Source: Shigella phage SHSML-45 | Sequence record: KX130863 | Length of the DNA: 64,000 nucleotides | Direction: 5' to 3' (one strand) | Shown here: positions 1 through 64,000 of the stretch, one piece after another | Layout: every line of letters starts with the position of its first letter | Numbering within the stretch: position 1 is the stretch's first letter | The notes under the pieces: generated by a model | Database searches by the model: none | Seen by the model: only the letters and a program-made list of their open reading frames with translations | What the model was told of the DNA's origin: nothing | Made by a program: the position numbers and the translations under genes

Positions 1-571
1 CTTGGATTACATCTCGATCCCATAAGTATGGTTCAACATGGTATCCAGGATGGTCATGTGGGTCTTCCTTAGCTGCTTCTACTTGTGCAATAAGGTTATC
101 CCATACTGGGGTTTCTACCTCATTACCACATTCTTTATACGTGAATGGTACACCACCATGAACAACACCATACTTCTTACCACGATGCAGCACAGTCAGG
201 AATACTGGAAGTTTTTCAGCCATGTCTTCGGCAATATTTTTAATGATATCTGTATCTAGTTCATTCATAGCCCACATACCACCGTTATACATCCAGTTAG
301 CCCAATCCCCTACAATCATAAACTGGTCATGATTTCCACGAACGCTACAGAAACGTGGATTATACAGGAATTTGGCTAAAACTTGTAGGTTTTGTGTGCC
401 TCGGTCAATTAAGTCCCCTACACATACAACGCAATCTTTCTTGCCGTTATAGCCAGCTAATTGTAGTGCATCTTCTAGTAAATCGTTGCATCCATGAATA
501 TCACCAACAAAGAATAAGTTAACATCATCAGGTACTACTAGTGTTTTATGCACATTAAATTCTTTTTTCAT
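1..571 (-). CDS. Ser/Thr protein phosphatase (calcineurin-like metallophosphatase), 3' end cut by window edge
   Basis: Reverse-complement translation from ATG at 571 gives MKKEFNVHK...FFVGDIHGC...CVGDLIDRG...VRGNHD, the GDxHG/GDxxDR/GNH(D/E) metallophosphatase motifs; not in the ORF track because it has no stop inside the window. Confidence 0.8.
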   Translation of the reverse strand, partial: MKKEFNVHKTLVVPDDVNLFFVGDIHGCNDLLEDALQLAGYNGKKDCVVCVGDLIDRGTQNLQVLAKFLYNPRFCSVRGNHDQFMIVGDWANWMYNGGMWAMNELDTDIIKNIAEDMAEKLPVFLTVLHRGKKYGVVHGGVPFTYKECGNEVETPVWDNLIAQVEAAKEDPHDHPGYHVEPYLWDRDVIQ

Positions 572-573
572 AA

Positions 574-819
574 TTATTCCCAAATAACATTTAAAATAGT
601 TGTACCATAGTTATTAGATAGTTTGAGAGTATAACCCTCTTTATAAATGGCTTTTATGGCCTCATAACTAATTTCATCACGGTTAAACTGCACATAAGAA
701 CCACCACATTCTACAGAAGATATAATCCGTCTTTTAACGTATCTATACGGTTTCTTTCTGCTCTTGAGAAGAGCAGCTCTATTAACTCTAGCTAAATGTT
801 TTGCTTGCTCTGCTAACAT
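574..819 (-). CDS. hypothetical protein (81 aa)
   Basis: ORF in the minus-strand gene array, tightly packed with neighbours. Confidence 0.4.
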   Translation of the reverse strand: MLAEQAKHLARVNRAALLKSRKKPYRYVKRRIISSVECGGSYVQFNRDEISYEAIKAIYKEGYTLKLSNNYGTTILNVIWE

Positions 820-823
820 TTAA

Positions 824-1201
824 TTATCTCCAATGGTTAGTATGTTTTTCAGCCTCTTCATCATTAGGCTCAAATACTACGTGGCAATCTACAGCTTCCC
901 AAAAGGCTTCACGGATTAAGGAGTTCTTAGCTGAAATATCTAACTCTTCCCACTCCTCTAAAGTCTCTAGGTCTGTATCAACTTCGGTATCACAGCCAAC
1001 CAAACCCAGAGACACAACAAGAGTAAGACGATCTTCACGTTCTTCGGGATAAACCTCAGCATACTCCCAAGCAGCTTCTTCAACATAATATTGTTGTTCC
1101 TTTTCTGGAAGTGACTTATACTTTTCCTCTGTAATACCCATCTCAACAGCGCGAGTACCACAAACTACGTTATTATTAATAATTAGATATGCATAGTTCA
1201 T
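824..1201 (-). CDS. hypothetical acidic protein (125 aa)
   Basis: ORF; E/D-rich; promoter-like TTGCTT-N17-TATAAT (minus) at 1259-1287 upstream. Confidence 0.4.
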   Translation of the reverse strand: MNYAYLIINNNVVCGTRAVEMGITEEKYKSLPEKEQQYYVEEAAWEYAEVYPEEREDRLTLVVSLGLVGCDTEVDTDLETLEEWEELDISAKNSLIREAFWEAVDCHVVFEPNDEEAEKHTNHWR

Positions 1202-1258
1202 TGGAATACTCCTATTTCTTGTAGTGCGTAGATAGCCTTCTCATCAATTTATATAAGT

Positions 1259-1287
1259 ATTATACCAAAATTTTTAGCAAAAAGCAA
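1259..1287 (-). promoter_or_regulatory. sigma70-like early promoter (TTGCTT-17-TATAAT on minus strand)
   Basis: Plus strand shows attata (1259-1264) and aagcaa (1282-1287) separated by 17 bp, followed (minus sense) by conserved ATAAATTGATGAGA leader and start of 824..1201. Confidence 0.5.
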
Positions 1288-1289
1288 GT

Positions 1290-1320
1290 AAAATAAAAGC
1301 CTGATCCGCTAAGATCAGGC
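1290..1320 (-). terminator. rho-independent terminator
   Basis: 8-bp stem gcctgatc/gatcaggc; on the minus transcript it is followed by UUUUAUUUU. Confidence 0.5.
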
Positions 1321-1328
1321 TTGGTTTA

Positions 1329-1625
1329 TTAATCCTCTGGATTATCATCCAGGAAATTTTTAATAGCTTCGTGCATAGTTTCTTTACGAAGCTGACGTCC
1401 AATCAAAATATGGTTAGCTTCTACTCGACCATTAGGTAAGCGATCTGCCAGAACTACTACAGGAACTTGGCGTACACCAAATTTCTGCATTAATTCTGTA
1501 TTATCAGTCTCTTTATGGACTTCCAAATTATATTCATTGACTACTTTATCAAACACAGGTTCGAAAAGAGCACAAGGACGACACGTGGAACCTTTTAATA
1601 AATAAATAACTTTGCTCATATACAC
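1329..1625 (-). CDS. thioredoxin/glutaredoxin-like redoxin (CxxC)
   Basis: KVIYLLKGSTCRPCALFEP...KFGVRQVPVVVL pattern resembles a thioredoxin fold with a CRPC active site; probable start at the 3rd codon (MSKVIY). Confidence 0.5.
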   Translation of the reverse strand: MYMSKVIYLLKGSTCRPCALFEPVFDKVVNEYNLEVHKETDNTELMQKFGVRQVPVVVLADRLPNGRVEANHILIGRQLRKETMHEAIKNFLDDNPED

Positions 1626-1632
1626 TCCTATT

Positions 1633-2172
1633 TTACTTGTTAAGCTCTTCTAAATCTGGTATATATCCAAGAAACTCCTCAATTAAAGCGTACTCCCCAG
1701 CAATCTCCTGTCTAGACTTATTTGCTAAGTCTACTGCCAGAGCTAAGTCTTCATAATTGAAAGTTCCTTTCATACGTTTTCGGCCTGTTTCATCCGTAAT
1801 TTGAACTCTCCATTTCTGCCTATCTTTAGCCCACATAACATTTGCATATCCAGATTTGGACTTTCTATGCTTCTTATTACGACAATTTTGTGGTTTAGAT
1901 GCAGAACGTAAGTTTTTCCATCGGTTATTTTGTGGATTTCTATCTATGTGATCCACAAATTCAGGTATATATCCTTCCATATATAGGAAGGCCCATCTAT
2001 GGGCTCCCTGCCTCTCCCCTTCCACCATTATCATTATGTAATCATTGTTGTATAGAGTTCCAGCTTCCATTCCCCTCTTTACATACTGATTATTACCATC
2101 TATCTTCCAGGTAAATATCCCGGTTTCTGGGTTATATTCTAGTAATTCTTTTAGTCTTTCTTGAGTAATCAC
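1633..2172 (-). CDS. HNH homing endonuclease (HNH plus AP2-like domain)
   Basis: MITQERLKELLEYNPETGIFTWK...AHRWAFLYMEGYIPEFVDHIDRNPQNNRWKNLR; paralogous to nine other ORFs in the window. Confidence 0.8.
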   Translation of the reverse strand: MITQERLKELLEYNPETGIFTWKIDGNNQYVKRGMEAGTLYNNDYIMIMVEGERQGAHRWAFLYMEGYIPEFVDHIDRNPQNNRWKNLRSASKPQNCRNKKHRKSKSGYANVMWAKDRQKWRVQITDETGRKRMKGTFNYEDLALAVDLANKSRQEIAGEYALIEEFLGYIPDLEELNK

Positions 2173-2573
2173 AATTTATTAATGGCCTCTAAGAAGTTTT
2201 TCATGCACTTAACAGTTGCGGTGCTCAGATCAAGATTTACACCCAAACACTCGGTTAATGCTTCCTGATAAGGAGCCTTTAATCTGCCTTCTGGGACTTC
2301 TACCTTCTTATATTCTTTATTTTTGACCTTTTTAATCATAGTCTCTAGTACAAGAAGCGGTAATTTAGCACCTTCAATATCAGTACCCAAAAGTTCAGTT
2401 AAAATTTTATTAAGATCAAGACGAGTTAACTTTTTGCCCTTAGACATAGTAGTTCCTGCCTTCTTCTCAAGTTTTTTACGCTCTGGTGAATCGAGGTCAC
2501 GTAATGCGATGTTCAACTCATATGGAGCCATGTTATAATGTTCCGCCATTTGAGTGTAGAAACGATCAGACAT
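2169..2573 (-). CDS. hypothetical protein (134 aa)
   Basis: ORF; its start overlaps the stop of the downstream HNH gene by 4 nt. Confidence 0.4.
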   Translation of the reverse strand: MSDRFYTQMAEHYNMAPYELNIALRDLDSPERKKLEKKAGTTMSKGKKLTRLDLNKILTELLGTDIEGAKLPLLVLETMIKKVKNKEYKKVEVPEGRLKAPYQEALTECLGVNLDLSTATVKCMKNFLEAINKL

Positions 2574-2648
2574 AATATATACCTCTCTTAACTAATTTAT
2601 GTATATATTATATAATAACTAGGGCTAAAAGTCAACTACTTTTTTATC

Positions 2649-3065
2649 TTAATCTACTACATGTATAAATCTTTTCCTAACTAGATACATAGTTATTGGG
2701 TAAATTGAGTACATAAGTATCGGGGAGAAAAGGGTGAAATACGCTGTAACTCCCCCAGCTAACATCAAAGGTATTAATGCTAGAGTAAGGGCCATAAGAA
2801 TCATACCGAATGAAACAGCCAAAGCTATGGATATAGGATTCTCTAGTTCCATCCATAACCAACAATATTTCGTATCTCTATGGCAATTGCATTTACAAAC
2901 GCCGAATGAACCCATAATTATATACTCTAGTCCGTGAATAACCTTTATTAATAAGCTATTTCGGGTAGTTAATGCAAGGATAGTAAAGACTATCATTAAA
3001 ACGAATACTACTAGACTTATTTTCCAGATACCTAGCAGCATCATAGTGAATAGTTCTGCAAACAT
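2649..3065 (-). CDS. multi-pass membrane protein, possibly lysis-associated
   Basis: Several hydrophobic segments; lies immediately downstream of the endolysin gene. Confidence 0.35.
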   Translation of the reverse strand: MFAELFTMMLLGIWKISLVVFVLMIVFTILALTTRNSLLIKVIHGLEYIIMGSFGVCKCNCHRDTKYCWLWMELENPISIALAVSFGMILMALTLALIPLMLAGGVTAYFTLFSPILMYSIYPITMYLVRKRFIHVVD

Positions 3066-3140
3066 GGCTTTCTCCTATCTTCAAAAATTATTAAAGCCCC
3101 CTTTGCCTAAAAAGGCGGGAATACTCCCGCCGTATCTTAC

Positions 3141-3554
3141 TTAAATCAATTCTATATGTGGGCCATCAAAAGTACCACGTTGGATTTCATCCTTATAACT
3201 TCCGTTCTGGTTCCAATCACCACCCCATCTAATCTTTACCCCTAGCTCTTCTGCTGCCTTAAAGAAGGCATCTGCCACTAATTTGAATGATTCTAAATCA
3301 TTCCAATCAATCTTCCCATTTTTAAGAGGAGCAAAGTCAACGGCCAGCCCTTGTACGTGTTTTGACTTGCTCGGGTCTTTTAAAAACGAGGTTCCATTCT
3401 TAATATTTTGGGCGCTTTGTTCTAAGGAACGTAATCCTTCTGTAATCGTAAAATCATATGGGCTTAATTCTAAAGCTCTATGAGTTACTCTTACTAAATC
3501 TGGATGAACACCCTTTAATCTATCTAAACTTCTTTTACCAAATTTAAAACTCAT
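3141..3554 (-). CDS. endolysin, L-alanyl-D-glutamate peptidase (M15/VanY-like)
   Basis: 137 aa; HVQGLAVDF and GPHIEL fit the zinc-ligand H-x6-D...H pattern of M15 peptidases; length matches the T5 endolysin as recalled. Confidence 0.7.
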   Translation of the reverse strand: MSFKFGKRSLDRLKGVHPDLVRVTHRALELSPYDFTITEGLRSLEQSAQNIKNGTSFLKDPSKSKHVQGLAVDFAPLKNGKIDWNDLESFKLVADAFFKAAEELGVKIRWGGDWNQNGSYKDEIQRGTFDGPHIELI

Positions 3555-4207
3555 ATTGATCTACCTAAAGATCTCTGTTGTGGGGAACAGAGCTTTGTTA
3601 AATACTCGTTAAATTTCTCAGAATCGGCTGCATCTACAGGATTATCTTTCCAAGCAATACCAATATATCCAGCATAGATATTGTTTAGATTGAAATAGGG
3701 ACAAGTGTATATGTAATTAAAAGTAACGTTCTTAAACGCAGGTATATTTAACCCCATGTATTTATTTACTTTTACACTTAAATCCGATGCGTAGTTAAAG
3801 CCTTCCAAGTGACGTCTATATAGCTCAGACGTTTTATTTACCGCTTTATCGGCCAAGTCAGCCCTATCTAATTGCGCATTGCTTTCCCATGCAATAATGT
3901 TAGAATAATCATTAATGGCATCGGGTTTATACTTGACGACAAAAACAGCATCCGCACCCGTTTGAGAAAAGAGTACCATGCTCTTTTCTCTAGCTACATT
4001 AGGAAAGTTATCTATCCTTTGAGTTTGAACATCCTGTAGAACCGCAGACGTGGAGAAAGTCTTTAAGAATGACATCACCTCGCTAGTATTACTAACAAAT
4101 AAGAAAATAATGACAGCAACTAAGATAGTTAGCAGACGTTTAAGAAGCGATGCTGGATCTTTCGCTTCTTGGAGCAGTACCGTTAATAATTGTAAGAACT
4201 TTTCCAA
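3551..4207 (-). CDS. membrane protein, candidate holin
   Basis: 218 aa with one N-terminal TM helix (ILVAVIIFLFV); directly upstream of and overlapping the endolysin gene. Confidence 0.35.
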   Translation of the reverse strand: MEKFLQLLTVLLQEAKDPASLLKRLLTILVAVIIFLFVSNTSEVMSFLKTFSTSAVLQDVQTQRIDNFPNVAREKSMVLFSQTGADAVFVVKYKPDAINDYSNIIAWESNAQLDRADLADKAVNKTSELYRRHLEGFNYASDLSVKVNKYMGLNIPAFKNVTFNYIYTCPYFNLNNIYAGYIGIAWKDNPVDAADSEKFNEYLTKLCSPQQRSLGRSI

Positions 4208-4320
4208 TTGTAACCTCCTCTAACCAGTACCATTATACTAATTTTGGAGGAAAATTACAATGTGTTTTTAAAGATCACTTCTGGAGCACAAAATTATGTC
4301 GTTGTCAAGAAGAATTTTAG

Positions 4321-4353
4321 ATAAAAGAAAAGCCAGGGTACTTAACCCTGGCT
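4321..4353 (-). terminator. rho-independent terminator
   Basis: Stem agccagggt/accctggct followed on the minus transcript by a U-rich run. Confidence 0.45.
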
Positions 4354-4362
4354 TAAAATTAC

Positions 4363-4962
4363 TTACTCTTCGTTGTGCTCCTCGGATTGAGGTAACTGAG
4401 CTTTATTATATTGCTCAGATCGATATTTTGCCAAGATTTCAGTACGCTTATGAATTTCCTTGCTATCTAGATAGATATTTTTGTTGTCTTTTACCATCTC
4501 GTCGATTTCATCTATTGAGAAGAACGGATAGTAGACATCTAGCATCATATCTTCTACAAACTTGTTGTAAGATTCATAGGCTTTCTTGATTTCTTGACCT
4601 TTCTCACAGAACCCGCCAGAGAACGTGTGCCCCATTAGCGTAGCATGTGGATGTACTACCCATCCATGACAAGATAGGAAAATTGTGCAGTAAGCAGAAG
4701 CACTAGGACCAATCAGGTGTCCTATAACTGTTCCACGGCAATTAGCAATTAAGTTAGATAACTGTGCAGCAGTATCAACATAACCACCTGGACCATTAAT
4801 CATCAGATTAATTTCGTCGTCCTCATTTGCCTGCATAAGTACCATTGATAAATCACGGTATTCATCCGGTGGGCCTAATTCTTCATCAAAGAAAAAGGTA
4901 TACTCGTTAGATTGGCGAATGGAGTGAAACAGGTTAGTCTTTTCTTCTTTTTTATTAGTCAT
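4363..4962 (-). CDS. ClpP-like serine protease
   Basis: INLMINGPGGYV and IGPSASAY resemble the ClpP INSPGG and GxSAS signatures. Confidence 0.55.
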   Translation of the reverse strand: MTNKKEEKTNLFHSIRQSNEYTFFFDEELGPPDEYRDLSMVLMQANEDDEINLMINGPGGYVDTAAQLSNLIANCRGTVIGHLIGPSASAYCTIFLSCHGWVVHPHATLMGHTFSGGFCEKGQEIKKAYESYNKFVEDMMLDVYYPFFSIDEIDEMVKDNKNIYLDSKEIHKRTEILAKYRSEQYNKAQLPQSEEHNEE

Positions 4963-4974
4963 AGCGATCCTTGA

Positions 4975-5727
4975 TTATCCAACTAGTGGTTCTAGCTCTA
5001 AGTCACAGAAGTTATAAACTTCTAGTTTAAGGTTATTGATACCATCGAATTTATTAACTAATTCGTGAGTAATATATTTTGCAGGAATACCACTTTCAGA
5101 TGGATGATCTGATTTAATAGTGAACTTCTGCTCAGCGGGTACTACATTTACTATCAAAGAATCCATATCTAAATGGTTTGTTTCTCTGAGTAACTCTCCT
5201 TCATTGGGGAATCTAACATCTGTTATTACGGCGACATCTGGGTCGTCTTTAGCGATGGATTGCTCCAGAATTATGAGCCAAATGCGTTCATGCACCAGCT
5301 GCCTTCCTAGCTCTGTCCCTACGAGCTGTAACATTTTTCTCGGAGAAATAAATAAACTATAAAGACCATCTTCTTTACTCTCTGAGATAAGTTGTTGAGG
5401 ATTAAGATATTTTTCCTCAAAAATAGGCCAAACGTACGAGAAGTCTTCAAACTTATCGATACCATACTTAACCCACACATCTCTAGCTCGCTCCAACTGA
5501 GATTGTGTGACCGTAAACCATTGGTCAATTTCTTTTCCCCTGCGCTCTCCTAGAAACTCTGGAGTTACCCCGAGGATTACGGATGCAAGCTCATAAACTG
5601 GTTTAGCAAAACTGTAACGACGGGGTAAACACGTTGGATACGTGTCATTACACCAATCGATAATTAATTTTGCAACGGTATCTTTTCCTGCACCTGCCTC
5701 GCCATGTAAACCTACTAATACTGACAT
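4975..5727 (-). CDS. deoxynucleoside monophosphate kinase
   Basis: N-terminal P-loop LHGEAGAGKDTVAKLI resembles the T4-type dNMP kinase GxxGxGKDT motif; 250 aa. Confidence 0.6.
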   Translation of the reverse strand: MSVLVGLHGEAGAGKDTVAKLIIDWCNDTYPTCLPRRYSFAKPVYELASVILGVTPEFLGERRGKEIDQWFTVTQSQLERARDVWVKYGIDKFEDFSYVWPIFEEKYLNPQQLISESKEDGLYSLFISPRKMLQLVGTELGRQLVHERIWLIILEQSIAKDDPDVAVITDVRFPNEGELLRETNHLDMDSLIVNVVPAEQKFTIKSDHPSESGIPAKYITHELVNKFDGINNLKLEVYNFCDLELEPLVG

Positions 5728-6080
5728 TAATCTTTCCTATTGTTAATGGGTGGATAGTAAATTAAGCAACGTTTTTCTTGTAAATCTTGGCGATAAAAGC
5801 AAACCATACTAGTCAATCGTGAGATATATGAATATTCTGCCTCGCGGCATTTTGCCAACATATTCCAATCTTTATATGGTACGACTACTACTACGCCATC
5901 CTCCCCATTTGTAGCTAATTTCTTTTCGAATTTGAAATCAAAGCTACAAGGTTGAAGTCCTTTAGGCCAGTCCACATGAGCTGTTGGTAGTTCATGGGTA
6001 GGTTCTGGCTTTATTTCTTGTGCACAGCCTGTGATTGTGATTGCGGCTGCGAGCAGTATTCCAAGTTTTATTTTGTGCAT
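5727..6080 (-). CDS. lipoprotein
   Basis: Signal peptide with lipobox LAAAITITGC. Confidence 0.5.
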   Translation of the reverse strand: MHKIKLGILLAAAITITGCAQEIKPEPTHELPTAHVDWPKGLQPCSFDFKFEKKLATNGEDGVVVVVPYKDWNMLAKCREAEYSYISRLTSMVCFYRQDLQEKRCLIYYPPINNRKD

Positions 6081-6766
6081 CTACGCACCTCATAATGTGT
6101 TTCTATGTATTGTTCCACTTCTACTGGAGAAACATTGAAAAACTCTGTACTTCCACTAAACCCCCCATAACTGCATCTTTTATTTTTATAGACACTATGT
6201 AGGTCAGCTTCGATCTTAGCTGTTTCTTCCTTAGAACCCTTGCCACAAATATAGTAAGATGATACTCTCAGATCTTTAAAACCACTACAAGACTTAACTT
6301 CTAGAAGTCTTTTCTGCACACTCTTACTTATACCTATTTTTATGCCTTTATCTGAAACAAATATGTATAAAAATCCTTGTGTATCCCAAGCTGTTTTGGC
6401 ACAATTTGGGCACCCACTATGGTGTAAAACGTGGTTAGTGGTTGTCTCCCACTGATGGGAACATGTATTACATAAAAACTTTAGCTTAGAAGTAGAATTA
6501 GTATATTCACTTAGTAATACGATTTTTCTAGGACTGAGGAGTGAGTTAATCCTGTCTTTGGTTAACTTTTCATTGCCTGCACATTTTGGGCATCCTCTAC
6601 CTTTATTTCTGACATTTGTAGGGGCTGTTAACCATGTATTAGAGCATATAAGACACTTAAATTGTGTCTTTGTCTTATTATGTTCATATTCCCCTACTAA
6701 TCTTACTGTCCTACCTTGAGCTTCTAAATCTTTATTAAAGATTTCTTTATTTATTTTTACGCTCAT
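6068..6766 (-). CDS. Zn-ribbon repeat protein with GIY-YIG-like (T5orf172-type) C-terminal domain
   Basis: Three CxxC...CPxC repeats followed by GFLYIFVSDKGIKIGIS; paralog of 31953..32816. Confidence 0.5.
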   Translation of the reverse strand: MSVKINKEIFNKDLEAQGRTVRLVGEYEHNKTKTQFKCLICSNTWLTAPTNVRNKGRGCPKCAGNEKLTKDRINSLLSPRKIVLLSEYTNSTSKLKFLCNTCSHQWETTTNHVLHHSGCPNCAKTAWDTQGFLYIFVSDKGIKIGISKSVQKRLLEVKSCSGFKDLRVSSYYICGKGSKEETAKIEADLHSVYKNKRCSYGGFSGSTEFFNVSPVEVEQYIETHYEVRRCTK

Positions 6767-7172
6767 CCCTACAGTACTCCAAGCTACCAGAAAGACATGC
6801 TAATCTTTCCTCGAATTCCTTACTCTGCTTTTTAGCAATTAATGTAACCAATCCAGGCTTTGCAGCTATAATATCTTGACGACTAAGTGCTTTATCAAGC
6901 TGATTAATTTTCTTGTCTAGATCTGCTTGCGAAACATTATTCATTGTGAAATACTGATTCATTCGAGTCTCACGAAGTTCACTCTCAGCCCTCACATTAT
7001 TAAGGGAAGTTTCTAGAGAAGAGATCTTTTTAGTAGCTACTGCAAGATCACCTGCTAGAGTCTCAACCTTATTAACTAAGTGATAAGCACCGAATCCGAT
7101 GCCTATCGCCAAACCAGCTCCCAGGATATACCACTTACCTTGCCATAGAGAACTAATAAAGTTTTTTATCAT
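6747..7172 (-). CDS. membrane-anchored coiled-coil protein
   Basis: N-terminal TM segment followed by heptad-rich sequence. Confidence 0.35.
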   Translation of the reverse strand: MIKNFISSLWQGKWYILGAGLAIGIGFGAYHLVNKVETLAGDLAVATKKISSLETSLNNVRAESELRETRMNQYFTMNNVSQADLDKKINQLDKALSRQDIIAAKPGLVTLIAKKQSKEFEERLACLSGSLEYCRDERKNK

Positions 7173-7849
7173 CTTTTCATATTCCTGAATGACGTAACCG
7201 TATCAAATCCATGTGCTGCTAGGCGGTCTTTATCAGAAATGGTAATAATATCTGGTTCTCCTGTTCCAAGTACGCCCCAGATATATTGTTCAATTCTCTG
7301 GTGTAATCGGTATAAGTTGCTTTCAACTTCCTGCCACGGAATACCTGATAGATGTAGGCGTGGGTTAGTTATAACCTTGAAATACTTATTACTATCTTTA
7401 TCATTTGGAACTACTGAGTCTAGAACCGCTAAAGGTACTCTTAACTCAGCTAAGGCTTCTTCAGCTTTAGAGGTAACTTCTTCTTGCCAGGATAGAATAG
7501 ATTCTTTTGGCTTTCCTCTATTTATATCTAGTAGAGAAAATCCCGTTGACCATCCATTCTCTTTCAAAACTTCTAATGCTTTGTCTAGGTTGAAAGTTTT
7601 TACTTGAGTATCCAATACATCAATATGGTACATCCAGTAAATCTCTCCTGCTAGGAAAAACGGTAGAATTTTAAAGTAGCCTTTCTTTTCACCAACACGA
7701 GCAATCATACGTTCTTGCATAATCATGTAGTTGCCATCATCTGGAGCCTTTATTGTTAGCTCTTCAGTTTTACGCTCCCAAGCACGATCGGGGTCAAACA
7801 AGCTGTTCTGCAAATCGTATACATCTGCCCATTTACTAATAATTCTCAT
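7169..7849 (-). CDS. hypothetical protein (226 aa)
   Basis: ORF, 4-nt overlaps with neighbours. Confidence 0.4.
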   Translation of the reverse strand: MRIISKWADVYDLQNSLFDPDRAWERKTEELTIKAPDDGNYMIMQERMIARVGEKKGYFKILPFFLAGEIYWMYHIDVLDTQVKTFNLDKALEVLKENGWSTGFSLLDINRGKPKESILSWQEEVTSKAEEALAELRVPLAVLDSVVPNDKDSNKYFKVITNPRLHLSGIPWQEVESNLYRLHQRIEQYIWGVLGTGEPDIITISDKDRLAAHGFDTVTSFRNMKR

Positions 7850-7852
7850 AGT

Positions 7853-8368
7853 TTATCCTCTAAATCCCTCGTAAATAGCAAATTCACCAAAATACTCGAA
7901 TCTTAACTCATTAGCAGTTTCTACTGCTTCTTTAAGATCACTAAAGATTCCGCCATAGATTGTTTTTCTATCTTTAGTAACAGAAACTTGCCACTTATTA
8001 GCTCTTTTATTCCAACTTACATTTTTGTAACCTGAAGTATTATTAGAGTACTTTGACTTATTGGCATTATTCTGTGATTCAGTAGACTCCCTCAAGTTAT
8101 CCCAAACATTATTTGTTGGGTTAATATCTTTATGGTCTATGTTTTCTGGTATATAACCTTTCTTATATAGAAAGGCTAACTGATGAGCATAGTAAGGTTT
8201 TCCATCAATTCTTATAGAAATATACCCATTGGATTTTCCACCAGCTAAACATCCAGCATGTCTGGCATTCCATGCATTATCTAACTCTTTTCTGAACTTC
8301 CACCTAAAATTTCCAATATGTTCATCATACTCCAGAATACTTTTTAGGTATTCTTGTGTTAATTCCAT
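7853..8368 (-). CDS. HNH homing endonuclease
   Basis: AHQLAFLYKKGYIPENIDHKDINPTNNVWDNLRE...YKNVSWNKRANKWQV; paralog family. Confidence 0.75.
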   Translation of the reverse strand: MELTQEYLKSILEYDEHIGNFRWKFRKELDNAWNARHAGCLAGGKSNGYISIRIDGKPYYAHQLAFLYKKGYIPENIDHKDINPTNNVWDNLRESTESQNNANKSKYSNNTSGYKNVSWNKRANKWQVSVTKDRKTIYGGIFSDLKEAVETANELRFEYFGEFAIYEGFRG

Positions 8369-8440
8369 AATATAATTGATCCTTTTGCCTCAATCTATAA
8401 ACATATTATACAATACTTGTGGCATCTGAGCAACTGAAAT

Positions 8441-8483
8441 TTTATTACAAAAATAGCCCAGTCGCAAAATTGCAGGCTGGGCT
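8441..8483 (-). terminator. rho-independent terminator
   Basis: agcccag...ctgggct stem followed on the minus transcript by a U-run. Confidence 0.4.
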
Positions 8484-8518
8484 TTGTCATTATTATTCTT
8501 GCTAGGAGGTGATTATCA

Positions 8519-8908
8519 TCACTCTTGTTTACTTAATTCTCTAGCACGACGTAGCGATCCAGCGGTTCTCCATAGTTTAATGTCGTCAACAACTTCTTTG
8601 TAGGGAGCAATAGTAAGACCTAGCGGCCCCGCTACCAACAGTCCAAAGAAACCAATTACACGCATGTAAAGCAAGCATTCTTTGGGAGTCATTGACTGGA
8701 CAGCCTGTCTTTCCTCAGCACTGTCGAACTCGTGTTCTTGATAGTCTAAACGTAGGTACTTAATAAACCATTCAGCAGAATATTCATCCAGATGACGAAT
8801 AACTGCAATAGCATAGCCTAAACCAATAATAAACCATGCTGCTACAATGAATAAAATAAAGCTCATGATATCTCCAGTTAAAGTTGAGGTCAGCGACCAA
8901 CTCACCAC
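8519..8908 (-). CDS. small membrane protein
   Basis: Hydrophobic N-terminus; probable start at the internal MSFILFIV. Confidence 0.35.
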   Translation of the reverse strand: MVSWSLTSTLTGDIMSFILFIVAAWFIIGLGYAIAVIRHLDEYSAEWFIKYLRLDYQEHEFDSAEERQAVQSMTPKECLLYMRVIGFFGLLVAGPLGLTIAPYKEVVDDIKLWRTAGSLRRARELSKQE

Positions 8909-8982
8909 TTACCGCACTAAGGGGCACGACTCCCTTATCCGTAACAGTTGCAGGTGACGCAACTCGGTCCTACGCGAGTTCT

Positions 8983-9267
8983 TTACTTGCTCTGCATTTC
9001 AGCGCGAAACTTTTTCATCTTACGAGTTTTACGGAAGAAGAAGTAAGTAGCTACTGGCCCGAACAAGGTGTCCATGATAAGCATACCTGACATAATGAAT
9101 TTGAACATCTTTTCATCGTCAAATTCTGCTAATTCTGGTGGACGATATTTGTTTATAACATAAAGAATAACATCTTTATTTTTAGAGATATACAGATCAT
9201 CAATCAGGCTGTAAATCGCGACAACTGCACCAATAACAAACCACAAAGCAAATGGAGAGATAATCAT
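8983..9267 (-). CDS. small membrane protein
   Basis: ORF with hydrophobic helices. Confidence 0.35.
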   Translation of the reverse strand: MIISPFALWFVIGAVVAIYSLIDDLYISKNKDVILYVINKYRPPELAEFDDEKMFKFIMSGMLIMDTLFGPVATYFFFRKTRKMKKFRAEMQSK

Positions 9268-9557
9268 TTAAGATCCTTTTCATCAATTAGAATAGTAACA
9301 AACAATGGTACACAACCTGGGCACAAATCTTTACCAAACTTTTCCATCACATCCCAAAGTGGTAAAGTAATCACACCATTCTTAACTCTAGGATCTGTAT
9401 ACTCAGCTATTCGTTTATTTGCAAAATCAGTAGCTAAATCTGAGTTATGCTCGTAGCTATAATCAGTCCAGAATTTAACATGATCCTTTCTAAGATATTC
9501 TAGTACAGCATCAGTTGCTGGAATCTGTACTAGACTGTTGAGATTTAGCTCTTTCAC
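9264..9557 (-). CDS. hypothetical protein (97 aa)
   Basis: ORF. Confidence 0.35.
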   Translation of the reverse strand: MKELNLNSLVQIPATDAVLEYLRKDHVKFWTDYSYEHNSDLATDFANKRIAEYTDPRVKNGVITLPLWDVMEKFGKDLCPGCVPLFVTILIDEKDLK

Positions 9558-10008
9558 GTTCTTCTCTCCGACGTTTGCGTTCTTTCATCATGTAAGCTGC
9601 TACAACTTCATGGTAGTAGTCGTTAATGTTACCTTCAGGCAAGAAATGCTTAATCGTTTCTAGCTGGCAGACAACACGGTAAAGATGTTTATTTGGTAAA
9701 CATAATTTCATGCCCATAACAAATCCAGAGAAGCCTGGAACACTGAACATGGGTTGGGCTTCTACGTTGCCCTCTGGATTGATACTAAGTTCAATCGAGA
9801 TGCCCATTTTCATGCTATAAAGCTGACAGCCTTCACCATTGCCAAATCTTGACCAAACAGTGAAGTCCTCATCTATCTGATCTTGGATTTCTTCGACTGC
9901 ATGTTTAATTCTAGGGTCTAAATTACTCATCTTCACCTTCAAAGCCGCAGTCATAACGGCAAGTAAAAGAATCAGAACTATTAGTACGTTGAGTAGTGAT
10001 TTCACCAC
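9511..10008 (-). CDS. hypothetical protein with N-terminal TM helix
   Basis: ORF; overlaps flanking ORFs in different frames, so boundaries are uncertain. Confidence 0.3.
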   Translation of the reverse strand: MVKSLLNVLIVLILLLAVMTAALKVKMSNLDPRIKHAVEEIQDQIDEDFTVWSRFGNGEGCQLYSMKMGISIELSINPEGNVEAQPMFSVPGFSGFVMGMKLCLPNKHLYRVVCQLETIKHFLPEGNINDYYHEVVAAYMMKERKRRREERERAKSQQSSTDSSN

Positions 10009-10288
10009 GTTTACTAACAGTAATAGCCGGAGTAGAGAAGTTTTTATTAGTATAGATTTCTACTTTGCCATTACGTTCTTTAACATCACGTACTTTACCA
10101 TATTCGGTGGTAATGCCGTTCTGTTGTATCCTAACACTACCATTTTTCATAGAAACTTTGGTAGATGCCAGAGAACCGAAACTAACTGCTGAGATTACTA
10201 GAGCAATAATAAACTTATTCATCTTCATCGTCCTCTTTACAGTCACGGCATACATCATAATCATTGAAAGAATGTTCGTGAGCTTCAC
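9923..10288 (-). CDS. secreted protein (signal peptide)
   Basis: MNKFIIALVISAVSFGSLAS signal-like segment; real start probably at an internal Met near 10222. Confidence 0.35.
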   Translation of the reverse strand: MKLTNILSMIMMYAVTVKRTMKMNKFIIALVISAVSFGSLASTKVSMKNGSVRIQQNGITTEYGKVRDVKERNGKVEIYTNKNFSTPAITVSKRGEITTQRTNSSDSFTCRYDCGFEGEDE

Positions 10289-10496
10289 ACCACCAAGAAC
10301 AAGAATCGCACAAGAAAATTTCTGTTTTCTCTATTGACTGTCCAAGCAGTTCGTCTGCTTCATCTTCTGTGATTTTCAAACTACAAACATCAGCAACACG
10401 TTTAACAATCATTTTACCTGCTTCATGATAAGACATACAAGTCCCAACAACATCATGCTCAAGTACATGAACAGCACAGTCTAAGTGAGTTTTCAT
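10215..10496 (-). CDS. Cys-rich small protein (probable zinc-binding)
   Basis: CDSCSWWC...CRDC pairs and acidic tail. Confidence 0.35.
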   Translation of the reverse strand: MKTHLDCAVHVLEHDVVGTCMSYHEAGKMIVKRVADVCSLKITEDEADELLGQSIEKTEIFLCDSCSWWCEAHEHSFNDYDVCRDCKEDDEDE

Positions 10497-10573
10497 TTCA
10501 AAGCCCTCTCTATCAATTTATATAAATATTATATCAATAAAGAGGCTCTTTAGCAAATGAATTATTTACGAAA

Positions 10574-10921
10574 TTAGTCGTAGCACCACCATAAACCACG
10601 CTTACGCATGTCATGGTCGCGATTATAATCATAATTTTCTGGATCTTTCATCACGCGGTGGAGTTCTTGACGATTCCCTTGACGAACCATTTTATTAGAA
10701 TGCCACTTAACATTCTTACTAATAGAATTCCAGTTATAACCATCCTTTTTCTCATTACGAATGGTTGCTTCCTTCATTTCTTTTTTGATGTCGTCCCAAG
10801 ATTTGGCATAAGTAACACGAATGTAGTAGCCACTTGCTTTGAGGAAAGTATATCCCTGGGTGTAATTAGCTTTAGACTTCCACCACTGATCACCAGTTTG
10901 TCTACGATAAGTACGGCTCAT
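10574..10921 (-). CDS. hypothetical protein (115 aa)
   Basis: ORF, W/Y-rich. Confidence 0.35.
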   Translation of the reverse strand: MSRTYRRQTGDQWWKSKANYTQGYTFLKASGYYIRVTYAKSWDDIKKEMKEATIRNEKKDGYNWNSISKNVKWHSNKMVRQGNRQELHRVMKDPENYDYNRDHDMRKRGLWWCYD

Positions 10922-11000
10922 ATTACCTCCATTAAGTCTTTTAAATTAACCTAATGTGGATGAATTTTATTATACATAAACTATTTTCCTGTACACAGAA

Positions 11001-11034
11001 AAACCCCAGACTACTTATTCAATAGCTGGGGTTT
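11001..11034 (-). terminator. rho-independent terminator (possibly bidirectional)
   Basis: Stem aaaccccag/ctggggttt, T-runs on both sides. Confidence 0.45.
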
Positions 11035-11042
11035 GTTATTAA

Positions 11043-11357
11043 TTACAGATCGGGGCGTTCATCTTCGAAACAGCCTGAGCTAATTCCTTCTCCGAATCCT
11101 ACAAAGCCATCAAATTCGTCATTTGAGATGCCCATAATCATTGCTTCCATTTTCCTAATCTCCGAGATTTTCATGCCTGCTTTACTATTCTTATAGTACT
11201 TGCGAGGGTTCCCACACATCCAACAAGAACAGATGCAAGGAGTAGTAGTGATAATACCTAACCGTTTAGGGCTTTCTTCATGTGGGAAGACTGTCCAATA
11301 CTTTTTGCGATTGTTCTTCACACGTTGCCGGTGATGGCGTCTCAATGCTCGATCCAC
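11043..11357 (-). CDS. Cys-rich small protein
   Basis: CICSCWMCGNP motif. Confidence 0.35.
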   Translation of the reverse strand: MDRALRRHHRQRVKNNRKKYWTVFPHEESPKRLGIITTTPCICSCWMCGNPRKYYKNSKAGMKISEIRKMEAMIMGISNDEFDGFVGFGEGISSGCFEDERPDL

Positions 11358-11438
11358 ACATTTCTCCTAAAACTTGGGAGATAAATGGAGTTTGCTCGAC
11401 TACCTTGCGTAGCTGGGAGAAATCGTATCCAAACCCCA

Positions 11439-11807
11439 TTACATCGCCTGAGTAAATGTACGACTAATAACGTCGTTCTGTTGTTCACGAGTCAGTGCGT
11501 TAAAACGTACAGCGTACCCTGAAACACGGATAGTTAATTGAGGGTATTTTTCAGGATGTTTCTGTGCATCCAAAAGCTGATCACGACTTAACACATTGAC
11601 ATTTAGGTGCTGACCTCCCTCGATTTGAGGAACTACTTCCACCTTGACTTCACGGAAGGATTCGGGGTCAAAATGTGGTGTGATACCTTCTAGATCCTCA
11701 ACCAGAACTTTTTGTTTAAGTTCACCATCTTTAGAGTACAGTTGAATAATCTGATTATCATGAACAAGATTAATTACGCCAGACTTAAGATTTTGATATG
11801 CTTTCAT
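11439..11807 (-). CDS. grcA: autonomous glycyl-radical cofactor (GrcA/YfiD-like)
   Basis: C-terminus [59 protein letters not shown] closely resembles the PFL/GrcA glycyl-radical domain (RVSGY); start placed at the Met with AGGAGA SD because the longer ORF would overlap a tRNA. Confidence 0.8.
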
Positions 11808-11820
11808 TAGCTCTCCTGTT

Positions 11821-11896
11821 TGGTAGTTAGTAGTGGATTTGAACCACTGTAGTCGCTCCGTATGAAGGAGGTGCATAACCACTCTGCCAACTAACT
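11821..11896 (-). tRNA. tRNA, anticodon CAT (Met, fMet or Ile2)
   Basis: Hand fold: acceptor AGTTAGT/ACTAACT, anticodon loop TTCATAC, T-arm GGTTCAAATCC, encoded CCA. Confidence 0.6.
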
Positions 11897-11992
11897 ATTA
11901 TGTTTTACTAGGCTAAGTAAGTATTCTTTATACTCTTTAGACCAACTAGCTTTTTTAAACTTTCCTGGACGCATAGCCTTAATTCCTAGATT

Positions 11993-12069
11993 TGGTACTC
12001 CGGGAGGGATTTAAACCCCCGATCTCTCGGTTATCAGCCGAGTGCTTTAGATCGCTAAGCTACCGAAGC
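11993..12069 (-). tRNA. tRNA-Ile (GAT)
   Basis: Acceptor GCTTCGG, anticodon arm CTCGG-CTGATAA-CCGAG, encoded CCA. Confidence 0.7.
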
Positions 12070-12084
12070 ATTAAAATATTTACA

Positions 12085-12375
12085 TCACACACTGTCTAAG
12101 TAAGAAGTATAGTGGAATTTAGTTTCTCCAGTATTATCTACTTCTACCTCAGTTCGTGGTACTTGACGAACCACACCATGAATCATCTTATATCGGATGC
12201 CTCTAGCTGGTTCATGATCTTTTGGAAATACTTGTTTAACCGTCACTACTTTATATTCTTCACGCGGTGTTAGCACTACTACTTGATCACCCTCTTTGAT
12301 TTTCCAAGAAGATGGAAATTCATAGGTGTATCTTTGACCACCGGTAAGGAATATAACAGAAAGATAACGTTTCAT
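12085..12375 (-). CDS. hypothetical protein (96 aa)
   Basis: ORF between tRNA genes with its own promoter-like motif upstream. Confidence 0.4.
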   Translation of the reverse strand: MKRYLSVIFLTGGQRYTYEFPSSWKIKEGDQVVVLTPREEYKVVTVKQVFPKDHEPARGIRYKMIHGVVRQVPRTEVEVDNTGETKFHYTSYLDSV

Positions 12376-12452
12376 TTGGTTTCCCTCTCATTAATTTATA
12401 TAAATATTATAGCAATAAATAAGAGAGAAAGCAAATGAGTTTTTCTTGAAAT

Positions 12453-12527
12453 TGGTAGCGGGTTCCAGTACTGCCCTGGACTTACTTAGCTTATGAGACT
12501 AAGAAGAACTCTATGCCTCCCACCCGC
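12453..12527 (-). tRNA. tRNA-like, anticodon CAT, non-canonical T-loop
   Basis: Anticodon arm TTAGT-CTCATAA-GCTAA folds, but the T-loop (GGCAGTA) and acceptor pairing are imperfect. Confidence 0.35.
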
Positions 12528-12535
12528 AATTGTTT

Positions 12536-12660
12536 GGTCATTCTAGGCAGGACTCGAACCTGCTATCACTTGTGCGGACTTACGAGAACCATTCTTTCAC
12601 TCGAATCGAACGAGCTTCTGCCCTCGCCAAGTTGGTTTCCCCATCAACCACGCTAGAATG
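12536..12660 (-). ncRNA. tRNA-like or structured RNA region (two T-arm-like motifs)
   Basis: GCAGG-TTCGAGT-CCTGC and GCTCG-TTCGATT-CGAGT T-arm-like hairpins in an ORF-free stretch; I could not fold a complete cloverleaf by hand. Confidence 0.3.
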
Positions 12661-12781
12661 TTAGATTGTTTTCAGTGCAAGAGTCCGAGTCTTGGACACG
12701 ACCGCTTCGCAAGTACATAGGCAGCTTATCATGAGTCAGCACTTCCGAATTGCTAGCTCCGTGTTCTGCACTGAAATTCTG

Positions 12782-13129
12782 TTAGTTTAATCGTAAAGTA
12801 TTATCTACTTCACCATTAATTGTTCGGCATTCCTCTGGGATTGCCGGGGTGGCCTTGTATTCCCACCACTCAGCACCATCATATTCCCCACGTTCTAGCC
12901 AAGTTCCATCGGCAAACCATACATTACCATAAAGTAATTGTCCACCGTATCCAGAATCATATTCAAAGTCTAGGTTATTAAGAAAATCCTCAATGTATTC
13001 TTCTGTATAACCTAAAGGTAATACCCAAACTTTTTTATCCCCATAATACCCGAATTCTATTTTAATACACTTAACTTTAGAATTGGTATTTTTTAAGGCG
13101 AGTAACAGCTCTTCTTTAGCATTACGCAT
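12782..13129 (-). CDS. hypothetical protein (115 aa)
   Basis: ORF, W/Y-rich. Confidence 0.4.
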   Translation of the reverse strand: MRNAKEELLLALKNTNSKVKCIKIEFGYYGDKKVWVLPLGYTEEYIEDFLNNLDFEYDSGYGGQLLYGNVWFADGTWLERGEYDGAEWWEYKATPAIPEECRTINGEVDNTLRLN

Positions 13130-13153
13130 AGTATATTCTCATACTGAATTATT

Positions 13154-13231
13154 TTGGCGCGACCGATGGGATTTGAACCCACATTCCCTCCCGTGACAGG
13201 GGAGTACCATTACCAAGCCAGCCCCGGTCGC
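13154..13231 (-). tRNA. tRNA-Asp (GTC)
   Basis: Acceptor GCGACCG, anticodon arm CTCCC-CTGTCAC-GGGAG, T-arm GGTTCAAATCC, encoded CCA. Confidence 0.7.
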
Positions 13232-13240
13232 ATAATTTAT

Positions 13241-13426
13241 TTACTCAGCTTTGAGTTTTTCAATAGCTGCATTAAGTTCTTTAAGAAACTCTTTTCGTAC
13301 ATTAAGACGATTGAGACTTACTAGTATATCATGTTTAAGTTCTTCGATGTATTTCTTCTCAACTTCAATATTGTTGATAGTGCTATCACGATGAACTTCT
13401 AGCTGCGCAATCACATTCTTGGACAT
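13241..13426 (-). CDS. small coiled-coil protein (61 aa)
   Basis: ORF. Confidence 0.3.
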   Translation of the reverse strand: MSKNVIAQLEVHRDSTINNIEVEKKYIEELKHDILVSLNRLNVRKEFLKELNAAIEKLKAE

Positions 13427-13453
13427 GCTTGTTTCCTCAGTTATTAATGAAAA

Positions 13454-13526
13454 TGGTATCTGTGGCTGAATTCGATGTCAGCAATGATAGCTGGTTGGCT
13501 ACCGGTTTACTTAACTCTACACAGAA
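13454..13526 (-). tRNA. tRNA-like (anticodon unresolved)
   Basis: Canonical 3' half (GCTGA-CATCGAA-TCAGC T-arm, acceptor, CCA) but the anticodon arm folds with a 6-nt loop. Confidence 0.35.
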
Positions 13527-13528
13527 TT

Positions 13529-13611
13529 TGGCGGGCCGTGTAGGATTCGAACCTACGTTGTCTTTCGACACGGATTAACAATCCGCCGCCAAACCGCTTG
13601 GCTAACGACCC
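13529..13611 (-). tRNA. tRNA with anticodon GTT (Asn) and an extended variable arm
   Basis: Acceptor GGGTCGT/ACGGCCC, anticodon arm GCGGA-TTGTTAA-TCCGT, 13-nt variable region, T-arm GTAGG-TTCGAAT-CCTAC, CCA. Confidence 0.5.
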
Positions 13612-13763
13612 TAAATTTATATTGCTGACTAGGATTTTCACCTAGACGGAGTTAGCACCGTAGCGTGTAGCGGCATACCTCTCCAAACCGTGCCTCATCT
13701 TTCAATTACGGAGACAGTGTTCCTACGCGTGCCTGAATTGATTTAACAATTCTTTCAGCAAAT

Positions 13764-13839
13764 TGGACGACCGCATGAGATTTGAACTCACATAAAAAGG
13801 ATTTGCAATCCTTCGCCTAAGCCATTCAGCCAACGGTCG
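13764..13839 (-). tRNA. tRNA-Cys (GCA)
   Basis: Anticodon arm AAGGA-TTGCAAA-TCCTT, T-arm GGTTCAAATC, CCA. Confidence 0.7.
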
Positions 13840-14017
13840 ATCTATCTTGTTTTTCGAGATCTTCAAATTCTAGATCATTGAAGTTCCCTAGAGTACGGGT
13901 GTAGAACCTATCTCCTGAGTCATAGCCTGATTTACCACAATCATACATTTTAAATTCACGAAGAGGTGTGAAAATGTGTTCAGAACCACAACACTTAAAT
14001 CTAACTAATCGTTTCAT
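13826..14017 (-). CDS. small protein (63 aa)
   Basis: ORF; its 3' end overlaps the tRNA-Cys call, so one of the two is misplaced. Confidence 0.25.
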   Translation of the reverse strand: MKRLVRFKCCGSEHIFTPLREFKMYDCGKSGYDSGDRFYTRTLGNFNDLEFEDLEKQDRSTVG

Positions 14018-14066
14018 TAGCTTCTCCAGTTCAATTTATGTAATTATTATATAGAACTTTTGGAAA

Positions 14067-14345
14067 CTAAGCGACTACATTTTTTAAGAATTTGATGCCT
14101 TTCTTTTTCTTCTTATATTTCCACGTTAATGGATTTTGTCGATTATGAGCGCTTGAGATCTTTGTCTCGTCAAAGTTCTTCAATATCATGTAATCACAGG
14201 ATAATTGTTCTAGTGGAATGTGATCACCGTCAAAAGCGTATACATAAGGCTGTTGACTAGCACGATAATGATAGACTTTGTTAATTCTACGTTTCAGCGA
14301 CTTATCCGCGCAGTAAATAAAGAAGTTTTCAGGATGCATCAGCAT
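14067..14345 (-). CDS. hypothetical protein (92 aa)
   Basis: ORF. Confidence 0.4.
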   Translation of the reverse strand: MLMHPENFFIYCADKSLKRRINKVYHYRASQQPYVYAFDGDHIPLEQLSCDYMILKNFDETKISSAHNRQNPLTWKYKKKKKGIKFLKNVVA

Positions 14346-14356
14346 CTACTTCAATT

Positions 14357-14440
14357 TGGTGCATCGTGATGGATTTGAACCACCAACCCCGAAGGGCACG
14401 GATTTACAGACCGCTGCAATAGACATTCTGCCAACGATGC
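14357..14440 (-). tRNA. tRNA-Tyr (GTA), class II
   Basis: Anticodon loop CTGTAAA identical to E. coli tRNA-Tyr, long variable arm GCCCTTCGGGG, T-arm GGTGG-TTCAAAT-CCATC, CCA. Confidence 0.65.
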
Positions 14441-14568
14441 ACATTTAAAAGTATTCAAATACTAGTTTAAACACTTTTAAATATGTTTCCAAATTAGATA
14501 ACTATTATACCAAGTTTTAAGGCACTGAGCAAGTCAAATTTCGAAGAACTTGCTCAGTGCTGTATTAG

Positions 14569-14844
14569 TTAGTCGAACTTAGGAGTGACAGTTAAGGAGA
14601 ACGGAAGTTCAAAAACTTCTTCCCCCTCATTACTAACTGTAACTACACGACCTTTAAGTTCAGACATTAAAATATCAATATCAGCTTTTGCATCTGGAGC
14701 CATGCCAGCTTCAACACATTTAGCTTTAACTTCCGGAAGGAGTTCTACATCGTAGAAATAAAGCCATTCAATCTCACCTTCCCAGCCTTCCCAGGATTTA
14801 CAGATTGCACTTTCAATACCAGTTGCTATAACACGATTTTGCAT
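14569..14844 (-). CDS. hypothetical protein (91 aa)
   Basis: ORF. Confidence 0.4.
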   Translation of the reverse strand: MQNRVIATGIESAICKSWEGWEGEIEWLYFYDVELLPEVKAKCVEAGMAPDAKADIDILMSELKGRVVTVSNEGEEVFELPFSLTVTPKFD

Positions 14845-14934
14845 TCGTTAACTCCTTCATCAATTTATATAACTATTATATCAGAAATTTAAAGTAAAAG
14901 GCAAGTACATTTTTAAAAATTCTATTCGGAGGAG

Positions 14935-15141
14935 CTAAACTCCAGATTCTTCGGCCAAGTCTAGACTAATAAGAGTTATAGCCATAATTGCCGCACCATG
15001 TTCTTTTTCCCCGGTGTTTTTAGCAGAGTCTATAATATCCTTAATCTGTTCGTAATAACTTTTTACTTCTTGTTCAATACCTGCCTCGGCTATCATGCCT
15101 TTAGTCATGATTCGTTGCATAGTAATTTCACGGTTAGCCAT
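14935..15141 (-). CDS. hypothetical protein (68 aa)
   Basis: ORF; a possible unlisted 39-codon ORF (15133-15249) overlaps its start in an ATGGCTAA arrangement. Confidence 0.35.
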   Translation of the reverse strand: MANREITMQRIMTKGMIAEAGIEQEVKSYYEQIKDIIDSAKNTGEKEHGAAIMAITLISLDLAEESGV

Positions 15142-15316
15142 GATGTTTCTCCAGCTTCATTTTTAATAGTTTACAAATGAAGTCAACGTCTTCATCTGTG
15201 CCTAGATCTCTATCTTCAAGAGTTGCCTTGAAGTTTTTCGTTAGTTCCATAAGAACTACTTCTCTAGAACGACGTGTTGGCGGGGGTGGATGTCTATACA
15301 TCTTATTTCCTTAATT

Positions 15317-15391
15317 TGGTGGGTCGGAGGAGAATCTAACTCCTACTCGTTAGCTTATGAGGCCACCGCTTTAACTTTAAGCTACCGACCC
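15317..15391 (-). tRNA. tRNA, anticodon CAT (Met-type)
   Basis: Acceptor GGGTCGG/CCGACCC, anticodon loop CTCATAA, encoded CCA; T-loop is non-canonical (TTAGATT). Confidence 0.5.
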
Positions 15392-15397
15392 TATGTT

Positions 15398-15486
15398 TGG
15401 CGGAAGAAGGGGGAATCGAACCCACAAGGCTATATTTCAAACCGACAGATTAGCAATCTGCTGCAATACCGTTATGCTATTCTTCC
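15398..15486 (-). tRNA. tRNA-Ser (GCT), class II
   Basis: Acceptor GGAAGAA, anticodon arm GCAGA-TTGCTAA-TCTGT, long variable arm, T-arm TGGG-TTCGATT-CCCC, CCA. Confidence 0.7.
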
Positions 15487-15507
15487 GAATTTATAAGATA
15501 TATTATA

Positions 15508-16026
15508 TTAGAAATTTAGCTTCATGGCAAGAAAATTTTTCAAGTTTTCGGTAGACATCTCATCCACATCTATAGGAGAAACAAACCCATTTAATTGTCT
15601 AGCAAACTTTTCGCCAGCAGGATCATTATCCCCAACAGCTACCAATTTAAAAGGTAGTAATTTCAATTGCTTTAATAGCGGTTTTCCTGGAGAAGAACCC
15701 AACATTGCTAGAGCAGGATACCCAGCATTATGTAATGCTACAGCCTTAAATACAGATTCAGCAATTAATACTACTTTTTCATCCCCATTGAGAGTTTCTA
15801 GTCCCCATACACACTGTGTAGTAGAATAAGTAAAATATCTAGCTTCAAAGGGGCACTTACCATGACCTTTTGGAGCAGAAGGATTATAAGTCTGATAGCC
15901 TCTCAACATTCCAGAGAAGTCATACAATGGGACTGTTAGCCATCCTTCTGGGCTTAACCAGCAGTGATATTTATCTGTATCAAACCCTCTAGATAAGAGA
16001 TGTTCTGTTAGTTCATCAATAGTCAT
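15508..16026 (-). CDS. hypothetical protein with Toprim-like DxD segment
   Basis: KLVAVGDNDPAGEKFA resembles a Toprim acidic motif; start moved to the Met with GAGAGGAA SD (MTIDELTEHL). Confidence 0.4.
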   Translation of the reverse strand: MTIDELTEHLLSRGFDTDKYHCWLSPEGWLTVPLYDFSGMLRGYQTYNPSAPKGHGKCPFEARYFTYSTTQCVWGLETLNGDEKVVLIAESVFKAVALHNAGYPALAMLGSSPGKPLLKQLKLLPFKLVAVGDNDPAGEKFARQLNGFVSPIDVDEMSTENLKNFLAMKLNF

Positions 16027-16246
16027 ACTAGATTCCTCTCTCAAATTTATAAATATATTATGCAGAGAATTTAGCATTCAAGCAATTGAATTTTTTAACT
16101 TTTTAGAGGAAAATCACAGGATGCTTAAGGGTAGCAGGTAAGTGGGTAGACCCCAAAATTGTTATCCCCACTTGATTTTCAATGTGATATAGTGTAAAGT
16201 ATTTGTCATAGCTGAGTGACCAAAGAGACACACTTATCCTCTACCT

Positions 16247-16287
16247 TAAAACAGAAAAGCCCTGCGCTCTCCAGGGAACACAGGGCT
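16247..16287 (-). terminator. rho-independent terminator
   Basis: gccctg...cagggc stem followed on the minus transcript by UUUUCUGUUUU. Confidence 0.45.
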
Positions 16288-16311
16288 TACTTCGAATATT
16301 ACGTGTGGGAA

Positions 16312-17259
16312 TTACTTGTTACGCATATCCATAATCATCTGGCCATCGTAACCAGTGCCAACTACTGTTTGAGGTACACCGCCTTGATATTTCTGAGCAC
16401 GAATCATTTCAACTTCTAGTTGTTTCCAGCGAATCATCTCAGGAGTAATAGTACGTTGCAGAGCGGCGTTAGCTTCGGCTTCCTTCTTAGCTGCGTACAG
16501 TTTAGCATCTGCATCACGTTCGTTTGCAATAGCTTGGTTGTTACGAGCTTCACGATCTGCTTCTGCTTGTTTAACCTTCTGCTGTGCTTCTTGTTCAACA
16601 CGAGCCAACTCAGCTTTCGCAGCATTAACTTGTTCCTCACGAACTTTGGTATTCTGTACCTGTTCCACGATTACAGGCGGCAAAGTAATATCCTGAAGGA
16701 ACACTTGCTTAACTGTGTAACCATAAGGGCGTGCATACTCTTCAACTTCCTGTTGAATTGCGGTTTGTAATTGAGCCTGGATTTTAGCATCAAACAAATC
16801 TTGTGCTTTAGGAACAGACTTACCGAACTCACGAATAGTGGACAGTAATTTTTCAGTTACATATTTGTCTAATGCTTGATCCTGGGTACCTGCGTTAATA
16901 CGGTTAATCGGTGCCTTAGAACCATCAAACTGCAACATAACAGTCAGGTCAACAGTGGATTTAAACTTATCCTGACTAGGAACCTGAAGTTTATCTAATT
17001 TTACAGCAATGTCTTTTGTACTAAAAGTATCGAAAGATGCAAATGGGTTTACAAGATGAAAACCAGGTAATACAGGATTAGGGTCTACTTTACCCAGAAA
17101 TGTTTGGGTTTTAACCGTACCATCAGAAACAATAGTATATGAATTAAAAGCTAGGATTAAACCTGCTAAACCAACTACAGCACCAATACCCCAACGTTTA
17201 ATAGTGCGAATTACTTTTTGCTCAGAAGTCAGTTCTTTCATATTTTTAGTATTAAACAT
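16312..17259 (-). CDS. SPFH/band-7 (prohibitin/HflC-like) membrane protein
   Basis: N-terminal TM (GIGAVVGLAGLILAF), SPFH-like core, then an Ala/Glu/Gln-rich coiled coil (EQVNAAKAELARVEQEAQQKVKQAEADREARNNQAIA) as in HflK/HflC. Confidence 0.65.
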   Translation of the reverse strand: MFNTKNMKELTSEQKVIRTIKRWGIGAVVGLAGLILAFNSYTIVSDGTVKTQTFLGKVDPNPVLPGFHLVNPFASFDTFSTKDIAVKLDKLQVPSQDKFKSTVDLTVMLQFDGSKAPINRINAGTQDQALDKYVTEKLLSTIREFGKSVPKAQDLFDAKIQAQLQTAIQQEVEEYARPYGYTVKQVFLQDITLPPVIVEQVQNTKVREEQVNAAKAELARVEQEAQQKVKQAEADREARNNQAIANERDADAKLYAAKKEAEANAALQRTITPEMIRWKQLEVEMIRAQKYQGGVPQTVVGTGYDGQMIMDMRNK

Positions 17260-17270
17260 ATATTTCCTTA

Positions 17271-17471
17271 TTATTTAGAAGAGTTAGCTACTACAGTTAC
17301 TTTAGTTGCAGAAATAAACAGGCTAGCATCCACAGCAAATTCAGGAGCTTTGATATCTCCATTATGAAATATGACTATACCGGAGACTACTTCAAATGCT
17401 AGTGCTGTAACATCGGTGGTATTTACTTGTGAATGTTCACCTACTACTTTTACTATATATCGTGTTTTCAC
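17271..17471 (-). CDS. small protein (66 aa)
   Basis: ORF directly upstream of the SPFH gene. Confidence 0.35.
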   Translation of the reverse strand: MKTRYIVKVVGEHSQVNTTDVTALAFEVVSGIVIFHNGDIKAPEFAVDASLFISATKVTVVANSSK

Positions 17472-17497
17472 TTTATTTTCCTAGCAGTTAATAAAAT

Positions 17498-17572
17498 TGG
17501 CCGAGGTGACAGGATTCGAACCTGCATAAAGGAATTTAGAAGACTCCTGCCTCTCCCTTAGACTACACCCCG
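17498..17572 (-). tRNA. tRNA-Arg (TCT)
   Basis: Acceptor CGGGGTG/CACCTCG, anticodon arm GGAGT-CTTCTAA-ATTCC, T-arm GGTTCGAATCC, CCA. Confidence 0.7.
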
Positions 17573-18074
17573 TTTAAGTATTTTTAAGAACTCTCGTAAA
17601 AACTCTTAAAAATACAGACGATACCGGGAGAGTCATAAGTCTCACTCATTAAGTATTTCAAGACAAAATACAGTAACGTCTATTATTTTCCAGTTTAAGT
17701 CAAGGTGACTTAGTGGTTATGTCCTGCGGTATACTGAGGACTCGGTTAGGTTAGGGTCATGACTCCCCACCTTTTGCTGCTACTCAACAGGAGTTATCGC
17801 GAATTACCTGTGCTATTGTGCACCATTAGTGACATCTCTCATGTCAGCATTTCCCACTTTGTGGATAGCTTGAAAAACTACTCCGATATGGAGAAAGAAC
17901 TTCACTATCCTAGAATACCTTCTAAAGTTCTTCTTTAGCCTGGACATAGTTAAATCGTAATAAAACTATTCAGCAGACTGGTTGGTTAGTCTGGAACCAA
18001 CTACCGCGTGGTTTAGGCAGTGCGCAACTAACCTCGGAAGCTTTTACGTTAAAAGCACCAGTTATCCAGTTCTT

Positions 18075-18146
18075 ACCGACCGTAGGATTCGAACCTACAT
18101 CTTCCACCAGTTACGGCTTGATAATACCGTTTATACTAGATCGGCA
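18075..18146 (-). tRNA. tRNA-like (anticodon unresolved; CCA not encoded)
   Basis: Perfect T-arm GTAGG-TTCGAAT-CCTAC and acceptor GCCGATC/GGTCGGT (two G-U pairs); anticodon arm did not fold by hand. Confidence 0.4.
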
Positions 18147-18258
18147 GTGTTACTACATAAGTGATTTCCACACCCCACTATTTATAAATTAGAGAAGAAT
18201 TACTCTCTAATTTATGAATATATTATACAGAATTTATAAGCATTTAGCAAATGAATTT

Positions 18259-18693
18259 TTAGAAAAACTCGCTAGCAATCAAGGCGGCTGTTTTACCATC
18301 ATAACGCCCCGGAAACTCTGCCTTAATAGTTTTCATTAGGAGAGCTTTGGTAATACCTGGGTTTAGCTTAACCAATTCTGCAAAATATTTACGAATTTCA
18401 GTTTCAGTTAGCTGTTGTAGTGCATAATCATGCTCTAAACGCGCTAAAAGATCTAAGTATTCAGCATCAGGAGTATAGTCAACATTCGATTTTTCAGCGG
18501 CAATCCGTGTATTCTCAATTGCTTTGAGTTGTGATTTCAACCAGTTAGTAAACTCCAGCTCAGTTACGCAATCTTTATCAATACGTTGCAGGTCTCCTAG
18601 AACCGTACTTAGATGCTTAACTGATACAGCGTCACCACTTTTGCGAGCAGCTTCAATCAACTCTCGCAGTACATAAAGCATGTTCATGCCCAT
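18259..18693 (-). CDS. hypothetical protein (144 aa)
   Basis: ORF. Confidence 0.4.
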   Translation of the reverse strand: MGMNMLYVLRELIEAARKSGDAVSVKHLSTVLGDLQRIDKDCVTELEFTNWLKSQLKAIENTRIAAEKSNVDYTPDAEYLDLLARLEHDYALQQLTETEIRKYFAELVKLNPGITKALLMKTIKAEFPGRYDGKTAALIASEFF

Positions 18694-18931
18694 TATTTCA
18701 TCCCCAATGCTTGGTTAAAAGATTGTTCTGTCATAACTACTGAGACTTTGGCGAAATCAAACTTTTTAGGGTTCGTAGTGATCTCAGCAACGTTGGAAGT
18801 TTTAACAGTTTTCGTAGTACGAATACCGCGAGTGCTAACACCAATGACGATCAAGTTTTTCATATTTCGCTTCCTCTCATTAATTTATGAAAGTATTATA
18901 CAGAAGTTTAAGTATTTAAGCAAATAAATTT

Positions 18932-19381
18932 TTAAGTTTTAGTGACAGCAGGCTTATAAAATGTATGTCCCTTAATCTTAGTTGTTTTCTTAAACTTCTT
19001 TGTCCAGTATGGTTTATCTTTACCACTATGGAAGTATAAAGCTCCATGTGTAGGATCTTGTGGTAAATCAACGTAGTATATCACTCTAGCTAAATTCTTG
19101 GCAGTTTGCCAAGCCTCATCGGTTTTATCAACTTTTGGTCTCTTAGATACCCAAGAGAACTGGTTAGACTGATATACTACTTTACAGTAGGAATCTGGAA
19201 ATTTGCCGGAGTTTACACGGTTTTTAGTAACCTGTGCAACCGCCATCATTCCCTTTATGCCCTCACCACGACTCTCGAAATAGATATTTTTAGCAATGCA
19301 ATCTATTTCTTTTGCATCGTGCGATGCTTGACTACTAAAGCTGAAGGTAAGGGCAGCTACTAAAAGCAAAGCTGCCTTCAT
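18932..19381 (-). CDS. secreted cell-wall hydrolase (SleB/CwlJ-like)
   Basis: Signal peptide MKAALLLVAALTFSFSSQA; IAKNIYFESRGEGIKGMMAVAQVTKNR...FPDSYCKVVYQSNQFSW matches the SleB-type hydrolase pattern. Confidence 0.55.
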   Translation of the reverse strand: MKAALLLVAALTFSFSSQASHDAKEIDCIAKNIYFESRGEGIKGMMAVAQVTKNRVNSGKFPDSYCKVVYQSNQFSWVSKRPKVDKTDEAWQTAKNLARVIYYVDLPQDPTHGALYFHSGKDKPYWTKKFKKTTKIKGHTFYKPAVTKT

Positions 19382-19393
19382 TCTTTTTACTCC

Positions 19394-20215
19394 TTAAAAT
19401 AGATCATATTCTAATCTATTGGGATTTTCTCGGTATCCATAAGACGTAAGAGTACCCCTCATATACTCTGCGTCAACAGGATTAGATGTTACTAGAACCA
19501 CTTTTAGTGGTCTTTGACCTAAAAATAGTATATGATCTAATAAGTCTTTTCCTTGTACCTCTGGATCTCCTAAATCTGAGTCCATAAATAAATAGGATCC
19601 TGTGAAACTAAATATATCTGATAGCTCCAGCGCACCTATAACTGTACGACAAATAATGGACATTTCAGGTAGATCTCTAACATCGTCTATTAGAATATTG
19701 GTCTGCTTCCCAATTTCTGCATTACATAAACCATTTACTAGTTTTTCTCTTTCCCCTTTAGCTTGTTCGAAAGTGGTGAAGCCAGGAGATACGAAAAACT
19801 TTCCACCTAATGTAATGCTATACACAAAACCCTCGGGGAGGAGTTCTACACCTACGGTTTTATTAGTATTAATCCTATTTAACTTAAAATTTGTCTCTCT
19901 TAGATTAATAATTCTGTTATCCCACGGTATAGTATTTATATGGTCGATCATATCAGGCGGCTCTTCACCATAATGGAGCAACCACGCTATTCGGTGTCCA
20001 TAAATAATTGTGGGTTTATTATCTAAGAGCAAACTAACTCTGATGTACCCATCAGAGTTCTTACTACATATTTCTCTCCCAGCATATAGGGTGTGCCAAG
20101 TTTTATTCTTGTATTTATTAGGCCTATAAAATAATTTACCGGTATAAGGATTATACTCTATAATTTCTCGAATATAATCTATATATGGTAGTATTTGTTT
20201 TTGTAATTTACCCAT
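19394..20215 (-). CDS. HNH-AP2 homing endonuclease with ~100-aa C-terminal extension
   Basis: YGHRIAWLLHYGEEPPDMIDHINTIPWDNRIINLR and an AP2-like segment, then an unassigned C-terminal domain. Confidence 0.55.
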   Translation of the reverse strand: MGKLQKQILPYIDYIREIIEYNPYTGKLFYRPNKYKNKTWHTLYAGREICSKNSDGYIRVSLLLDNKPTIIYGHRIAWLLHYGEEPPDMIDHINTIPWDNRIINLRETNFKLNRINTNKTVGVELLPEGFVYSITLGGKFFVSPGFTTFEQAKGEREKLVNGLCNAEIGKQTNILIDDVRDLPEMSIICRTVIGALELSDIFSFTGSYLFMDSDLGDPEVQGKDLLDHILFLGQRPLKVVLVTSNPVDAEYMRGTLTSYGYRENPNRLEYDLF

Positions 20216-20657
20216 AATAGCCTCGTTTCATCAATTTAAAAATATATTATACAGATAACTTAATAAATTAGCAAATACATTTTTAAATTGTGAAACTAGT
20301 AAACCGATAAACAGCCTAGAGGCGCCACAGGCCATATCTTATGAGCCATGTACCTTTGATCTAGGGTTTGAATCATCAACGAATACTTTGCATCTTTTAG
20401 CTTTAGAAGTTTAGAAGTTTGAGTTCTTTAAACTTTTCAGCTTTCATACTTAAATGTTGATCTTTGAAGTTGTGTCGGTAATATCAACGACGCTTTGTTC
20501 TTACGTGTCAGCTTAAAAGGCTGGTGTAATAAACATAATCTCCAATAGATTATACTTTATAGTATGGTCAGCGGTCTTATTTAACCTCGTATTTCAACCG
20601 CTGCTGCGAGGTAAGATGCTTGGGCTTTCGTCTACCGATTTACTAGCTTTTAAATTA

Positions 20658-21296
20658 TTACTCTACTTCAATGAAGGTAGAGGCGTTAGACTCGGACAGA
20701 ACAAAGTCAACATTTGTTGCAAAGTCCTGGTATTCCTCGTCATGCTGCTTAATCAGCTTCTCCAGTTCCAGCGGATCAATCAAGAATGGAGTATTCTTGA
20801 GTTCCAGCAGGTTGAGCTGCATTTTAACTTCATCTTCGGAAGTTTTCTTATCGCGGGTAGCCATGCTATCCTGCAAACGCTCATATTTAGCATCAAACTG
20901 TGCTTTCTGCGTATTAAACTTAACTGTAGCGGCATGGAACTGCTTACGCATATTAGCCAGCAACTGAGCTTTAAGCTCCATAGAACGCTTAGCTTCAATT
21001 GCTTCTGCAACAGTCATTCTACGAGAACCGATCTCAACGATCGTTTCTGCGTTGCTCTTAATCAGGGCAGCTTTGATACGATCACGCTGGGACATCATAT
21101 CCAGCAGAGACTGGAAATCAGTCTTAATACGAGTAGACAGGTCATCTACTTCGATTGCAGCGCCAACTACAACCTGGTTTTTATCCTTACCTTCACCAAC
21201 AGCGATCAAAAGCTGTTGTTCAGTAGCTTTACGGATTTTAGCTTCCAGAGATTTGATGGTTGCCAGAGCACGAGTTTTAGAAATACGAGTGGTCAT
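20658..21296 (-). CDS. hypothetical protein (212 aa), host-like codon usage
   Basis: ORF; overlapping plus-strand ORFs judged spurious. Confidence 0.45.
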   Translation of the reverse strand: MTTRISKTRALATIKSLEAKIRKATEQQLLIAVGEGKDKNQVVVGAAIEVDDLSTRIKTDFQSLLDMMSQRDRIKAALIKSNAETIVEIGSRRMTVAEAIEAKRSMELKAQLLANMRKQFHAATVKFNTQKAQFDAKYERLQDSMATRDKKTSEDEVKMQLNLLELKNTPFLIDPLELEKLIKQHDEEYQDFATNVDFVLSESNASTFIEVE

Positions 21297-21348
21297 TGTT
21301 TCTTCCTTATATGAAGTTTAAGATTTGAATTTGTTTAAAGTTGGTCTA

Positions 21349-21531
21349 TTACAGACCAATTGCCAGCAGAGTGCGTAGAACAGTATCGTTACTGTTATCA
21401 ATTTTAGGGTTAGCACGATTTAGCAGATCAAAGATTTTCTGGATGCCGGACTGACGTTCAGCCATACGACGCAGACCCAGGTTACGTTTTGCTACTTTAC
21501 CATTTTTACGGACGTTTTTAGATACTGGCAT
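21349..21531 (-). CDS. small basic protein (60 aa)
   Basis: ORF. Confidence 0.35.
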   Translation of the reverse strand: MPVSKNVRKNGKVAKRNLGLRRMAERQSGIQKIFDLLNRANPKIDNSNDTVLRTLLAIGL

Positions 21532-21601
21532 AATTATTTTCCTTTTGTTGTTTTCTCAAATTTATGAATATATTATACAGAATTTTGGAGCCGGAAGCAA
21601 A

Positions 21602-22303
21602 TCAAATTTTCATTTTTTCGATCATAGCTGCAACACAATAGCTCTCAACTAAGGCATCGAATGCTGGGTCATGTTTAACTGGGTAGATTCCATAACGAAT
21701 GGTATCCATCTTCTCCATCTTAGCTTTTGCCCAGCTAATCCCCTCTGCTTCTAGGTCTTTGTAACTATAACCAGCCTGCATCCAGAGATTGCGGAGAGAT
21801 CGAACATTACCCAAATTCCAGAATTTCCACGGAACTATTTCTTCATTGGTTCCAGCATGGAAAGTGTTTGCAGAGTAGATAGTCATATCAAACTCTGGGC
21901 CGTTGCCATAATACAAAGCATTCTCTCCTAGAGCCAACTCCATAATATTTTGAGCCATAGAGAAGGCAGCATAGTTTGAGCCTAATTTATTAGTGCAATG
22001 ATGTTTACCATTTTGGAAGGCAATCAGTTTTGGATTACGTTCCTTCATAGCTTCCATAATGTGGATAGCAGACGGGCTATTTTTAGCTTGATCCATCCAG
22101 AATGCTAGAGTAGATGCTGTAACTTTGGCACCAGAATTAAGCTGATCCTGCACATCCAAAGTAACAAATACTAGATCAGGGTCTTTATCAACCCCATGCA
22201 TAGCCACAAAAGCGAAAGAAGGCATTACGATATGAGTAGTACCACAATCTCCTGGAGTTCCTAGAGATTCAATATCTAGCATACCAAATGGTTTTACTTT
22301 CAT
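21602..22303 (-). CDS. putative 3'-5' exonuclease (DnaQ/DEDD-like)
   Basis: N-terminal MLDIESLGT resembles the Exo I DxE motif; 233 aa. Confidence 0.45.
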   Translation of the reverse strand: MKVKPFGMLDIESLGTPGDCGTTHIVMPSFAFVAMHGVDKDPDLVFVTLDVQDQLNSGAKVTASTLAFWMDQAKNSPSAIHIMEAMKERNPKLIAFQNGKHHCTNKLGSNYAAFSMAQNIMELALGENALYYGNGPEFDMTIYSANTFHAGTNEEIVPWKFWNLGNVRSLRNLWMQAGYSYKDLEAEGISWAKAKMEKMDTIRYGIYPVKHDPAFDALVESYCVAAMIEKMKI

Positions 22304-22331
22304 AACTTATCCTTTATTGTGTAGAAAACTA

Positions 22332-22568
22332 TTAAAGAGCTGTCTCTTTAATAGACTCCCACTTCTTGGGGTCTTTAAAACCAGGAAGCATATCCTCACT
22401 AACATCCCAGTTCTCTTCCATAGAGAAGTCAGGCCATTCATTCCAGCTACCTTCCAGCTCTTCATAACAGGTATTCATTACCTCATGACTAGAAAGTCGT
22501 GTATAATCTCTAGCGGATTTATGGGTGCTAGCACGGTTAAAATCATTCTTTGCTACAAAATTACGCAT
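22332..22568 (-). CDS. hypothetical protein (78 aa)
   Basis: ORF. Confidence 0.35.
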   Translation of the reverse strand: MRNFVAKNDFNRASTHKSARDYTRLSSHEVMNTCYEELEGSWNEWPDFSMEENWDVSEDMLPGFKDPKKWESIKETAL

Positions 22569-22611
22569 AGTTTCTCCAAAATATGAGGGGCTTTCGCCCC
22601 CTATTTATCTA

Positions 22612-23127
22612 TTACTTCGCTTTACGCTTGCGAGCTGGTTTAGCAGATTTACGAGCAGAATCGCCTGTGAATTTAATTCCTACACCGTAACACAGAGCAC
22701 GAACGTTATCTTTGCTATATTCTACGCCAAAGATATTTGGTTTAACAGAACCAAACTGGCCACGAGTGTCACGAAGCACATCTGCCGTTGGTTTACGCTT
22801 CTGGTTAACTGCTTTCTCATAGTCTTTCATGGCCATGCCATTACGAGAGAACAATTCTGCTCCAGCATTGAAACTCAGTGCTACTGGAACAGATTTGTGA
22901 CCATAACCCTGTACATAGGTCACAAGGCGGGCTACAGAACGAGTAGCATTCTTAGCCTTCGGCTTTTGACGAATCGTAGCCGGACGATTCAGTGCCTGTG
23001 CAGCTTGAGCATCAGTAGGATGCTTGCGCAGGTGGCGTTCCAGACGAGCTTTGCGGTTAGCCTCAGTCTGCGGGAAAGTTTTAACTGTAGTAGCTGCTTG
23101 AGTTTTTGCGTTTTTCTGCTTAGCCAT
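22612..23127 (-). CDS. basic protein, probable nucleic-acid binding
   Basis: Lys/Arg-rich termini; host-like codon usage. Confidence 0.4.
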   Translation of the reverse strand: MAKQKNAKTQAATTVKTFPQTEANRKARLERHLRKHPTDAQAAQALNRPATIRQKPKAKNATRSVARLVTYVQGYGHKSVPVALSFNAGAELFSRNGMAMKDYEKAVNQKRKPTADVLRDTRGQFGSVKPNIFGVEYSKDNVRALCYGVGIKFTGDSARKSAKPARKRKAK

Positions 23128-23210
23128 TATTTGTTTTCCTTTTTGTTTATTAATTTATGAAGTATATTATACGAGAATTTGAAGCGTTTAGCAAATGAAT
23201 TTTTTAAAAA

Positions 23211-23489
23211 TTATCTACCAACCATCTTGGCTTGTTCTGCATCGGAAACATATTGATACGCTCCTTTATTATATGCTGGAGCAGTACACATTTTCTTACG
23301 CTCAATCTCTTCTTGAGCTTTTCTTTCGCGTTCAGCTAATTCTTTATCCAAATAAACTAAACGTTGTTCTGGAGGAGGTGGAAGACGTGTTTCTGGCTCA
23401 CCAATATTAGCCTCTCTTATTTGACGAGGTGATTGCGCACGTTTTCTCAATGGTTTAAATCCTAATGAATTTGAGTTATAAATTCGCAT
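23211..23489 (-). CDS. hypothetical protein (92 aa)
   Basis: ORF. Confidence 0.35.
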   Translation of the reverse strand: MRIYNSNSLGFKPLRKRAQSPRQIREANIGEPETRLPPPPEQRLVYLDKELAERERKAQEEIERKKMCTAPAYNKGAYQYVSDAEQAKMVGR

Positions 23490-23564
23490 AAAGCCCCTTA
23501 ACTTTCAATACGAATATTATACTAAATTAGTGGGCTTTAAGCAAGAAAATTTTTAATTTATTTA

Positions 23565-24053
23565 TCACATCTCGGCAAGTTCTTGCTCAGTAATAACAGT
23601 ATTACATAATGCGTCAACTTCTTCATTACCTCTAATACCTGAGTGCCCTTTAACCTTAATAAAGGTAGGGTTAGTATTATGAAAATTAATATACTGTTGG
23701 GTTAGTTTAAATGCTTCTTGCCATAGTTCTAAATTGAGAGGAGCTTCACCATCTCCCTTCTTCCAGCCTTTCTTCTGCCAAGACCACATCCAGCTTTCCA
23801 TACCATTTTTACAGTATGCAGAGTCAGTGTAGATTATAACTGGACGTTTATCATTCTTAGTAGCCCAGCGCAGAACTTCAACAATAGCTGTGAGTTCCAT
23901 TTCATTGTTTGTGGTTTTTGGACTGAAACCCGACTTAGAACCCAAACGTTCGTCATTAGGATCATAAACTACGAAACCCCAAGCACCTAAACCAGGATTA
24001 CCCTTACAAGCGCCATCTGTATAAACATGGAAAACTGACATTATTTGCTCCAA
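23565..24053 (-). CDS. rnh: ribonuclease H (RNase HI)
   Basis: VYTDGACKGNPGLGAWGFVV...NNEMELTAIVEVL...IYTDSAYC...VKGHSGIRGNEEVDAL, the RNase HI D-E-D-D/H pattern. Confidence 0.85.
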   Translation of the reverse strand: MEQIMSVFHVYTDGACKGNPGLGAWGFVVYDPNDERLGSKSGFSPKTTNNEMELTAIVEVLRWATKNDKRPVIIYTDSAYCKNGMESWMWSWQKKGWKKGDGEAPLNLELWQEAFKLTQQYINFHNTNPTFIKVKGHSGIRGNEEVDALCNTVITEQELAEM

Positions 24054-24174
24054 TTAATAGTTACCCAATAGCTTTCACGTTGATTATGATCAAGTAAAAT
24101 ATATTATATTTGAGATTATACCTAATAAGCAAGTACAATTTCAAATATAATAGCCCCCGAAAGGGCTATTTGAG

Positions 24175-25014
24175 TTAAGAAGACATCTTAGCTTTAAGAG
24201 CTGGGTGAGGATCGTACCCCTCTAAATGGAATGACCAAGCTGCCGTATTATTATCCAGTAAATCGTAGAGATCTACAAATTCTGGCATTACTAGAGTTGG
24301 CAAAGGACGTGGTTTGCGTTTCATTTGCTCCTCTACTTGCTCTATATGATCATTATAGATATGAGTATCACCGCCACTAAAGATAAGATAACGAGGTTTT
24401 AATCCTGTCAGTTTTGCTAATATGTGCGTTAATAAAGCATAACTAGCAATATTGAAAGGTAGGCCTAGAAAACAGTCTACAGAACGTTGTGTCCATTTAA
24501 GATCTAAGTATCCATCATTACTTACGTAACACTGAAAACCATAATGACATGGTGGTAGTGCCATCTTATCCAGTTCAGCAACGTTCCATGCGGATACTAG
24601 GTGTCTACGACCATGTGGATTATTCTTGAGTCCCTCAATGAGTTCTAAAATCTGATCTCGTCCGCCAAAGTTGCGCCATTGTTTACCATATACTGGTCCT
24701 AGATTACCATTGTCATAACCCATGCTTATAGCTTGGTCTTCATAATTTGGGGTCCAGATAGTCCACTGTCCTTCGTCACGCCCAAATGTGAATACACGCA
24801 GATCATGGAGATTTGTAGACCCAGATAGGAACCATAAGAGTTCTCCAACTACCGATTTCCAAGCTAGACGTTTAGTGGTTACGGCAGGGAATCCCTCACG
24901 TAGATCGAACTTAGCATAGGAATCAAAAATTGAAACTGTGCCTGTTCCTGTACGGTCATTACGGGGTTCACCTAGTAAAATTACATCTGTCAAAATTTTT
25001 AAGTATTGTTGCAT
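24175..25014 (-). CDS. thyA: thymidylate synthase
   Basis: 279 aa with the ThyA active-site region LPPCHYGFQCYV. Confidence 0.9.
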   Translation of the reverse strand: MQQYLKILTDVILLGEPRNDRTGTGTVSIFDSYAKFDLREGFPAVTTKRLAWKSVVGELLWFLSGSTNLHDLRVFTFGRDEGQWTIWTPNYEDQAISMGYDNGNLGPVYGKQWRNFGGRDQILELIEGLKNNPHGRRHLVSAWNVAELDKMALPPCHYGFQCYVSNDGYLDLKWTQRSVDCFLGLPFNIASYALLTHILAKLTGLKPRYLIFSGGDTHIYNDHIEQVEEQMKRKPRPLPTLVMPEFVDLYDLLDNNTAAWSFHLEGYDPHPALKAKMSS

Positions 25015-25547
25015 TAATAAGTAACCAATTCCTGTACAAATCGCAGGCTGTTATCACTGTTTGCGCCAACTGCATAGACTAATCGAGTGGATTCATAGTT
25101 ATAATCCAGTATCATACTATCTAGGTGTGTATCTGCCTCTAGCTTCTGCTCGCTAAAAATTGTAGATACAAAAGCACTTTCAATATGTCCATGTTGGTAC
25201 ATTTCTAGAAGAAGATTAGCTCCACCTAGAACTAATGTTTGCTGATCTTTTAGGAAAGTAGGTAATGTATCACCTATCATTGATATGGGAGTGTAAATAT
25301 CGTGTGTAATATCATCTGGCAGTGGACGATCAGCACGAATAAATAGGTCAGAAGCTCCAATCATACGTTCTCTAACGGCGTATGGAAGAGCTAAATAAGT
25401 ACCAGCACCAATGATGATGTTATCTGGATTCAACACGTCCAGTTGAGAATAGAAAGCATCTAGTTCTTCTTTGAAGGAACCCCAGGGAAGTTTACCTCGG
25501 AGGCCGAACTCCCCATTCGGCCCAACTGCATACATTGCTGTAATCAT
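25014..25547 (-). CDS. frd: dihydrofolate reductase
   Basis: N-terminal GPNGEFGLRGKLPWG resembles the DHFR GxxxxLPW motif; sits next to thyA as in T4-like frd-td. Confidence 0.7.
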   Translation of the reverse strand: MITAMYAVGPNGEFGLRGKLPWGSFKEELDAFYSQLDVLNPDNIIIGAGTYLALPYAVRERMIGASDLFIRADRPLPDDITHDIYTPISMIGDTLPTFLKDQQTLVLGGANLLLEMYQHGHIESAFVSTIFSEQKLEADTHLDSMILDYNYESTRLVYAVGANSDNSLRFVQELVTY

Positions 25548-26689
25548 AAGAAATCTCCAAATTCATTACCCAGATCTTTCAGAGTATCAGTAGAGGTTTC
25601 GGTGACTTGACCTACACGATATGCTGCACCAATCTGGATTTCTTGTGGAGCAGGCTGTAAAGAAGTGGTATCCAGCCAGTTCATGATCCACGGAATGGGG
25701 TTCTTGGTGATTACTGGTAAATGACTAGGCCATTCTACACCGATGTGCATAAATGCATTACGCCCCACAAAGTACAGATATTCTTCTAGAAGTTCTGCGT
25801 TCAAGCCAATCAGACTACGACCTTTGAAAATGAAATGACCCCATTCAATTTCAGTTTTCAGAGTTTTCAGGAGCTGTGCTGGTGCTTTAGCCACTGCTTC
25901 ATCCACCAGATCTTTGTCAAACTGCTGGAACATAATCTGGATGATTGCTTTAGACATCTGAGTGTGCAGAGCTTCATCTTTAGCGATTAATTGCAGATTT
26001 TTAGCAATACCTTGCAGAATATCGTTCTCTGCTAACGCAAAGGTACATGCAAAGGATGCATAGAACTGCATTGCTTCCAGACCGTAGATTGCAAAATAAG
26101 CGTCTAATAACTTAGCCTGGGTTTCACGTTTAACTTCAGGAAACTCTGTTTCTGGGTAAGTATTATCACCACGATGATCGCGTACTGCGATGAAATACTG
26201 ACCTAACTGGTATAGTTCATCGAACAGTTCAACAGAATCAGCGATACGTGCAAATGCTTCTTGGTTTTTAGTTACAGAATCAATAAATTCTGCTGGATCA
26301 GTCAGCACATTACGAATAATATTACTATATGCACGGCTATGCAGATCTTCGAAGTAGCTCCACTGCTTGAGCATACCTTCCAATTCTGGACGACTTACAA
26401 GTGGCATAATAGCTGCTTCAGGCGCTCGACTGATAAAGGAATCAGTTTGAGTCTGCCATGCTAAATTCAGAAGTGTAATTTCCTGAATTTCACGTGGGAG
26501 ATTAGGCCATTGTTTCTTATCTGCTTCCAGACTGATTTCAGTTTCAGTCCAAAATTGAGAGCGAGCTAATAACGCCAGCCTTTCTAGCTCTGGATGGGCT
26601 ACCCTTACATAGTCTGCAATACCAAGTGAATCACCCAGGAAAAGATCTGGATTAGTATGATCCCATTTTAAATTAAGTAAAGTTGTCAT
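25544..26689 (-). CDS. nrdB: ribonucleotide reductase small subunit (class Ia NrdB)
   Basis: 381 aa ferritin-like di-iron protein, adjacent to nrdA. Confidence 0.8.
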   Translation of the reverse strand: MTTLLNLKWDHTNPDLFLGDSLGIADYVRVAHPELERLALLARSQFWTETEISLEADKKQWPNLPREIQEITLLNLAWQTQTDSFISRAPEAAIMPLVSRPELEGMLKQWSYFEDLHSRAYSNIIRNVLTDPAEFIDSVTKNQEAFARIADSVELFDELYQLGQYFIAVRDHRGDNTYPETEFPEVKRETQAKLLDAYFAIYGLEAMQFYASFACTFALAENDILQGIAKNLQLIAKDEALHTQMSKAIIQIMFQQFDKDLVDEAVAKAPAQLLKTLKTEIEWGHFIFKGRSLIGLNAELLEEYLYFVGRNAFMHIGVEWPSHLPVITKNPIPWIMNWLDTTSLQPAPQEIQIGAAYRVGQVTETSTDTLKDLGNEFGDFL

Positions 26690-27213
26690 TAGTTCTCCTG
26701 TTTATCTGTGTTTCTAAGTAGTGTTGGGTCTTTGGTTATAGAGAGAATTAAAGAATCTCGATACTCTATCGCCTCTTCTAGAGTTGGGAGAGTTTTCACA
26801 TATTCTTTTCCGTTAATGTATTTTCTAACTTGAAATCCAGACCCTTTCTTCCGAATATTCTTAGTACCCAATATATTGTTTTTACTGGTTTTTCTATTTT
26901 GACTATTTAACTGCCAGTCTGCTTCTCTTAGATTAGTCCACTTATAGTTTAGTGAATCTCCATCTATATGGTCAACCATAATTTTAGGTAAGTTTCCTGT
27001 CATGTACAGGAAAGCAATATTTTGTGCGGGATACTTCTTACCCTTGATTTGTATTACTAAGTCTTTTCGGTTAGGATCTACTGAGTGTGGTTTTAAACAG
27101 CCAGCAGGTAGTCCTCTTACTTTATTATGTACTTCCTGGTTATTTAACCAAGTAAATGTTCCTTCATCTGGATTATACTCCAGAATCCTTTTTAATTCAT
27201 CTTGTGTTATCAA
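26689..27213 (-). CDS. HNH homing endonuclease
   Basis: MITQDELKRILEYNP...AQNIAFLYMTGNLPKIMVDHIDGDSLNYKWTNLRE; inserted between nrdA and nrdB. Confidence 0.8.
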   Translation of the reverse strand: MITQDELKRILEYNPDEGTFTWLNNQEVHNKVRGLPAGCLKPHSVDPNRKDLVIQIKGKKYPAQNIAFLYMTGNLPKIMVDHIDGDSLNYKWTNLREADWQLNSQNRKTSKNNILGTKNIRKKGSGFQVRKYINGKEYVKTLPTLEEAIEYRDSLILSITKDPTLLRNTDKQEN

Positions 27214-27315
27214 AATTAATCTCCTTAACTAATGGAGATATTATAGCAAATCAGGTAGCGATTAGCAAGTAAAATTTCAAAGAAAAAAGGAGACCCGAAG
27301 ATCTCCTTGTTTTTA

Positions 27316-30300
27316 TTATAACTGACAGCCTCCTGATGCACAGCCTACTGCTTCTTCACCAGCTCCACCACCATTTTCAGTATTAAAATTAGCATAATAC
27401 CAAGTTTTTATACCATACTTAACAGCGATCATGAAGTCACGAACTACTACTGGGCCTGGAATGATTTCATTCTCGAATTTAGAGTAGTCATAATACGACT
27501 GGAAGCTTGAAGACTGATTCAGGAACTTCTGGTAAACAGCATTCCACTTAATATACTCTACCCTATCAATGTCATAAGCCAGTTTATAGCTCATTAATGT
27601 ATCCCAATCAGTTGCACCTGGAGCAATTGCAATTACTTTATTCACTGCACTACCCTTGATAGATACGATCTTACGGGGCGGTTCGATAGAGTTAGTAACA
27701 CCTAGCAGTACAGAGGAACTTTCACCTGGCATCTGAGCAGTCAGAACAGAGTTGCGCATACCATATTTCAGAATATCTGCACGCAGAGATTCCCAATCCA
27801 TTTCTAGACCTACAGTTACCAGTTCATCAACAGTTTTCTTGTACGTGTCGATTACCAGAGTTCCTTGCGAAGGCTTAGTACGATTAAACCAGTCACATGC
27901 ACCTTGTTCTTTAGCCAGACGTACAGAGGCTTTATGTAGGAAGTAGGACAGCTTTTCAGCTTCACGGTGAATCCAGTTACGGGCTTCAACACCTTCGTAA
28001 GCCAAACCTTCTGCTGCCATTGCACCTGCTGCGTTCATCAGACCAATACCAACGTTACGACGTTTCTTAGCCGTGTACTCCATAGTTGGGAATGGGTAAT
28101 CCTGAATCTCGATGATTGTATCAACGAATTTCAGAAGAATGTAGCAAGTTTTCTCCCATTCAGCCAGAGATTCCATACGACCTAGTACAACACCACCTAA
28201 GTTACACAGAGATACTTCACCAATATCTTCTGGACGCATATCGTCTAACTGATCTTGGGTCTTATACAGCTCCATAATGTGATGGAATGGACGGGTTGGC
28301 TGAGTAATTTCAACACAAAGGTTGGTCATACGAATCGGGTCAAGGAAGTTACCATGACGGTTAGATTCACCAATGTGATGAGCATACATACGCCCTGTTT
28401 CCATACGGATACGTAACCAAGTATCTAGGATTTCTTTTGCAGAGATTCTAGGAGCTGCTGGAATTGTTTTTCCTTCGTGGTCGATCTTTGTAAGAGAAGC
28501 CACACGTTTCTCCGCTGCCACGTAGATTTCTTCAAACTTAGCCTCATCTTCGCCATAAAACGCTTCATGAACTTCTGGTGCGTAGAAGTATGACATTAGC
28601 GTAATATCTTCATTTTTCAGATAACGTTTTAACAAAAGATTGTTGAAGCTCAGAGAATAATCCATCTTATCGATTTTATTCTCGTCTGTAGCACGTTGTT
28701 GCTTAACCTGCATCAACTGGATGATTTCAGGGTCAAAGTAAGGATAGGATACAGTAGCAGAACCACCACGGCTATTACCACAGACTATGGTATGCCCGTT
28801 ACGGCGCACTACTAACTTATTGGTGGGTACTTCCACACAATAAACTTTACCAATATACTCAACTTCAGTTTCCTTGATACCCTCTGCTGTCATATCTAGT
28901 TGGTCAAAATAGACATAGCAACGGTCTTTAGTGCTTGTATTTGAGCGTAATCCAGCAATTGCTGCTAGAGCCTGCACCACATGTTGTTGCCCTGCGTGGC
29001 TTGAGTATTCTCCAACATTTTCGGATTTCCAGTACCCATCCCACTCCATGATTTCTTTCAATGCTTCTTTCGCAGCATTAGATGTTAAATCCTTCTCTAG
29101 CAGGAAAGATAAGTCTTTCGAATAGTATAGCTGCCCATGCCCAATATGAATGGTAGTTACACCTTGTTCATTTAGCTTCTTAGAATATTTAAGACCTAAA
29201 TCATCTAGGATATGTACTAAACGATCTACCTTGCGTTGCTTTTTAAATCCGAAACGATACGCTCTACCTGTATTTGTTTCTACGATTGAACCATCAGCCT
29301 GCAATGCAATACGGAAGCGGTCTAGCATGGTGATAGTATCAGTACCATTTGTTTTCTGCGCTGAACCAAAATCTAGTGCATGGGTTCTTTTTGGTTGCCA
29401 ATCTTCTGCTAGGATTTTCTGATACCCAGGTTTACGTTGGATATTCTTATTATTATACGATACTTGACGGTATACCATAGTATGGTTAGGGGTTACTAGA
29501 AGATCTACCCCTCTTTTCTCGAAACGTAACATTGTACCTTCGTAATCATACTCGAACACATTAAGAGGTAATACCCATTCTAACCCCCTACTATCAGTAA
29601 TCTGAGCGACTAACTCATCTCCAGTAAGTTCTGAGAATAACTTCCAACCATTCTTAGTTAAGACTTCAGTATCCTCGGAGTAGCACTGTTGGGTATTTGC
29701 CTTTACTGAGCGGTCAATGTGTCGATAATATGGCAGTTTTCCGGAATGCGGGAATGCCCCATTTCGCACCGGATCAGCAATTGATCGGCTTTCAAGATGA
29801 TACCCGATTCCCGCTCTGGCTGCGACCATTTTGAAGACGATGTGCTCGGCTGTGTCGATTGAATCCAACGTGTCAGTGGAATCCACGAGGCAGCAACTAG
29901 CAAATCCACGGTCACTAGAACGCAAACCAACCAGTGGCGGCGTAGGAACGTTGATTTTGTGGAGCGACATTGCATTGTAGAGATCGATTGCATCTAGAAT
30001 TGTCCAGTTGGGTTGAGATAACATCGCCATTGCCATGCCCATATAGGCAAATTGCGGGGTTTCGTAAATTTCACCAGTGGCTATATTACGACGGGAATAT
30101 TTATCAAAGAACTGTTTCAGTCCACCACTAGTAAAAAGACGGTCACGATCGTGGTCTATAACCTGATTCAGAGCTTCAAATTGCTCATCGGTAATCCATG
30201 CACTCATGTCTTCCCATGCACCTACACTAACCATATGATCGTGGAAGAAGCGTAGAGAAGGTGGTTCGAAGGAATCATAAAGGCGTTTACGCATCTGCGC

Positions 30301-30618
30301 AAGACGTAATTCCTTTGCTGGCACGTCGTATGCTGGATTATCTTTAATAAGACTTTCGGCAGCTTTAATTAACGCATCCATCAGAGTATCGGAATCTACA
30401 ACCCCTTTAGGCAGAGTTTTTTGAGCAGCCATAGTAATGGCTGACCAACTTACATCAACTGTTTTGCAGCCATACTCTGCCCAACCATTGAGTTTTTCAG
30501 GAGCAAAGTCTTCTACAGTACCGTCACGTTTAATTACTTTTTCAATGCGATGGCTCATTTGGTTTTCCTTTTTATAGTTATCAGGATTTAGGAAATAGTT
30601 TACTTTATTCTCAGTCAT
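27316..30618 (-). CDS. nrdA: ribonucleotide reductase large subunit (class Ia NrdA) containing an intein
   Basis: Aligns by eye to E. coli NrdA over its length except for a ~304-aa insertion; product 1100 aa against ~760 expected; real start may be the second Met (MSHRIEK). Confidence 0.85.
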   Translation of the reverse strand: MTENKVNYFLNPDNYKKENQMSHRIEKVIKRDGTVEDFAPEKLNGWAEYGCKTVDVSWSAITMAAQKTLPKGVVDSDTLMDALIKAAESLIKDNPAYDVPAKELRLAQMRKRLYDSFEPPSLRFFHDHMVSVGAWEDMSAWITDEQFEALNQVIDHDRDRLFTSGGLKQFFDKYSRRNIATGEIYETPQFAYMGMAMAMLSQPNWTILDAIDLYNAMSLHKINVPTPPLVGLRSSDRGFASCCLVDSTDTLDSIDTAEHIVFKMVAARAGIGYHLESRSIADPVRNGAFPHSGKLPYYRHIDRSVKANTQQCYSEDTEVLTKNGWKLFSELTGDELVAQITDSRGLEWVLPLNVFEYDYEGTMLRFEKRGVDLLVTPNHTMVYRQVSYNNKNIQRKPGYQKILAEDWQPKRTHALDFGSAQKTNGTDTITMLDRFRIALQADGSIVETNTGRAYRFGFKKQRKVDRLVHILDDLGLKYSKKLNEQGVTTIHIGHGQLYYSKDLSFLLEKDLTSNAAKEALKEIMEWDGYWKSENVGEYSSHAGQQHVVQALAAIAGLRSNTSTKDRCYVYFDQLDMTAEGIKETEVEYIGKVYCVEVPTNKLVVRRNGHTIVCGNSRGGSATVSYPYFDPEIIQLMQVKQQRATDENKIDKMDYSLSFNNLLLKRYLKNEDITLMSYFYAPEVHEAFYGEDEAKFEEIYVAAEKRVASLTKIDHEGKTIPAAPRISAKEILDTWLRIRMETGRMYAHHIGESNRHGNFLDPIRMTNLCVEITQPTRPFHHIMELYKTQDQLDDMRPEDIGEVSLCNLGGVVLGRMESLAEWEKTCYILLKFVDTIIEIQDYPFPTMEYTAKKRRNVGIGLMNAAGAMAAEGLAYEGVEARNWIHREAEKLSYFLHKASVRLAKEQGACDWFNRTKPSQGTLVIDTYKKTVDELVTVGLEMDWESLRADILKYGMRNSVLTAQMPGESSSVLLGVTNSIEPPRKIVSIKGSAVNKVIAIAPGATDWDTLMSYKLAYDIDRVEYIKWNAVYQKFLNQSSSFQSYYDYSKFENEIIPGPVVVRDFMIAVKYGIKTWYYANFNTENGGGAGEEAVGCASGGCQL
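28774..29685 (-). mobile_element. intein in nrdA (aa 312-615) with LAGLIDADG-like endonuclease region
   Basis: Insertion begins CYSEDTEVLTKNGW (Cys1 plus block A-like) and ends VYCVEVPTNKLVVRRNGHTIVCGN followed by Ser+1; internal LQADGSIVE motif; flanking exteins align to NrdA ...VK/SRGGSATV. Confidence 0.65.
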
Positions 30619-30900
30619 TTGGCAAATAAAATTTCTGATAGAAAAGGCCCGAGTATTTTCATACCCAGGCCTCCTGTGTTGTCAGTCTAGTTTTTGGCCA
30701 CTTAAGTTCTCAGCAGAATATCTATTGAGGTACTTAGTTCATTATAATTGAAGGGCCGATTTGGATTTGAGGTTACAATTTTCCACGCTAGGGTAGTCTT
30801 AGGACTTTCTTCCCCTTCCTTACGTGTAATCATATTAGCAGCACTCAGTGAAGTACGATGTATTTTAGTTTTACGGTGTAGATGTACGACGTTTCCCATA

Positions 30901-31662
30901 TTACACCTTCCCCATGTCTTTAAAAATATCGTAGAATGCTTTAGACTCAGCAGAACGAACGTTATCAATCAATTCGATCATAGAGAAAGGAGAGTTTTCA
31001 TACTTCTCATAGACTTCCATAAGAAGTGCTAGACCTGAGTCACCTTTAATGTCTTTCTGAGCTATATCCCCGCAGATAATTAAACGGCAGTCTTGTCCTA
31101 CACGAGTTAGGAGACAAACCATTGCCTCAACGGAAATATTCTGAGCTTCATCGACAATTACATAGGAGTTGTTGAAAGTTCTGCCACGAGCATGTTCTAT
31201 AGCCAAAAATTTAATTTTCTGACGTTCGACATATCCCTTATAGGCATGATCACCGATGGCCCATTTCATACCATCAGCTATTGGCTCTAACCAAGGCTCT
31301 AGCTTTTCTGCTAGATCACCAGGAAGCATACCAAGAGACTTACCTAGAGGTTCATTAGGACGTACGAGGATCACTTGCTCAATATCTGAGTGAATGTCTA
31401 CGAGTTCCTGAGCTGCAAGAACAGACGGGATAAAGGTTTTACCAGTACCCGGCTCACCGATACCCACAGTCACTGTGTTGTTCTTGATCATATTAATATA
31501 TGATTTTTGCTCTCGGTTTTTACCTACTAGGGATTTAGCAACTGGGTTAGCGTAATCATTAGAAAAATCAGCCTGAATTACGTTACTCCCATATTTGTTG
31601 CCACGCTTTCTTGAACCATTGCGGTTCTCTCTTTTTTGACGTGCTTTTCCCATAAATAACAC
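30901..31662 (-). CDS. phoH: PhoH-like ATPase
   Basis: Walker A GIGEPGTGKTF and Walker B region LIICGDIAQKD. Confidence 0.8.
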   Translation of the reverse strand: MLFMGKARQKRENRNGSRKRGNKYGSNVIQADFSNDYANPVAKSLVGKNREQKSYINMIKNNTVTVGIGEPGTGKTFIPSVLAAQELVDIHSDIEQVILVRPNEPLGKSLGMLPGDLAEKLEPWLEPIADGMKWAIGDHAYKGYVERQKIKFLAIEHARGRTFNNSYVIVDEAQNISVEAMVCLLTRVGQDCRLIICGDIAQKDIKGDSGLALLMEVYEKYENSPFSMIELIDNVRSAESKAFYDIFKDMGKV

Positions 31663-31867
31663 TCCTATAGTGTACTTCGCTTCTAACAGAGGATCAACAA
31701 AGAGATCTTGTTTATCAACTTACAAATATATTATAACAAGGTTTACAGCAAAAAGCAAGTATAATTTTAAATAAACCTATGATATTGCTTTTAAGTAAAA
31801 AATTTACTTGCTTATAAAGGTAGAAATATGATACTAGATAATCATTTATTTATATGCGAAATATTAC

Positions 31868-31896
31868 AGTATTAGATGGCGAAAGAAAATTTTAAT
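31868..31896 (+). promoter_or_regulatory. sigma70 consensus promoter (TTGACA-17-TATAAT)
   Basis: ttgaca 31868-31873, 17-bp spacer, tataat 31891-31896; first plus-strand promoter after the strand switch. Confidence 0.6.
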
Positions 31897-31952
31897 TGAC
31901 ATAGTGGATAATGTTTAGTATAATAGGTGTAAAAATTCTGTGGAGAAGTGGA

Positions 31953-32816
31953 ATGCCGAAAAAATTAACTCAAGAAGAAGTAGATAAATGCCTAGCCGAG
32001 CGTGGTTTTACTATGGTGGATAAGCCATATCAAAATTCTAGGTATAGGCATACGTATCAGTGTGAATACGGTCACCAATGGACAGCTAAATTTGACGCTA
32101 TTAGGAATGGAAAGACCAATTGTCCTACTTGCTCTATTAGTAGCCGTAAACTAGATATTGATAAAATTAATACTATATTACAGGACAGAGGTATTACATT
32201 GTTGAACGGCTATAAAAATAGTGCCGATATAAATACTAAATTTAGGTGTGTTTGTGGTCATGAGTGGGCTACTACACTTAATAGTATAATTAATAGAGGT
32301 AGTGGCTGCCCATCTTGTGCTGCTAATAAACAGAAACTTAGTGTTAATACTATAAATGATCGTCTTGCTGCCAGAAATATCAGAATAGTGGGTGAGTATA
32401 GTAATGCGAATACTAAGACCGCCTTTCTTTGTGGTGCAGGGCATAGGTGGGAAGCTACTCCAGGGTCTGTATTAAGGGGGAACGGTTGTCCTTACTGTAG
32501 TTATAGAGATTTAGAAAGTACTAGGATATATGTTATGTATAGCCCCTCACATGGGGTTAAAATAGGTAGGTCTAACAATCCAGAGCGTAGACTTCTACAT
32601 ATTAGATCTAGTAGCCACCTTATTGATTTGGAAATAATTAAAGTATTTGAAATTGGGGAATATAGTAGTGCAGTTCGAATAGAAAAATTAGCCCATAACT
32701 ACTTTAAAGAGCAGAATTGCCAGTACAAAGATTTTGACGGCGCTACGGAATTCTTCAATATTGAACCAAAAGTAGCTATAAAGTTTATCGAGGAAATAAT
32801 CAATGACAGAGAATGA
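31953..32816 (+). CDS. Zn-ribbon repeat protein with GIY-YIG-like (T5orf172-type) domain
   Basis: Four CxxC...CPxC repeats then YVMYSPSHGVKIGRS; start moved to MPKK (GGAG SD) because the ORF-track start overlaps the promoter. Confidence 0.5.
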   Translation: MPKKLTQEEVDKCLAERGFTMVDKPYQNSRYRHTYQCEYGHQWTAKFDAIRNGKTNCPTCSISSRKLDIDKINTILQDRGITLLNGYKNSADINTKFRCVCGHEWATTLNSIINRGSGCPSCAANKQKLSVNTINDRLAARNIRIVGEYSNANTKTAFLCGAGHRWEATPGSVLRGNGCPYCSYRDLESTRIYVMYSPSHGVKIGRSNNPERRLLHIRSSSHLIDLEIIKVFEIGEYSSAVRIEKLAHNYFKEQNCQYKDFDGATEFFNIEPKVAIKFIEEIINDRE

Positions 32817-34629
32817 ATTAATTGAGAATTGCAAAGGTCTGCTCACTCTAACTGCGGATAAGGACTTACAGCATAATAATGCTAATAAGCCTAGTGAGAT
32901 GTTCCATACTCAAAGAGACTTATTGGCCGGAGAAATCAACAAATATTTAGTATCGCAGGAATTACCCAAACATCTATTAGACGCCCATAATCTAGGTAAG
33001 ATACACATTCATGATATGGATTACAGGGCGCAGGGGTACACTAACTGTTGCTTAGTAGACCTTGGTGGCATGCTGAAGAATGGTACTAAAATTGGTAATG
33101 CAAATATTGAAACTCCTAAATCCATAACTACTGCATGTGCAATCACTGCTCAGATTATTGCCCAAGTATCTGGTGCTCAGTATGGTGGCACCTCTATTGA
33201 TCGTATCGACGAGGTTCTAGCCCCGTATGTCAGAAAGTCTTACAATAAACATCTGGGTCGTGGGCTACGTTGGCTCAAGGATGAAAGAAAAGCTGCTGTG
33301 TATGCTACTGAGCTTACTGAAAAAGAGTGTTATGATGCATTCCAAGCTCTAGAGTATGAAACTAATTCATTATTTAACTCTAATGGGCAGACCCCTTTTG
33401 TTACGCATGGCTTTGGATTAGGTCAGGAGTGGGAGGAAAGGATGATTCAGAAAGCCATCCTCCAAAATCGTATTAAAGGTTTAGGTGCTGCTGAGTCAAC
33501 CCCTATCTTCCCTAAACTAGTATTCTCAGTTAAAGAAGGGTTAAATAAAAATCCAGGCGATCCTAACTACGATATAAAACAGCTAGCACTTGAGTGTTCT
33601 GCTACCCGTATGTACCCAGACTATTTAAGCTATGAGAAAGTTGTAGCTGTTACTGGTGATTTTAAAGCCCCTATGGGTTGTCGTAGCTTTTTATCTGCTA
33701 TCCCCTCCGGAGAAATTGCAGGGCGCAATAATTTAGGTGTAGTGTCTATTAATCTACCTATGGTTGCTGCTGAGGCAGATGGGGTTTTTGAAGATTTCTG
33801 GGATATTCTGGACAAATATGTGGATGAGGCTTTTGAAGCTCATGATTTTTTCTTGGATAGACTTAAGAAAGTGAAGGCTAAACAAGCCCCTATTCTTTAT
33901 ATGCACGGTGGTTTTGGTGTGCGTTTAGATGGGGAAGAGTATGTATGGCCTATTTTTGAGGGTAGATCTTCTGTATCTCTTGGATACATTGGGGTCTATG
34001 AGATGTGCCAAATAATGTTTAGTCTACCACAAACCCATAGGGATTGTATTGAATTTACAGAAGAAGTTCTTACTCACCTAAAAAATCGTTGCGAAGTTAA
34101 AGCTAATGAGACTAATCTTGGATTTAGCTTATACGCTACCCCTAGTGAGTCTCTATGTAATCGTTTTAATAAATTACTAGAACGTAGATTCCCAGAGTAT
34201 TCTTGGTTAACAGACAAAGGCTATCTTACTAATAGTCACCATTTGGACGTAAGAGAGAAGGTAGCCCCAGATACTAAATTTGAGTACGAAGCTCATTTTA
34301 CCAAAATAGCTAATGGTGGTAATATATCGTTTGTGGAATTACCACAAATGAAAAAATTCCATAAAGCTCTTGAATACGTAGTAGATAAGGGACTAGAGTG
34401 TAGCCATTATATCGGTGTTAATATACCGATTGACGAGTGTTTCAACTGTGGATATATGGGTGAATCTATTGCCTCTGAGCGTGGGTTTGTATGTCCAAGT
34501 TGTGGGTCTGAAGAAATAGAGGTTACACGTAGGGTTTGCGGGTACCTGGGATCCCCGGGCAGTAGGCCTTTCAATTCTGGGAAACAAAAAGAAGTGCTTG
34601 GTAGAGTAAAACACTTAAATCTTAAGTAA
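32803..34629 (+). CDS. nrdD: anaerobic ribonucleoside-triphosphate reductase (class III NrdD)
   Basis: 608 aa; C-terminal zinc ribbon CFNCGYMGE...CPSCGS and glycyl-radical motif TRRVCGYLGS. Confidence 0.85.
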   Translation: MTENELIENCKGLLTLTADKDLQHNNANKPSEMFHTQRDLLAGEINKYLVSQELPKHLLDAHNLGKIHIHDMDYRAQGYTNCCLVDLGGMLKNGTKIGNANIETPKSITTACAITAQIIAQVSGAQYGGTSIDRIDEVLAPYVRKSYNKHLGRGLRWLKDERKAAVYATELTEKECYDAFQALEYETNSLFNSNGQTPFVTHGFGLGQEWEERMIQKAILQNRIKGLGAAESTPIFPKLVFSVKEGLNKNPGDPNYDIKQLALECSATRMYPDYLSYEKVVAVTGDFKAPMGCRSFLSAIPSGEIAGRNNLGVVSINLPMVAAEADGVFEDFWDILDKYVDEAFEAHDFFLDRLKKVKAKQAPILYMHGGFGVRLDGEEYVWPIFEGRSSVSLGYIGVYEMCQIMFSLPQTHRDCIEFTEEVLTHLKNRCEVKANETNLGFSLYATPSESLCNRFNKLLERRFPEYSWLTDKGYLTNSHHLDVREKVAPDTKFEYEAHFTKIANGGNISFVELPQMKKFHKALEYVVDKGLECSHYIGVNIPIDECFNCGYMGESIASERGFVCPSCGSEEIEVTRRVCGYLGSPGSRPFNSGKQKEVLGRVKHLNLK

Positions 34630-34636
34630 GCTAATC

Positions 34637-34670
34637 AGCCAGGTTGCTAGTCGACCTGGCTTTTATTTTA
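34637..34670 (+). terminator. rho-independent terminator
   Basis: Stem agccaggt/acctggct followed by TTTTATTTTATTT. Confidence 0.55.
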
Positions 34671-34671
34671 T

Positions 34672-34700
34672 TTGCTTTCAGCTAAAAATATATGTATAAT
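34672..34700 (+). promoter_or_regulatory. early promoter (TTGCTT-17-TATAAT)
   Basis: ttgctt 34672-34677, tataat 34695-34700, then conserved ATAAATTTGAGAGGAG leader and ATG at 34729. Confidence 0.55.
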
Positions 34701-34728
34701 AGATTTATAAATTTGAGAGGAGAAAGCT

Positions 34729-35010
34729 ATGAGAGAGTTGCTTCCTAAAGTAGATGTCTCCCATCTTGGAGAGCCTAGTGAAGAACGTAAGGCTCTAGAT
34801 TGGTTGGGTGGATTTGATTATCGTCGTGTTGTTGCAACATGGAATGATAAGAAAGTTAAGAAGTTTCGGGTACATTATGTAGGTAAAGACAAGTGGCTCT
34901 GGATTGATTATGAAGAATCGAAGGGGTCTACTAAGGCTGTGAAAATTTATTGTATGTATGGGTATTATTATGCTCACTGTGACAAGAATGAATTTACAGT
35001 ACAGAACTAA
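34729..35010 (+). CDS. hypothetical protein (93 aa)
   Basis: ORF with promoter and SD. Confidence 0.45.
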   Translation: MRELLPKVDVSHLGEPSEERKALDWLGGFDYRRVVATWNDKKVKKFRVHYVGKDKWLWIDYEESKGSTKAVKIYCMYGYYYAHCDKNEFTVQN

Positions 35011-35019
35011 GGAACAAGA

Positions 35020-35223
35020 ATGAAAAACGTAAAACACCTTAAATATCGCTTAATTTACAACGGACGTATGGAAACAGAAGACCTAGCTCAATTAGCTATT
35101 AATTCTAATGAGGTCACGGTACGTGCGTTAGCTATTGAAAAGTTGCGGGCTTCTTATGAAAGTCGTATTATGGAACTAGAGGAGAAACTTTATGGCATTC
35201 TCGAAGCCGATGCTACCAGATAA
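35020..35223 (+). CDS. hypothetical protein (67 aa)
   Basis: ORF. Confidence 0.35.
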   Translation: MKNVKHLKYRLIYNGRMETEDLAQLAINSNEVTVRALAIEKLRASYESRIMELEEKLYGILEADATR

Positions 35224-35581
35224 GGGTTTAAACGCCGCTTTGGAAAACGCATTAATGCAGCACTGGTTCTCTGTCAGGAATGAGATGGAGAACGTTCAGA
35301 TTATGACCGGATTAGATCTTATCGATCGTTTTCTTGGTACAACGGATTTTACTGGTGGTGGGCTATCTAGGGGTAATTCTGTTCTTCGCTTCGTTGAAAA
35401 GCATAAGCTCAAACATTGGTGTGTGCTGGATGATGCTGGTGCTATGATGTATCAGTACCCAACGGTTATAGTCAACGGTAGAACTGGAATAAATCTTCAA
35501 GATTTAAGAGCTGTTAGCTATATGCTAGAATTTAGCCCAGATCTTGAAATGTGTAAATCCTTACAACAATTTAAGGTGTAA
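35192..35581 (+). CDS. hypothetical protein (129 aa)
   Basis: ORF. Confidence 0.4.
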   Translation: MAFSKPMLPDKGLNAALENALMQHWFSVRNEMENVQIMTGLDLIDRFLGTTDFTGGGLSRGNSVLRFVEKHKLKHWCVLDDAGAMMYQYPTVIVNGRTGINLQDLRAVSYMLEFSPDLEMCKSLQQFKV

Positions 35582-35583
35582 AT

Positions 35584-36012
35584 ATGTTCAATAATGTATT
35601 CTCTAAAGAAGCTAACCCAATTTTGGTTAACTTTTGGCGTACTCTCCCGGCTAGCCTGTATAATGAGGCTATTAATGCTCTGAAAATATGGTGTGAAAAT
35701 AATGAAATCTCCTTTGCTTTTAAAGATGATATTGATGAGGCCCCCTGTATTGGTTTAGTTGTGCAGGTAGAGGATGGTCTTGAAGAGATTGTGGGCTGGA
35801 AAGAGTTGGATGAAATGGGGTTGGTTTTTGCATTAAACTATAAGCTATTTATGCCCAATAAACACCGTATTGTTGTTAATTATAAAACCAGTGAATCTCC
35901 TGGTTTTCAAGTTAATGAACACTACGGTTGGTCTTACTCACCGGAAGAAGTAAATGATGGTATCCAAAAACTTCGTCGTTTTGGTTATCAAATTCCCGGT
36001 TTAACTGCCTAA
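35584..36012 (+). CDS. hypothetical protein, paralog A of a tandem pair
   Basis: Shares ...ELD(W/E)xELxxMGL(I/V)xALN(Y/F)xLF...P(D/E)...(F/I)(Y/Q)IPGL with 36022..36414. Confidence 0.45.
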   Translation: MFNNVFSKEANPILVNFWRTLPASLYNEAINALKIWCENNEISFAFKDDIDEAPCIGLVVQVEDGLEEIVGWKELDEMGLVFALNYKLFMPNKHRIVVNYKTSESPGFQVNEHYGWSYSPEEVNDGIQKLRRFGYQIPGLTA

Positions 36013-36021
36013 GGGGACACA

Positions 36022-36414
36022 ATGGAACAAGTATATTGGCGTCAGATTGATCCTAGTTTGGTGAATCGTGCGGAGAAGCTGCTACAACGTTGGTTGGGGG
36101 TAAGACAAGCCTCCTTCACTTTTCCAGAGCAGCAAATAGATGATCCCTGTGTTGATGTTTTCCTATCAGGCTACGCTAGGGAATGGGAATTGGATTGGAA
36201 TGAGTTGTCTGCTATGGGTTTAATTGTTGCCCTAAATTTCTCTTTGTTCCATCCACGTGGTTTGGCCATATGTCGTGTGCCTGATGACGGTTGTTCGCCC
36301 CATCTTTTACAGGTGGAAGATGATATTTGGGAGTACACTCCAGATATTCTCAAAGAAGCCAAAGAACAATTAAACCGTGTTGGAATTTATATTCCAGGCC
36401 TGAATGATGAATGA
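36022..36414 (+). CDS. hypothetical protein, paralog B of a tandem pair
   Basis: See paralog A; same length class (130 vs 142 aa). Confidence 0.45.
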   Translation: MEQVYWRQIDPSLVNRAEKLLQRWLGVRQASFTFPEQQIDDPCVDVFLSGYAREWELDWNELSAMGLIVALNFSLFHPRGLAICRVPDDGCSPHLLQVEDDIWEYTPDILKEAKEQLNRVGIYIPGLNDE

Positions 36415-36553
36415 TTTTTATTAGCTGAAATTTGTAATCCGGGCTATTAGTGCTCGGATTATTACATAATCTTTCCAGTCGATTGACAGTCAAAATAAAA
36501 TGTCGTTGACAATTTGGATGGATTATGTAATAATATATGTATTGGAGGTGAGG

Positions 36554-37006
36554 ATGTCATTCACACAGCAAGAACTTTTAGATAACTTCCGATATGAAGA
36601 TGGTAAGTTATTTAGAACTACAGGAAGAAATGCAGGGAAAGAATGTTGTGTTTCTACGGGTAACGGATATTATCGTATATCTCTAGGGAATAGGACTATG
36701 CTTCGGCATAGAGCAATATTTTTAATGCATCATGGATACTTACCTGATTTAGTAGATCATGTGAATACTATAAAAGGTGATGATCGTATTGAAAATCTTA
36801 GAGAGCAGACAGTGTCCGGTAATCTAAGAAATATCAAATATAAGAAAGGAATGCATGTTTACCCTTCTGGTAGTAAGAACTGGCAAGTAGTATTTACTAT
36901 TAACCGTAAACGTATAGTTAAAGGAACATATGACAACTATGAGGTTGCATGTTCTATGGCCAAGATGTTTAGAGGTCAATTATACGGTAGGGAATCAATC
37001 CAGTAA
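36554..37006 (+). CDS. HNH homing endonuclease
   Basis: RHRAIFLMHHGYLPDLVDHVNTIKGDDRIENLRE; start set at the Met after GGAGGTGAGG SD. Confidence 0.7.
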   Translation: MSFTQQELLDNFRYEDGKLFRTTGRNAGKECCVSTGNGYYRISLGNRTMLRHRAIFLMHHGYLPDLVDHVNTIKGDDRIENLREQTVSGNLRNIKYKKGMHVYPSGSKNWQVVFTINRKRIVKGTYDNYEVACSMAKMFRGQLYGRESIQ

Positions 37007-37015
37007 AATTTCATT

Positions 37016-37044
37016 TGCAAGGGAGTATTATTTTATAGTATAAT
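37016..37044 (+). promoter_or_regulatory. promoter copy 1 (TTGCAA-17-TATAAT) of a tandem pair
   Basis: ttgcaa 37016-37021, tataat 37039-37044, followed by 39-bp repeat copy 1. Confidence 0.5.
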
Positions 37045-37055
37045 ATTCCCATAAA

Positions 37056-37094
37056 TGAGAGACATTAGTAAAAATTGATTTTGCTAATTTTTCT
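37056..37094 (+). repeat. 39-bp direct repeat, copy 1
   Basis: tgagagacattagtaaaaattgattttgctaatttttct, identical to 37179-37217. Confidence 0.8.
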
Positions 37095-37136
37095 CTATGT
37101 TCAAAGACACTGGTAGCAGCCCCGGGAAAAATTTAC

Positions 37137-37165
37137 TTGCATGATGCCCAAAATCTTGATATAAT
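37137..37165 (+). promoter_or_regulatory. promoter copy 2 (TTGCAT-17-TATAAT)
   Basis: ttgcat 37137-37142, tataat 37160-37165, followed by repeat copy 2. Confidence 0.45.
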
Positions 37166-37178
37166 ATTTATATTGAAT

Positions 37179-37217
37179 TGAGAGACATTAGTAAAAATTG
37201 ATTTTGCTAATTTTTCT
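37179..37217 (+). repeat. 39-bp direct repeat, copy 2
   Basis: Identical to 37056-37094; period 123 bp. Confidence 0.8.
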
Positions 37218-37662
37218 TGTTTACAATCCGCGATACGGAACAGTTAGGCTGCCCCATTAAGGGTTGTTTTAACTATTACTAGTGTTTATATTGCATTAGT
37301 TAATCTTCAATTAAGTGATCTGTGTACCCTGAATTCGGAAAGGTAAATCCAAACCGTGCATGTTTAGCTCGTTATATAGGCAGAGCTTTATATGGGGGTG
37401 CGAACGAAAAGAGCAGCGAATGGCGGCACGTACAGTAGTCACCTACCAATAGGATAGTGAGGACAAATAGAATCGGCTTAGCGGCCAATGACCTAGGTTC
37501 TATTCTGTATAAGAGCGAAGAGAGCACAGCACTGAGATATGATAACTTATTCATATTGTTTGATGATAATTGATGTTTACGTAAATAGTAGTAATAGTTG
37601 TTCTATTCTTTCTGAATAGTCCTAAAGAAAACTTATTTCATTTCCAACACAGGAGTATTGTT

Positions 37663-40452
37663 GTGTTTTCAATCCTACAAGGTCATGCAGGATTTCATCG
37701 CGATTTAGCCACAGGCAATTGGCGAGAAATCAAAGCGGAAGATTATACCTTTGCCAAGCGATTCTCGAAAGAGCATCCAGAAGGTAAACCAGCTTCTATG
37801 CCCTTCAAATTTGATGTAATAGAAGAGCACGACCCACAAAGCCTGGCCGAAATGTTACCCCTTATGAGACGTTTAACGTCTGACCCTCATATCGTTGCGG
37901 TACGAGGTCGATGTCTTGCACCTAAAAATAATGTGCGGCGTAAGAAAGGTAACTTTAATGTATCTAATCCTAGTAATATTATTGCTATGGACGTGGATGG
38001 TATCCTAGATACCGGTGGGTACGACAAATTTAATCTTGTTGGTATGGCCCGCCACATTATTAAGATGTTGAATAGTATTAGTGAGGATATGTTTCCTCTT
38101 AATGCAGGCTTTATAGCTCATGCATCGTCTTCGGCTGGGCTAAAACCAGGTATCCGAATGCACTTAATGCTAGAATCTAACGTCAAGGTAACTCAGGGTC
38201 AGCTAAAGTTCTTATTTACATCTATCAACGATAGTAGTAAGCAAAAATTTGGTTTTGATATTGCCGACCTAGCTTATTATTCATCTGTCCAGCTCCACTA
38301 TTTTGCCGACCCCTTATTTAGCGATGGTATTGTTGATCCGTTTAAAGCGGAGAGTAAGCCACGTCTGGTGTATGTTAAAGGTTCGAAAGTAAATTTGCCC
38401 AATAATCTGGTTGACTATGAAACAACTAGAGGGGAGTTTAAGGAAGAGTTTTATTCTTTACTTGATCAAATTAAAGGCAAAAAGATTGCTTCTGATAAAG
38501 TAGAAGAAACCATCAGCGAGTTAGAAGAAGCTGATGATGGAGTGTATTTGCGTATTATCCCCAAACTATACCATAGGGCATTAGAGGATGGTGTTGATTT
38601 TGCATGGCTAGAACGTGAGATTAAACCAGCTTTATCTGAATATATTGCAACTAAAGATAACAGTCGTAACATTCAAGATTACTTTAATAACGGTCGTAAG
38701 CAGGCTCTCAAAGCGTTTGTTAATAATTCTAAACGTGAGATTCCATTAAATCTGAAAGGTGTTCCACTTAAGAAATTAGAAGTGGATTCTCCACCAGAAG
38801 TTCCATACCTGAAGATTAACATTGTGCCACCAAAAGGCCATATAACATTTGTTAAGGCAAGTCTTGGTACTGGTAAAACTACGGCAGTAACTAAATGGCT
38901 GGACGCAGGTGTTCTTCCGGGCAACTTTTTAGCAGTTACAAATACTAGAGCACTGGTATCTTCAAATGCCAAGAAATTTAGTGCAGGACAATACGATAAG
39001 TCTGTAGATATGCTCAACTTTAAACGTGGAGCTATTGATCGTATGTCCACAACTATTCACTCTTTGCATAAGTTCAAAAGTTTTATTGGTCAAATAGACA
39101 CCATTTTTATTGACGAATGTGACGCTGTAATGAATGATCTATTATTCGCCCCTGTTGTTAAACAACGCCGCGAGTGTATTCAAGTTCTACGTGACATCCT
39201 CATGACAGCTAAGACTGTAATTTTATCCGATGGTGATATTAGTGCTGAGACGATTGAAGCATATGGTTCTCTAATTGATTTTGATAAACCAGTAGCATTT
39301 TATAATCATCACCGTAAAATGCTGTCAAAAGCTCATGCTTATGAATTCCCTGACGAATCCAGTATTTGGGTTGCACTTCAGACTTCTCTAGAGATGGGTG
39401 AGAAATCTATTCTAGTATCTGATTGTGGCCCAGATGAGCTGAATGAGAAAGGTATGGCATTACGTCGTAATACTGGTGCGTTAGTTAAAGAAATCCATTC
39501 AAACTCCACTTCAGATGTGGATATTCGACGTATTCTGGATTACACGACTAATGAGCTAATTGATCAACAAATTGATTGCTTATTATGTAGTCCATCCGTA
39601 ACGAGTGGTGTTGACTTCAATTACTTTGATAACGTATTTGTTATTACTAGAACTAGTAATCAAGCGCCAAACATGCGTTTTCAAGCAATCAGGCGCGACC
39701 GTGGTGCTCAGAATATCTATTATTTTATTGATAAATCCACTAGTGGGTTCTCCGCAGGTTCTGAACAATATAATATTGATGAAGGTTGGCTGGAGTTAGC
39801 ACAGCAATTATATGCACGTCGTAGGGAATTAGAATCTAGGAACTATACTAGTACCTTACGTTATTACTTGCTTGATCAGGGTGCAACTATTGATATTTTC
39901 AGTGAAAGCTGGGGAACTATTGAAGGTGCTGGTAAAGAGTACACAGAAGAGCGAATAAAAGCTATTCTGCACTCAACTCCTGATTATTGTGCTCCACGTC
40001 ATGCGGATGCGTATGAAGCTAAACTACTTCTTGTTCGCTATTATCATCTTGAGTCTATTAAAGATGTAACAGTTGAGCATGTTGAACAATATATCAAAGA
40101 TAAACCGAATGATCGAGCTGCATTCTTCCATAAGATGCACGAGATGTTCTGGGAAGATATTAAGAAGTGTTCAAACGTCACTATCAAACCATTCATAGAA
40201 GCTCTGAAAGGTAAGAAGAAAGATTTCTTCCTTAAAACAGGTCAGAGTGCTAATCCAAAATATGCTAGAATGTATCTTGGTATGATGGGTATTGGTAAGG
40301 ATATGAACACTGAAAATATCGTAGACTGGTATAGAACCTACTGCAAAATCGAATGTATGCCGATTCCTTATAAGTTTATGACTGATGAGGAGAAACATAT
40401 GCATGATGAAGCAATGTCAGAGCTAGGTGCTAGAAATGACAGTGAAGAATAA
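37663..40452 (+). CDS. large P-loop NTPase, helicase-like (candidate replication initiator/origin-binding protein)
   Basis: 929 aa; Walker A SLGTGKTTAVTKW, Walker B IFIDECDAVMND; GTG start with AGGAG SD; preceded by a ~640-bp untranslated leader. Confidence 0.55.
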   Translation: MFSILQGHAGFHRDLATGNWREIKAEDYTFAKRFSKEHPEGKPASMPFKFDVIEEHDPQSLAEMLPLMRRLTSDPHIVAVRGRCLAPKNNVRRKKGNFNVSNPSNIIAMDVDGILDTGGYDKFNLVGMARHIIKMLNSISEDMFPLNAGFIAHASSSAGLKPGIRMHLMLESNVKVTQGQLKFLFTSINDSSKQKFGFDIADLAYYSSVQLHYFADPLFSDGIVDPFKAESKPRLVYVKGSKVNLPNNLVDYETTRGEFKEEFYSLLDQIKGKKIASDKVEETISELEEADDGVYLRIIPKLYHRALEDGVDFAWLEREIKPALSEYIATKDNSRNIQDYFNNGRKQALKAFVNNSKREIPLNLKGVPLKKLEVDSPPEVPYLKINIVPPKGHITFVKASLGTGKTTAVTKWLDAGVLPGNFLAVTNTRALVSSNAKKFSAGQYDKSVDMLNFKRGAIDRMSTTIHSLHKFKSFIGQIDTIFIDECDAVMNDLLFAPVVKQRRECIQVLRDILMTAKTVILSDGDISAETIEAYGSLIDFDKPVAFYNHHRKMLSKAHAYEFPDESSIWVALQTSLEMGEKSILVSDCGPDELNEKGMALRRNTGALVKEIHSNSTSDVDIRRILDYTTNELIDQQIDCLLCSPSVTSGVDFNYFDNVFVITRTSNQAPNMRFQAIRRDRGAQNIYYFIDKSTSGFSAGSEQYNIDEGWLELAQQLYARRRELESRNYTSTLRYYLLDQGATIDIFSESWGTIEGAGKEYTEERIKAILHSTPDYCAPRHADAYEAKLLLVRYYHLESIKDVTVEHVEQYIKDKPNDRAAFFHKMHEMFWEDIKKCSNVTIKPFIEALKGKKKDFFLKTGQSANPKYARMYLGMMGIGKDMNTENIVDWYRTYCKIECMPIPYKFMTDEEKHMHDEAMSELGARNDSEE

Positions 40453-40669
40453 AAAATGGGAAACAAGGAAGTTTCCAGTAAAAGAACGTAAAGTTCCTGT
40501 TTATGATACTTCGGAAAAGCTATGTAGGGTGGTTCCTGCTAGACTAGCTGGTATCCCTAACATATCCGAGTGGTTACTTAAACAACGGAGGACTAACGTA
40601 TCCCTTCGCATAGGGTTTGAGTTAGATAAAGTATATGCTGAGCTTTCTTCTTTGCTCAAAGAATCATAA
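40427..40669 (+). CDS. hypothetical protein (80 aa)
   Basis: ORF overlapping the end of the upstream gene. Confidence 0.35.
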   Translation: MLEMTVKNKKWETRKFPVKERKVPVYDTSEKLCRVVPARLAGIPNISEWLLKQRRTNVSLRIGFELDKVYAELSSLLKES

Positions 40670-40678
40670 AAAATTTAT

Positions 40679-40707
40679 TTGCTTTCAGGAAAAATTTTCT
40701 GTATAAT
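40679..40707 (+). promoter_or_regulatory. early promoter (TTGCTT-17-TATAAT)
   Basis: ttgctt 40679-40684, tataat 40702-40707, conserved ATAAATTTGAGAGAGGAG leader, ATG at 40739. Confidence 0.55.
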
Positions 40708-40738
40708 AGATTCATAAATTTGAGAGAGGAGTTTAAAT

Positions 40739-41443
40739 ATGGCTGGTTCTCGCAGAAAGAAACATATCCATGAAATCCCGGATGAAGTCTTTAAAAAAGT
40801 TATAGAGCATCTGGAAAACGGTGGTACTAAGAAAGCAGCATGCGAAATGCTCGGCGTATCATCCAACCCAACTATGGAAAGGATGATAGAAGAGTGGCAA
40901 GACCGTCAGATCCAAGTTGCCGAGATGAAGAAAAAGAAACGTGGTACACTCATTGAAGGTATTGAGTTGGCCAACGTTATTGAACAGTATCTATCTGGTG
41001 ATTCTTTTGAAGAGATTGCCGATCGTAATTACCGCTCCGTAGCAATGGTTAAATCTGTTCTGGAACGCTATGGTGCTCTGCTTCGTTTGAACGATATTGT
41101 AGATCCATTGAATCCACCAATTATTCCTGATGATGCTGTAGCAGAAGAATTTGAGGTAGGTGAGCTTGTTTGGGTTCCTGGATACCAGTGTATCGGTGAA
41201 ATCAAAAAAGCAATGGATAACCCTGTTGGTTGTTACCGTGTATGGCTTCTATCGGAAGGCAAACAACAGAACGTTCATTATATGAATTATGAGTTGGCTT
41301 CTGTTAAACACCTGGAAAAGTTAGGGGTAGACGTAAAATCTCTGGGGTACAAGTGGACTCGTGAAGAAGTTATTACGTTGATTAACGAAGCTGTTAAGGC
41401 TGCCCTGAAACTTGATAAAGAAAAAGGAAAACGCCGTGAGTAG
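40739..41443 (+). CDS. putative DNA-binding regulator (HTH)
   Basis: N-terminal ...GGTKKAACEMLGVSSNPTMERMIEEW resembles an HTH. Confidence 0.4.
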   Translation: MAGSRRKKHIHEIPDEVFKKVIEHLENGGTKKAACEMLGVSSNPTMERMIEEWQDRQIQVAEMKKKKRGTLIEGIELANVIEQYLSGDSFEEIADRNYRSVAMVKSVLERYGALLRLNDIVDPLNPPIIPDDAVAEEFEVGELVWVPGYQCIGEIKKAMDNPVGCYRVWLLSEGKQQNVHYMNYELASVKHLEKLGVDVKSLGYKWTREEVITLINEAVKAALKLDKEKGKRRE

Positions 41444-41672
41444 ACTAACTGATTTACTTAAAGATGGAGATGTAAAATATCTCCAGCGGGATAGCTGGGA
41501 AAATAATAAAGAGTATACTGTATTATTGAAATTTGACGTATACAGCAATACTGTACGCCAATACGTGTGGATGCCTTCAGATACTACGCTGCTGCCTAGT
41601 GATGAAGAGGTTGAATTAACACTAGACGAAGCTCTAGCGGATGATTGGGAGATTGTTGAGCTAGATGTGTAG
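41412..41672 (+). CDS. hypothetical acidic protein (86 aa)
   Basis: ORF. Confidence 0.35.
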   Translation: MIKKKENAVSRLTDLLKDGDVKYLQRDSWENNKEYTVLLKFDVYSNTVRQYVWMPSDTTLLPSDEEVELTLDEALADDWEIVELDV

Positions 41673-41778
41673 CAATTACCGAAAAATTTCAGTTGCTTAA
41701 TCCTACAATTCTTGATATAATATTCTCATAGTTTGAAAGAACTATTCTGTTTAATTCTTAATTAAGGAAATATAAAAT

Positions 41779-42189
41779 ATGACTACTCCAACTCAGTGGA
41801 CTGATGAACTGTTCGAAAAAATGTCTTCCGAATACGTTGCTCGTATGGAGCAATTCCCAGAGGATGAACGTCCGGGTGTTAGCATGGAAATTGTTAGCGA
41901 AATTGCCCAGGAAAATGGTGTAACTCCGAACGGTTTTCGTATGAAGCTGACTAAAGCAGGTTTGTATATCAAGAAAGCTGCTGGCTCTGCTTCTAAATCT
42001 AGCGCATCTACTGGAGAAAAAGCTTCTGGTGGTTCTCGTACTTCCAAAGCCCAAGCTCATGCCGATCTTCGTTCAGCATTCTCTGATGCTGGCCTAGCAC
42101 CAGATTTTCTGGATGATGCAATTATCGACAAACTGACCGGTAAAGCAGCTGCTCATCTGGCAGAAGCAATCCGAGCTATCACTAAGTAA
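41779..42189 (+). CDS. hypothetical protein (136 aa), host-like codon usage
   Basis: ORF with SD; Ala/Ser-rich linker; codons typical of highly expressed genes. Confidence 0.45.
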   Translation: MTTPTQWTDELFEKMSSEYVARMEQFPEDERPGVSMEIVSEIAQENGVTPNGFRMKLTKAGLYIKKAAGSASKSSASTGEKASGGSRTSKAQAHADLRSAFSDAGLAPDFLDDAIIDKLTGKAAAHLAEAIRAITK

Positions 42190-42225
42190 TTCTTAGATAA
42201 ATCCACCAACACAAGGAATACAGTT

Positions 42226-42522
42226 ATGACCAAAGCTGAAATTATCGCACAATGTGAAAAATTTGGTGAGTTTTATCTTCATTACGAGAAACTTCGTCAG
42301 AAAGGAACCACGTACCTTCAGGGTACAATGGAATTTGATCCAGCCCAAGATAAATATCTGGCTGAGCGTATTAAACGTGAACGTATTCGTAAAGCGAAAG
42401 ATGATGAAATCCTTGTCTTCTCTCGTACTAATGATAGCTTCCGTTTCATTCCTGTTGCGAAAGTTCGCCGTGTGACGAGCCTCCAGTCAGAGTTAGATCG
42501 TGCTTCTCCAGTAGGCCGATAA
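42226..42522 (+). CDS. hypothetical protein (98 aa)
   Basis: ORF followed by a terminator. Confidence 0.4.
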   Translation: MTKAEIIAQCEKFGEFYLHYEKLRQKGTTYLQGTMEFDPAQDKYLAERIKRERIRKAKDDEILVFSRTNDSFRFIPVAKVRRVTSLQSELDRASPVGR

Positions 42523-42532
42523 GAAACCAATT

Positions 42533-42557
42533 AGCCCCTATATGGGGCTTTTTGTGT
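42533..42557 (+). terminator. rho-independent terminator
   Basis: agcccc-tatat-ggggct hairpin followed by TTTTTGTGTATTT. Confidence 0.55.
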
Positions 42558-42572
42558 ATTTGGGATATGTAA

Positions 42573-42881
42573 ATGAGCGATCAGGTAAATCAAAACTATG
42601 AAGGACACGTTGACGACCAGTCCATCATGCTTTGGGAGAAGGAGGGAGAACAAGTAAGACTAACCGTATCTGAATTTCGTGGGAATCTATACATGGGAAT
42701 TCGTTACTGGCTCCAAGATATTACTGGAGAGTGGTTTCCAACGAAATCCGGCTTCTCTTTTCCTTATACCCTAGAAACTACGTCACAGCTATTCTACGCT
42801 TTTACGCAAATCCTCAGTGAATCCGAGGTCTTGCATGAAGTACAGAAACGAGCTGAAGAACTCAAAGCCAAGAATGCCTAG
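42573..42881 (+). CDS. hypothetical protein (102 aa)
   Basis: ORF. Confidence 0.4.
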   Translation: MSDQVNQNYEGHVDDQSIMLWEKEGEQVRLTVSEFRGNLYMGIRYWLQDITGEWFPTKSGFSFPYTLETTSQLFYAFTQILSESEVLHEVQKRAEELKAKNA

Positions 42882-42908
42882 TTCTTGGCTTTTTCTTTAT
42901 AAATGTAC

Positions 42909-42937
42909 TTGCTTTCGACTCAGTTTTCATATATAAT
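42909..42937 (+). promoter_or_regulatory. early promoter (TTGCTT-17-TATAAT)
   Basis: ttgctt 42909-42914, tataat 42932-42937, leader ATAAATTGATGAGAGA, ATG at 42969. Confidence 0.55.
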
Positions 42938-42968
42938 ATTTATATAAATTGATGAGAGATATAAATAA

Positions 42969-43940
42969 ATGACTAATGTAAAAGAATTTATTAAACGCTG
43001 TCAAGAAGCATATTATCAGGGTATGTCTTTAATCTCTGATGAGGAGTATGATTGCCTGGTAAAACGCTTCCCGTTAGAAGAAGAGATCGGGCCTAAGGGT
43101 GATATTCCACACCTATATCGTATGTATTCTTTACAGAAAGTTTATTATAACCGTGGGGATAAATCACCATTTAATCCTTTAGGTCAGGTAGAAACTGATA
43201 AGTTAGATGGTTGTGCAATTTCTCTGCTATATATTAACGGTGAATTTGTTCAAGCATTAACCCGTGGTAATGGTATTCTGGGAAATGATGTCACAAGCAA
43301 CGTAAGATTGCTGAACATCCCTAAAAAGATTTCCCAAAAAGTACCTACTCAAATCACTGGTGAAGTTCTAATTACAAAAGAAGTAGAAAATAAACGTAAC
43401 TTTGCCTCTGGTGCTATTAACCTCAAAGATAGTGATGCTTTCATACAACGCATTGGAGAAGGCGGTTTAATCTTTGTTGCTTATGGTATCCAATGTTCTG
43501 CTGAAGCTGTAGGTATTACAGAAGCATACTTAAAAGATATGCTTTGGCTAGAGAATGAGAACTTCTTAACAGTTGTTAATGTGCGTTCCTTCTTTAAATG
43601 GATTCCGACGGACGGTAAAGTTGTTCGTATTAATGACAACAACAAATTCTTCCGTGAGGGCTGGACAAATAAATTCCCTCGTGGAGCATTCGCCATTAAA
43701 GAGGATGAAGAAGGCGAGATTACAACTCTTACTAAAGTTGAATGGCAGGTAGGGGCTTCTGGTAAAGTAACTCCAGTTGGTTATTTCGAACCGGTAATTA
43801 TTGATGATGCTACGATTGTTAAAGCGACTCTTAATAACGTTGATTATATTAACTCTCTCGATCTAGAGATCGGTTGCCAGATTCGAGTGATTCGTGCCGG
43901 TGGTGTAATCCCGTGCATAGTAGAGCGAGTATACGATTAA
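42969..43940 (+). CDS. ligA: NAD-dependent DNA ligase, N-terminal portion (adenylation domain)
   Basis: KxDG adenylation motif in ETDKLDGCAISLLY; N-terminal LigA-like Ia region; stop codon before the Zn-finger domain. Confidence 0.7.
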   Translation: MTNVKEFIKRCQEAYYQGMSLISDEEYDCLVKRFPLEEEIGPKGDIPHLYRMYSLQKVYYNRGDKSPFNPLGQVETDKLDGCAISLLYINGEFVQALTRGNGILGNDVTSNVRLLNIPKKISQKVPTQITGEVLITKEVENKRNFASGAINLKDSDAFIQRIGEGGLIFVAYGIQCSAEAVGITEAYLKDMLWLENENFLTVVNVRSFFKWIPTDGKVVRINDNNKFFREGWTNKFPRGAFAIKEDEEGEITTLTKVEWQVGASGKVTPVGYFEPVIIDDATIVKATLNNVDYINSLDLEIGCQIRVIRAGGVIPCIVERVYD

Positions 43941-44083
43941 TACATAACCCTTTGCTACCCATCTACCATATCGGAATTATAAAGTGGTTATTGACATTTT
44001 CGCCGCTTAGGTATATACTATTATCATTCAGTTGAGGGATAGAAAGTTATGGCGAGGGTAAGCAAAGTTAGTTAAAATTGTAG

Positions 44084-44112
44084 TTGCTAAATGCTTAAAT
44101 ACTTGCTATAAT
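44084..44112 (+). promoter_or_regulatory. promoter (TTGCTA-17-TATAAT) inside the ligase gap
   Basis: ttgcta 44084-44089, tataat 44107-44112. Confidence 0.5.
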
Positions 44113-44139
44113 ATTTATATAAATTGATAAGGAAGAAAT

Positions 44140-44922
44140 TTGATGAAAATCGAAATTCCAACACAATGTCCCTCTTGTGGTTCTAAGCTCGATCTTGTCA
44201 ACGGACAATTATTCTGTCGTAATAAGTCCAACTGTCCAGCTCAATCAAGTAAGTTAATTGAGAACTTCTGTACAAAAATGAAGTTAAAGGGTTTTGGCCC
44301 GAAAACTATTGAGAAGCTGGAGCTGACGAAGATTTCAGAACTATTTTACCTAACCGAAGAAGATTTGGTTAGAGCCGTGGGTAGCAAGGTTGCCGCTAAG
44401 TTAATTAGCGAATTAAATACTAAAGTTCGCGGAGACATTGACTTTGGTTCAGTTCTCGGTTCTTTAGGAATCCCTCTAATTGGAGAGGTTGCAGCAAAGA
44501 AATTGTCCCAAAATTGCACCAGTTTTCAAGATGTGAGAGCTGATGGCAAAGCTGGAGAAAATTATAAAGCCTGGCTAAATTCCCCACAAGGCAAGGATGT
44601 TATCGAATTACCGTGGAAATTCACAACTGGTATTAAAGGTGCTAAAGCTGAGGTCATCATCACTGATGGTCTAGTAGCCCAACCAAACGGAATAACGGTA
44701 TGTATTACCGGATCTTTGCAAGATTTTGCAAATAGAACGGATGCAACAAACTATTTAGAAGGTCTAGGATATACGGTTAAGAAATCCGTTACCAAAGACG
44801 TCAAATACCTAATCTGTGAGGATGAATCGAAGCGTTCTTCCTCATCTTATAAGAAAGCCGAAACGAATGGGATAGAAATCCTGTCGATTAAAGAACTATT
44901 GGAGAAAAATAATAATGTCTAA
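44140..44922 (+). CDS. ligB: NAD-dependent DNA ligase, C-terminal portion (Zn-finger, HhH, BRCT-like)
   Basis: Begins with Cys4 zinc finger CPSCGSKLDLVNGQLFCRNKSNCPAQ as in LigA domain 3; C-terminal BRCT-like ITVCITGSL. Confidence 0.7.
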   Translation: MMKIEIPTQCPSCGSKLDLVNGQLFCRNKSNCPAQSSKLIENFCTKMKLKGFGPKTIEKLELTKISELFYLTEEDLVRAVGSKVAAKLISELNTKVRGDIDFGSVLGSLGIPLIGEVAAKKLSQNCTSFQDVRADGKAGENYKAWLNSPQGKDVIELPWKFTTGIKGAKAEVIITDGLVAQPNGITVCITGSLQDFANRTDATNYLEGLGYTVKKSVTKDVKYLICEDESKRSSSSYKKAETNGIEILSIKELLEKNNNV

Positions 44923-45682
44923 ACTGAACTGGAACGTAGAAGGTGTAACCGAGTCTCTGAAAGCAAAAGCCACTGCTCTGGGTGTTGCTGTAATCTCTCA
45001 AGAACAAGTAGCTGCTATCGCTGCTGAACTAGCTGCTGAAACTGGCAAAGACGTTACTGCTCGCTCTGTTGGCTCTAAGCTGCGTAAAGAAGGTTTCGAA
45101 GTACAGAAAGCTAACGAAGTACAGAAATCCCCGTGGACTCCTGAGCAGGAAGCTGAACTGGTTGATTTCCTGAACGCTCATGCTGGTCAGTATACCTATG
45201 CTGAAATCGCTGCTGCTGTAGCTGGTGGTCAGTTCGGTGCTAAACAGGTACAGGGTAAGATCCTGAGTCTGGAAATGACCGCTTCTGTTAAGCCAACCGA
45301 AAAAGCTGCTGCTGTTCGTTCCTTCACTCCGGATGAAGAAACTGATTTTGTTAATCAGGTTGTTGCTGGTGCTACTATTGAAGCTATCGCTGCTCACTTC
45401 GGTCGCAATATTAAGCAGATCCGTGGTAAAGCTCTGAGTCTGCTTCGTGAAGGTCGTATTGCTGCTATGCCGGTACAGGAAACTTCAAGTGCTAAAACTC
45501 GTGAAGATCTGTTAGAAGGTCTGGATCTGGTTAACATGACTGTTGCTGAGATCGCTGAGAAAACTGGTAAGTCTGAGCGTGGTGTTAAATCTATGCTGTC
45601 TCGTCGTGGTCTGGTTGCTAAGGACTATGATGGTGCCGCTAAGCGTGCTAAACTGGATGCAAAAGCTGCGGCTGCTGTATAA
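44915..45682 (+). CDS. DNA-binding protein with three internal HTH-like repeats
   Basis: Three ~60-aa repeats (AEIAAAVAGGQFGAKQVQGKILSL / IEAIAAHFGRNIKQIRGKALSL / VAEIAEKTGKSERGVKSMLSR); strongly host-like codon usage. Confidence 0.45.
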   Translation: MSKLNWNVEGVTESLKAKATALGVAVISQEQVAAIAAELAAETGKDVTARSVGSKLRKEGFEVQKANEVQKSPWTPEQEAELVDFLNAHAGQYTYAEIAAAVAGGQFGAKQVQGKILSLEMTASVKPTEKAAAVRSFTPDEETDFVNQVVAGATIEAIAAHFGRNIKQIRGKALSLLREGRIAAMPVQETSSAKTREDLLEGLDLVNMTVAEIAEKTGKSERGVKSMLSRRGLVAKDYDGAAKRAKLDAKAAAAV

Positions 45683-45695
45683 TTAGAAGGCAGAT

Positions 45696-45724
45696 AAGGA
45701 GAACTTCGGTTCTCCTTTCTTGTA
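45696..45724 (+). terminator. rho-independent terminator
   Basis: aaggagaac-ttcg-gttctcctt hairpin followed by TCTTGTAT. Confidence 0.5.
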
Positions 45725-45741
45725 TATTAGAAGGCTACATA

Positions 45742-46323
45742 ATGGGGGAGATTACCCAGCAGTATCTTAAAACATTATTAAGATATGAGCCTGATACTGG
45801 AAATTTTTACTGGCTACCTAGAGAAAATAATCCTGCGTTCAATGCTAAGCACGCTAACAAACCTGCAGGCTATATGCATTCATCAGGCTATATTTATATA
45901 AAGATAACCTTAGAGTCAGGTATACAAAAATCTATGGGAGCACATAGGTGGGCCTTTCTATATATGGAAGGAGAAATCCCTGACAAGGTTGATCATAAAA
46001 ATAGAATTAAAACTGATAATACTTGGAATAACTTACGTGAAGTTACTTCCTCTCAAAATTCCGCTAATAGCTTTATAGGTAACAAGCTAGGCATTCGTAA
46101 CATAGAAGTAACAAAAAATAACACATTTAAAGTAACCATATCTAAAAACTCCAAAGTATTTAGAAAAACCCTAAAAACTCTAGGAGAAGCTCTGTGGTAT
46201 AGAGATAAGCTGCTTTTAGCCTTGTACGGAGATTTCGCAGCCCTAGATGCTCTAGATATAGAGAGGGTTAAACCGCAGAATATAGTGGATAACTTTACAG
46301 AGGAGTTGCTAGATAATGTTTAA
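45742..46323 (+). CDS. HNH homing endonuclease
   Basis: AHRWAFLYMEGEIPDKVDHKNRIKTDNTWNNLRE; between the ligase/DNA-binding genes and the helicase. Confidence 0.75.
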   Translation: MGEITQQYLKTLLRYEPDTGNFYWLPRENNPAFNAKHANKPAGYMHSSGYIYIKITLESGIQKSMGAHRWAFLYMEGEIPDKVDHKNRIKTDNTWNNLREVTSSQNSANSFIGNKLGIRNIEVTKNNTFKVTISKNSKVFRKTLKTLGEALWYRDKLLLALYGDFAALDALDIERVKPQNIVDNFTEELLDNV

Positions 46324-47782
46324 CGTGCAAGCTGTAGTGTTGAAGATGCTTCTAGCTTCCGAACAGAAGCAAATAGCATTGGAAACATTCTCAAAACTGC
46401 ATAAAGATCATTTTAATGACGCTTTCTCCTCAATTTACCAAGCCGTCCAGAATTATTATAAAAAATATAACACAATGCCGTCCATTGACGCACTGATGCT
46501 TGAGGCTAATAGGAACGCCCGCCTTTCTCAAGCTCTAGTCGTCTTAGCTAACACTCAAATTCCAGAAGTGAGCATGGAACAGGCACTTGAAGTCCTAGAA
46601 GCCGAATATACACAGGATTTATTCCTGAAGCTTCTAGAAACAGACGTGCTTCAAGATTTAACAATGCTGGATCAGGGAGAAATTCTCAACCGAGTTGCCT
46701 CCCTTCACTTAAAATTAGAAGAGAAAGTAACGAATACTGGAAAAGTATTCAACGCAGACACAATGCGTATTTTCCAGAGAGAAGAAGATACCAAACTGAA
46801 CTTGATCGCTCTTGGTATTTGTAATGAGTTCGACGCTCAAATTGGTTTAGCTCGCACAGAAACGTTACTGCTTGGTGGTTGGCGTGGTACTGGTAAATCC
46901 ATTATCTGTTCAAACATACAGGTTCAGCAATATTTGAATGGAGATATTGCTCCATACTTCTCAATTGAGATGAAAGAACATGAAGTATTTAGACGTAATC
47001 TAGCCATGTTAGCTGGTGTATCAGCACTAGCAATGCGTAATAATACTCTAGAAGGTGCAGCTCTGTTGAGATTAGCCAGAACTAGAGCTAGGATGTTTAA
47101 TGGTGGTGAAGAGCTTTTCGATAACTTCGTTAAACAGTACACAATGGCTAAGATGAGTGATTTCTACGATATGGAAAGTAAGCTAATAGAAGGGTATGAA
47201 CTACATACTCCTATGATTATTGTTTATGATCCTGAGCTGTCTATTACAACAGTTGACGTAGAATTAAATAAATTAGTTGCTAGATATGGGGATAAAGTTA
47301 CAGTAGCTTTACTGGACTATATTAACCAAACCCGACTTCCAGACTCTAAAACCATTGATATGTATGACTGGAAAGAACAGATGGTTGTTAGCTCGTCTTT
47401 CAAATCTATCTGCCAGAAACATAACGTGGCTGGTGTAGCTCCTTACCAGATTGATCAAGATGGTAGAACACGTATGTCAAAAGGGATTCTTGATTCCGCA
47501 GACATGGCTGCTAATCTTAATGCTGCAAAAGCTGATAATGGTCAAGGTGCTATTATGTTTGACTTCGTTAAGACCCGTTCTTCTGATAGCGTGAAGTTTA
47601 TGCCTAAAATGAACTGGGAAACCCTGCGGATGGATAACACTACCAACCTAGCAATGGAAGATATATCTCAAATGGAAGCTGAGTTCGTTATCCCTATTGA
47701 GAAGGATAAGCCAGCTCAATCTAAACGTGCTAAGAAAGACAAAGCTGAAAATTCAACAGGTGAACAGGCCAGCGATATATGA
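46316..47782 (+). CDS. replicative DNA helicase (DnaB-like)
   Basis: Walker A LLGGWRGTGKSI; 488 aa; immediately upstream of the primase. Confidence 0.55.
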   Translation: MFNVQAVVLKMLLASEQKQIALETFSKLHKDHFNDAFSSIYQAVQNYYKKYNTMPSIDALMLEANRNARLSQALVVLANTQIPEVSMEQALEVLEAEYTQDLFLKLLETDVLQDLTMLDQGEILNRVASLHLKLEEKVTNTGKVFNADTMRIFQREEDTKLNLIALGICNEFDAQIGLARTETLLLGGWRGTGKSIICSNIQVQQYLNGDIAPYFSIEMKEHEVFRRNLAMLAGVSALAMRNNTLEGAALLRLARTRARMFNGGEELFDNFVKQYTMAKMSDFYDMESKLIEGYELHTPMIIVYDPELSITTVDVELNKLVARYGDKVTVALLDYINQTRLPDSKTIDMYDWKEQMVVSSSFKSICQKHNVAGVAPYQIDQDGRTRMSKGILDSADMAANLNAAKADNGQGAIMFDFVKTRSSDSVKFMPKMNWETLRMDNTTNLAMEDISQMEAEFVIPIEKDKPAQSKRAKKDKAENSTGEQASDI

Positions 47783-48312
47783 TAACACAGGAACGACTAA
47801 AAGAACTGTTTGACTACTCCCCAGAGACTGGGGAGTTTATTAGAAAAGTATCTAGAGGCAACCAGAAAGCCGGGAGTATAGTAACTAGAAAGGATTCAAA
47901 CGGTTATATAATTATCGGTATAGATGGTAGGGATTATAAAGCCCATCGTATGGCCTTCCTATTTATGGAAAACACGTTACCTGAAAAAGTAGACCATATA
48001 AACCGTATACGAAGTGATAATCGATGGTGTAATCTAAGAGACGCCACAGCCCAGGAAAATAGTAGAAATAAAACCGCATGTAGTAAGTCTGGATATTTGG
48101 GAGTTGCTTGGGATATAGAAAAACAAAGATGGAGAGTTCAAGTAAGAGACTCTAATAGCACTCTTAAAAATGGTGGCAGATTTAAGTATGAAGAGCTAGA
48201 GCTAGCTGTAAATTCAGCAAATATATTAAGGACTAAGTTACATGGAGAACGTGCTGTTATAGAATTTTTTGATACATCTAATTATCCTTCACTGGAGGAG
48301 TTAAATTCATGA
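47779..48312 (+). CDS. HNH homing endonuclease
   Basis: AHRMAFLFMENTLPEKVDHINRIRSDNRWCNLRD; inserted between helicase and primase. Confidence 0.8.
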   Translation: MITQERLKELFDYSPETGEFIRKVSRGNQKAGSIVTRKDSNGYIIIGIDGRDYKAHRMAFLFMENTLPEKVDHINRIRSDNRWCNLRDATAQENSRNKTACSKSGYLGVAWDIEKQRWRVQVRDSNSTLKNGGRFKYEELELAVNSANILRTKLHGERAVIEFFDTSNYPSLEELNS

Positions 48313-49199
48313 GTAGAATAACAGAGTTACTTGATCTAAAAGGAATTGAGTACAAGGATACAGGCGGGGATATTCTTATATGCTGCCTGAATCCTGAACA
48401 CGAGGATAAACACCCAAGTTTGCGTATTGATCCTGAAACCGGGATTATGCACTGCTTGAGTTGCGGTTTTGGCAAAGGTATACCTAGTATTTATCATTAT
48501 TTTAATGAGACTCAATATAGACAATCTCCAAGACTATCCCAAGTACGTAAAAAAATTTCTGAGATTAGAAATGGATCTACGAATCTTGCAATCCCAGAAT
48601 CTGCTTTTCTTTTTGAAGGTGATTTCCGAGGTATCAGTTCTAAGACCTTAAAGAAATATTTTGCTTTCCAACACCAAGAGGACTGGGAAGGCAGAATTGT
48701 ATTCCCAATCACAGATGCTGTTGGACGCAATATCCTATTTTTGGGTCGTTCTATAAACAGTTCTGCCCCTCCTAAATACTTAGTAAAACCAAAACAAGTT
48801 TCACCACCAATTTTTCCTGTACGATATAATACTCCAGTTCTTATTCTAGTTGAAGGCATCTTTGATATGCTGAACCTAGAGGATAATGGTATAGACTATG
48901 CTTCTTGCTGCTTTGGTACACATCAGTTTACTTCGGATAACATTGCTGATAAGTTCAGTCCTTACATTATTGCTGGAGTAAGAGTAGTTGTTATCTTGCT
49001 AGATAATGATGCCTCTGGTAATAAAGCTGCTCAAGCACTAGCGAAGCTAATTCGTACAAAAACACGTTTAACACCTGTAGTTGGTAACTTCCTTCTTCCA
49101 GAAGGTAAAGACCCAGGTGATTTAAATAAAGAAGAGATCGATATGTTGGCTCAACGTATTGAAATTTTAGTTGCCGAATCGCTCAAAGATTTGGTATAA
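48309..49199 (+). CDS. DNA primase (DnaG-like zinc finger plus Toprim)
   Basis: Zinc finger CCLNPEHEDKHPSLRIDPETGIMHCLSCG; Toprim acidic motifs LVEGIFDMLNL and VVILLDNDASG. Confidence 0.75.
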   Translation: MSRITELLDLKGIEYKDTGGDILICCLNPEHEDKHPSLRIDPETGIMHCLSCGFGKGIPSIYHYFNETQYRQSPRLSQVRKKISEIRNGSTNLAIPESAFLFEGDFRGISSKTLKKYFAFQHQEDWEGRIVFPITDAVGRNILFLGRSINSSAPPKYLVKPKQVSPPIFPVRYNTPVLILVEGIFDMLNLEDNGIDYASCCFGTHQFTSDNIADKFSPYIIAGVRVVVILLDNDASGNKAAQALAKLIRTKTRLTPVVGNFLLPEGKDPGDLNKEEIDMLAQRIEILVAESLKDLV

Positions 49200-49261
49200 T
49201 ATATTGGTAAGTTAGAGAAGAAACACTGAAGTTATACTTACTTACCAAAAGGAGACTAAAT

Positions 49262-51829
49262 TTGAAAATTGCAGTAGTTGATAAAGCTCTAAATAACACT
49301 CGTTATGATAAACACTTCCAGCTTTATGGTGAGGAAGTTGATGTATTCCATATGTGTAACGAGAAGTTATCTGGTCGTTTGCTGAAAAAGCATATTACAA
49401 TCGGAACTCCAGATAACCCGTTCGATCCGAACGATTACGATTTTGTTGTGCTAGTTGGTGCTGAACCTTTCCTGTATTTCGCAGGTAAGAAAGGTATCGG
49501 TGATTATACTGGTAAACGTGTAGAGCATGGCGGCTATGCCAACTGGATTGCAAGTATTAGTCCAGCTCAGCTACACTTTAAACCTGAAATGAAACCAGTT
49601 TTCGATGCTACTGTTGAAAGTATTCACGACATTATTAATGGTCGTGAGAAGATTGCAAAAGCTGGTGATTATCGTCCTATTACTGATCCAGACGAAGCTG
49701 AAGAATACATCAAGATGGTGTATAACATGGTTATCGGACCTATCGCATTCGACTCCGAAACCTCAGCTCTGTATGCTCGTGATGGTTATCTTCTTGGTGT
49801 TTCTATGTCTCACCAAGAGTATCAGGGTGTATATATCGATTCTGACAGCATCACCGAAGTAGCTGTACATTATCTCCAGAAAATTCTGGATAGCAAGAAT
49901 CATCAGATCGTTTTTCATAACTTGAAGTTCGATATGCACTTTTATTCCTATCATCTAGGACTTTCCTTTGAGAAAGCGCATAAAGAGCGTAGACTTCACG
50001 ATACCATGTTGCAGCACTATGTTCTAGATGAACGTCGTGGTACTCATGGCTTGAAATCTCTAGCAATGAAGTATACCGATATGGGTGACTATGACTTCGA
50101 ACTAGATAAGTTCAAGGATGATTATTGCAAGGCACATAAGATCAAAAAAGAGGATTTCAGCTATGATCTGATTCCTTTTGATATTATGTGGCCATATGCT
50201 GCAAAAGATACCGATGCTACTATACGTTTACATAACTTCTTCTTACCAAAAATTGAGAAGAACGAAAAACTTTGTAGTCTGTACTACGATGTTTTGATGC
50301 CTGGTTGCGTATTCTTGCAACGTGTTGAGGATCGTGGAGTACCTATCTCTATTGATCGCTTGAAAGAAGCTCAGTATCAGTTGACACATCGATTAAATAT
50401 GGCTCGTGAGAAGCTGTACACTTATCCAGAAGTCGTTCAGCTGGAGAAGGATCAGAACGAAGCGTTTAACCCGAACTCTGTTAAGCAACTCCGTGTTCTT
50501 CTGTTTGATTATGTTGGTTTGACTCCAACTGGTAAACTGACGGATACAGGTGCAGATTCTACAAATGCAGAAGCTCTGAATGAACTGGCTACGCAGCATC
50601 CAATTGCTAAAACTCTGCTAGAGATTCGTAAGCTGACTAAGCTGATTTCTACTTATGTTGAGAAGATTCTTCTGAGCATCGATGCAGATGGTTGCATTCG
50701 TACAGGTTTCCACGAACACATGACTACTTCTGGTCGTCTGAGTTCTTCTGGTAAGCTGAACCTGCAACAGTTACCACGTGATGAATCTATTATCAAGGGT
50801 TGTGTAGTTGCACCACCTGGATACCGTGTAATCGCGTGGGACTTAACAACTGCGGAAGTTTATTATGCTGCTGTTCTATCTGGTGATAGAAATATGCAAC
50901 AAGTATTTATCAACATGAGAAATGAACCTGATAAATACCCTGACTTCCACTCTAACATCGCACACATGGTATTTAAATTGCAATGTGAACCCCGTGATGT
51001 TAAGAAGCTGTTCCCAGCTCTGCGTCAGGCTGCTAAGGCAATTACCTTTGGTATTTTGTATGGTTCTGGCCCAGCGAAAGTAGCTCATTCTGTTAACGAA
51101 GCTCTTCTGGAACAGGCTGCTAAGACAGGCGAACCGTTTGTTGAATGTACCGTTGCAGATGCGAAGGACTATATCGAAACTTACTTCGGTCAGTTCCCTC
51201 AGCTTAAGCGTTGGATTGATAAGTGCCACGATCAGATCAAGAACTTTGGATTCATCTATAGTCACTTTGGTCGTAAGCGTCGTCTGCACAACATCCATTC
51301 CGAAGATCGTGGTGTTCAGGGTGAAGAAATCCGTTCTGGATTTAACGCAATCATTCAGTCTGCATCTTCTGATAGCCTGTTGTTAGGTGCTATTGATGCT
51401 GATGAAGAAATCCTGTCACTGGGTCTAGGAAAAGAGATGAAGATCGTCATGTTGGTTCACGACTCCGTGGTTGCCATTGTACGTGAAGATCTGATCGATC
51501 AGTATAACGAGATTCTGATTCGTAACATCCAGAAGGATCGTGGTATTAGTATCCCTGGCTGCCCAATCGGTATTGATTCTGATTCTGAGAAAGGTGGTTC
51601 TCGCGACTACTCTTGTGGTAAGATGAAGAAACAGCACCCATCAATCGCTTGTATTGATGATGATGAATATACTCGTTATGTTAAGGGTGTATTACTCGAT
51701 GCAGATTTCGAGTATAAGAAGTTAGCTGCAATGGATAAAGAGCATCCAGACCACAGCAAGTACAAGGATGATAAGTTTATTGCTGTATGTAAAGATTTGG
51801 ATAATGTAAGAAGGATTCTCGGTGCTTAA
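49262..51829 (+). CDS. DNA polymerase (family A) with 3'-5' exonuclease domain
   Basis: 855 aa; pol motif B-like KAITFGILYGSG, exo DxE region IAFDSETSAL; TTG start at 49262. Confidence 0.85.
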   Translation: MKIAVVDKALNNTRYDKHFQLYGEEVDVFHMCNEKLSGRLLKKHITIGTPDNPFDPNDYDFVVLVGAEPFLYFAGKKGIGDYTGKRVEHGGYANWIASISPAQLHFKPEMKPVFDATVESIHDIINGREKIAKAGDYRPITDPDEAEEYIKMVYNMVIGPIAFDSETSALYARDGYLLGVSMSHQEYQGVYIDSDSITEVAVHYLQKILDSKNHQIVFHNLKFDMHFYSYHLGLSFEKAHKERRLHDTMLQHYVLDERRGTHGLKSLAMKYTDMGDYDFELDKFKDDYCKAHKIKKEDFSYDLIPFDIMWPYAAKDTDATIRLHNFFLPKIEKNEKLCSLYYDVLMPGCVFLQRVEDRGVPISIDRLKEAQYQLTHRLNMAREKLYTYPEVVQLEKDQNEAFNPNSVKQLRVLLFDYVGLTPTGKLTDTGADSTNAEALNELATQHPIAKTLLEIRKLTKLISTYVEKILLSIDADGCIRTGFHEHMTTSGRLSSSGKLNLQQLPRDESIIKGCVVAPPGYRVIAWDLTTAEVYYAAVLSGDRNMQQVFINMRNEPDKYPDFHSNIAHMVFKLQCEPRDVKKLFPALRQAAKAITFGILYGSGPAKVAHSVNEALLEQAAKTGEPFVECTVADAKDYIETYFGQFPQLKRWIDKCHDQIKNFGFIYSHFGRKRRLHNIHSEDRGVQGEEIRSGFNAIIQSASSDSLLLGAIDADEEILSLGLGKEMKIVMLVHDSVVAIVREDLIDQYNEILIRNIQKDRGISIPGCPIGIDSDSEKGGSRDYSCGKMKKQHPSIACIDDDEYTRYVKGVLLDADFEYKKLAAMDKEHPDHSKYKDDKFIAVCKDLDNVRRILGA

Positions 51830-52319
51830 TTTCAAATTGCCCGTCTATGCGTTACGGGCGTTTGTATCAATTGAGCAAGAAGGTGATTATTCTGTAATTA
51901 CAACAAGATATAATAAATATGTGCTAGATAACAGGAAGTTGCCTGGCACGTTTTCTCAGCGTAGGCTTATTCTATTTGAGAAACGGAAAGAATTACCTTA
52001 TAAGCTCTATCCTATTCGTGGTAGAATATCAATGTTGTCCCAATTAGTTGGGTCAAAGCGTAGCCAGTTCATAGATTCTGATGGAAATCTTATTAACTGG
52101 AAGAAAACTACGTTCTATGATGTTGTCACCGCTAAAGTTTTGCATTCAGCTAGAATTTATAATGGAAAATACCAATGCTATGTGGCTAAAGTCCCTTATC
52201 CATTTGTATTATCCTACGTTCCAGCTTATATAAGCTATATTCTGGTAAATAATAGCCCTGTTATTTATCAAGTCCATCAAGAGGAGCCTGAAATTCCTAG
52301 ACTTAGAATAAAATTATGA
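51822..52319 (+). CDS. hypothetical protein (165 aa)
   Basis: ORF overlapping the polymerase stop. Confidence 0.4.
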   Translation: MLNFKLPVYALRAFVSIEQEGDYSVITTRYNKYVLDNRKLPGTFSQRRLILFEKRKELPYKLYPIRGRISMLSQLVGSKRSQFIDSDGNLINWKKTTFYDVVTAKVLHSARIYNGKYQCYVAKVPYPFVLSYVPAYISYILVNNSPVIYQVHQEEPEIPRLRIKL

Positions 52320-53662
52320 AGGTTGTTATATCTAATAAAGCCTATTTCAAGCCCGATGATGAACTTTGGGATTATTGTAGTAAGCAAACCACTTATCATG
52401 TAGAGACAATGACAAGTAAATACCCTATTATGTATAAGAATAGTGGTGTTGTTGCTAAAGAGATTAAGTGGATTCCCATTACTCGTCTAGATTTACTAGA
52501 TGCTAAAGGAATAAAATACGAATTAGTCGATAAACGCACATTAGCTCCGGTAGATATACCAGAACCGTCGTTTAAACTGCGTGAAGAAGATCAGCTTCCA
52601 ATATACGAAGAATGCGATGATACCTGTATTATTAATGGTAAGCCTGGGTTTGGTAAAACTATCCTAGCACTAGCACTTGCGTATAAATTTGGTCAGAAAA
52701 CTTTGGTAATCTGTACGAATACATCCATTCGTGAAATGTGGGCGGCAGAAGTTCGTAAATGGTTTGGGTTTGAACCAGGTATCATAGGTTCTGGGAAATA
52801 TAATATTGATCCACCAATTGTGGTTAGTAATATTCAAACAGTGAATAAACATGCGAATAATCTTTCTAAAGTATTCGGTACTGTTATAGTTGATGAAGTT
52901 CACCATTGTGTGGCTACAACTTTCACTAACTTCCTAGAAATATCATGTGCTCGCTATAAAATTGGACTATCCGGTACACTAAAACGAAAAGATGGTTTAC
53001 AAGTTATGTTCAAAGATTTCTTTGGATATAAGATATTTAGCCCACCGGTTAATAATACTGTTGCACCTACAATCCATAGGTACTCCGTGCCTGTTGAGCT
53101 ATCAGGAAACCAAAACGTACCGTGGGCATTACGTGCTAACGATGTGTATAACCATCCTGAATACCGAGAGACTATTATAAACCTAGCACATCTATATGTG
53201 AATATGGGGCATAAAGTACTCATTCTAAGTGATAGAACAGAGTTAATCCAAACAGTACTAGAAGCTCTTGCACAGCGTGGTGTTACAACCTATGAGATTA
53301 TAGGTGCAACTCCTTTGGATGATCGATTGAGAATCCAGAAAGATGTAGCGGAGGGCGGACCTTGTGTACTTGCAGCAGCTCAGAGTATCTTCTCAGAAGG
53401 TATTTCTCTTAACGAGCTATCTTGTTTAATAATGGGAAGTCTCATTAATAATGAATCTCTCATAGAACAGCTAGCAGGTCGCGTTCAACGTATTGTTGAC
53501 GGAAAGCTAGATCCGATTGTTGTAGATTTAATTATGAAAGGAGGTACTGGTTTAAGACAGGCTTCTGGACGTATGGCCGTGTATCGCAATAACGCGTGGA
53601 AAGTAATCACAATGACCCCTGAGAAAGCTGTGAGATTAGCACAAGAAATATTTAAAACTTGA
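52316..53662 (+). CDS. SF2 helicase (DEAH-type)
   Basis: Walker A NGKPGFGKT, Walker B VIVDEVHHC. Confidence 0.7.
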   Translation: MKVVISNKAYFKPDDELWDYCSKQTTYHVETMTSKYPIMYKNSGVVAKEIKWIPITRLDLLDAKGIKYELVDKRTLAPVDIPEPSFKLREEDQLPIYEECDDTCIINGKPGFGKTILALALAYKFGQKTLVICTNTSIREMWAAEVRKWFGFEPGIIGSGKYNIDPPIVVSNIQTVNKHANNLSKVFGTVIVDEVHHCVATTFTNFLEISCARYKIGLSGTLKRKDGLQVMFKDFFGYKIFSPPVNNTVAPTIHRYSVPVELSGNQNVPWALRANDVYNHPEYRETIINLAHLYVNMGHKVLILSDRTELIQTVLEALAQRGVTTYEIIGATPLDDRLRIQKDVAEGGPCVLAAAQSIFSEGISLNELSCLIMGSLINNESLIEQLAGRVQRIVDGKLDPIVVDLIMKGGTGLRQASGRMAVYRNNAWKVITMTPEKAVRLAQEIFKT

Positions 53663-53663
53663 C

Positions 53664-54197
53664 ATGATAACTCAACAAAGATTAAAAGAATTACTAATAT
53701 ATGATCCAGATTCTGGCCACTTTATTAACAAGGTGTCCAGGGGCAGAGGAGGTAAAATTGGGGCTATTGCTGGAAGTCCTGATAAAGATGGATATATAAT
53801 CATAGGTATAGATAGGAAATCTTATAAAGCCCATCGCTTAGCCTTCTTGTACATGGAAGGCTATATGCCTACTGAAGTAGACCACGATAATAGAATACCT
53901 TATGATAATAAATGGAGTAACTTAAAAGATTCTTCTCATTCGGAAAATATGAAAAACCGTAACCCTTATAGTAAATCTGGTTATAAAGGAGTTACGTGGA
54001 ATAAGGTTAAGAAGAAATGGCAAGTACAAGTGTGTAGGTCAGATGGTTCTACAGTTTATGGTGGGTTATTCCCTTATGAAGAATTAGAGTTAGCTATAAA
54101 TAAAGCTAACGAACTTAGAGCACAGCATCTAGGTATGGATTCCAGGCAAGAACTATTCAAAGGATATATTTGCCGACGTGAGGACTTAGATAAGTAA
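53664..54197 (+). CDS. HNH homing endonuclease
   Basis: AHRLAFLYMEGYMPTEVDHDNRIPYDNKWSNLKD. Confidence 0.8.
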   Translation: MITQQRLKELLIYDPDSGHFINKVSRGRGGKIGAIAGSPDKDGYIIIGIDRKSYKAHRLAFLYMEGYMPTEVDHDNRIPYDNKWSNLKDSSHSENMKNRNPYSKSGYKGVTWNKVKKKWQVQVCRSDGSTVYGGLFPYEELELAINKANELRAQHLGMDSRQELFKGYICRREDLDK

Positions 54198-54362
54198 AAT
54201 TGCATTTGGCAACTGCTCATAATTATTGTATAATATATACATAAATTTGAGAGAGAAAGTTTCGGATTGATAAGAAAGTCCGAAGCAGAAAAATAAAAAT
54301 TGTACTTGTCAAATCCTCCCGATTTAATGTATAATATATACATAAATTGATGAGAGACAAAA

Positions 54363-54725
54363 ATGAAATTCTTTGATTACGAGAGAATTTACCTCTTAGC
54401 TAGAGGAAACTCCGACCTGATTGTCAAGCTATTTAGTAGAATGCTTGCAGAGCCTGATGCTCACCAATTACTGGTCGGTTCTTCATTCATCTTGAATGAA
54501 TCAACTATTGTTGATAACCCTTACAAATTGTCTAATAGACAACTGGCAGAATATCTAGGAATTCTAAGTCTACGAAATTATGCCGAATATAAGTTTACAA
54601 ACGATCCGAGTTTGGACATGCAATATGTTCCCGTATGGATACCACGTTCTGTAATCGACACTAACCCACTAATTGCAATCAATAAATCGAAGATAATCTT
54701 TAAAGAGGAAATAAAATATGGCTAA
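54363..54725 (+). CDS. hypothetical protein (120 aa)
   Basis: ORF preceded by tandem promoter-like motifs at 54201-54362. Confidence 0.4.
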   Translation: MKFFDYERIYLLARGNSDLIVKLFSRMLAEPDAHQLLVGSSFILNESTIVDNPYKLSNRQLAEYLGILSLRNYAEYKFTNDPSLDMQYVPVWIPRSVIDTNPLIAINKSKIIFKEEIKYG

Positions 54726-55491
54726 GTCTTGGGGCGAAACTACTGGCGGTTCTAACGATAAAATCGACTTCCTGAAATTCAACAACGGTGTAACTCGTGT
54801 TCGTATCGTTTCTGGTGTTCTTCCACGTTATGTCTACTGGCTGACTAACAAAGATGGTAATGCAGCTCCGTTTGAGTGTCTGCGTTTCAACCGTACTAAA
54901 GAGAGCTTCGTTCGCGGTAAAGCTGACCCGATTCACGAAATGGGTTTCTTCGAGAAAGAGTTGGACAAAGATGGTAATCGTGTTCCGCTGAAACCGAAGA
55001 AAAACTACATTGCTTTCGTTATCGACCGTTCCGATAACAAACTGAAAGTTATGGAAGTTAAAGCTACTATCCTGAAAGGCATCCAGTCTATCATGAAGCA
55101 GCTTGAACTGGCAGATCCATTCGATATCGATATTTCTATCGAGAAGAAAGGTAAAGGCTTCGATACTGAGTACGATGTACAGCAGATCGCAGCAATGCAG
55201 TTCCAGATGAAACTGAAAGATCCTACCAGTGCTGAGTCTAAACTGCACGCCGCTGATGTTGATATCCTCGGTGAAGCTATGTGTGATGATACTGGTGAGT
55301 TCATCAAGTTCGAAAAAGTTCCTTCTCTGGAGCAAACCTATCCGGTTCCTACCTATGAAGAGCAGAAAGAAGCAATTCAAGCCTTCATGGAAGGTCGTGA
55401 GAATAAAGATGATGATGCCAAATCTGGTAACAGCAATGCTGGTTCCCAGAAAGGTATTGACCAAGAAGCTGCTAGCGATCTGGACGACTAA
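54718..55491 (+). CDS. putative ssDNA-binding protein
   Basis: Acidic C-terminal tail ...DQEAASDLDD, host-like codon usage, replication-gene neighbourhood; no motif-level proof. Confidence 0.4.
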   Translation: MAKSWGETTGGSNDKIDFLKFNNGVTRVRIVSGVLPRYVYWLTNKDGNAAPFECLRFNRTKESFVRGKADPIHEMGFFEKELDKDGNRVPLKPKKNYIAFVIDRSDNKLKVMEVKATILKGIQSIMKQLELADPFDIDISIEKKGKGFDTEYDVQQIAAMQFQMKLKDPTSAESKLHAADVDILGEAMCDDTGEFIKFEKVPSLEQTYPVPTYEEQKEAIQAFMEGRENKDDDAKSGNSNAGSQKGIDQEAASDLDD

Positions 55492-55500
55492 TAAACCAAG

Positions 55501-55526
55501 GGGAGCTACGGCTCCCTTTCTTTTTA
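55501..55526 (+). terminator. rho-independent terminator
   Basis: gggagc-tacg-gctccc hairpin followed by TTTCTTTTT. Confidence 0.55.
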
Positions 55527-55530
55527 ACTT

Positions 55531-56061
55531 ATGAGAAATAAGCTATATTCCTTATTTTTGGAAGACCCTAAAAAATTCATTTTATTAGTAAATAAATTCA
55601 GAGAAAGATTTTCCTATGATCCTGAGTCCGGGCTACTCTCTAGGGAAATAGGAACGGGTGGTCAGTTACCAGGATCTATAGTAGGCACGGATAATGGAAA
55701 AGGATATTTAAGAACCTCATTTAATAAGGAGCAGTATCTTGTACATTTAATTATTTATGCCATGCAGACTAATGAAATGGCAGAAGTAGTAGATCACAAA
55801 GACTTAGATAAGAAGAATAATAGATGGAGTAATCTAAGACCAACTAATAAATCAGGTAATGAAAGAAACACAAGCGTAAGATCTAATAGTACCACAGGTG
55901 TTAAAAATGTATATTGGATACCTGGGAGACATAAGTATAGGGTTCAGTTTAAAATCCACGGAGAAACAAAATACTTTGGATATTATGATACTATTCAAGA
56001 AGCAGAAGTAGTAGCTGATAGGGAACGTAGGCGACTACACGGAGAATTTGCCAGATCATGA
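55531..56061 (+). CDS. HNH homing endonuclease (divergent member)
   Basis: VHLIIYAMQTNEMAEVVDHKDLDKKNNRWSNLR...YWIPGRHKYRVQ. Confidence 0.65.
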   Translation: MRNKLYSLFLEDPKKFILLVNKFRERFSYDPESGLLSREIGTGGQLPGSIVGTDNGKGYLRTSFNKEQYLVHLIIYAMQTNEMAEVVDHKDLDKKNNRWSNLRPTNKSGNERNTSVRSNSTTGVKNVYWIPGRHKYRVQFKIHGETKYFGYYDTIQEAEVVADRERRRLHGEFARS

Positions 56062-57035
56062 AAATACTATTTAGTGCTGATCACCATATAAAACTTGGGC
56101 AAGATAAAATTCCCAAAGAATGGCAGAAGAAAAGATTCTTAATGCTGGGAGACCGTCTAAATGATATATTCCATAATCATAACTGTGATTTGCATATTAT
56201 TGGTGGTGATTTATTTGATCATTCCGACCCGTCGTCGGAAGAAGTAGAACTTCTAGAAAAATTTATGTCTAGGCTAGATCATATAGGAATGGTATTTACA
56301 GGTAATCATGAATTAATAACTAAAACGATTTCATGTCTATACCATTATGCAGGAGTTATTAATAAAGTAACAAATGGAAATTGGGAAGTAATTACCAAAC
56401 CATATCGTTCCCCTGAATTTGATATTGTTCCGTATGATGAGATCCATAAATCCAAATGGAAACCGTCTGAATCAAAACTATGTTTCACGCATGTTCGTGG
56501 TGAAATCCCTCCACATGTAAAACCAGAAATTGATCTAACTAAGTATAACTGTTATGATACTGTAATTGCTGGCGATTTACATTCTTATACTAATAGCCAG
56601 ACTATCGGATCTACTAGACTTCTCTACCCAGGGTCTCCATTAACTACATCGTTCCATAGAGAACGCACAAAAGGTACAAATGGTTGCTTTATCGTTGATA
56701 CCGACACATTAAAAGTAGAATGGATTGAACTAGGTGATTTACCACAACTGATTCGTAAAACAATCGGAGCCGGTGAAGAGATGGAACCTAGTGATTATGA
56801 TCGTGTAGTCTATGAAGTTACTGGTGACGTTGTTCAATTAAAGTCAATCAAAGACTCTGATTTATTAGATAAGAAGATTAACCATCGAGTTACTAAAGAC
56901 GCTAAGTTAAATCTTGTCGATCTCGATATGTTAGGTGAACTTGAACTTTACTTCCGTGAAGTCGAGAAGCTATCTCAAGGCGACATTGATAGAATCTTAG
57001 CTAGAGCTGCTAAATATGTCAAAGATTATAATTAA
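56058..57035 (+). CDS. SbcD/Mre11-like recombination nuclease
   Basis: Metallophosphatase motifs ILFSADHH, IIGGDLFDH, FTGNHE. Confidence 0.75.
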   Translation: MKILFSADHHIKLGQDKIPKEWQKKRFLMLGDRLNDIFHNHNCDLHIIGGDLFDHSDPSSEEVELLEKFMSRLDHIGMVFTGNHELITKTISCLYHYAGVINKVTNGNWEVITKPYRSPEFDIVPYDEIHKSKWKPSESKLCFTHVRGEIPPHVKPEIDLTKYNCYDTVIAGDLHSYTNSQTIGSTRLLYPGSPLTTSFHRERTKGTNGCFIVDTDTLKVEWIELGDLPQLIRKTIGAGEEMEPSDYDRVVYEVTGDVVQLKSIKDSDLLDKKINHRVTKDAKLNLVDLDMLGELELYFREVEKLSQGDIDRILARAAKYVKDYN

Positions 57036-58854
57036 GACACTAAAATTCAGCAACGTTATGTCTTACGGTAAGGATATCGTAATTCATTTCGATAAGAATC
57101 CAGTTACTCAGTTAATCGGAGGAAACGGTCTAGGGAAGTCCACTATTGCTACTGTTATCGAGGAATTGTTCTATAACAAGAACTCACGTGGTATCAAGAA
57201 GGACGCCCTATTCTCTTGGGGTTCTCCGAAGAAAGAGTACGATATGCACGCTTACTTCTCGAAAGATGAAGATGAGTATGAGTTGCATAAAGTAGTTAAA
57301 TCAACTGCTAAGGTTACACTGATTAAGAATGGAGAAGATATCAGTGGACACACAGCAACTCAAACGTATAAGATGATTGAAGAGATTATGGGTGGTGACT
57401 TCCAAACATTCACTAAACTGATCTATCAATCTGTAGGTTCCAATCTAGACTTCCTCAAAGCAACTGATGCGACACGTAAAGCTTTTCTTGTTAATCTGTT
57501 CAATCAGGAACAGTATAAAGAGATGTCAGAAACTATTAAGGCTGATCGTAAAGAAGTGGCAAGTACGTTAAGTAACTTGCAAGGCCAGATGGCCGTAATT
57601 ACGAAGATCCTCAATGGAAAAGGCAATCTCGGAAGTTTACAAGAACCAGTTGAAGTTCCAGAGTTTGATGAAGAACCGTTAGCACAAGAACTTACTGAAT
57701 CGAAAATTAAGGCGGCATTAGCCAAGTCACAAGAGGCTAATATTACTAAACTCCGTAATTTGGACAAAGCTGTACAAGTTGCCGAACAATCTTTCGAGCC
57801 TTTCAAAAATTTCCCTGCGCCCACCGACCAATCTGAAGAGATCTCAAGTGTTACGCGTGACTTAACGATTGTTACCTCACGTGCGGGAGAAGTCAAGAAA
57901 CGTTATCAGAAGTTTAAGCAAGAGGCTTCAAATACTGAATGTCCTACTTGTGGTACGCATCTTGATACAACTGCTGCTCAAAAAGCAATGGATATGGCTA
58001 GAACAGAATATGATCCTCTGTTTAAAGAGAAACAATCTCTCGAAGCTACATTGGAGCAGTTAAAGAAAGAACAACTCGAGTACGCTGCGTATACTAGAGC
58101 TAAGGATGCTTTAGATAAGGCAGTAGCAGCTAGAGACGAGTTCAAAAATTCAATGAGTGATGCTTCTTTTGAAGAACTCAATGTGCAGATCCTACAGGTG
58201 CAAATCCGACAATTAGAACAGGAAATCGCTGATGGCCGTTCTAAAGTTGCAATTGCCAAAGAGCATAATGCAAATGTCGAATTAGCCAATGCAAAATATA
58301 AAGCGAAACTAGAACAGATTGAAAAAGCTGAGGCAGAAATGTCTGAGATAACGTCCAAACTGGATGGAGTATCAGAAGCTGTTGCTGATCTTGATATTCT
58401 GATCGCTGCATTGAAAAATCTGGTAGGATATAAACTAGAGCATAGTGTGAAAGTATTTGAGGAATTGATTAATAAATATCTTTCTATTATGACTGGTGGT
58501 AAGTTCGCACTTGGATTTGAACTTGATGAAACTAAATTACAAGTAGTAATCTTCAATGATGGAAACCGTACCAGTATGGAGAACTGCTCTACTGGTCAGC
58601 AAAGTAGAATTAACCTAGCAACTCTGTTAGCAATTCGAATGCTGTTAACATCTATTAGTAAAGTTAATATTAATCTTCTGTTCCTTGACGAAGTTATTAG
58701 CTTTATTGATACGAAAGGACTTGATACTCTCGTTGAATTATTAAATGAGGAAGATAGTCTGAATTCTATCATTGTTTCTCATGGGCACTCCCATCCGCTG
58801 GCACATAAGATTACTGTCAAAAAAGATGCAGAAGGATTTTCTTACTTAGAATAA
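57016..58854 (+). CDS. SbcC/Rad50-like ATPase
   Basis: Walker A GGNGLGKST, long central coiled coil with CPTCG zinc hook, signature/Walker B region LLFLDEV. Confidence 0.75.
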   Translation: MSKIIIKTLKFSNVMSYGKDIVIHFDKNPVTQLIGGNGLGKSTIATVIEELFYNKNSRGIKKDALFSWGSPKKEYDMHAYFSKDEDEYELHKVVKSTAKVTLIKNGEDISGHTATQTYKMIEEIMGGDFQTFTKLIYQSVGSNLDFLKATDATRKAFLVNLFNQEQYKEMSETIKADRKEVASTLSNLQGQMAVITKILNGKGNLGSLQEPVEVPEFDEEPLAQELTESKIKAALAKSQEANITKLRNLDKAVQVAEQSFEPFKNFPAPTDQSEEISSVTRDLTIVTSRAGEVKKRYQKFKQEASNTECPTCGTHLDTTAAQKAMDMARTEYDPLFKEKQSLEATLEQLKKEQLEYAAYTRAKDALDKAVAARDEFKNSMSDASFEELNVQILQVQIRQLEQEIADGRSKVAIAKEHNANVELANAKYKAKLEQIEKAEAEMSEITSKLDGVSEAVADLDILIAALKNLVGYKLEHSVKVFEELINKYLSIMTGGKFALGFELDETKLQVVIFNDGNRTSMENCSTGQQSRINLATLLAIRMLLTSISKVNINLLFLDEVISFIDTKGLDTLVELLNEEDSLNSIIVSHGHSHPLAHKITVKKDAEGFSYLE

Positions 58855-58858
58855 TAAC

Positions 58859-59350
58859 ATGGTAGATCCAAGAGTAACCCCAGAATACCTATGGGATAGA
58901 TACGAGTATAGAGATGGCACTCTTATCAATAAACATTCAAAAGGCAGAATGAAAGCAGGAGTACCAGCAGGTACTCCTAATAAGGCAGGATACCTAAGAG
59001 TAACATTATTCCAAAAACAAGAGTATATACATAGAATCATATTTTTTATGTTTAATGGTTATTGGCCTAAGGAGATAGATCATATTGATAGAGATAATAC
59101 TAACAATAGGATAGAGAATCTTAGAGAAGCAACAAGATCTCAAAATATGGCTAATCGTATAGGATCAAATAATTTTAGAGGAATCCAATTTAATGGTAGT
59201 AACTACACCGCTAGAATTGGTAATCCTTTTAATAGGAAAACTGAGTATATAGGTAGTTACCCAACCGCCGAGGATGCGGCAAGAGCCTATGATATTAAAG
59301 CAAAAGAATACTTCGGAGATTTCGCAGTATTAAACTTTGGTGAAGATTAA
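58859..59350 (+). CDS. HNH homing endonuclease
   Basis: IHRIIFFMFNGYWPKEIDHIDRDNTNNRIENLRE. Confidence 0.75.
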   Translation: MVDPRVTPEYLWDRYEYRDGTLINKHSKGRMKAGVPAGTPNKAGYLRVTLFQKQEYIHRIIFFMFNGYWPKEIDHIDRDNTNNRIENLREATRSQNMANRIGSNNFRGIQFNGSNYTARIGNPFNRKTEYIGSYPTAEDAARAYDIKAKEYFGDFAVLNFGED

Positions 59351-59832
59351 TGGCTATTGATAGTCGAGAAAAGGGAAAAAGAGCGGAGTATCAGGTAAGA
59401 GATATTCTTCGGGAGAGAACAAAATTAGAATGGGAACGGGTACCAGGGTCTGGTGCTTTTGGTCAAAGTCATGAGCTAAAAGGAGATATATATCTCCCCC
59501 CACAAAGCGGACACATTAGTAAATACTGCTTTGAAGTTAAACATTATAAAGATGATAATATTTCAAGTAACTTATTTAATGTTGGTGAATCCACTCTAGA
59601 GAAGTGGTGGCAGCAATGTTCACGAGAAGGTGAGCAGATGAACTCCAAACCAGCCTTAATATTCAAGAAAGACAGAGGACAGTGGTTAATTGCTTTGGAT
59701 AGCTCAGACCCTATGGTCGACAACTTAATGAGTCGTACCCATATGGTGTTAAATAAGAAAGACATGGAAATCGTAATCGGGTTATTCGAACCGTGGTTAC
59801 ATCACGCATCTGTTGAGGACTTAATTAAATAA
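59350..59832 (+). CDS. PD-(D/E)xK nuclease, Holliday-junction-resolvase-like
   Basis: KGKRAEYQVRDILRERT...GSGAFGQSHELKGDIYL...FEVKHYK fits the Hjc-type G-x-ER...D...EVK arrangement. Confidence 0.45.
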   Translation: MAIDSREKGKRAEYQVRDILRERTKLEWERVPGSGAFGQSHELKGDIYLPPQSGHISKYCFEVKHYKDDNISSNLFNVGESTLEKWWQQCSREGEQMNSKPALIFKKDRGQWLIALDSSDPMVDNLMSRTHMVLNKKDMEIVIGLFEPWLHHASVEDLIK

Positions 59833-60707
59833 TGAGTAAATCCTGGGGAAAATTTATTGAAGAGGAAGAAGCTGAGCTGGCTTCTCGTCGCAACCTAATG
59901 ATTGTTGATGGAACTAACTTGGGCTTCCGCTTCAAACATAATAATAGTAAGAAACCATTCGCATCAAGTTATGTTTCTACAATTCAATCTCTCGCAAAAT
60001 CCTATTCAGCTAGAACCACAATCGTTCTCGGCGATAAAGGAAAGTCTGTATTCCGTTTAGAACATCTTCCTGATTACAAAGGGAACCGTGACGAAAAGTA
60101 TGCACAACGTACAGAAGAAGAGAAAGCACTGGATGAGCAGTTCTTTGAGTATCTTCGTGATGCTTTCGAGTTGTGTGAAACCACATTCCCAACTTTCACT
60201 ATTCGTGGTGTAGAAGCAGATGATATGGCAGCTTATATTGTTAAGCTCATTGGTCATTTATATGATCATGTTTGGCTGATATCTACTGATGGTGACTGGG
60301 ATACTCTATTAACTGATCGAGTTTCTCGCTTCTCCTTCACCACACGTCGTGAGTACCATCTTCGTGATATGTATGAACACCATAACGTTGATGATGTTGA
60401 TCAGTTTATCTCTCTAAAAGCAATTATGGGAGATCTAGGTGATAACATTCGTGGTGTTGAAGGCATTGGTGCAAAACGTGGTTATAATATTATCCGTGAA
60501 TTTGGTAATGTTCTGGATATTATTGATCAGCTCCCTCTGCCTGGGAAACAGAAATATATGCAGAATCTAAATGCATCGGAGGAGTTGCTTTTCCGAAATC
60601 TGATTCTGGTTGATTTACCGACCTATTGTGTAGATGCTATTGCTGCTGTGGGTCAAGACGTATTAAATAAGTTTACGAAAGATATTTTGGAGATCGCGGG
60701 ACAATGA
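59832..60707 (+). CDS. 5'-3' exonuclease / flap endonuclease
   Basis: 291 aa; N-terminus MSKSWGKFIEEEEAELASRRNLMIVDGTNLGFRF matches my recollection of the T5 D15 exonuclease; H3TH-like GDLGDNIRGVEGIGAKRG. Confidence 0.85.
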   Translation: MSKSWGKFIEEEEAELASRRNLMIVDGTNLGFRFKHNNSKKPFASSYVSTIQSLAKSYSARTTIVLGDKGKSVFRLEHLPDYKGNRDEKYAQRTEEEKALDEQFFEYLRDAFELCETTFPTFTIRGVEADDMAAYIVKLIGHLYDHVWLISTDGDWDTLLTDRVSRFSFTTRREYHLRDMYEHHNVDDVDQFISLKAIMGDLGDNIRGVEGIGAKRGYNIIREFGNVLDIIDQLPLPGKQKYMQNLNASEELLFRNLILVDLPTYCVDAIAAVGQDVLNKFTKDILEIAGQ

Positions 60708-61150
60708 TTAAAATTAAACTAACTCATCCAGATTGCATGCCAAAGATTGGTTCTAATGATGCCGCAGGTATGGATCTGCGTGCATTCTTTGGTACTAACC
60801 TTGCAGCAGATTTACGTGCTATTGCACCAGGCAAATCCCTTATGATTGACACCGGTGTCGCGGTGGAAATTCCGCGAGGTTGGTTTGGTTTGGTAGTTCC
60901 TCGCAGCTCTTTAGGTAAACGTAAACTGATGATCGCAAACACCGCAGGAGTGATCGACTCAGACTACCGTGGTACTATTAAGATGAACCTTTATAACTAC
61001 GGTTCTGAAATGCAAACTCTGGAGAATTTCGAGAGACTTTGTCAGCTAGTAGTACTACCACACTACTCAACTCATCATTTTGAAATCGTTGACGAACTAG
61101 AGGAGACTGATCGTGGAGAAGGCGGCTTTGGAAGCTCAGGAAGCAAGTAA
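60704..61150 (+). CDS. dut: dUTPase
   Basis: dUTPase motifs AAGMDLRA, GLVVPRSSLG, GVIDSDYRG. Confidence 0.85.
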   Translation: MIKIKLTHPDCMPKIGSNDAAGMDLRAFFGTNLAADLRAIAPGKSLMIDTGVAVEIPRGWFGLVVPRSSLGKRKLMIANTAGVIDSDYRGTIKMNLYNYGSEMQTLENFERLCQLVVLPHYSTHHFEIVDELEETDRGEGGFGSSGSK

Positions 61151-61376
61151 TTTTGTTGATCCTAACATGGTAGGTATTGATACTAATATGTCAACTTATC
61201 AGATTAAAACTACTGAACCAGAAAAGTTTGTACTAAGAACCGATAAAGAAGGTAATGTTACTTTCTGGGATCCTGAAGGTTTTGTAGAACTCTGCACTAA
61301 CAGTGACAATGAGCACTTAAAAATACTATTGACTATTTATAATCTTGGTATTATAGAAGGTTGTAGAAGTGAATAA
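61113..61376 (+). CDS. small hypothetical protein (start uncertain)
   Basis: ORF overlapping the dut 3' end; last plus-strand ORF before the convergent terminators. Confidence 0.3.
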   Translation: MEKAALEAQEASNFVDPNMVGIDTNMSTYQIKTTEPEKFVLRTDKEGNVTFWDPEGFVELCTNSDNEHLKILLTIYNLGIIEGCRSE

Positions 61377-61384
61377 TAGAAAAA

Positions 61385-61419
61385 CCCCAGTGGATTTTGT
61401 CCACTGGGGTTTCTTTTTT
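61385..61419 (+). terminator. rho-independent terminator at end of the plus-strand block
   Basis: ccccagtgg-attttgt-ccactgggg hairpin followed by TTTCTTTTTT, preceded by AAAA. Confidence 0.6.
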
Positions 61420-61602
61420 ACTATGCACACATTATTAGTTATCTGGATTAATGGCCTCATTCACATGTTTTTCAGTTCGATTAATTCTTGCTCAAGTTTA
61501 TTAAGCTGGTATAGCCAACGGGTTACGAAGTAAGGCATAGAGTTTTTTACCACCTCTTTACAAATGATTTATATGTAAAGAGGTGGTAAATTAGGATTGG
61601 CA

Positions 61603-61630
61603 AGAAAAAAGCCCATCCTGGGACGGGCTT
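61603..61630 (-). terminator. terminator for the minus-strand tail-fibre transcript
   Basis: Minus transcript reads agcccgtcccaggatgggc followed by UUUUUU. Confidence 0.45.
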
Positions 61631-61637
61631 GATATTC

Positions 61638-64000
61638 TTATGACATGTTGGAATCTTCTGGAGAAGTTCCATGCAGTTTTAAAAGGTTGTCTACAACAGC
61701 TTTAAGTTCCTCAATCTCTTTTTGTAGTCTGGATATCTTTTCCTTATTTTCATTATCACGTTTTGTTAAAGCTTGGATGGCTGCTAGACCATCAAGCAAC
61801 ATCGGAGTCGTGTCAAGATGCAACTTATCTCCGACTTTTGTCGTGTATTCGCGGTCAATCCACCTGACTTGCTGAGCAATAACACCTCGTCTGGTGCTTC
61901 GTTCAGGGGAATCGTTCAGATAACGGAATAGCTTAAATTCCATTCTGTTAATATTATCTAATGCACCTTCAACATTAAGATTGCCTTTAATATCTTTCAG
62001 GCTTTCATCAGATACGGCGGCGGTTGTTACTTTCAACCAGTCCTTCCATACTTTCTTACCGTCATCCCTTACCCTTGTATATAATCGGCCAGAATCTTTA
62101 TCCCAGCATAGGTGACCGACATAGCAGCCAGCTGCAGCAGTATTACCAGTACCGAATGCAGCCAGTACTCCGTAAGTCGCTGGAAGAATATGTGTCTTAC
62201 GCCCATTTATATACGATATCGCTTTTGTTGTATATACTTCATCTGCTGTATATCCAGCGGCTAAAAAATCAACTATATCAGTATTTTCTAGTGCAAATTT
62301 CTTCCACTCCTTCCAGCTATTATTCTCCATGCATCTACCGTAAAAGCCATTGTCTCTTGCCGCTATCTGCATTGCGTAGGAATTACTGTATCCAACGTGT
62401 ATCCCCCCGTGCACCAAATCAACGGGTGCATTAGCTTGCCCGGCCATAAATAAGCCACGGTTAACTGTGGCATTGCCGTTATTCCAGTTCATGCTTGTGG
62501 CAGTCGTAATTCCCTCCGGAGACCAAAAGCGACCAGACTTATCAAATTCCCACACAGCAACGCCACCAGAAGTACCTGGAGATCTGTTTAGGATTTGTAA
62601 GTTTGATGCCCCAGCACGAAATTCCGCCTGACTAACTAGCTCGCTATTTGAGTTATACAGCCTTGATATAAAAGATGATCCAGTAAGATTTAGATTCTCA
62701 CCATCCGCAAAAATCCCAGACGTACCCCTTGATGTGATGCTTGAGAATCTAACGGCCGATGAATACCCAAGACCAATAAATGTCCTAAATGGATCATCAC
62801 TCCTCGGCATTACCCATCTATTCCATGCTGTCCACTGGGATACTTCGCCAATAAAATTATAATAACGAGCGTAATAATTGGTTGTGTTATTGTATGGGTA
62901 GTAAAACTGAATACAACACTCAACACTATTTGCACTATTCCTGAGCACTACAAGAGTACCAGCAGTACGCTCTGGATAGTTCAGTTCAGGCGTTGCAGAA
63001 GCAACGGCAACCTGCATGTAAATACCTGATTTAGTACCAGTGAGAGTATTTAAATCAGTGTTACCGAGGTTGCCGCTTGATTCATAGAATGCCGATAGGT
63101 TTTTACGCGCATTGCTTGCGTCAGCCGCACCAGTACCACCATTACCAATACTAAGAGCTATCCATTGACCATTCCACCCGCCCCAAGTGTTATTATCCTG
63201 AACACGAAGACGCATAGCACCATTCGCACTTAAAAAGTCTGAATACGATGCGCCTTGAACAACCTTGTCAACTTTTAGGTTTGTCCTTGCTGTATTGATA
63301 TTAGCAACATCTGCAAGGTTTTGATCTTTTTTCAACGTACCGGATGCAGCTTGCTCAGCCCGGGCAGCAGCGGCCTCCGCATCACTTGCTTTCTGCGTAG
63401 CAATGTCAGCTTTACTGGTGGAAGTAGCGGCACTCTGCTCCGCCTGGGTAGCTTTATCTGTAGCTGTACTTGCAGCGGTAACGGCTGTATTTTTTAGCGC
63501 TGTAGTTTCAGCAACCGCGTCATCTTTAATCTTCTGTGTATCAACCTTAATTTGATTTATTGTGACTACAGCAGCACTAGCTGTGTTAGCAGATTCCGCC
63601 GCTTCGGCTTGTGCTTGTTTAGCAGCGTCTTCACTAGCTTTTGAGTTAATTTCGCTAGTCTTTGTATTAATTTCTGAGTTTTTTGCTGCTAATGCTGATG
63701 TGGAGGCTTGTGCAGCGAATGCTTCTGCTTCATCCCTGAATCCTTTGGAGTCAGAAGCAGAGGCAGCGGAAGCAGCAGCATTAGTCTCGCTAGTTTTTGC
63801 TGCTGCTGCATATGCTGCTGCATTAGTCTCGCTAGTTTTTGCGTTAGTCTCACTAGTTTTTGCATTAGTCTCACTAGTTTTTGCTGCAGCTGATGATTCT
63901 AGAGCGTTAGTTTCACTAGTTTTTGCTGCAGCTGATGATTCTGCAGCTTTAGTAGCGGACGCAGCAGATTGAGAAGCAGAGCAGAGGCATCGGCACTATC
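61638..64000 (-). CDS. tail fibre protein with C-terminal intramolecular chaperone domain; 5' end beyond the window
   Basis: C-terminal 110 aa resemble a self-cleaving chaperone (peptidase S74-like) domain; I found no in-frame stop upstream of the ORF-track TTG start out to 63900, and 63600-63900 encodes Ala-rich AKTSETN heptad repeats. Confidence 0.7.

Follow-up and report, generated by a model that had tools for sequence, protein, structure and literature searches.

Ten open reading frames (ORFs) slotted among the replication and nucleotide-metabolism genes of a T5-like Salmonella/E. coli phage are very probably site-specific homing endonuclease genes, encoding I-HmuI-like HNH_3 nucleases with an AP2 domain at the C-terminus. 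The phage sequence, analysed over its whole length of 64 kb and referred to as the window, belongs to the Shivani lineage of Tequintavirus and shares 98.4% identity with Salmonella phage Shivani, in whose record the equivalents of the ten ORFs are already labelled as HNH homing endonucleases. The shorter coding sequences given there for the orthologues of ORFs 53664 and 58859 (ORFs being designated by their lowest coordinate, Table 1) are start-site choices and not truncations, as the full ORFs are intact in Shivani. Two T5orf172 genes and an intein in nrdA are also located in the window.

All ten ORFs listed by the original prediction are found at their positions, and the density of about one gene per 6 kb is borne out by ten genes in 57.7 kb. 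Each of them matches the Pfam HNH_3 family (PF13392) above the gathering score, with E values from 1.6e-7 to 2.1e-18 and bit scores of 31-66 for a cutoff of 24.8, so that their membership of this family far exceeds chance. A local HMM trained on the ten ORFs recovers exactly those ten from the six-frame translation, the next match having E > 2, and this profile search found no degraded extra copies in the 64-kb window. The ten belong to phrog_99. As for a role in defence systems, the only PADLOC match was to the generic 'homing endonuclease' model.

Table 1. Homing endonuclease genes of the window and the recoded tracts beside them. Orthologue counts are carriers among matching phage records unless otherwise indicated; identities of the tracts are to nuclease-free relatives.
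Feature	Position	Strand	Properties	Orthologue
HNH-AP2 gene	1633..2172	-	179 aa, GTG start; HNH_3 E 1e-13; neighbours: hypothetical gene 2169-2573, thioredoxin 1329-1625	11/420; IMG/VR 1/27
HNH-AP2 gene	7853..8368	-	171 aa; HNH_3 E 9.6e-15, AP2 E 8e-4	6/406; IMG/VR 0/27
HNH-AP2/cREC fusion ORF	19394..20215	-	273 aa; HNH_3 E 6e-11, cREC_REC PF20274 E 1.8e-12	
HNH-AP2 gene, nrdA/nrdB junction	26689..27213	-	174 aa, TTG start; HNH_3 E 1.2e-7	73/434, T5 itself included (98% aa, L063)
HNH-AP2 gene	36554..37006	+	150 aa; HNH_3 E 2.3e-11	41/523
HNH-AP2 gene, D5-like gene/replicative helicase junction	45742..46323	+	193 aa; HNH_3 E 5.5e-14	10/512
HNH-AP2 gene, helicase/primase junction	47779..48312	+	177 aa; 4-bp overlap with each neighbour	present in T5
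HNH-AP2 gene after D10 helicase	53664..54197	+	177 aa; HNH_3 E 1e-8, weak AP2	7/439
HNH-AP2 gene, D11/SbcD (D12) junction	55531..56061	+	176 aa; HNH_3 E 1.6e-7	27/441
HNH-AP2 gene, SbcC (D13)/D14 junction	58859..59350	+	163 aa; HNH_3 E 2.1e-18	12/441
Recoded thioredoxin 5' end (nuclease 1633)	1543..1602	-	72-78% identity vs 89-98% beyond	
Recoded nrdB 5' end (nuclease 26689)	26539..26688	-	72-86% identity vs 92-99% further in	
Recoded primase 5' end (nuclease 47779)	48339..48398	+	69-77% identity vs ~85-94% beyond	
Diverged D10 helicase 3' end, upstream of nuclease 53664	53574..53633	+	71-82% identity	
Recoded SbcD 5' part (nuclease 55531)	56122..56301	+	63-90% identity	
Recoded D14 5' end (nuclease 58859)	59351..59500	+	64-81% identity vs 91-96% beyond	

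The HNH(-AP2) label is upheld at both the profile and the structure level. An alignment of the ten ORFs displays six residues invariant in all of them (D72, H73, N85, L86, N94 and N97 in the numbering of ORF 47779), of which the catalytic aspartate and histidine and the three structural or metal-binding asparagines, among them that of NLR, align to D74, H75, N87, N96 and N99 of I-HmuI. Thus, the loss of the catalytic His/Asn, named beforehand as a possible refutation, occurs in none of the ten. The core consensus initially proposed is loose and matched literally by two ORFs only (1633 and 45742). The family adopts a beta-beta-alpha-metal fold resembling that of I-HmuI, and the HNH part is followed by a C-terminal AP2 DNA-binding domain at family level; the AP2 matches of ORFs 7853 and 53664 to Pfam are weak. 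All orthologue alleles are intact and, with pN/pS values of 0.03-0.18, they are under purifying selection. Orthologues flagged as 'disrupted' either have their C-terminal stop codon three codons sooner or contain gaps of whole codons, and none is truly broken.

Translation signals across the ten genes are poor, with weak or absent Shine-Dalgarno sequences and GTG or TTG starts in some copies. No Shine-Dalgarno sequence is seen upstream of ORF 55531, which directly follows a terminator-like hairpin (55498-55519), and a similar hairpin (45696-45717) lies directly upstream of ORF 45742. These features fit the low expression usual for homing genes. ORF 36554 has an alternative start at 36500, the Shivani record using the equivalent of the start at 36554.

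The distribution of these genes among relatives is sporadic at precise sites. Each orthologue occurs in 6-73 of 406-523 matching phage records (1.5-17%) and, in IMG/VR, in 0-8 of the 16-29 relatives sampled per region, all of these relatives having the flanking genes in syntenic order. The insertions are therefore far from the strict conservation that would have spoken against the original prediction, and the empty allele is the commonest state at every one of the ten junctions. In empty alleles, the two flanks meet with a spacing of -20 to +37 bp at eight of the ten sites, the exceptions being 19394 and 36554; at the latter, the replaced segment reaches ~100 bp past the ORF on either side. 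Relatives as a whole carry 33 HNH lineages (at least 80% amino acid identity), each limited to one gene junction, while several junctions have been invaded by 2-5 different lineages. The junction of ORF 1633 is occupied by at least four other HNH lineages and the nrdA/nrdB junction by two others; the SbcC/D14 junction of one relative contains an HNH gene that is unrelated (45% amino acid identity). The ten orthologues are found together in 3-4 shared genomes (Shivani, vB_SLGBLB0002, vB_Sen_SG_WM_RUS_R2 and, in part, H8), so that vertical inheritance within a single clade explains some of the pattern.

The term 'paralogous' first applied to the set is appropriate at the level of the family only. 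Pairwise identity among the ten copies ranges from 21 to 52%, and because each one is 92-100% identical to its site-specific orthologue in other phages but at most 52% identical to any copy in its own genome, they look like separate acquisitions rather than in-genome duplications. Their tight packing between genes is likewise partly confirmed. At least one flank is close (-8 to +7 bp) in eight of the ten cases, and both flanks are close for ORFs 1633, 47779 and 58859 only, whereas gaps of 12-656 bp surround ORFs 19394 and 36554. The free-standing pattern, i.e. an ORF located outside any intron, intein or other gene, applies to nine ORFs, the exception being ORF 19394-20215.

Genes lying downstream of the nucleases frequently display a recoded 5' end. 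In 6 of 9 such genes, divergence over the first 120 nt exceeds that of the remaining sequence by 6 points or more, as against 3 among 52 other genes (Mann-Whitney p 0.0018; Fisher p = 1e-4), p-values that are optimistic because the relatives compared are phylogenetically non-independent. The changes with respect to nuclease-free relatives are mostly synonymous, and carriers of a given nuclease gene have the same flank sequence as the window. Synonymous changes number 18.5 in codons 1-60 versus 11.3 in codons 61-120 of nrdB, 27 in the first 60 codons of D14 versus 11 in the following 60, and 26 versus 15 for the same intervals of the primase gene. For thioredoxin, the difference between the first 120 nt and the remainder of the gene amounts to -15.3 points. 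The SbcD flank is 98-100% identical to the window in carriers of nuclease 55531, and the sole relative with nuclease 53664 is 100% identical at the D10 3' end. The recoded tracts are likely target or co-conversion regions of the adjacent nuclease, and would fit the idea in the original prediction that the genes mark exclusion hot spots. Identity to nuclease-free relatives reveals no flank divergence at sites 19394, 36554 and 45742, and targets there therefore cannot be guessed from the flanks. By eye, several edges of the window/Shivani mosaic had seemed to fall at nuclease genes. Such mosaic boundaries, for which Barth et al. 2023 provided the model, show no excess near the nuclease genes in a circular-shift test (within 100 bp, 4 of the 44 patch edges vs 5.5 expected, P 0.8) and were discarded as evidence; the test is weak because the window and Shivani both carry all ten genes.

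ORF 19394-20215 is an in-frame fusion of a nuclease to a deeply diverged allele of the core cREC gene. Its HNH-AP2 module (~19706-20215) is joined in frame to a cREC_REC receiver-domain part (~19394-19705), and there is no start codon at the boundary between the two modules. At the same locus, nuclease-free relatives have a free cREC gene of 103 aa (311 bp) preceded by the same upstream sequence, and the fusion would use the upstream region and start codon position of this resident gene. The cREC part is bimodal in a tblastn search against phage records, 27 of them matching at 95% identity or more and 414 at ~51%. For this ORF only, the HNH module could be thought of as an intein inside a host protein, as it is in frame with the resident gene and missing from most relatives, and as the record of phage SelmaRatti annotates an 'intein-containing hypothetical protein'. 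Such an intein is extremely unlikely, however, since there is no N-extein, the HNH module beginning within 7 residues of the start codon. In addition, no Hint/intein domain is detected in the ORF, the boundary (...EIGKQTN|ILIDD) has neither Cys, Ser nor Thr at position +1 nor His-Asn at the module end, and the C-terminal part is a different allele (~51% identical) instead of the same extein.

Two linked proposals, put forward tentatively and with rather more doubt than confidence, may be derived from these observations. ORF 19394-20215 might be a non-splicing 'gene capture' homing element, in which the HNH-AP2 module would be attached ahead of its own cREC allele, itself resistant to cleavage, and synonymous 5' recoding might mark the actual cleavage sites of the enzymes. 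Being fused to a core allele, the nuclease could then not be removed unless the core function was lost as well.

Cleavage, the exact target sites, the choice between a nick and a double-strand break and the biased inheritance of the ten genes are inferred here from sequence. During co-infection with a relative lacking the nuclease gene, the enzyme would recognize a long and degenerate site located at the empty junction or close to it, which in most instances would probably lie within the first ~30-250 nt of the gene directly downstream, and would nick or cut it in the nuclease-free genome. Enzymes of the I-HmuI type nick one strand, and replication then turns the nick into a break. Recombinational repair templated by the nuclease-carrying genome would copy in the nuclease gene along with the recoded flank beside it, which resists cleavage, and the outcome would be a super-Mendelian inheritance of the gene and of nearby markers, i.e. 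a localized marker exclusion. The nine free-standing cassettes would exploit tight or overlapping junctions with neighbouring genes.

Two other readings may account for some of these features. The ten genes could be inactive relics that were once mobile and are now inherited vertically in the Shivani clade with neither activity nor drive, as suggested by their joint presence in the same few genomes and by their weak translation signals. This is unlikely in view of the invariant catalytic residues and of the intact, constrained orthologues (pN/pS 0.03-0.18), several of which are found in otherwise divergent backgrounds, as is the case for 47779 and 26689 in T5; the flanks are also locally common to other carriers of the nuclease gene. 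Alternatively, the enzymes could be domesticated nucleases dedicated to T5-type virion nicks, to host DNA degradation or to replication and recombination. Indeed, T5-like DNA bears specific single-strand nicks (PMC10644984), HNH enzymes of the I-HmuI type are nickases (PMC3017599), and the genes are located in replication and recombination operons. A conserved function would nevertheless be expected to be conserved, whereas only 1.5-17% of related records have any given orthologue and every junction is most frequently empty. Moreover, T5 and BF23 are both nicked yet share few of the ten genes. Domestication is less probable still than loss of activity.

Homing endonucleases, the preferred reading, have well-described counterparts, and Magnani et al. 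reportedly described AP2-HNH members in phages, cyanobacteria and protists in 2004. I-HmuI and I-BasI, from Bacillus phages SPO1 and Bastille, belong to HNH_3 (His-Me finger group 2, PDB 1U3E); I-HmuI is encoded by a group I intron and ends with a helix-turn-helix, whereas the ten genes are intron-less ORFs with an AP2 end. AP2-HNH proteins form a described homing endonuclease family (PMC10448857, PMC5714182). Among them, the IPA-HNH genes of phage ICP1 (Barth et al. 2023, PMC10448857) also combine an N-terminal HNH with a C-terminal AP2 domain and are also sited beside replication and ribonucleotide-reductase genes, but their HNH domains are too diverged for Pfam HNH_3, unlike the canonical HNH_3 members of phrog_99 found here.

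The T4 endonucleases MobE, SegB, SegF and SegG are similarly free-standing between essential genes, MobE at the same nrdA/nrdB junction. T4-type free-standing enzymes are sporadic among relatives and co-convert flanking markers, with a target in the neighbouring conserved gene, as predicted here. However, T4 Mob proteins are of another HNH subgroup (group 1, PMC5714182) and Seg proteins are GIY-YIG enzymes, and cleavage and exclusion, deduced for the ten genes, were demonstrated experimentally in T4. In T5, F-TflI and F-TflII, as well as F-TflIV, are reportedly HNH site-specific enzymes regarded as homing endonucleases (Akulenko et al. 2004, cited in PMC10644984, PMC2330249); their genes sit in the tRNA region. 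Within the T5 loci compared (L040 and L063), 26689 and 47779 have their orthologues in other HNH genes. Like ORF 19394-20215, the ShiLan domain, an HNH located in a phage methylase (PMC11855218), lies inside a resident gene and is neither intron nor intein. The ShiLan HNH is nonetheless read in a different frame from its host gene, whereas the HNH-AP2 module described here shares the frame, stands at the extreme N-terminus and is attached to an allele of the resident gene that is diverged (~51% identical).

T5-like genomes are reported to differ from one another mainly through their homing endonuclease genes (PMC10644984). In T5-like phages, the phenomenon has been annotated and published before (PMC10644984, PMC10448857) and, because their variable homing endonuclease content is known, the novelty is low; no new principle emerges, as this pattern has been described in T4 and ICP1 as well as in T5-like phages. 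What the analysis adds is a set of specific target-site predictions, open to experimental test, for six enzymes, and the case of a homing endonuclease joined in frame to a core gene. If the gene capture proposal is true, ORF 19394-20215 would have gained a protection similar to that of inteins and introns without splicing chemistry, and if recoding marks cut sites, the targets of uncharacterised free-standing homing endonucleases would be readable from population data. A T5-like phage can bear a heavy load of selfish nucleases around its most essential replication and nucleotide-metabolism genes, each of these elements, the T5orf172 genes and the intein included, being a minority allele at population level. 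Phage therapy and biocontrol cocktails make use of T5-like phages, and mixed infections between members of such a cocktail would favour nuclease-linked markers and reshape genomes.

The ten ORFs, named here by their left coordinates, are all present with the predicted translations and without exception score above the gathering cutoff of Pfam HNH_3 (E 1.6e-7 to 2.1e-18). A profile built from the ten proteins recovers exactly these ten in the six-frame translation of the window (E 3e-71 to 1e-46), where it detects no further or decayed copies (next match E > 2). All five copies compared with PHROGs (1633, 19394, 26689, 47779, 58859) fall into phrog_99 "HNH endonuclease", and PADLOC returns a generic homing-endonuclease model only. 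Pairwise identity among the ten proteins is only 21-52%. D72, H73, N85, L86, N94, and N97 (numbering of ORF 47779) are invariant, and the Asp, His, and Asn residues among them line up with D74, H75, N87, N96, and N99 of I-HmuI, the HNH catalytic residues being kept in 10/10 proteins. The shared core written out in the original prediction is matched literally by two proteins only and holds as a loose consensus rather than as a strict motif. Similarly, the tight gene junctions described there (-8 to +7 bp) are found on at least one side of 8/10 copies but on both sides of only three. Positions 41-151 of the family profile match the solved HNH homing endonuclease I-HmuI (1U3E, E 1.9e-9), and positions 105-171 match plant AP2/ERF DNA-binding domains (WRI1, E 2e-7, as well as TEM1, ERF096, and AtERF1). 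The architecture is thus an I-HmuI-like N-terminal region followed by HNH and then AP2, as in a described family (PMC5714182 group 2; PMC10448857), the AP2-HNH family of Magnani 2004 as cited in PMC10448857.

These genes lie in a window of 39% G+C whose genes run leftward to ~31.7 kb and rightward beyond. By megablast, the 44-60 kb part matches 550 phage records, with Salmonella phage Shivani (Demerecviridae, Tequintavirus) on top (98.4% identity, 100% of the query). According to the Shivani annotation, the neighbor genes are thioredoxin, lysis genes, dNMP kinase, a tRNA cluster, thymidylate synthase, DHFR, nrdB, nrdA, nrdD, origin-binding protein, a split NAD ligase, a D5-like gene, helicase, primase, DNA polymerase, D10 helicase, D11, SbcD/SbcC (D12/D13), D14, D15, and dUTPase. 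In that record, the ten ORFs already bear the name "HNH (homing) endonuclease", and several carry the remark "HNH and AP2/ERF". Its CDSs for the 53664 and 58859 orthologues (L002 20511-21044 and 25706-26197) are given late start sites (333 and 402 bp), which hides the HNH domain of the former; both full ORFs are intact in Shivani.

Between window positions 200 and 61000, 690 mismatches separate the two phages, nearly all within 22 short patches of 2-29% divergence, such as 42973-43748 (ligase A), 25637-26522 (nrdB), and 52507-53275 (D10 helicase). Since long stretches between these patches are 100% identical, recent patchy recombination is indicated; some patches have their best match in H8, vB_Sen_SG_WM_RUS_R2, or vB_SLGBLB0002 instead of Shivani. 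The mosaic boundaries are not enriched at nuclease genes (P 0.8), a test that says little since both genomes carry all ten. In the region 61300-63800, the tail-fiber ORF 61638-63335 (- strand, phrog_6578, E 7e-177) has no nucleotide alignment to Shivani or H8 and is probably a swapped host-range module. ARAGORN places ten tRNA genes at 11821-18146, all on the - strand, as are the ORFs around them, including an odd tRNA-Ser call (anticodon ACT, 18073-18146) missing from the Shivani annotation; the Shivani record puts its tRNAs on the opposite strand, probably through misannotation. The NAD-dependent DNA ligase is encoded by ORFs 42969-43940 (adenylation and OB domains) and 44140-44922 (HhH and BRCT domains), and the 199-bp gap between them is kept in 29/29 relatives. 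The split is therefore fixed throughout the group and does not stem from a recent insertion.

Homologous regions of 16-29 T5-like genomes were taken from IMG/VR via four anchor genes, and conserved genes and HNH-family ORFs were mapped on them; each nuclease gene with 400-bp flanks was also queried against 50,697 phage records. The conserved genes are syntenic and present in all 16-29 genomes, whereas the nuclease genes are not.

Occurrence of the ten nuclease genes among relatives (IMG/VR orthologues at >=90% amino acid identity; presence in phage records at >=80% coverage, the records being non-independent through kinship)
Nuclease gene (left coordinate)	IMG/VR orthologues	Phage records
1633	1/27	11/420
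7853	0/27	6/406
19394	1/16	27/440
26689	4/16	73/434
36554	3/29	41/523
45742	1/29	10/512
47779	8/29	69/437
53664	1/29	7/439
55531	2/29	27/441
58859	0/29	12/441

Far from being strictly conserved, all ten insertions are variable and represent minority alleles, each carried by 1.5-17% of the matched records. Only Shivani, vB_SLGBLB0002, and vB_Sen_SG_WM_RUS_R2 are listed among the full-coverage best matches of all ten queries; T5 itself has orthologues of 26689 and 47779. At 8/10 sites, the flanks of the empty allele, i.e., the same site in a relative without the nuclease gene, abut within -20 to +37 bp, which makes those genes clean cassettes; the segment replaced at 36554 reaches past the ORF. 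Clustering at 80% amino acid identity divides the HNH-family ORFs of the relatives into 33 lineages, each found at one junction only, and some junctions host several unrelated lineages (at least five at thioredoxin|2169, three at nrdB|nrdA, and two at helicase|primase). Every orthologue allele is intact, and pooled pN/pS is 0.03-0.18. One helicase|primase HNH gene (locus L148, IMGVR_UViG_2706796127) is a chimera that shares its first ~34 and its last ~12 residues with ORF 47779, while its middle is only ~60% identical to that ORF and looks like ORFs 53664 and 7853. Nuclease genes may have recombined with one another here, or the overlapping ends of helicase and primase may constrain the sequence.

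A second signal lies just downstream of the nuclease genes. Identity to nuclease-free relatives drops sharply over the first ~30-250 nt, which form the 5' end of the next gene, in thioredoxin, nrdB, primase, gene 54363, SbcD, and D14. Nuclease carriers have the flank sequence of the window, as for SbcD, where carriers are 98-100% identical versus 75-86% for non-carriers. In 6/9 downstream genes, compared with 3/52 other genes, divergence over the first 120 nt exceeds that of the remaining gene by at least 6 points (Fisher p 1e-4, Mann-Whitney p 0.0018, the compared genomes not being independent samples). This excess is mostly synonymous, with synonymous differences in 26/60 first codons of primase versus 15/60 next ones, and 27 versus 11 for D14 and 18.5 versus 11.3 for nrdB over the same codon intervals; control genes display no 5' excess. 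As indirect evidence, such recoding matches the homing model, which predicts a co-converted, cleavage-resistant tract beside the nuclease gene and a target within the conserved gene next to it.

Nine of the nucleases are free-standing, whereas ORF 19394-20215 (273 aa) carries an additional C-terminal cREC_REC domain (PF20274, E 1.8e-12). Relatives without the nuclease module have, behind the same upstream sequence, a free 103-aa cREC gene (311 bp). In the window, the HNH-AP2 module stands in frame between the start position of the free gene and a diverged cREC copy, and no start codon is found at the module boundary. The cREC part is sharply bimodal among phage records, with at least 95% identity in 27 (fused allele) and ~51% in 414 (free allele). 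As there is one cREC copy per genome, the fused ORF is the sole cREC gene of this phage. The cREC_REC gene itself (window 19394-19705; e.g., 15320-15632 in a relative's locus, L059) occurs once in all 442 matched T5-like records, as two alleles of ~51% amino acid identity without intermediates, within flanks 95-99% identical. Among 5.8 billion proteins, the fusion architecture forms two clusters, of 98% and 76% identity, the 76% variant having the same synteny. Compared with that variant, pS is saturated (0.71-0.74) and pN is ~0.13 in both halves, both of which are thus under purifying selection. The SelmaRatti record labels this ORF an intein, a reading rejected as the ORF has no N-extein, splice residues, or Hint domain.

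Nick- or break-induced gene conversion in mixed infection is the best-supported explanation of the ten genes, with cleavage and biased inheritance inferred from sequence comparison. In a co-infecting relative, the enzyme would recognize either the junction that lacks the nuclease gene or the beginning of the gene downstream, and would nick or cut there; I-HmuI-type enzymes nick, and replication turns the nick into a break (PMC3017599). Repair would then copy in the nuclease gene together with its recoded flank. Low pN/pS and intact catalytic residues make it unlikely that the genes are inactive relics. It is also unlikely that they serve a conserved phage function, for instance in producing the T5 nicks, as no copy exceeds a frequency of 17%. 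For gene conversion, the exclusion hot spots of the original prediction would be an expected consequence, matching the behavior of T4 Seg/Mob (PMC2330249). Consensus-match scans find several copies without a recognizable Shine-Dalgarno sequence, and 45742 and 55531 directly after terminator-like hairpins; two copies have GTG or TTG starts, and the nuclease genes are lower in G+C (0.33-0.37) than the window on average (0.389). Together, these features fit low, read-through expression.

Other putative homing elements are present in the window. The nrdA gene (27316-30618, - strand) contains a 304-aa in-frame insertion at 28774-29685, beginning with CYSEDTEVLT and ending with HTIVCGN before a Ser, with a weak LAGLIDADG_3 match (E 0.15). 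In 16/16 IMG/VR relatives it is missing, and both nrdA parts beside it align over their full length. The insertion, for which the Shivani record notes an "intein splice site", most likely represents an intein that carries a homing endonuclease domain. ORFs 6068-6766 (-) and 31911-32816 (+), with CapR, treble-clef zinc finger, and T5orf172/MUG113 domains (phrog_681 "endonuclease"), form a putative second family of homing endonuclease genes. The presence of both varies among relatives (2/27 and about 4/29, respectively), and a homologue occupies another junction, 42226|42573, in locus L156.

The ten HNH-AP2 homing genes are already known, being annotated in the closest record and belonging to a described family, and published work names homing endonuclease genes as the chief source of variation among T5-like genomes (PMC10644984; see also PMC12639943, PMC3326045, PMC10448857). 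To this picture, the present analysis makes modest additions, namely the population frequencies, the rule of one lineage at one site, the downstream recoding signal with its explicit candidate target tracts, and the HNH-cREC fusion.

What the first reader, a model, noticed from the sequence alone, without database searches (positions are those of the whole stretch)
4363..4962. Phage-encoded ClpP-like protease in the early region
ClpP-type signatures (INGPGG, GPSASA) occur in an early gene next to the dNMP kinase, far from any capsid module. This argues against a prohead protease role and for a regulatory or host-remodelling protease.
Basis: partly seen in the sequence, partly recalled or inferred. 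Interest (0 to 1): 0.45.

Follow-up and report, generated by a model that had tools for sequence, protein, structure and literature searches.

The report
T5-type phage ClpP-like protease gene
This is the already-annotated ClpP-like protease gene of a T5-like Salmonella phage: a real, strongly conserved non-capsid protease homologue whose function is still unknown, and whose catalytic triad has asparagine where ClpP has aspartate.

Summary

The window is 99.8% identical to Salmonella phage Shivani, where this gene is annotated "ATP-dependent protease". A 2023 BF23 paper calls its function unknown, so the gene itself is not new.

A non-capsid role is supported. Shivani has a separate S78 prohead protease beside its major capsid gene, about 76 kb away. 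None of the 16 relatives' gene neighbourhoods I read showed capsid genes beside the gene.

- Ser89 and His112 are invariant, but the triad acid is Asn162 in this clade (Asp/Glu in 149 of 162 family members).
- The residues E. coli ClpP uses to dock ClpX/ClpA are mostly polar here.
- A conserved terminator separates the gene from the holin promoter.
- dN/dS against one tequintavirus homologue is 0.08.

The most likely reading is a self-assembling cytoplasmic peptidase that does not dock ClpX/ClpA in the usual way. Its substrates are unknown.

The parts
4363..4962 (-). ClpP-like protease CDS, 199 aa. Ser89 = 4696-4698, His112 = 4627-4629, Asn162 (the triad acid position) = 4477-4479.
   Evidence: ORF. 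Pfam CLP_protease 33.7 bits. PHROG 1827 E 2e-89. ClpP fold. Residue mapping. Codons read.
4968..4972 (-). Shine-Dalgarno AAGGA, 5 nt before the ATG. It sits in the 12-nt gap after the dNMP kinase stop (TAA at 4975-4977).
   Evidence: Read directly from the sequence. Shivani annotates a ribosome binding site at the equivalent place.
4330..4354 (-). Intrinsic terminator hairpin (10-bp stem, 6 GC pairs, T-run) starting 8 nt after the ClpP-like stop codon. It ends the spanin / dNMP kinase / ClpP-like transcription unit.
   Evidence: The hairpin is kept, with changes on both arms, in phages N7, K7_rec21 and contig L004, which has 39% protein identity.
4232..4260 (-). Sigma-70-type promoter-like site, TTGTAA-17-TATAAT, for the holin/endolysin unit. 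A conserved GAGGAGG ribosome binding site follows.
   Evidence: The -10 TATAAT is identical in all four aligned phages and the -35 is near-identical.
4975..5727 (-). dNMP kinase gene, immediately upstream in the same operon.
   Evidence: PF21448 E 1.6e-10 and PHROG 139 E 1e-50. Shivani gp044.
5727..6080 (-). o-spanin (Rz1-like lipoprotein), upstream in the same unit.
   Evidence: PHROG 812 E 2e-29. Annotated 'Rz-like spanin' in Shivani and 'o-spanin' in N7.
6747..7172 (-). i-spanin. In this phage a homing-endonuclease gene (6068-6766) separates it from the o-spanin.
   Evidence: Annotation of Shivani gp047 and N7 gp061c. The endonuclease matches PHROG 681 and the T5orf172 domain.
3551..4207 (-). 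T4-type holin (Phage_holin_T), the first gene of the next transcription unit downstream.
   Evidence: PF11031 E 8e-114.
3141..3554 (-). Endolysin (M15-family peptidase, annotated endolysin in Shivani).
   Evidence: PF13539 and PHROG 465 E 2e-57.

Best explanation
The ORF encodes a cytoplasmic subunit with the ClpP fold. It belongs to a phage-specific subfamily (PHROG 1827/5410) that large virulent phages carry in their early, nucleotide-metabolism regions rather than in the capsid module.

In this T5-like phage (near-identical to Salmonella phage Shivani) it is the last gene of an operon: i-spanin, homing endonuclease, o-spanin, dNMP kinase, ClpP-like. A conserved terminator closes that operon just before the separate holin/endolysin promoter.

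Shown:
- the fold;
- an invariant nucleophile Ser89 and general base His112;
- Asn162 at the triad acid position in this clade, where the ancestral and majority state is Asp;
- strong purifying selection;
- a separate S78 prohead protease elsewhere in the genome.

Inferred:
- The protein assembles into ClpP-like rings and works as a serine peptidase on phage or host proteins in the infected cell, not in capsid maturation.
- Its hydrophobic docking pocket and N-terminal loops are not conserved, so it probably does not dock host ClpX/ClpA in the canonical way.
- With Asn in the triad, its intrinsic activity is probably attenuated or depends on assembly state, as in Listeria ClpP1 (Ser98-His123-Asn172).

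The substrates and the benefit to the phage are unknown.
For: Fold and family:
- It is a distinct phage subfamily. 456 clusters (50% identity) match at E<=1e-30 over full length. In BFVD, ranks 1-19 have TM 0.75-0.86, after which scores drop to the 0.6 level of other ClpP-like proteins. 1311 phage records carry it.

Active site:
- Ser89 and His112 are present in 162/162 family sequences.
- The position aligned to E. coli Asp171 is D in 131, E in 18, N in 7, T in 5 and P in 1. The N group is exactly the query and its T5-type relatives.

Selection:
- dN/dS is 0.08 against the phage GEC_vB_N7 homologue.
- It is one of only 8 core genes above 80% identity across 185 Tequintavirus genomes (PMC12639943).

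Not a capsid protease:
- Shivani gp090, next to the major head protein, is Peptidase_S78 (68 bits).
- No capsid genes flanked the gene in any of the 16 contexts read.

Docking:
- E. coli ClpP pocket residues Y60, Y62, F82, I90, M92, F112, L114, L189 map to N52, M54, N74, H82, I84, V102, H104, A178. These positions are largely polar or charged across the family.
- Residues 1-19 have pLDDT 48-68 and vary in length and sequence.

Operon structure.

Against: - No biochemical data exist for any member of this subfamily that I could find.
- Oligomeric state could not be modelled with these tools.
- The docking-pocket argument rests on a sequence alignment at about 17-20% identity, and on my own recollection of which E. 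coli residues form the pocket.
- The protein was detected in purified BF23 virions, at about 25-fold lower intensity than the prohead protease. Some association with capsids therefore cannot be excluded.
- The third triad position varies across the family (E, T, and Q in Barba phages). The Asn may therefore matter less than in bacterial ClpP.
- At least one phage record (KKP 3953) has the gene in two pieces. That hints at dispensability, or at a sequencing error.
Confidence: 0.6

Rival explanations
1. It is a canonical ClpP surrogate. The phage protein forms tetradecamers that dock host ClpX or ClpA and redirect ATP-dependent proteolysis.
For: It has the ClpP fold with the handle helix retained: the spacing from His112 to position 162 is 50 residues, against 49 in E. 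coli ClpP. [quoted passage not shown]
Against: Docking-pocket positions are mostly polar, and there is no conserved N-terminal axial loop. It falls far below the NCBIfam ClpP equivalog cutoff, 16.9 against 308.6 bits. The triad Asp is replaced by Asn. The database names are transferred by homology only.
Confidence: 0.1
2. It co-assembles with host ClpP. A phage heptamer stacks on a host ClpP heptamer, as Listeria ClpP1 does on ClpP2, and so changes or poisons host ClpXP/ClpAP activity. That could, for example, block protease-triggered defence or toxin-antitoxin systems.
For: It shows the same combination as LmClpP1: a Ser-His-Asn triad and, by alignment, no evident chaperone docking site. LmClpP1 is among the best structural matches. 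In the Asn clade, a Gly in the hinge at the start of the handle helix is replaced by Glu120 (Gly in 149 of 156 other sequences). I place that hinge at the ring-ring interface from my own knowledge of ClpP structures.
Against: Sequence identity to E. coli ClpP is only about 17%. No interface conservation was shown. Most family members keep Asp or Glu and occur in phages of very different hosts. This is pure analogy.
Confidence: 0.08
3. It acts in lysis. The protease controls lysis timing, for example through turnover of the holin, a holin regulator or the spanins.
For: Across Demerecviridae-like phages down to 29-41% identity, the gene sits between spanin genes and the holin or endolysin:
- P0016: spanin, dNMP kinase, Clp, holin T, M15 endolysin.
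- P0020: Clp, holin T, CHAP endolysin.
- Vibrio 234P1: Clp overlaps lys.
- P0030 and P0045: spanin immediately upstream.

Against: A conserved terminator and an independent conserved promoter separate it from the holin. Outside the T5-like group the family sits with PhoH or replication genes and no lysis genes. The linkage may simply be inherited gene order. The protein has no signal peptide or transmembrane segment, while much of holin T and the spanins is periplasmic.
Confidence: 0.08
4. It is an accessory capsid or virion protease descended from ClpP-related prohead proteases.
For: Among NCBIfam models the best hit is 'head maturation protease, ClpP-related' at 40.3 bits, above bacterial ClpP models at 23 bits or less. 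Secondary PHROG hits are head maturation proteases. The protein was detected in purified BF23 virions. Many relatives carry long charged C-terminal tails.
Against: The 40.3 bits is far below that model's cutoff of 120. A dedicated S78 protease sits beside the capsid gene. The gene was never next to the capsid genes in the contexts read. The virion signal is low, below dihydrofolate reductase, a metabolic enzyme detected in the same preparation.
Confidence: 0.07
5. It is a pseudo-protease: a catalytically dead ClpP-fold ring with a binding or scaffolding role.
For: Asn replaces the triad acid, along with clade-specific changes around the active site: P86, S87, Y91, E120.
Against: Ser89 and His112 stay invariant across the Asn clade (down to 55% identity to the query) and across all 162 family sequences. 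dN/dS is 0.08 against one homologue. Ser-His-Asn ClpP1 is active in the right assembly.
Confidence: 0.07

Closest known systems
Bacterial ClpP (MEROPS S14; e.g. E. coli ClpP, PDB 1yg6)
   Different: Identity is about 17-20%. Asn stands in place of the catalytic Asp. The IGF-loop docking-pocket residues and the N-terminal axial loop are not conserved. There is an extra long C-terminal helix (167-189) with a family-invariant Arg173, and a conserved Lys121 that E. coli ClpP lacks. It falls far below the NCBIfam ClpP cutoffs.
Listeria monocytogenes ClpP1 (PDB 4jcq/4ryf)
   Different: ClpP1 is a cellular paralogue with a known ClpP2 partner ring. No partner is known here, and most members of the phage family keep Asp or Glu.
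T5 / BF23 / Shivani 'ATP-dependent Clp protease' (PHROG 1827; Shivani gp043, BF23 ORF45)
   Same: It is the same gene: 99.5% protein identity to Shivani gp043, with the same neighbours.
   Different: Nothing differs; this is the known annotated gene. Its function is stated to be unknown (PMC10644984).
ClpP-related phage head maturation proteases (NCBIfam NF045542; PHROGs 1684, 94)
   Same: Shared ClpP fold, detectable HMM similarity, and phage origin.
   Different: It scores well below the family cutoff, 40 against 120 bits. It is not located beside portal, scaffold or capsid genes. The phage already has an S78 prohead protease.

Membership tests
ClpP / peptidase S14 (Pfam PF00574) | ClpP (crotonase-like) alpha/beta fold | tested here: met
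ClpP / peptidase S14 (Pfam PF00574) | Profile score above the curated threshold | tested here: met
   PF00574 scores 33.7 bits against a cutoff of 20.2, covering residues 41-139 only.
ClpP / peptidase S14 (Pfam PF00574) | Catalytic Ser nucleophile and His general base in the family columns | tested here: met
   Ser89 aligns with E. coli Ser97 and His112 with His122 in the HMMER, MAFFT and hhalign alignments. Both are invariant in 162/162 family sequences.
ClpP / peptidase S14 (Pfam PF00574) | Catalytic Asp completing the Ser-His-Asp triad | tested here: not met
   The Asp171 column holds Asn162 here and in the 6 closest cluster representatives. Across the family it is D 131, E 18, N 7, T 5, P 1. 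No nearby acid is conserved that could substitute.
Bacterial ClpP orthologue (NCBIfam TIGR00493 / PRK00277) | Equivalog-level score | tested here: not met
   TIGR00493 scores 16.9 against 308.6 bits. PRK00277 scores 23.1 against 249 bits.
Bacterial ClpP orthologue (functional ClpXP/ClpAP core) | Hydrophobic surface pocket that binds IGF/LGF loops, and conserved N-terminal axial loops | tested here: inconclusive
   By alignment, Y60, Y62, F82, I90, L114 and L189 map to N, M, N, H, H and A. The N-terminal 19 residues are variable with pLDDT 48-68. The list of pocket residues comes from my own knowledge of ADEP/IGF-ClpP structures, and the alignment is at low identity.
Bacterial ClpP orthologue (functional ClpXP/ClpAP core) | Heptameric rings stacking into a tetradecamer | not testable with these tools
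   Only monomer prediction was available.
Phage ClpP-like 'ATP-dependent protease' family (PHROG 1827) | Full-length profile match | tested here: met
   E 2e-89, residues 1-198 against profile positions 5-201 of 202. All 70 diverse relatives tested also match.
ClpP-related head maturation protease (NCBIfam NF045542) | Score above cutoff, and a position in the capsid module next to portal, scaffold or capsid genes | tested here: not met
   It scores 40.3 against 120 bits. It lies in the early region about 76 kb from the capsid genes, which have their own S78 protease.
SppA / peptidase S49 | Ser-Lys dyad and best structural match to SppA | tested here: not met

The most novel reading that the evidence does not exclude
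The phage ClpP-like ring might not be a free-standing protease. It could work with a partner that is not ClpX or ClpA. There are two candidate partners.

(a) A host ClpP ring. This would form a Listeria-ClpP1/2-like hetero-tetradecamer that rewires or poisons host ClpXP/ClpAP during infection.

(b) The phage PhoH-like ATPase. Its gene sits directly upstream of this family's gene in several unrelated phage lineages. 223 phage records have the adjacent pair, though 115 of the PhoH- or Clp-matching records are near-identical Barba phages, so far fewer are independent. PhoH is encoded elsewhere in T5-like genomes. Such a pairing would give phage PhoH, a widespread 'auxiliary metabolic gene' whose function I understand to be unknown, a first biochemical role.
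Probability: 0.08. Interest if true: 0.75.

Novelty: already known. Interest (0 to 1): 0.28.

Why it matters
The gene is one of the few core genes above 80% identity across 185 tequintaviruses, and it belongs to a family present in more than 1300 sequenced phages. Even so, I found no function assigned to it. T5-like phages are widely used as models and in biocontrol.

If the protein modulates host proteolysis, that would bear on host takeover and on evasion of protease-triggered defence systems. As it stands, this finding re-identifies an annotated gene. It adds three sequence-level refinements: the Asn triad, the missing docking pocket, and the operon boundary.

Tried and rejected
- **Broad locus search.** The search for related loci on viral contigs failed twice with family alignments A2 and A3, because no stretch was conserved enough. 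I sampled contexts instead with the look-up of encoding contigs and annotated phage records.
- **A relocated catalytic acid in the Asn clade.** D159 and D166 are variable. The clade-specific Glu120 replaces a near-invariant Gly 8 residues after His112.
- **Co-transcription with the holin.** I rejected this as the default reading. A conserved terminator and a conserved promoter lie between the two genes.
- **An 11/12 promoter-like match inside the 3' end of the gene** (4405-4434, minus strand). It is not conserved in K7_rec21 and is degraded in N7. The number of promoter-like sites in the region equals the shuffle expectation. I treat it as chance.
- **Literature.** Searches for any functional study of T5-type or other phage early-region ClpP-like proteins found only annotation-level mentions and one 'function unknown' statement.

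Full report
**What is there**

Window 4363-4962 on the minus strand is an intact 199-aa ORF. It has an AAGGA ribosome binding site 5 nt upstream, in the 12-nt gap after the dNMP kinase stop codon.

The region 3000-7000 is 99.8% identical to Salmonella phage Shivani, a Tequintavirus in the Demerecviridae. About 447 T5-like phage records match it. In Shivani the ORF is gp043, annotated 'ATP-dependent protease'. [quoted passage not shown]

**Is it ClpP-like**

Yes.
- Pfam CLP_protease is passed: 33.7 bits against a cutoff of 20.2.
- PHROG 1827 matches end to end at E 2e-89.
- A profile of 70 relatives aligns to E. coli ClpP with 97.9% probability.
- An AlphaFold model (pLDDT 86.1) finds only ClpP structures at the top of Foldseek/PDB, with E 3e-9 and TM about 0.65.

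It is not an orthologue of bacterial ClpP. NCBIfam ClpP equivalogs score 17-23 bits against cutoffs of 250-310.

It belongs to a discrete phage subfamily:
- 456 clusters (50% identity) match at E<=1e-30 over full length.
- 1311 phage records carry it.
- In BFVD there is a clear step between family members (TM 0.75-0.86) and other ClpP-like proteins (about 0.6).

**Catalytic residues**

In a 163-sequence alignment that includes E. coli ClpP, Ser89 and His112 fall in the columns of E. coli Ser97 and His122. Both are invariant.

The Asp171 column is Asn162 in this protein and in the six closest cluster representatives. These are T5, Shivani, Epseptimavirus-type phages and some Klebsiella phages. 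In the rest of the family it is Asp (131), Glu (18), Thr (5) or Pro (1). Barba phages have Gln there.

A Klebsiella T5-like phage at 55% identity, with identical gene order, still has Asp. Asn is therefore a derived state of the T5-type clade.

The same clade has further specific changes next to the active site: Pro86, Ser87, Tyr91 and Glu120. Glu120 replaces a Gly found in 149 of 156 other sequences.

The gene is not decaying. dN/dS against phage GEC_vB_N7 is 0.08. It is also listed among only eight core genes above 80% identity in 185 Tequintavirus genomes (PMC12639943).

The nearest precedent is Listeria ClpP1, with a Ser98-His123-Asn172 triad. It is an inactive heptamer on its own, cannot bind AAA+ partners, and is activated within a ClpP1/ClpP2 heterocomplex (PMC9257651). 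It is also one of the best structural matches.

**Partner docking**

From my own knowledge of ClpP-ADEP and ClpXP structures, the IGF-loop pocket of E. coli ClpP is lined by Y60, Y62, F82, I90, M92, F112, L114 and L189. These map to N52, M54, N74, H82, I84, V102, H104 and A178. Across the family these columns are mostly polar or charged.

The first 19 residues, where ClpP has its axial loops, are variable in length and sequence and have low confidence.

This argues against canonical ClpX/ClpA docking. It rests on a low-identity alignment, however, and is an inference.

**Context**

On the minus strand the order is:
- i-spanin (6747-7172)
- homing endonuclease (6068-6766)
- o-spanin (5727-6080)
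- dNMP kinase (4975-5727)
- ClpP-like (4363-4962)
- terminator hairpin (4330-4354)
- promoter TTGTAA-17-TATAAT (4232-4260)
- T-type holin (3551-4207)
- endolysin (3141-3554)

The terminator, the -10 box and the holin ribosome binding site are conserved in phages down to 39% protein identity. The hairpin shows changes on both arms. The ClpP-like gene therefore closes one transcription unit, and the holin opens another.

T5-like genome descriptions place DNA metabolism and lysis genes in the early region (PMC4319617).

The capsid module is about 76 kb away in Shivani, outside this window. It contains its own prohead protease, which scores as Peptidase_S78.

**Relatives elsewhere**

In T5-like and more distant Demerecviridae-like contigs the gene stays beside spanin, holin or endolysin genes, even where the endolysin type differs.

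In unrelated phages it follows a PhoH-like ATPase gene or sits among replication genes. Examples are Rheinheimera Barba, Pseudomonas Otagovirus, Vibrio K406 and PS17B-2, Escherichia phage nom (136 kb), Alteromonas V22 and one metagenomic contig.

A tblastn search with a concatenated PhoH+Clp query found 223 phage records where the two genes are adjacent and co-oriented.

Capsid genes flanked the gene in none of the 16 contexts read. In Barba phages a separate peptidase lies between the portal and capsid genes.

**Literature**

[quoted passage not shown] There it was detected in purified virions by 3 peptides, at about 25-fold lower intensity than the prohead protease (PMC10644984). Other papers list it only as an annotation.

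**Verdict**

The gene is already known and annotated, and 'regulatory or host-remodelling' remains unproven.

Ser and His are present, and the Asp is replaced by Asn.

My best reading (confidence 0.6) is a self-assembling, cytoplasmic ClpP-fold peptidase of a phage-specific subfamily. It likely has an attenuated or assembly-dependent active site and no canonical ClpX/ClpA docking. Its substrates are unknown.

The rivals each have low probability:
- a canonical ClpX/ClpA partner;
- co-assembly with host ClpP;
- control of lysis timing;
- an accessory capsid protease;
- a pseudo-protease.

All of them are directly testable with the experiments listed under next steps.

Noticed in passing
Loci L010 (4198-5720), L011 (4190-5555), L012 (3302-5933), L008 (4407-6678); window PhoH at 30901-31662 (-): Outside the T5-like group, this ClpP-like family sits directly downstream of a PhoH-like ATPase gene in several unrelated lineages: Barbavirus, Otagovirus, Vibrio K406 and PS17B-2, Escherichia phage nom (136 kb) and Alteromonas V22. 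A tblastn search with a concatenated PhoH+Clp query found 223 phage records with the adjacent pair. 115 of the matching records are near-identical Barba phages, so independent cases are far fewer. In this window PhoH (PF02562, 207 bits) lies about 26 kb away.
   Followed up: partly
window 4196-4460 (-): The ClpP-like/holin intergenic region is conserved across phages whose proteins are only 39-55% identical. It holds a terminator hairpin with changes on both arms, an invariant TTGACA about 50 nt upstream of the holin promoter with no obvious -10 partner, a perfectly conserved TATAAT, and a GAGGAGG ribosome binding site. The holin starts at TTG.
   Followed up: partly
window 4603-4605 (Glu120) and 4690-4692 (Tyr91), inside the CDS: The Asn162 clade also carries Glu120 in place of a Gly present in 149 of 156 other family members, and Tyr91 in place of Ala or Gly. 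This is a coordinated remodelling around the active site and handle hinge.
   Followed up: partly
window 6068-6766 (-): A homing-endonuclease gene (T5orf172/MUG113 domains with zinc ribbons) is inserted between the i-spanin and o-spanin genes, overlapping both ends. In phage GEC_vB_N7 the two spanin genes overlap each other directly, with no such insert.
   Followed up: partly
window 574-819 (-) and Shivani gp143/gp155: The RefSeq annotation of the matching phage labels small early-region ORFs with structural names: an 81-aa 'major head protein', a 65-aa 'tail length tape measure protein' and a 212-aa 'tail fiber protein'. These look like over-transferred names.
   Followed up: no
phage records OR847290.1 (H16) and OR067837.1 (H28): A 3967-bp record named 'Listeria phage LM 4-11-1' carries this gene at 99.5% protein identity, so the record is probably a mislabelled or contaminant T5-like contig. 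Salmonella phage KKP 3953 has the gene in two pieces, with a 136-aa product. That is either a frameshift or a sequencing error.
   Followed up: no
window 27316-30618 (-): This 1100-aa ORF corresponds to the ribonucleotide reductase large subunit, which Shivani annotates as containing an intein. The region also has many HNH/AP2 homing endonucleases, for example 1633-2172 and 7853-8368.
   Followed up: no

What the first reader, a model, noticed from the sequence alone, without database searches (positions are those of the whole stretch)
11439..11807. GrcA-like glycyl-radical spare part, with class III RNR but no nrdG in the window
The ORF ends with a near-canonical glycyl-radical domain ([33 protein letters not shown]), the signature of GrcA/YfiD, which in E. 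coli replaces the oxygen-damaged radical domain of pyruvate formate-lyase. The window also carries nrdD (32803-34629, RVCGY radical site) but no ORF shows a radical-SAM CxxxCxxC activase motif. This suggests the phage relies on host activases and may use the spare part to support anaerobic metabolism.
Basis: partly seen in the sequence, partly recalled or inferred. Interest (0 to 1): 0.65.

Follow-up and report, generated by a model that had tools for sequence, protein, structure and literature searches.

The report
Phage copy of GrcA spare part
This T5-like Salmonella phage carries a small GrcA-type "spare part" gene for oxygen-damaged host pyruvate formate-lyase and an anaerobic ribonucleotide reductase with no activating enzyme of its own; both features are real but already annotated or described for T5-like and T4 phages, so the finding is correct and ordinary.

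Summary
Window 11439-11807 (-) encodes a 122-aa protein. Its last 61 residues are a glycyl-radical domain (Pfam E=4.7e-18), 80% identical to the PflB C-terminus and 74% identical to E. coli GrcA. It aligns end to end (53%) with T4-type vs.6, which I take to be T4 Y06I, the phage spare part shown biochemically in 2001. The window is a Shivani-like Tequintavirus. An identical protein is already annotated "autonomous glycyl radical cofactor", and about 435 T5-like and over 1000 T4-like phage records carry a homologue.

NrdD (32803-34629) is intact and of the E. coli/T4 formate-using type. No NrdG or PflA homologue exists in the window or in the closest complete genome. Record counts suggest that T5-like phages as a group lack nrdG. 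NrdD-only phages were described in 2013.

One correction: the ORF next to grcA (11043-11357) does contain CxxxCxxC, but it is a 104-aa, T5-specific protein and not a radical-SAM enzyme.

Best reading: host PflA activates the phage GrcA, which rescues host PFL. Host NrdG activates the phage NrdD. PFL-derived formate may feed NrdD; that last link is inference only. Already known, low interest.

The parts
11439..11807 (-). grcA-like CDS: a 122-aa autonomous glycyl-radical protein (Shivani gp058; PHROG 1209; orthologue of T4-type vs.6)
   Evidence: ORF and translation. Pfam Gly_radical E=4.7e-18. phrog_1209 matched end to end, E=9e-48. 53% identity over the full length to RB32 vs.6. A 100% identical protein is annotated 'autonomous glycyl radical cofactor' in PV654516.
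11442..11624 (-). C-terminal glycyl-radical domain (residues 62-122); RVSGY motif with the radical glycine Gly97 at codon 11517-11519
   Evidence: 80% identical to PflB 700-760 and 74% identical to E. coli GrcA 54-127. 43 invariant columns across phage and bacterial GrcAs. The AF2 model best matches YfiD NMR structure 6owr and PFL structure 2pfl. Codons checked.
11625..11807 (-). N-terminal half (residues 1-61): divergent from E. coli GrcA but shared with T4-type and jumbo-phage GrcAs (MKAYQ...)
   Evidence: BLASTP to E. coli GrcA covers only residues 51-122. TIGR04365 matches only residues 50-122 and stays below its cutoff. The full-length alignment to vs.6 is.
11813..11817 (-). Ribosome-binding site AGGAG, 5 nt upstream of the ATG
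   Evidence: Sequence. Annotated as an RBS in NC_028754.
11821..11896 (-). tRNA-Met, co-oriented, ending 13 nt upstream of the grcA start. grcA sits at the downstream end of the T5-type tRNA cluster and is probably co-transcribed with it.
   Evidence: ARAGORN places all ten tRNAs between 11821 and 18146 on the minus strand. No convincing promoter or terminator lies between the tRNA and grcA.
32803..34629 (+). nrdD: class III (anaerobic) ribonucleotide reductase catalytic subunit, 608 aa, no ATP-cone. It has Cys82, Met291-Gly-Cys293, a Zn ribbon (C546/C549/C564/C567) and Gly580 (codon 34540-34542).
   Evidence: NF006732 790 bits, cutoff 657. Pfam NRDD E=1e-156. Residue mapping against E. coli NrdD, 53% identity. 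Codons checked.
11043..11357 (-). gp057 (T5 ORF053/T5.055 family), the gene next to grcA. It is the only real ORF in the window with a CxxxCxxC pattern (CICSCWMC, 11214-11237). It was evaluated and excluded as an activase.
   Evidence: Motif scan. No Pfam or NCBIfam family. No similarity to NrdG or PflA. 104 aa. Conserved RRHHR and TPCxCSCxMCxxPRK motifs, with the first Cys of the CxxxCxxC pattern not invariant. Homologues are almost all T5-like phage proteins or contigs of about 100-120 kb.

Best explanation
The ORF is a phage-borne member of the GrcA/YfiD 'spare part' family, and it is the T5-group orthologue of T4-type vs.6 (taken to be T4 Y06I). The proposed mechanism has four steps.

1. 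The gene is expressed early, from the tRNA-cluster transcript.
2. The host radical-SAM activase PflA abstracts a hydrogen from Gly97 and installs a glycyl radical.
3. The C-terminal domain, which is 80% identical to PflB 700-760, inserts into host PflB whose own radical domain has been cut off at Gly734 by oxygen.
4. This restores pyruvate + CoA -> acetyl-CoA + formate in microaerobic or fluctuating-oxygen gut conditions.

The phage NrdD likewise has no phage activase and must receive its Gly580 radical from host NrdG. NrdD is of the E. coli/T4 type, which uses formate as reductant, so keeping PFL alive plausibly also secures the reductant for anaerobic dNTP synthesis, as well as ATP through acetyl-CoA.

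What is shown here: domain identity, family membership, catalytic residues, and absence of any activase gene. What is inferred by homology to T4 Y06I and E. coli YfiD: steps 2-4. The formate link to NrdD is inference only.
For: The protein has a glycyl-radical domain, with Pfam E=4.7e-18. It is 80% identical to the PflB C-terminus and 74% identical to E. coli GrcA. The closest solved sequences are YfiD 6owr and PFL, and the AF2 C-terminal domain superposes on 6owr and 2pfl.

It shows full-length 53% identity to T4-type vs.6 and a full-length match to PHROG 1209. Y06I and YfiD are the two biochemically validated spare parts; both are activated by PFL-AE and rescue O2-cleaved PFL (PMC8683613).

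The gene is conserved in about 435 T5-like records at 80% identity or more, and in 1584 phage records overall. Its GC content is 39.6%, matching the phage (38.9%) rather than E. coli grcA (47.9%), so it is a long-resident gene.

No NrdG or PflA homologue and no CxxxCxxC-bearing ORF of activase size exists in the window or the whole reference genome. Record counts agree: NrdD is found in 2917 phage records and NrdG in 2273. The differences for Salmonella (399-126=273) and Escherichia (1057-928=129) match the numbers of T5-like records (275 and 132).

NrdD keeps Cys82, Met291, Cys293, the Zn ribbon and Gly580. Its last 70 aa are 64% identical to E. coli NrdD, against 48.5% for T4 NrdD, which has its own NrdG. 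The Gly loop TRRVCGYLGSP..RPFN.GKQ.EV is the same as in the host. Formate is the reductant of the E. coli and T4 NrdD types (PMC4493059).
Against: Nothing here is biochemical. The protein scores 121 bits against the NCBIfam GrcA equivalog model, whose cutoff is 170, because its N-terminal half does not match the E. coli-type N-terminus. In YfiD that half matters for binding cleaved PFL and for efficient activation, so partner specificity could differ.

The formate link is untested. No co-occurrence statistic with phylogenetic correction was possible.

The T5-like versus T4 difference in similarity of the Gly loop to the host rests on three sequences.

The equation of T4-type vs.6 with Y06I rests on my own knowledge and on RB32 gene naming. 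I did not check it against the T4 record.
Confidence: 0.8

Rival explanations
1. The small protein is a spare radical domain for the phage's own NrdD (or for host NrdD) rather than for PFL.
For: Both genes lie in one phage genome. All glycyl-radical enzymes suffer the same O2 cleavage, and spare parts for other such enzymes have been speculated about (PMC8683613).
Against: BLASTP of the protein against the phage NrdD finds nothing (best E=16), whereas it is 80% identical to the PflB C-terminus. Its motif is RVSGYAV, the PFL type, not RVCGYLG. The NrdD radical domain includes a Zn ribbon that this protein lacks.
Confidence: 0.04
2. It is a decoy that soaks up host PflA or blocks PflB, shutting down host fermentation as part of host takeover.
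For: The N-terminal half differs from E. coli GrcA, and in YfiD that half governs binding and activation. Early-gene location.
Against: The radical domain is under extreme conservation, including Gly97 and every residue invariant in functional GrcAs. The T4 orthologue restores PFL activity rather than inhibiting it. A decoy would not need a perfect catalytic-site replica.
Confidence: 0.06
3. It is a non-functional remnant of a captured pflB/grcA 3' end (a gene fragment).
For: Only the C-terminal 60-70 residues resemble bacterial proteins strongly. Several records annotate it vaguely, as 'acetyltransferase', 'pyruvate formate-lyase' or 'hypothetical'.
Against: It is an intact ORF with a strong RBS. 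It is conserved at 89-100% identity across hundreds of T5-like genomes, and over its full length with T4-type and jumbo-phage homologues. Its GC content has drifted to the phage value. Stand-alone proteins of this size are the normal form of the family.
Confidence: 0.03
4. A cryptic phage activase exists: gp057, with its CxxxCxxC motif next to grcA, or gp139 downstream of nrdD. The phage would then not depend on host activases.
For: gp057 carries CICSCWMC and abuts grcA. gp139 sits where nrdG lies in other phages and shows a 22-aa match to NrdG 87-108 (pairwise E=2e-4).
Against: gp057 is only 104 aa. It has no Radical_SAM or Fer4 hit even at E<=1 and no similarity to NrdG or PflA. The first Cys of its CxxxCxxC pattern is not invariant, while RRHHR and CxCxxC are, which looks like a small zinc or nucleic-acid-binding protein. 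For gp139, the profile-profile probability against NrdG is 0.5%, the matching motif is lost in its own homologues, and it has no Cys cluster.
Confidence: 0.03

Closest known systems
E. coli GrcA (YfiD), autonomous glycyl radical cofactor (TIGR04365; PDB 6owr)
   Same: Stand-alone protein of about 125 aa. The C-terminal glycyl-radical domain is 74% identical, with an identical [14 protein letters not shown] core. It is the best hit among solved structures by sequence and by fold.
   Different: The N-terminal ~50 residues are not detectably similar by BLASTP. The score is below the NCBIfam equivalog cutoff, 121 against 170 bits. The gene is phage-encoded and sits in a tRNA cluster.
Bacteriophage T4 Y06I (taken to be gene vs.6), the validated phage spare part for PFL (Wagner et al. 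2001, as cited in PMC8683613)
   Same: Same PHROG (1209). Alignment is end to end, with 53% identity to T4-type vs.6 of RB32 and the same MKAYQ start. Both rely on host PflA, because neither phage encodes a PflA.
   Different: The T4-type C-terminal domain matches E. coli GrcA at every aligned position, whereas the T5-type has its own substitutions ([10 protein letters not shown]..., [13 protein letters not shown]...TQAM). T4 also encodes its own NrdG, and this phage does not. The identity of vs.6 with Y06I is from my own knowledge and was not checked against the T4 record.
C-terminal radical domain of pyruvate formate-lyase PflB (residues ~700-760)
   Same: 80% identity and 95% similarity over 61 residues with no gaps. 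The AF2 domain superposes on 2pfl at 2.8 A over 50 columns.
   Different: It lacks the ~700-residue catalytic barrel, so it can act only as a replacement piece.
T4 / E. coli class III RNR NrdD-NrdG systems
   Same: NrdD is 53% identical to E. coli NrdD with all catalytic, Zn-ribbon and glycyl residues present. It lacks an ATP-cone, like T4 NrdD.
   Different: No nrdG is present. This is the NrdD-only arrangement with nrdAB and phoH already described for T5, EPS7 and SPC35 (PMC3653736). Vibrio members of the same virus family (Thalassavirus Dax) do keep an nrdG.

Membership tests
GrcA/YfiD autonomous glycyl radical cofactor | Small stand-alone protein (~80-130 aa) that is not fused to a catalytic barrel | tested here: met
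   122 aa between an RBS/ATG and a TAA stop. The flanking features are a tRNA and a separate ORF.
GrcA/YfiD autonomous glycyl radical cofactor | C-terminal Gly_radical domain (PF01228) with the RVSGYAV fingerprint | tested here: met
   E=4.7e-18, 66.1 bits against a cutoff of 22.2. RVSGYA with Gly97 confirmed.
GrcA/YfiD autonomous glycyl radical cofactor | Radical domain is a near-copy of the PflB segment lost on O2 cleavage | tested here: met
   80% identity to PflB 700-760.
GrcA/YfiD autonomous glycyl radical cofactor | Passes the curated NCBIfam equivalog model TIGR04365 (cutoff 170 bits) | tested here: not met
   121.1 bits, with only residues 50-122 aligned. It therefore belongs to the broader family and its phage subfamily, not to the E. 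coli-type equivalog.
GrcA/YfiD autonomous glycyl radical cofactor | N-terminal half homologous to the bacterial GrcA N-terminus (important for cleaved-PFL binding and activation) | tested here: inconclusive
   There is no BLASTP match to the E. coli N-terminus. Vibrio GrcAs do align over 82-86% of the query. A multiple alignment shows a graded series with Gln5 nearly invariant.
GrcA/YfiD autonomous glycyl radical cofactor | Glycyl radical installed by PflA; restores activity of O2-cleaved PFL | not testable with these tools
   Shown only for E. coli YfiD and T4 Y06I (PMC8683613).
Phage GrcA subfamily (PHROG 1209; T4-type vs.6) | Full-length similarity including the N-terminal half | tested here: met
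   phrog_1209 positions 1-121 of 121, E=9.4e-48. 53% identity over residues 1-122 to RB32 vs.6.
Class III ribonucleotide reductase NrdD (E. coli/T4 type) | Curated model score and catalytic residues: thiyl Cys with Met two residues upstream, second active-site Cys, Zn ribbon, C-terminal RVCGY glycine | tested here: met
   NF006732 790.5 bits against 657, and TIGR02487 534 bits against 326. Cys82, Met291, Cys293, C546/549/564/567 and Gly580 are present.
Class III ribonucleotide reductase system (NrdD + NrdG) | Cognate radical-SAM activase NrdG encoded alongside | tested here: not met
   tblastn, phmmer and a four-sequence NrdG profile run with --max over six frames of the window and the whole NC_028754 genome gave only short chance-level matches. 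No CxxxCxxC-bearing ORF of activase size exists.
Glycyl-radical-enzyme activase (radical SAM; NrdG/PflA), tested for gp057 at 11043-11357 | CxxxCxxC cluster motif within a Radical_SAM/Fer4_12 domain of at least ~150 aa | tested here: not met
   The pattern is present, but the protein is 104 aa and has no Pfam hit at E<=1 except a noise SinI match. There is no NCBIfam hit. The first Cys is not invariant in homologues.

The most novel reading that the evidence does not exclude
The phage grcA and nrdD may form one functional module that runs entirely on borrowed host radical-SAM activases. Host PflA would arm the phage GrcA, which keeps host PFL producing formate when oxygen fluctuates. That formate would be the obligatory reductant for the phage's formate-type NrdD, which is itself armed by host NrdG. 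The unusually host-like glycine loop of NrdD would be the signature of that dependence. Host pflA and nrdG would then be conditional host factors for T5-like phages in the anaerobic gut.
Probability: 0.3. Interest if true: 0.45.

Novelty: already known. Interest (0 to 1): 0.15.

Why it matters
It matters little for discovery. The gene family, its mechanism (through T4 Y06I and E. coli YfiD) and the NrdD-without-NrdG arrangement in T5-like phages are all on record, and identical proteins are already annotated as GrcA.

There is some practical value. T5-like Salmonella and E. coli phages are candidates for biocontrol and therapy in the largely anoxic gut. Their anaerobic dNTP supply would depend on two host activases, PflA and NrdG, and possibly on PFL-derived formate. 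That is a simple, testable prediction about host factors and oxygen-dependent efficacy. The record for phage Shivani also mislabels the gene as 'acetyltransferase' and gives the tRNAs the wrong strand.

Tried and rejected
1. gp139 (34729-35010), directly downstream of nrdD, as a decayed nrdG. It has a 22-aa match to NrdG 87-108. I rejected it because hhalign gives a probability of 0.5% and E=0.12, and the matching GKDKWLWIDY motif is not kept in its own homologues.

2. gp057 with CxxxCxxC as an activase. Rejected.

3. A 25-aa match of T4 NrdG to record positions 13523-13669 of NC_028754, outside the window (phmmer E=7e-4). It lies in a 49-aa stop-free stretch with no Cys motif, and the four-sequence profile gives E=0.18. 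I treated it as chance.

4. GrcA as a spare part for NrdD. There is no similarity.

5. The N-terminal half as a folded beta domain specific to phages. AF2 predicts four strands at pLDDT ~82. A control run on an enterobacterial GrcA predicts the same kind of sheet at the same confidence. That control N-terminal half is nearly identical to that of E. coli YfiD, which NMR shows to be disordered. The prediction therefore does not discriminate, and I claim no difference.

6. Literature search for an explicit discussion of GrcA in T5-like phages, or of host-NrdG dependence. Nothing was found in the held library. Only database annotations and the general statement in PMC3653736 exist.

7. Promoter and terminator scan around grcA. 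Nothing rose above shuffled expectation.

Full report
**Identity of the window.** Megablast of 10500-13000 hits Salmonella phage Shivani (NC_028754, Demerecviridae, Tequintavirus) at 100% identity and hundreds of T5-like phages at 90-95%. Over the full length the window is 99.2% and 97.9% identical to Shivani, not identical, so it is a Shivani-like T5 relative. In the Shivani record the ORF in question is gp058, labelled 'acetyltransferase, glycine radical domain'.

**The observation.** The ORF runs 11807->11439 on the minus strand. It has an ATG preceded by AGGAG at 11813-11817 and ends in TAA. The longer GTG-started version listed mechanically (147 aa) would run through tRNA-Met, and all homologues start at MKAYQ, so 122 aa is right.

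- Pfam Gly_radical: E=4.7e-18, 66 bits against a cutoff of 22.
- Residues 62-122 are 80% identical, ungapped, to PflB 700-760.
- Residues 51-122 are 74% identical to E. coli GrcA.
- The radical glycine is Gly97.
- The best solved relatives by sequence are YfiD (6owr, E=2.5e-30) and PFL.
- An AF2 model (mean pLDDT 74) matches 6owr and 2pfl in its C-terminal domain.

**Family placement.** The protein matches PHROG 1209 end to end. It is 53% identical over its whole length to T4-type vs.6 of RB32, with the same MKAYQ N-terminus. I take vs.6 to be T4 Y06I; that equation is from my own knowledge and gene naming, and I did not check it against the T4 record. Y06I and E. coli YfiD are the two spare-part proteins shown biochemically to be activated by PFL-AE and to rescue oxygen-cleaved PFL (Wagner et al. 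2001, as summarised in PMC8683613).

Against the curated NCBIfam GrcA equivalog model the protein scores 121 bits, below the cutoff of 170. Only residues 50-122 align. The N-terminal half diverges from the E. coli type, but it connects to bacterial GrcAs through Vibrio sequences and jumbo-phage homologues.

tblastn finds the protein in 1584 phage records. About 435 are T5-like at 80% identity or more, and over 1000 are T4-like. Many are already annotated 'autonomous glycyl radical cofactor GrcA', including a 100% identical protein in PV654516. The gene's GC content (39.6%) equals that of the phage (38.9%) rather than E. coli grcA (47.9%), so it is an old resident.

**NrdD.** The ORF at 32803-34629 passes the NCBIfam NrdD equivalog models. 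Alignment to E. coli NrdD (53% identity) shows the following:

- loss of the N-terminal ATP-cone, as in T4;
- conservation of Cys82, Met291-Gly-Cys293 (E. coli Met382/Cys384), the four Zn-ribbon cysteines and Gly580.

This is the E. coli/T4 type, for which formate is the reductant (PMC4493059, citing Mulliez 1995).

**Absence of an activase.**
- I took real NrdG sequences from E. coli, T4, Vibrio phage VMJ710 and the Vibrio demerecvirus Dax, plus E. coli PflA.
- I searched all six frames of the window and of the entire Shivani genome with tblastn, phmmer and a profile run with --max. Only short chance-level matches appeared.
- A six-frame CxxxCxxC scan found one real ORF in the window. Outside the window it found none in a stop-free stretch longer than 38 aa.
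- Population counts agree. NrdD occurs in 2917 phage records and NrdG in 2273. The surplus of NrdD over NrdG among 'Salmonella' (273) and 'Escherichia' (129) phages matches the number of T5-like records (275 and 132).
- Dwivedi et al. 2013 already noted that many phages carry nrdD with nrdAB but no nrdG. They separately described the nrdD-phoH-nrdAB layout for T5, EPS7 and SPC35.
- Vibrio members of the same virus family do have an nrdG near nrdD.

**The one error in the finding.** gp057 (11043-11357, minus strand), immediately downstream of grcA, contains CICSCWMC. It is 104 aa and belongs to the T5 ORF053/T5.055 family. It has no Pfam or NCBIfam family and no similarity to NrdG or PflA. Across homologues the invariant features are an N-terminal RRHHR and CxCxxC within TPCxCSCxMCxxPRK; the first Cys of the CxxxCxxC pattern is replaceable. 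It looks like a small zinc or nucleic-acid-binding protein, not a radical-SAM enzyme. A second lead also failed: the 22-aa match of gp139 (just downstream of nrdD) to NrdG.

**Mechanism.** The best-supported account follows the T4 Y06I / E. coli YfiD precedent. The phage protein is armed at Gly97 by host PflA, and it replaces the oxygen-severed C-terminus of host PflB. It is not tailored to NrdD.

NrdD must be armed by host NrdG. Consistent with this, the last 70 residues of both the Shivani-type and T5-type NrdD are 64% identical to E. coli NrdD, with the same TRRVCGYLG.P..RPFN.GKQ.EV loop. The figure for T4 NrdD, which brings its own NrdG, is 48.5%. This rests on only a few sequences and is suggestive at most.

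PFL makes formate and this NrdD type consumes it, so the two phage genes may cooperate. That is my inference, and I found no paper stating it for T5-like phages.

**Control on structure.** AF2 predicts an ordered beta-sheet for the N-terminal half. It does the same for an enterobacterial GrcA. That control N-terminal half is nearly identical to that of E. coli YfiD, which is disordered by NMR. I draw no structural distinction.

**Verdict.** Interest is low. The only mildly new angle is the GrcA-PFL-formate-NrdD coupling and the double dependence on host activases, which is a cheap genetic experiment.

Noticed in passing
window 11821-18146: ARAGORN places all ten tRNA genes on the minus strand, co-oriented with the surrounding CDSs. 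The NC_028754 record annotates them on the plus strand, which looks like an annotation error in the public record.
   Followed up: yes
window 11278-11439 (-): A 53-aa ORF ([19 protein letters not shown]...) starts with an ATG that overlaps the grcA stop (TAATG), and it overlaps the start of gp057 in another frame. In Yersinia phage phiR2-01 the same N-terminal peptide is fused in frame to the gp057 homologue (P0084, 121 aa). In Shivani- and T5-type phages the gene is therefore split or frameshifted, or a short coupled upstream ORF exists.
   Followed up: partly
window 11043-11357 (-): gp057 (T5 ORF053 family) has invariant RRHHR and TPCxCSCxMCxxPRK motifs and an acidic DEFDGF tail. It is an uncharacterised small Cys-rich basic protein whose homologues are almost all T5-like phage proteins or contigs of about 100-120 kb. 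Its function is unknown.
   Followed up: partly
window 31850-35020 (nrdD and flanks): NrdD here is only 61% identical (protein) and about 67-69% identical (DNA) to T5 NrdD, while the flanking DNA is 94-96% identical. Only 49 phage records carry this allele at 95% identity or more, against 479 at 60-80%. This is a mosaic replacement of the nrdD segment within Tequintavirus.
   Followed up: partly
window 31953-32816 (+): The ORF just upstream of nrdD overlaps its start. It combines repeated treble-clef zinc-finger/CapR modules with a T5orf172/MUG113 (GIY-YIG-like) domain. It is absent at this position in T5. It may be a mobile endonuclease linked to the nrdD allele swap.
   Followed up: no
window 27316-30618 (-): The class Ia RNR large subunit NrdA is 1100 aa and carries an intein-like insertion (...QQCYSEDTEVLT...VCGNS...). 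The Shivani record annotates it as 'contains intein splice site'. An HNH endonuclease gene also sits between nrdA and nrdB.
   Followed up: no
window approx. 42966-43940 and 44143-44922 (+): The near-identical Shivani record lists two adjacent CDSs that are both called NAD-dependent DNA ligase, i.e. a split ligase. The coordinates were transferred approximately from the record.
   Followed up: no
L010 (Vibrio phage Dax, Demerecviridae) 4001-4483: The nrdG homologue of this Vibrio demerecvirus (57% identical to E. coli NrdG) is annotated only as 'hypothetical protein'. It is separated from nrdD by three ORFs. nrdG presence therefore differs between subfamilies of Demerecviridae.
   Followed up: partly
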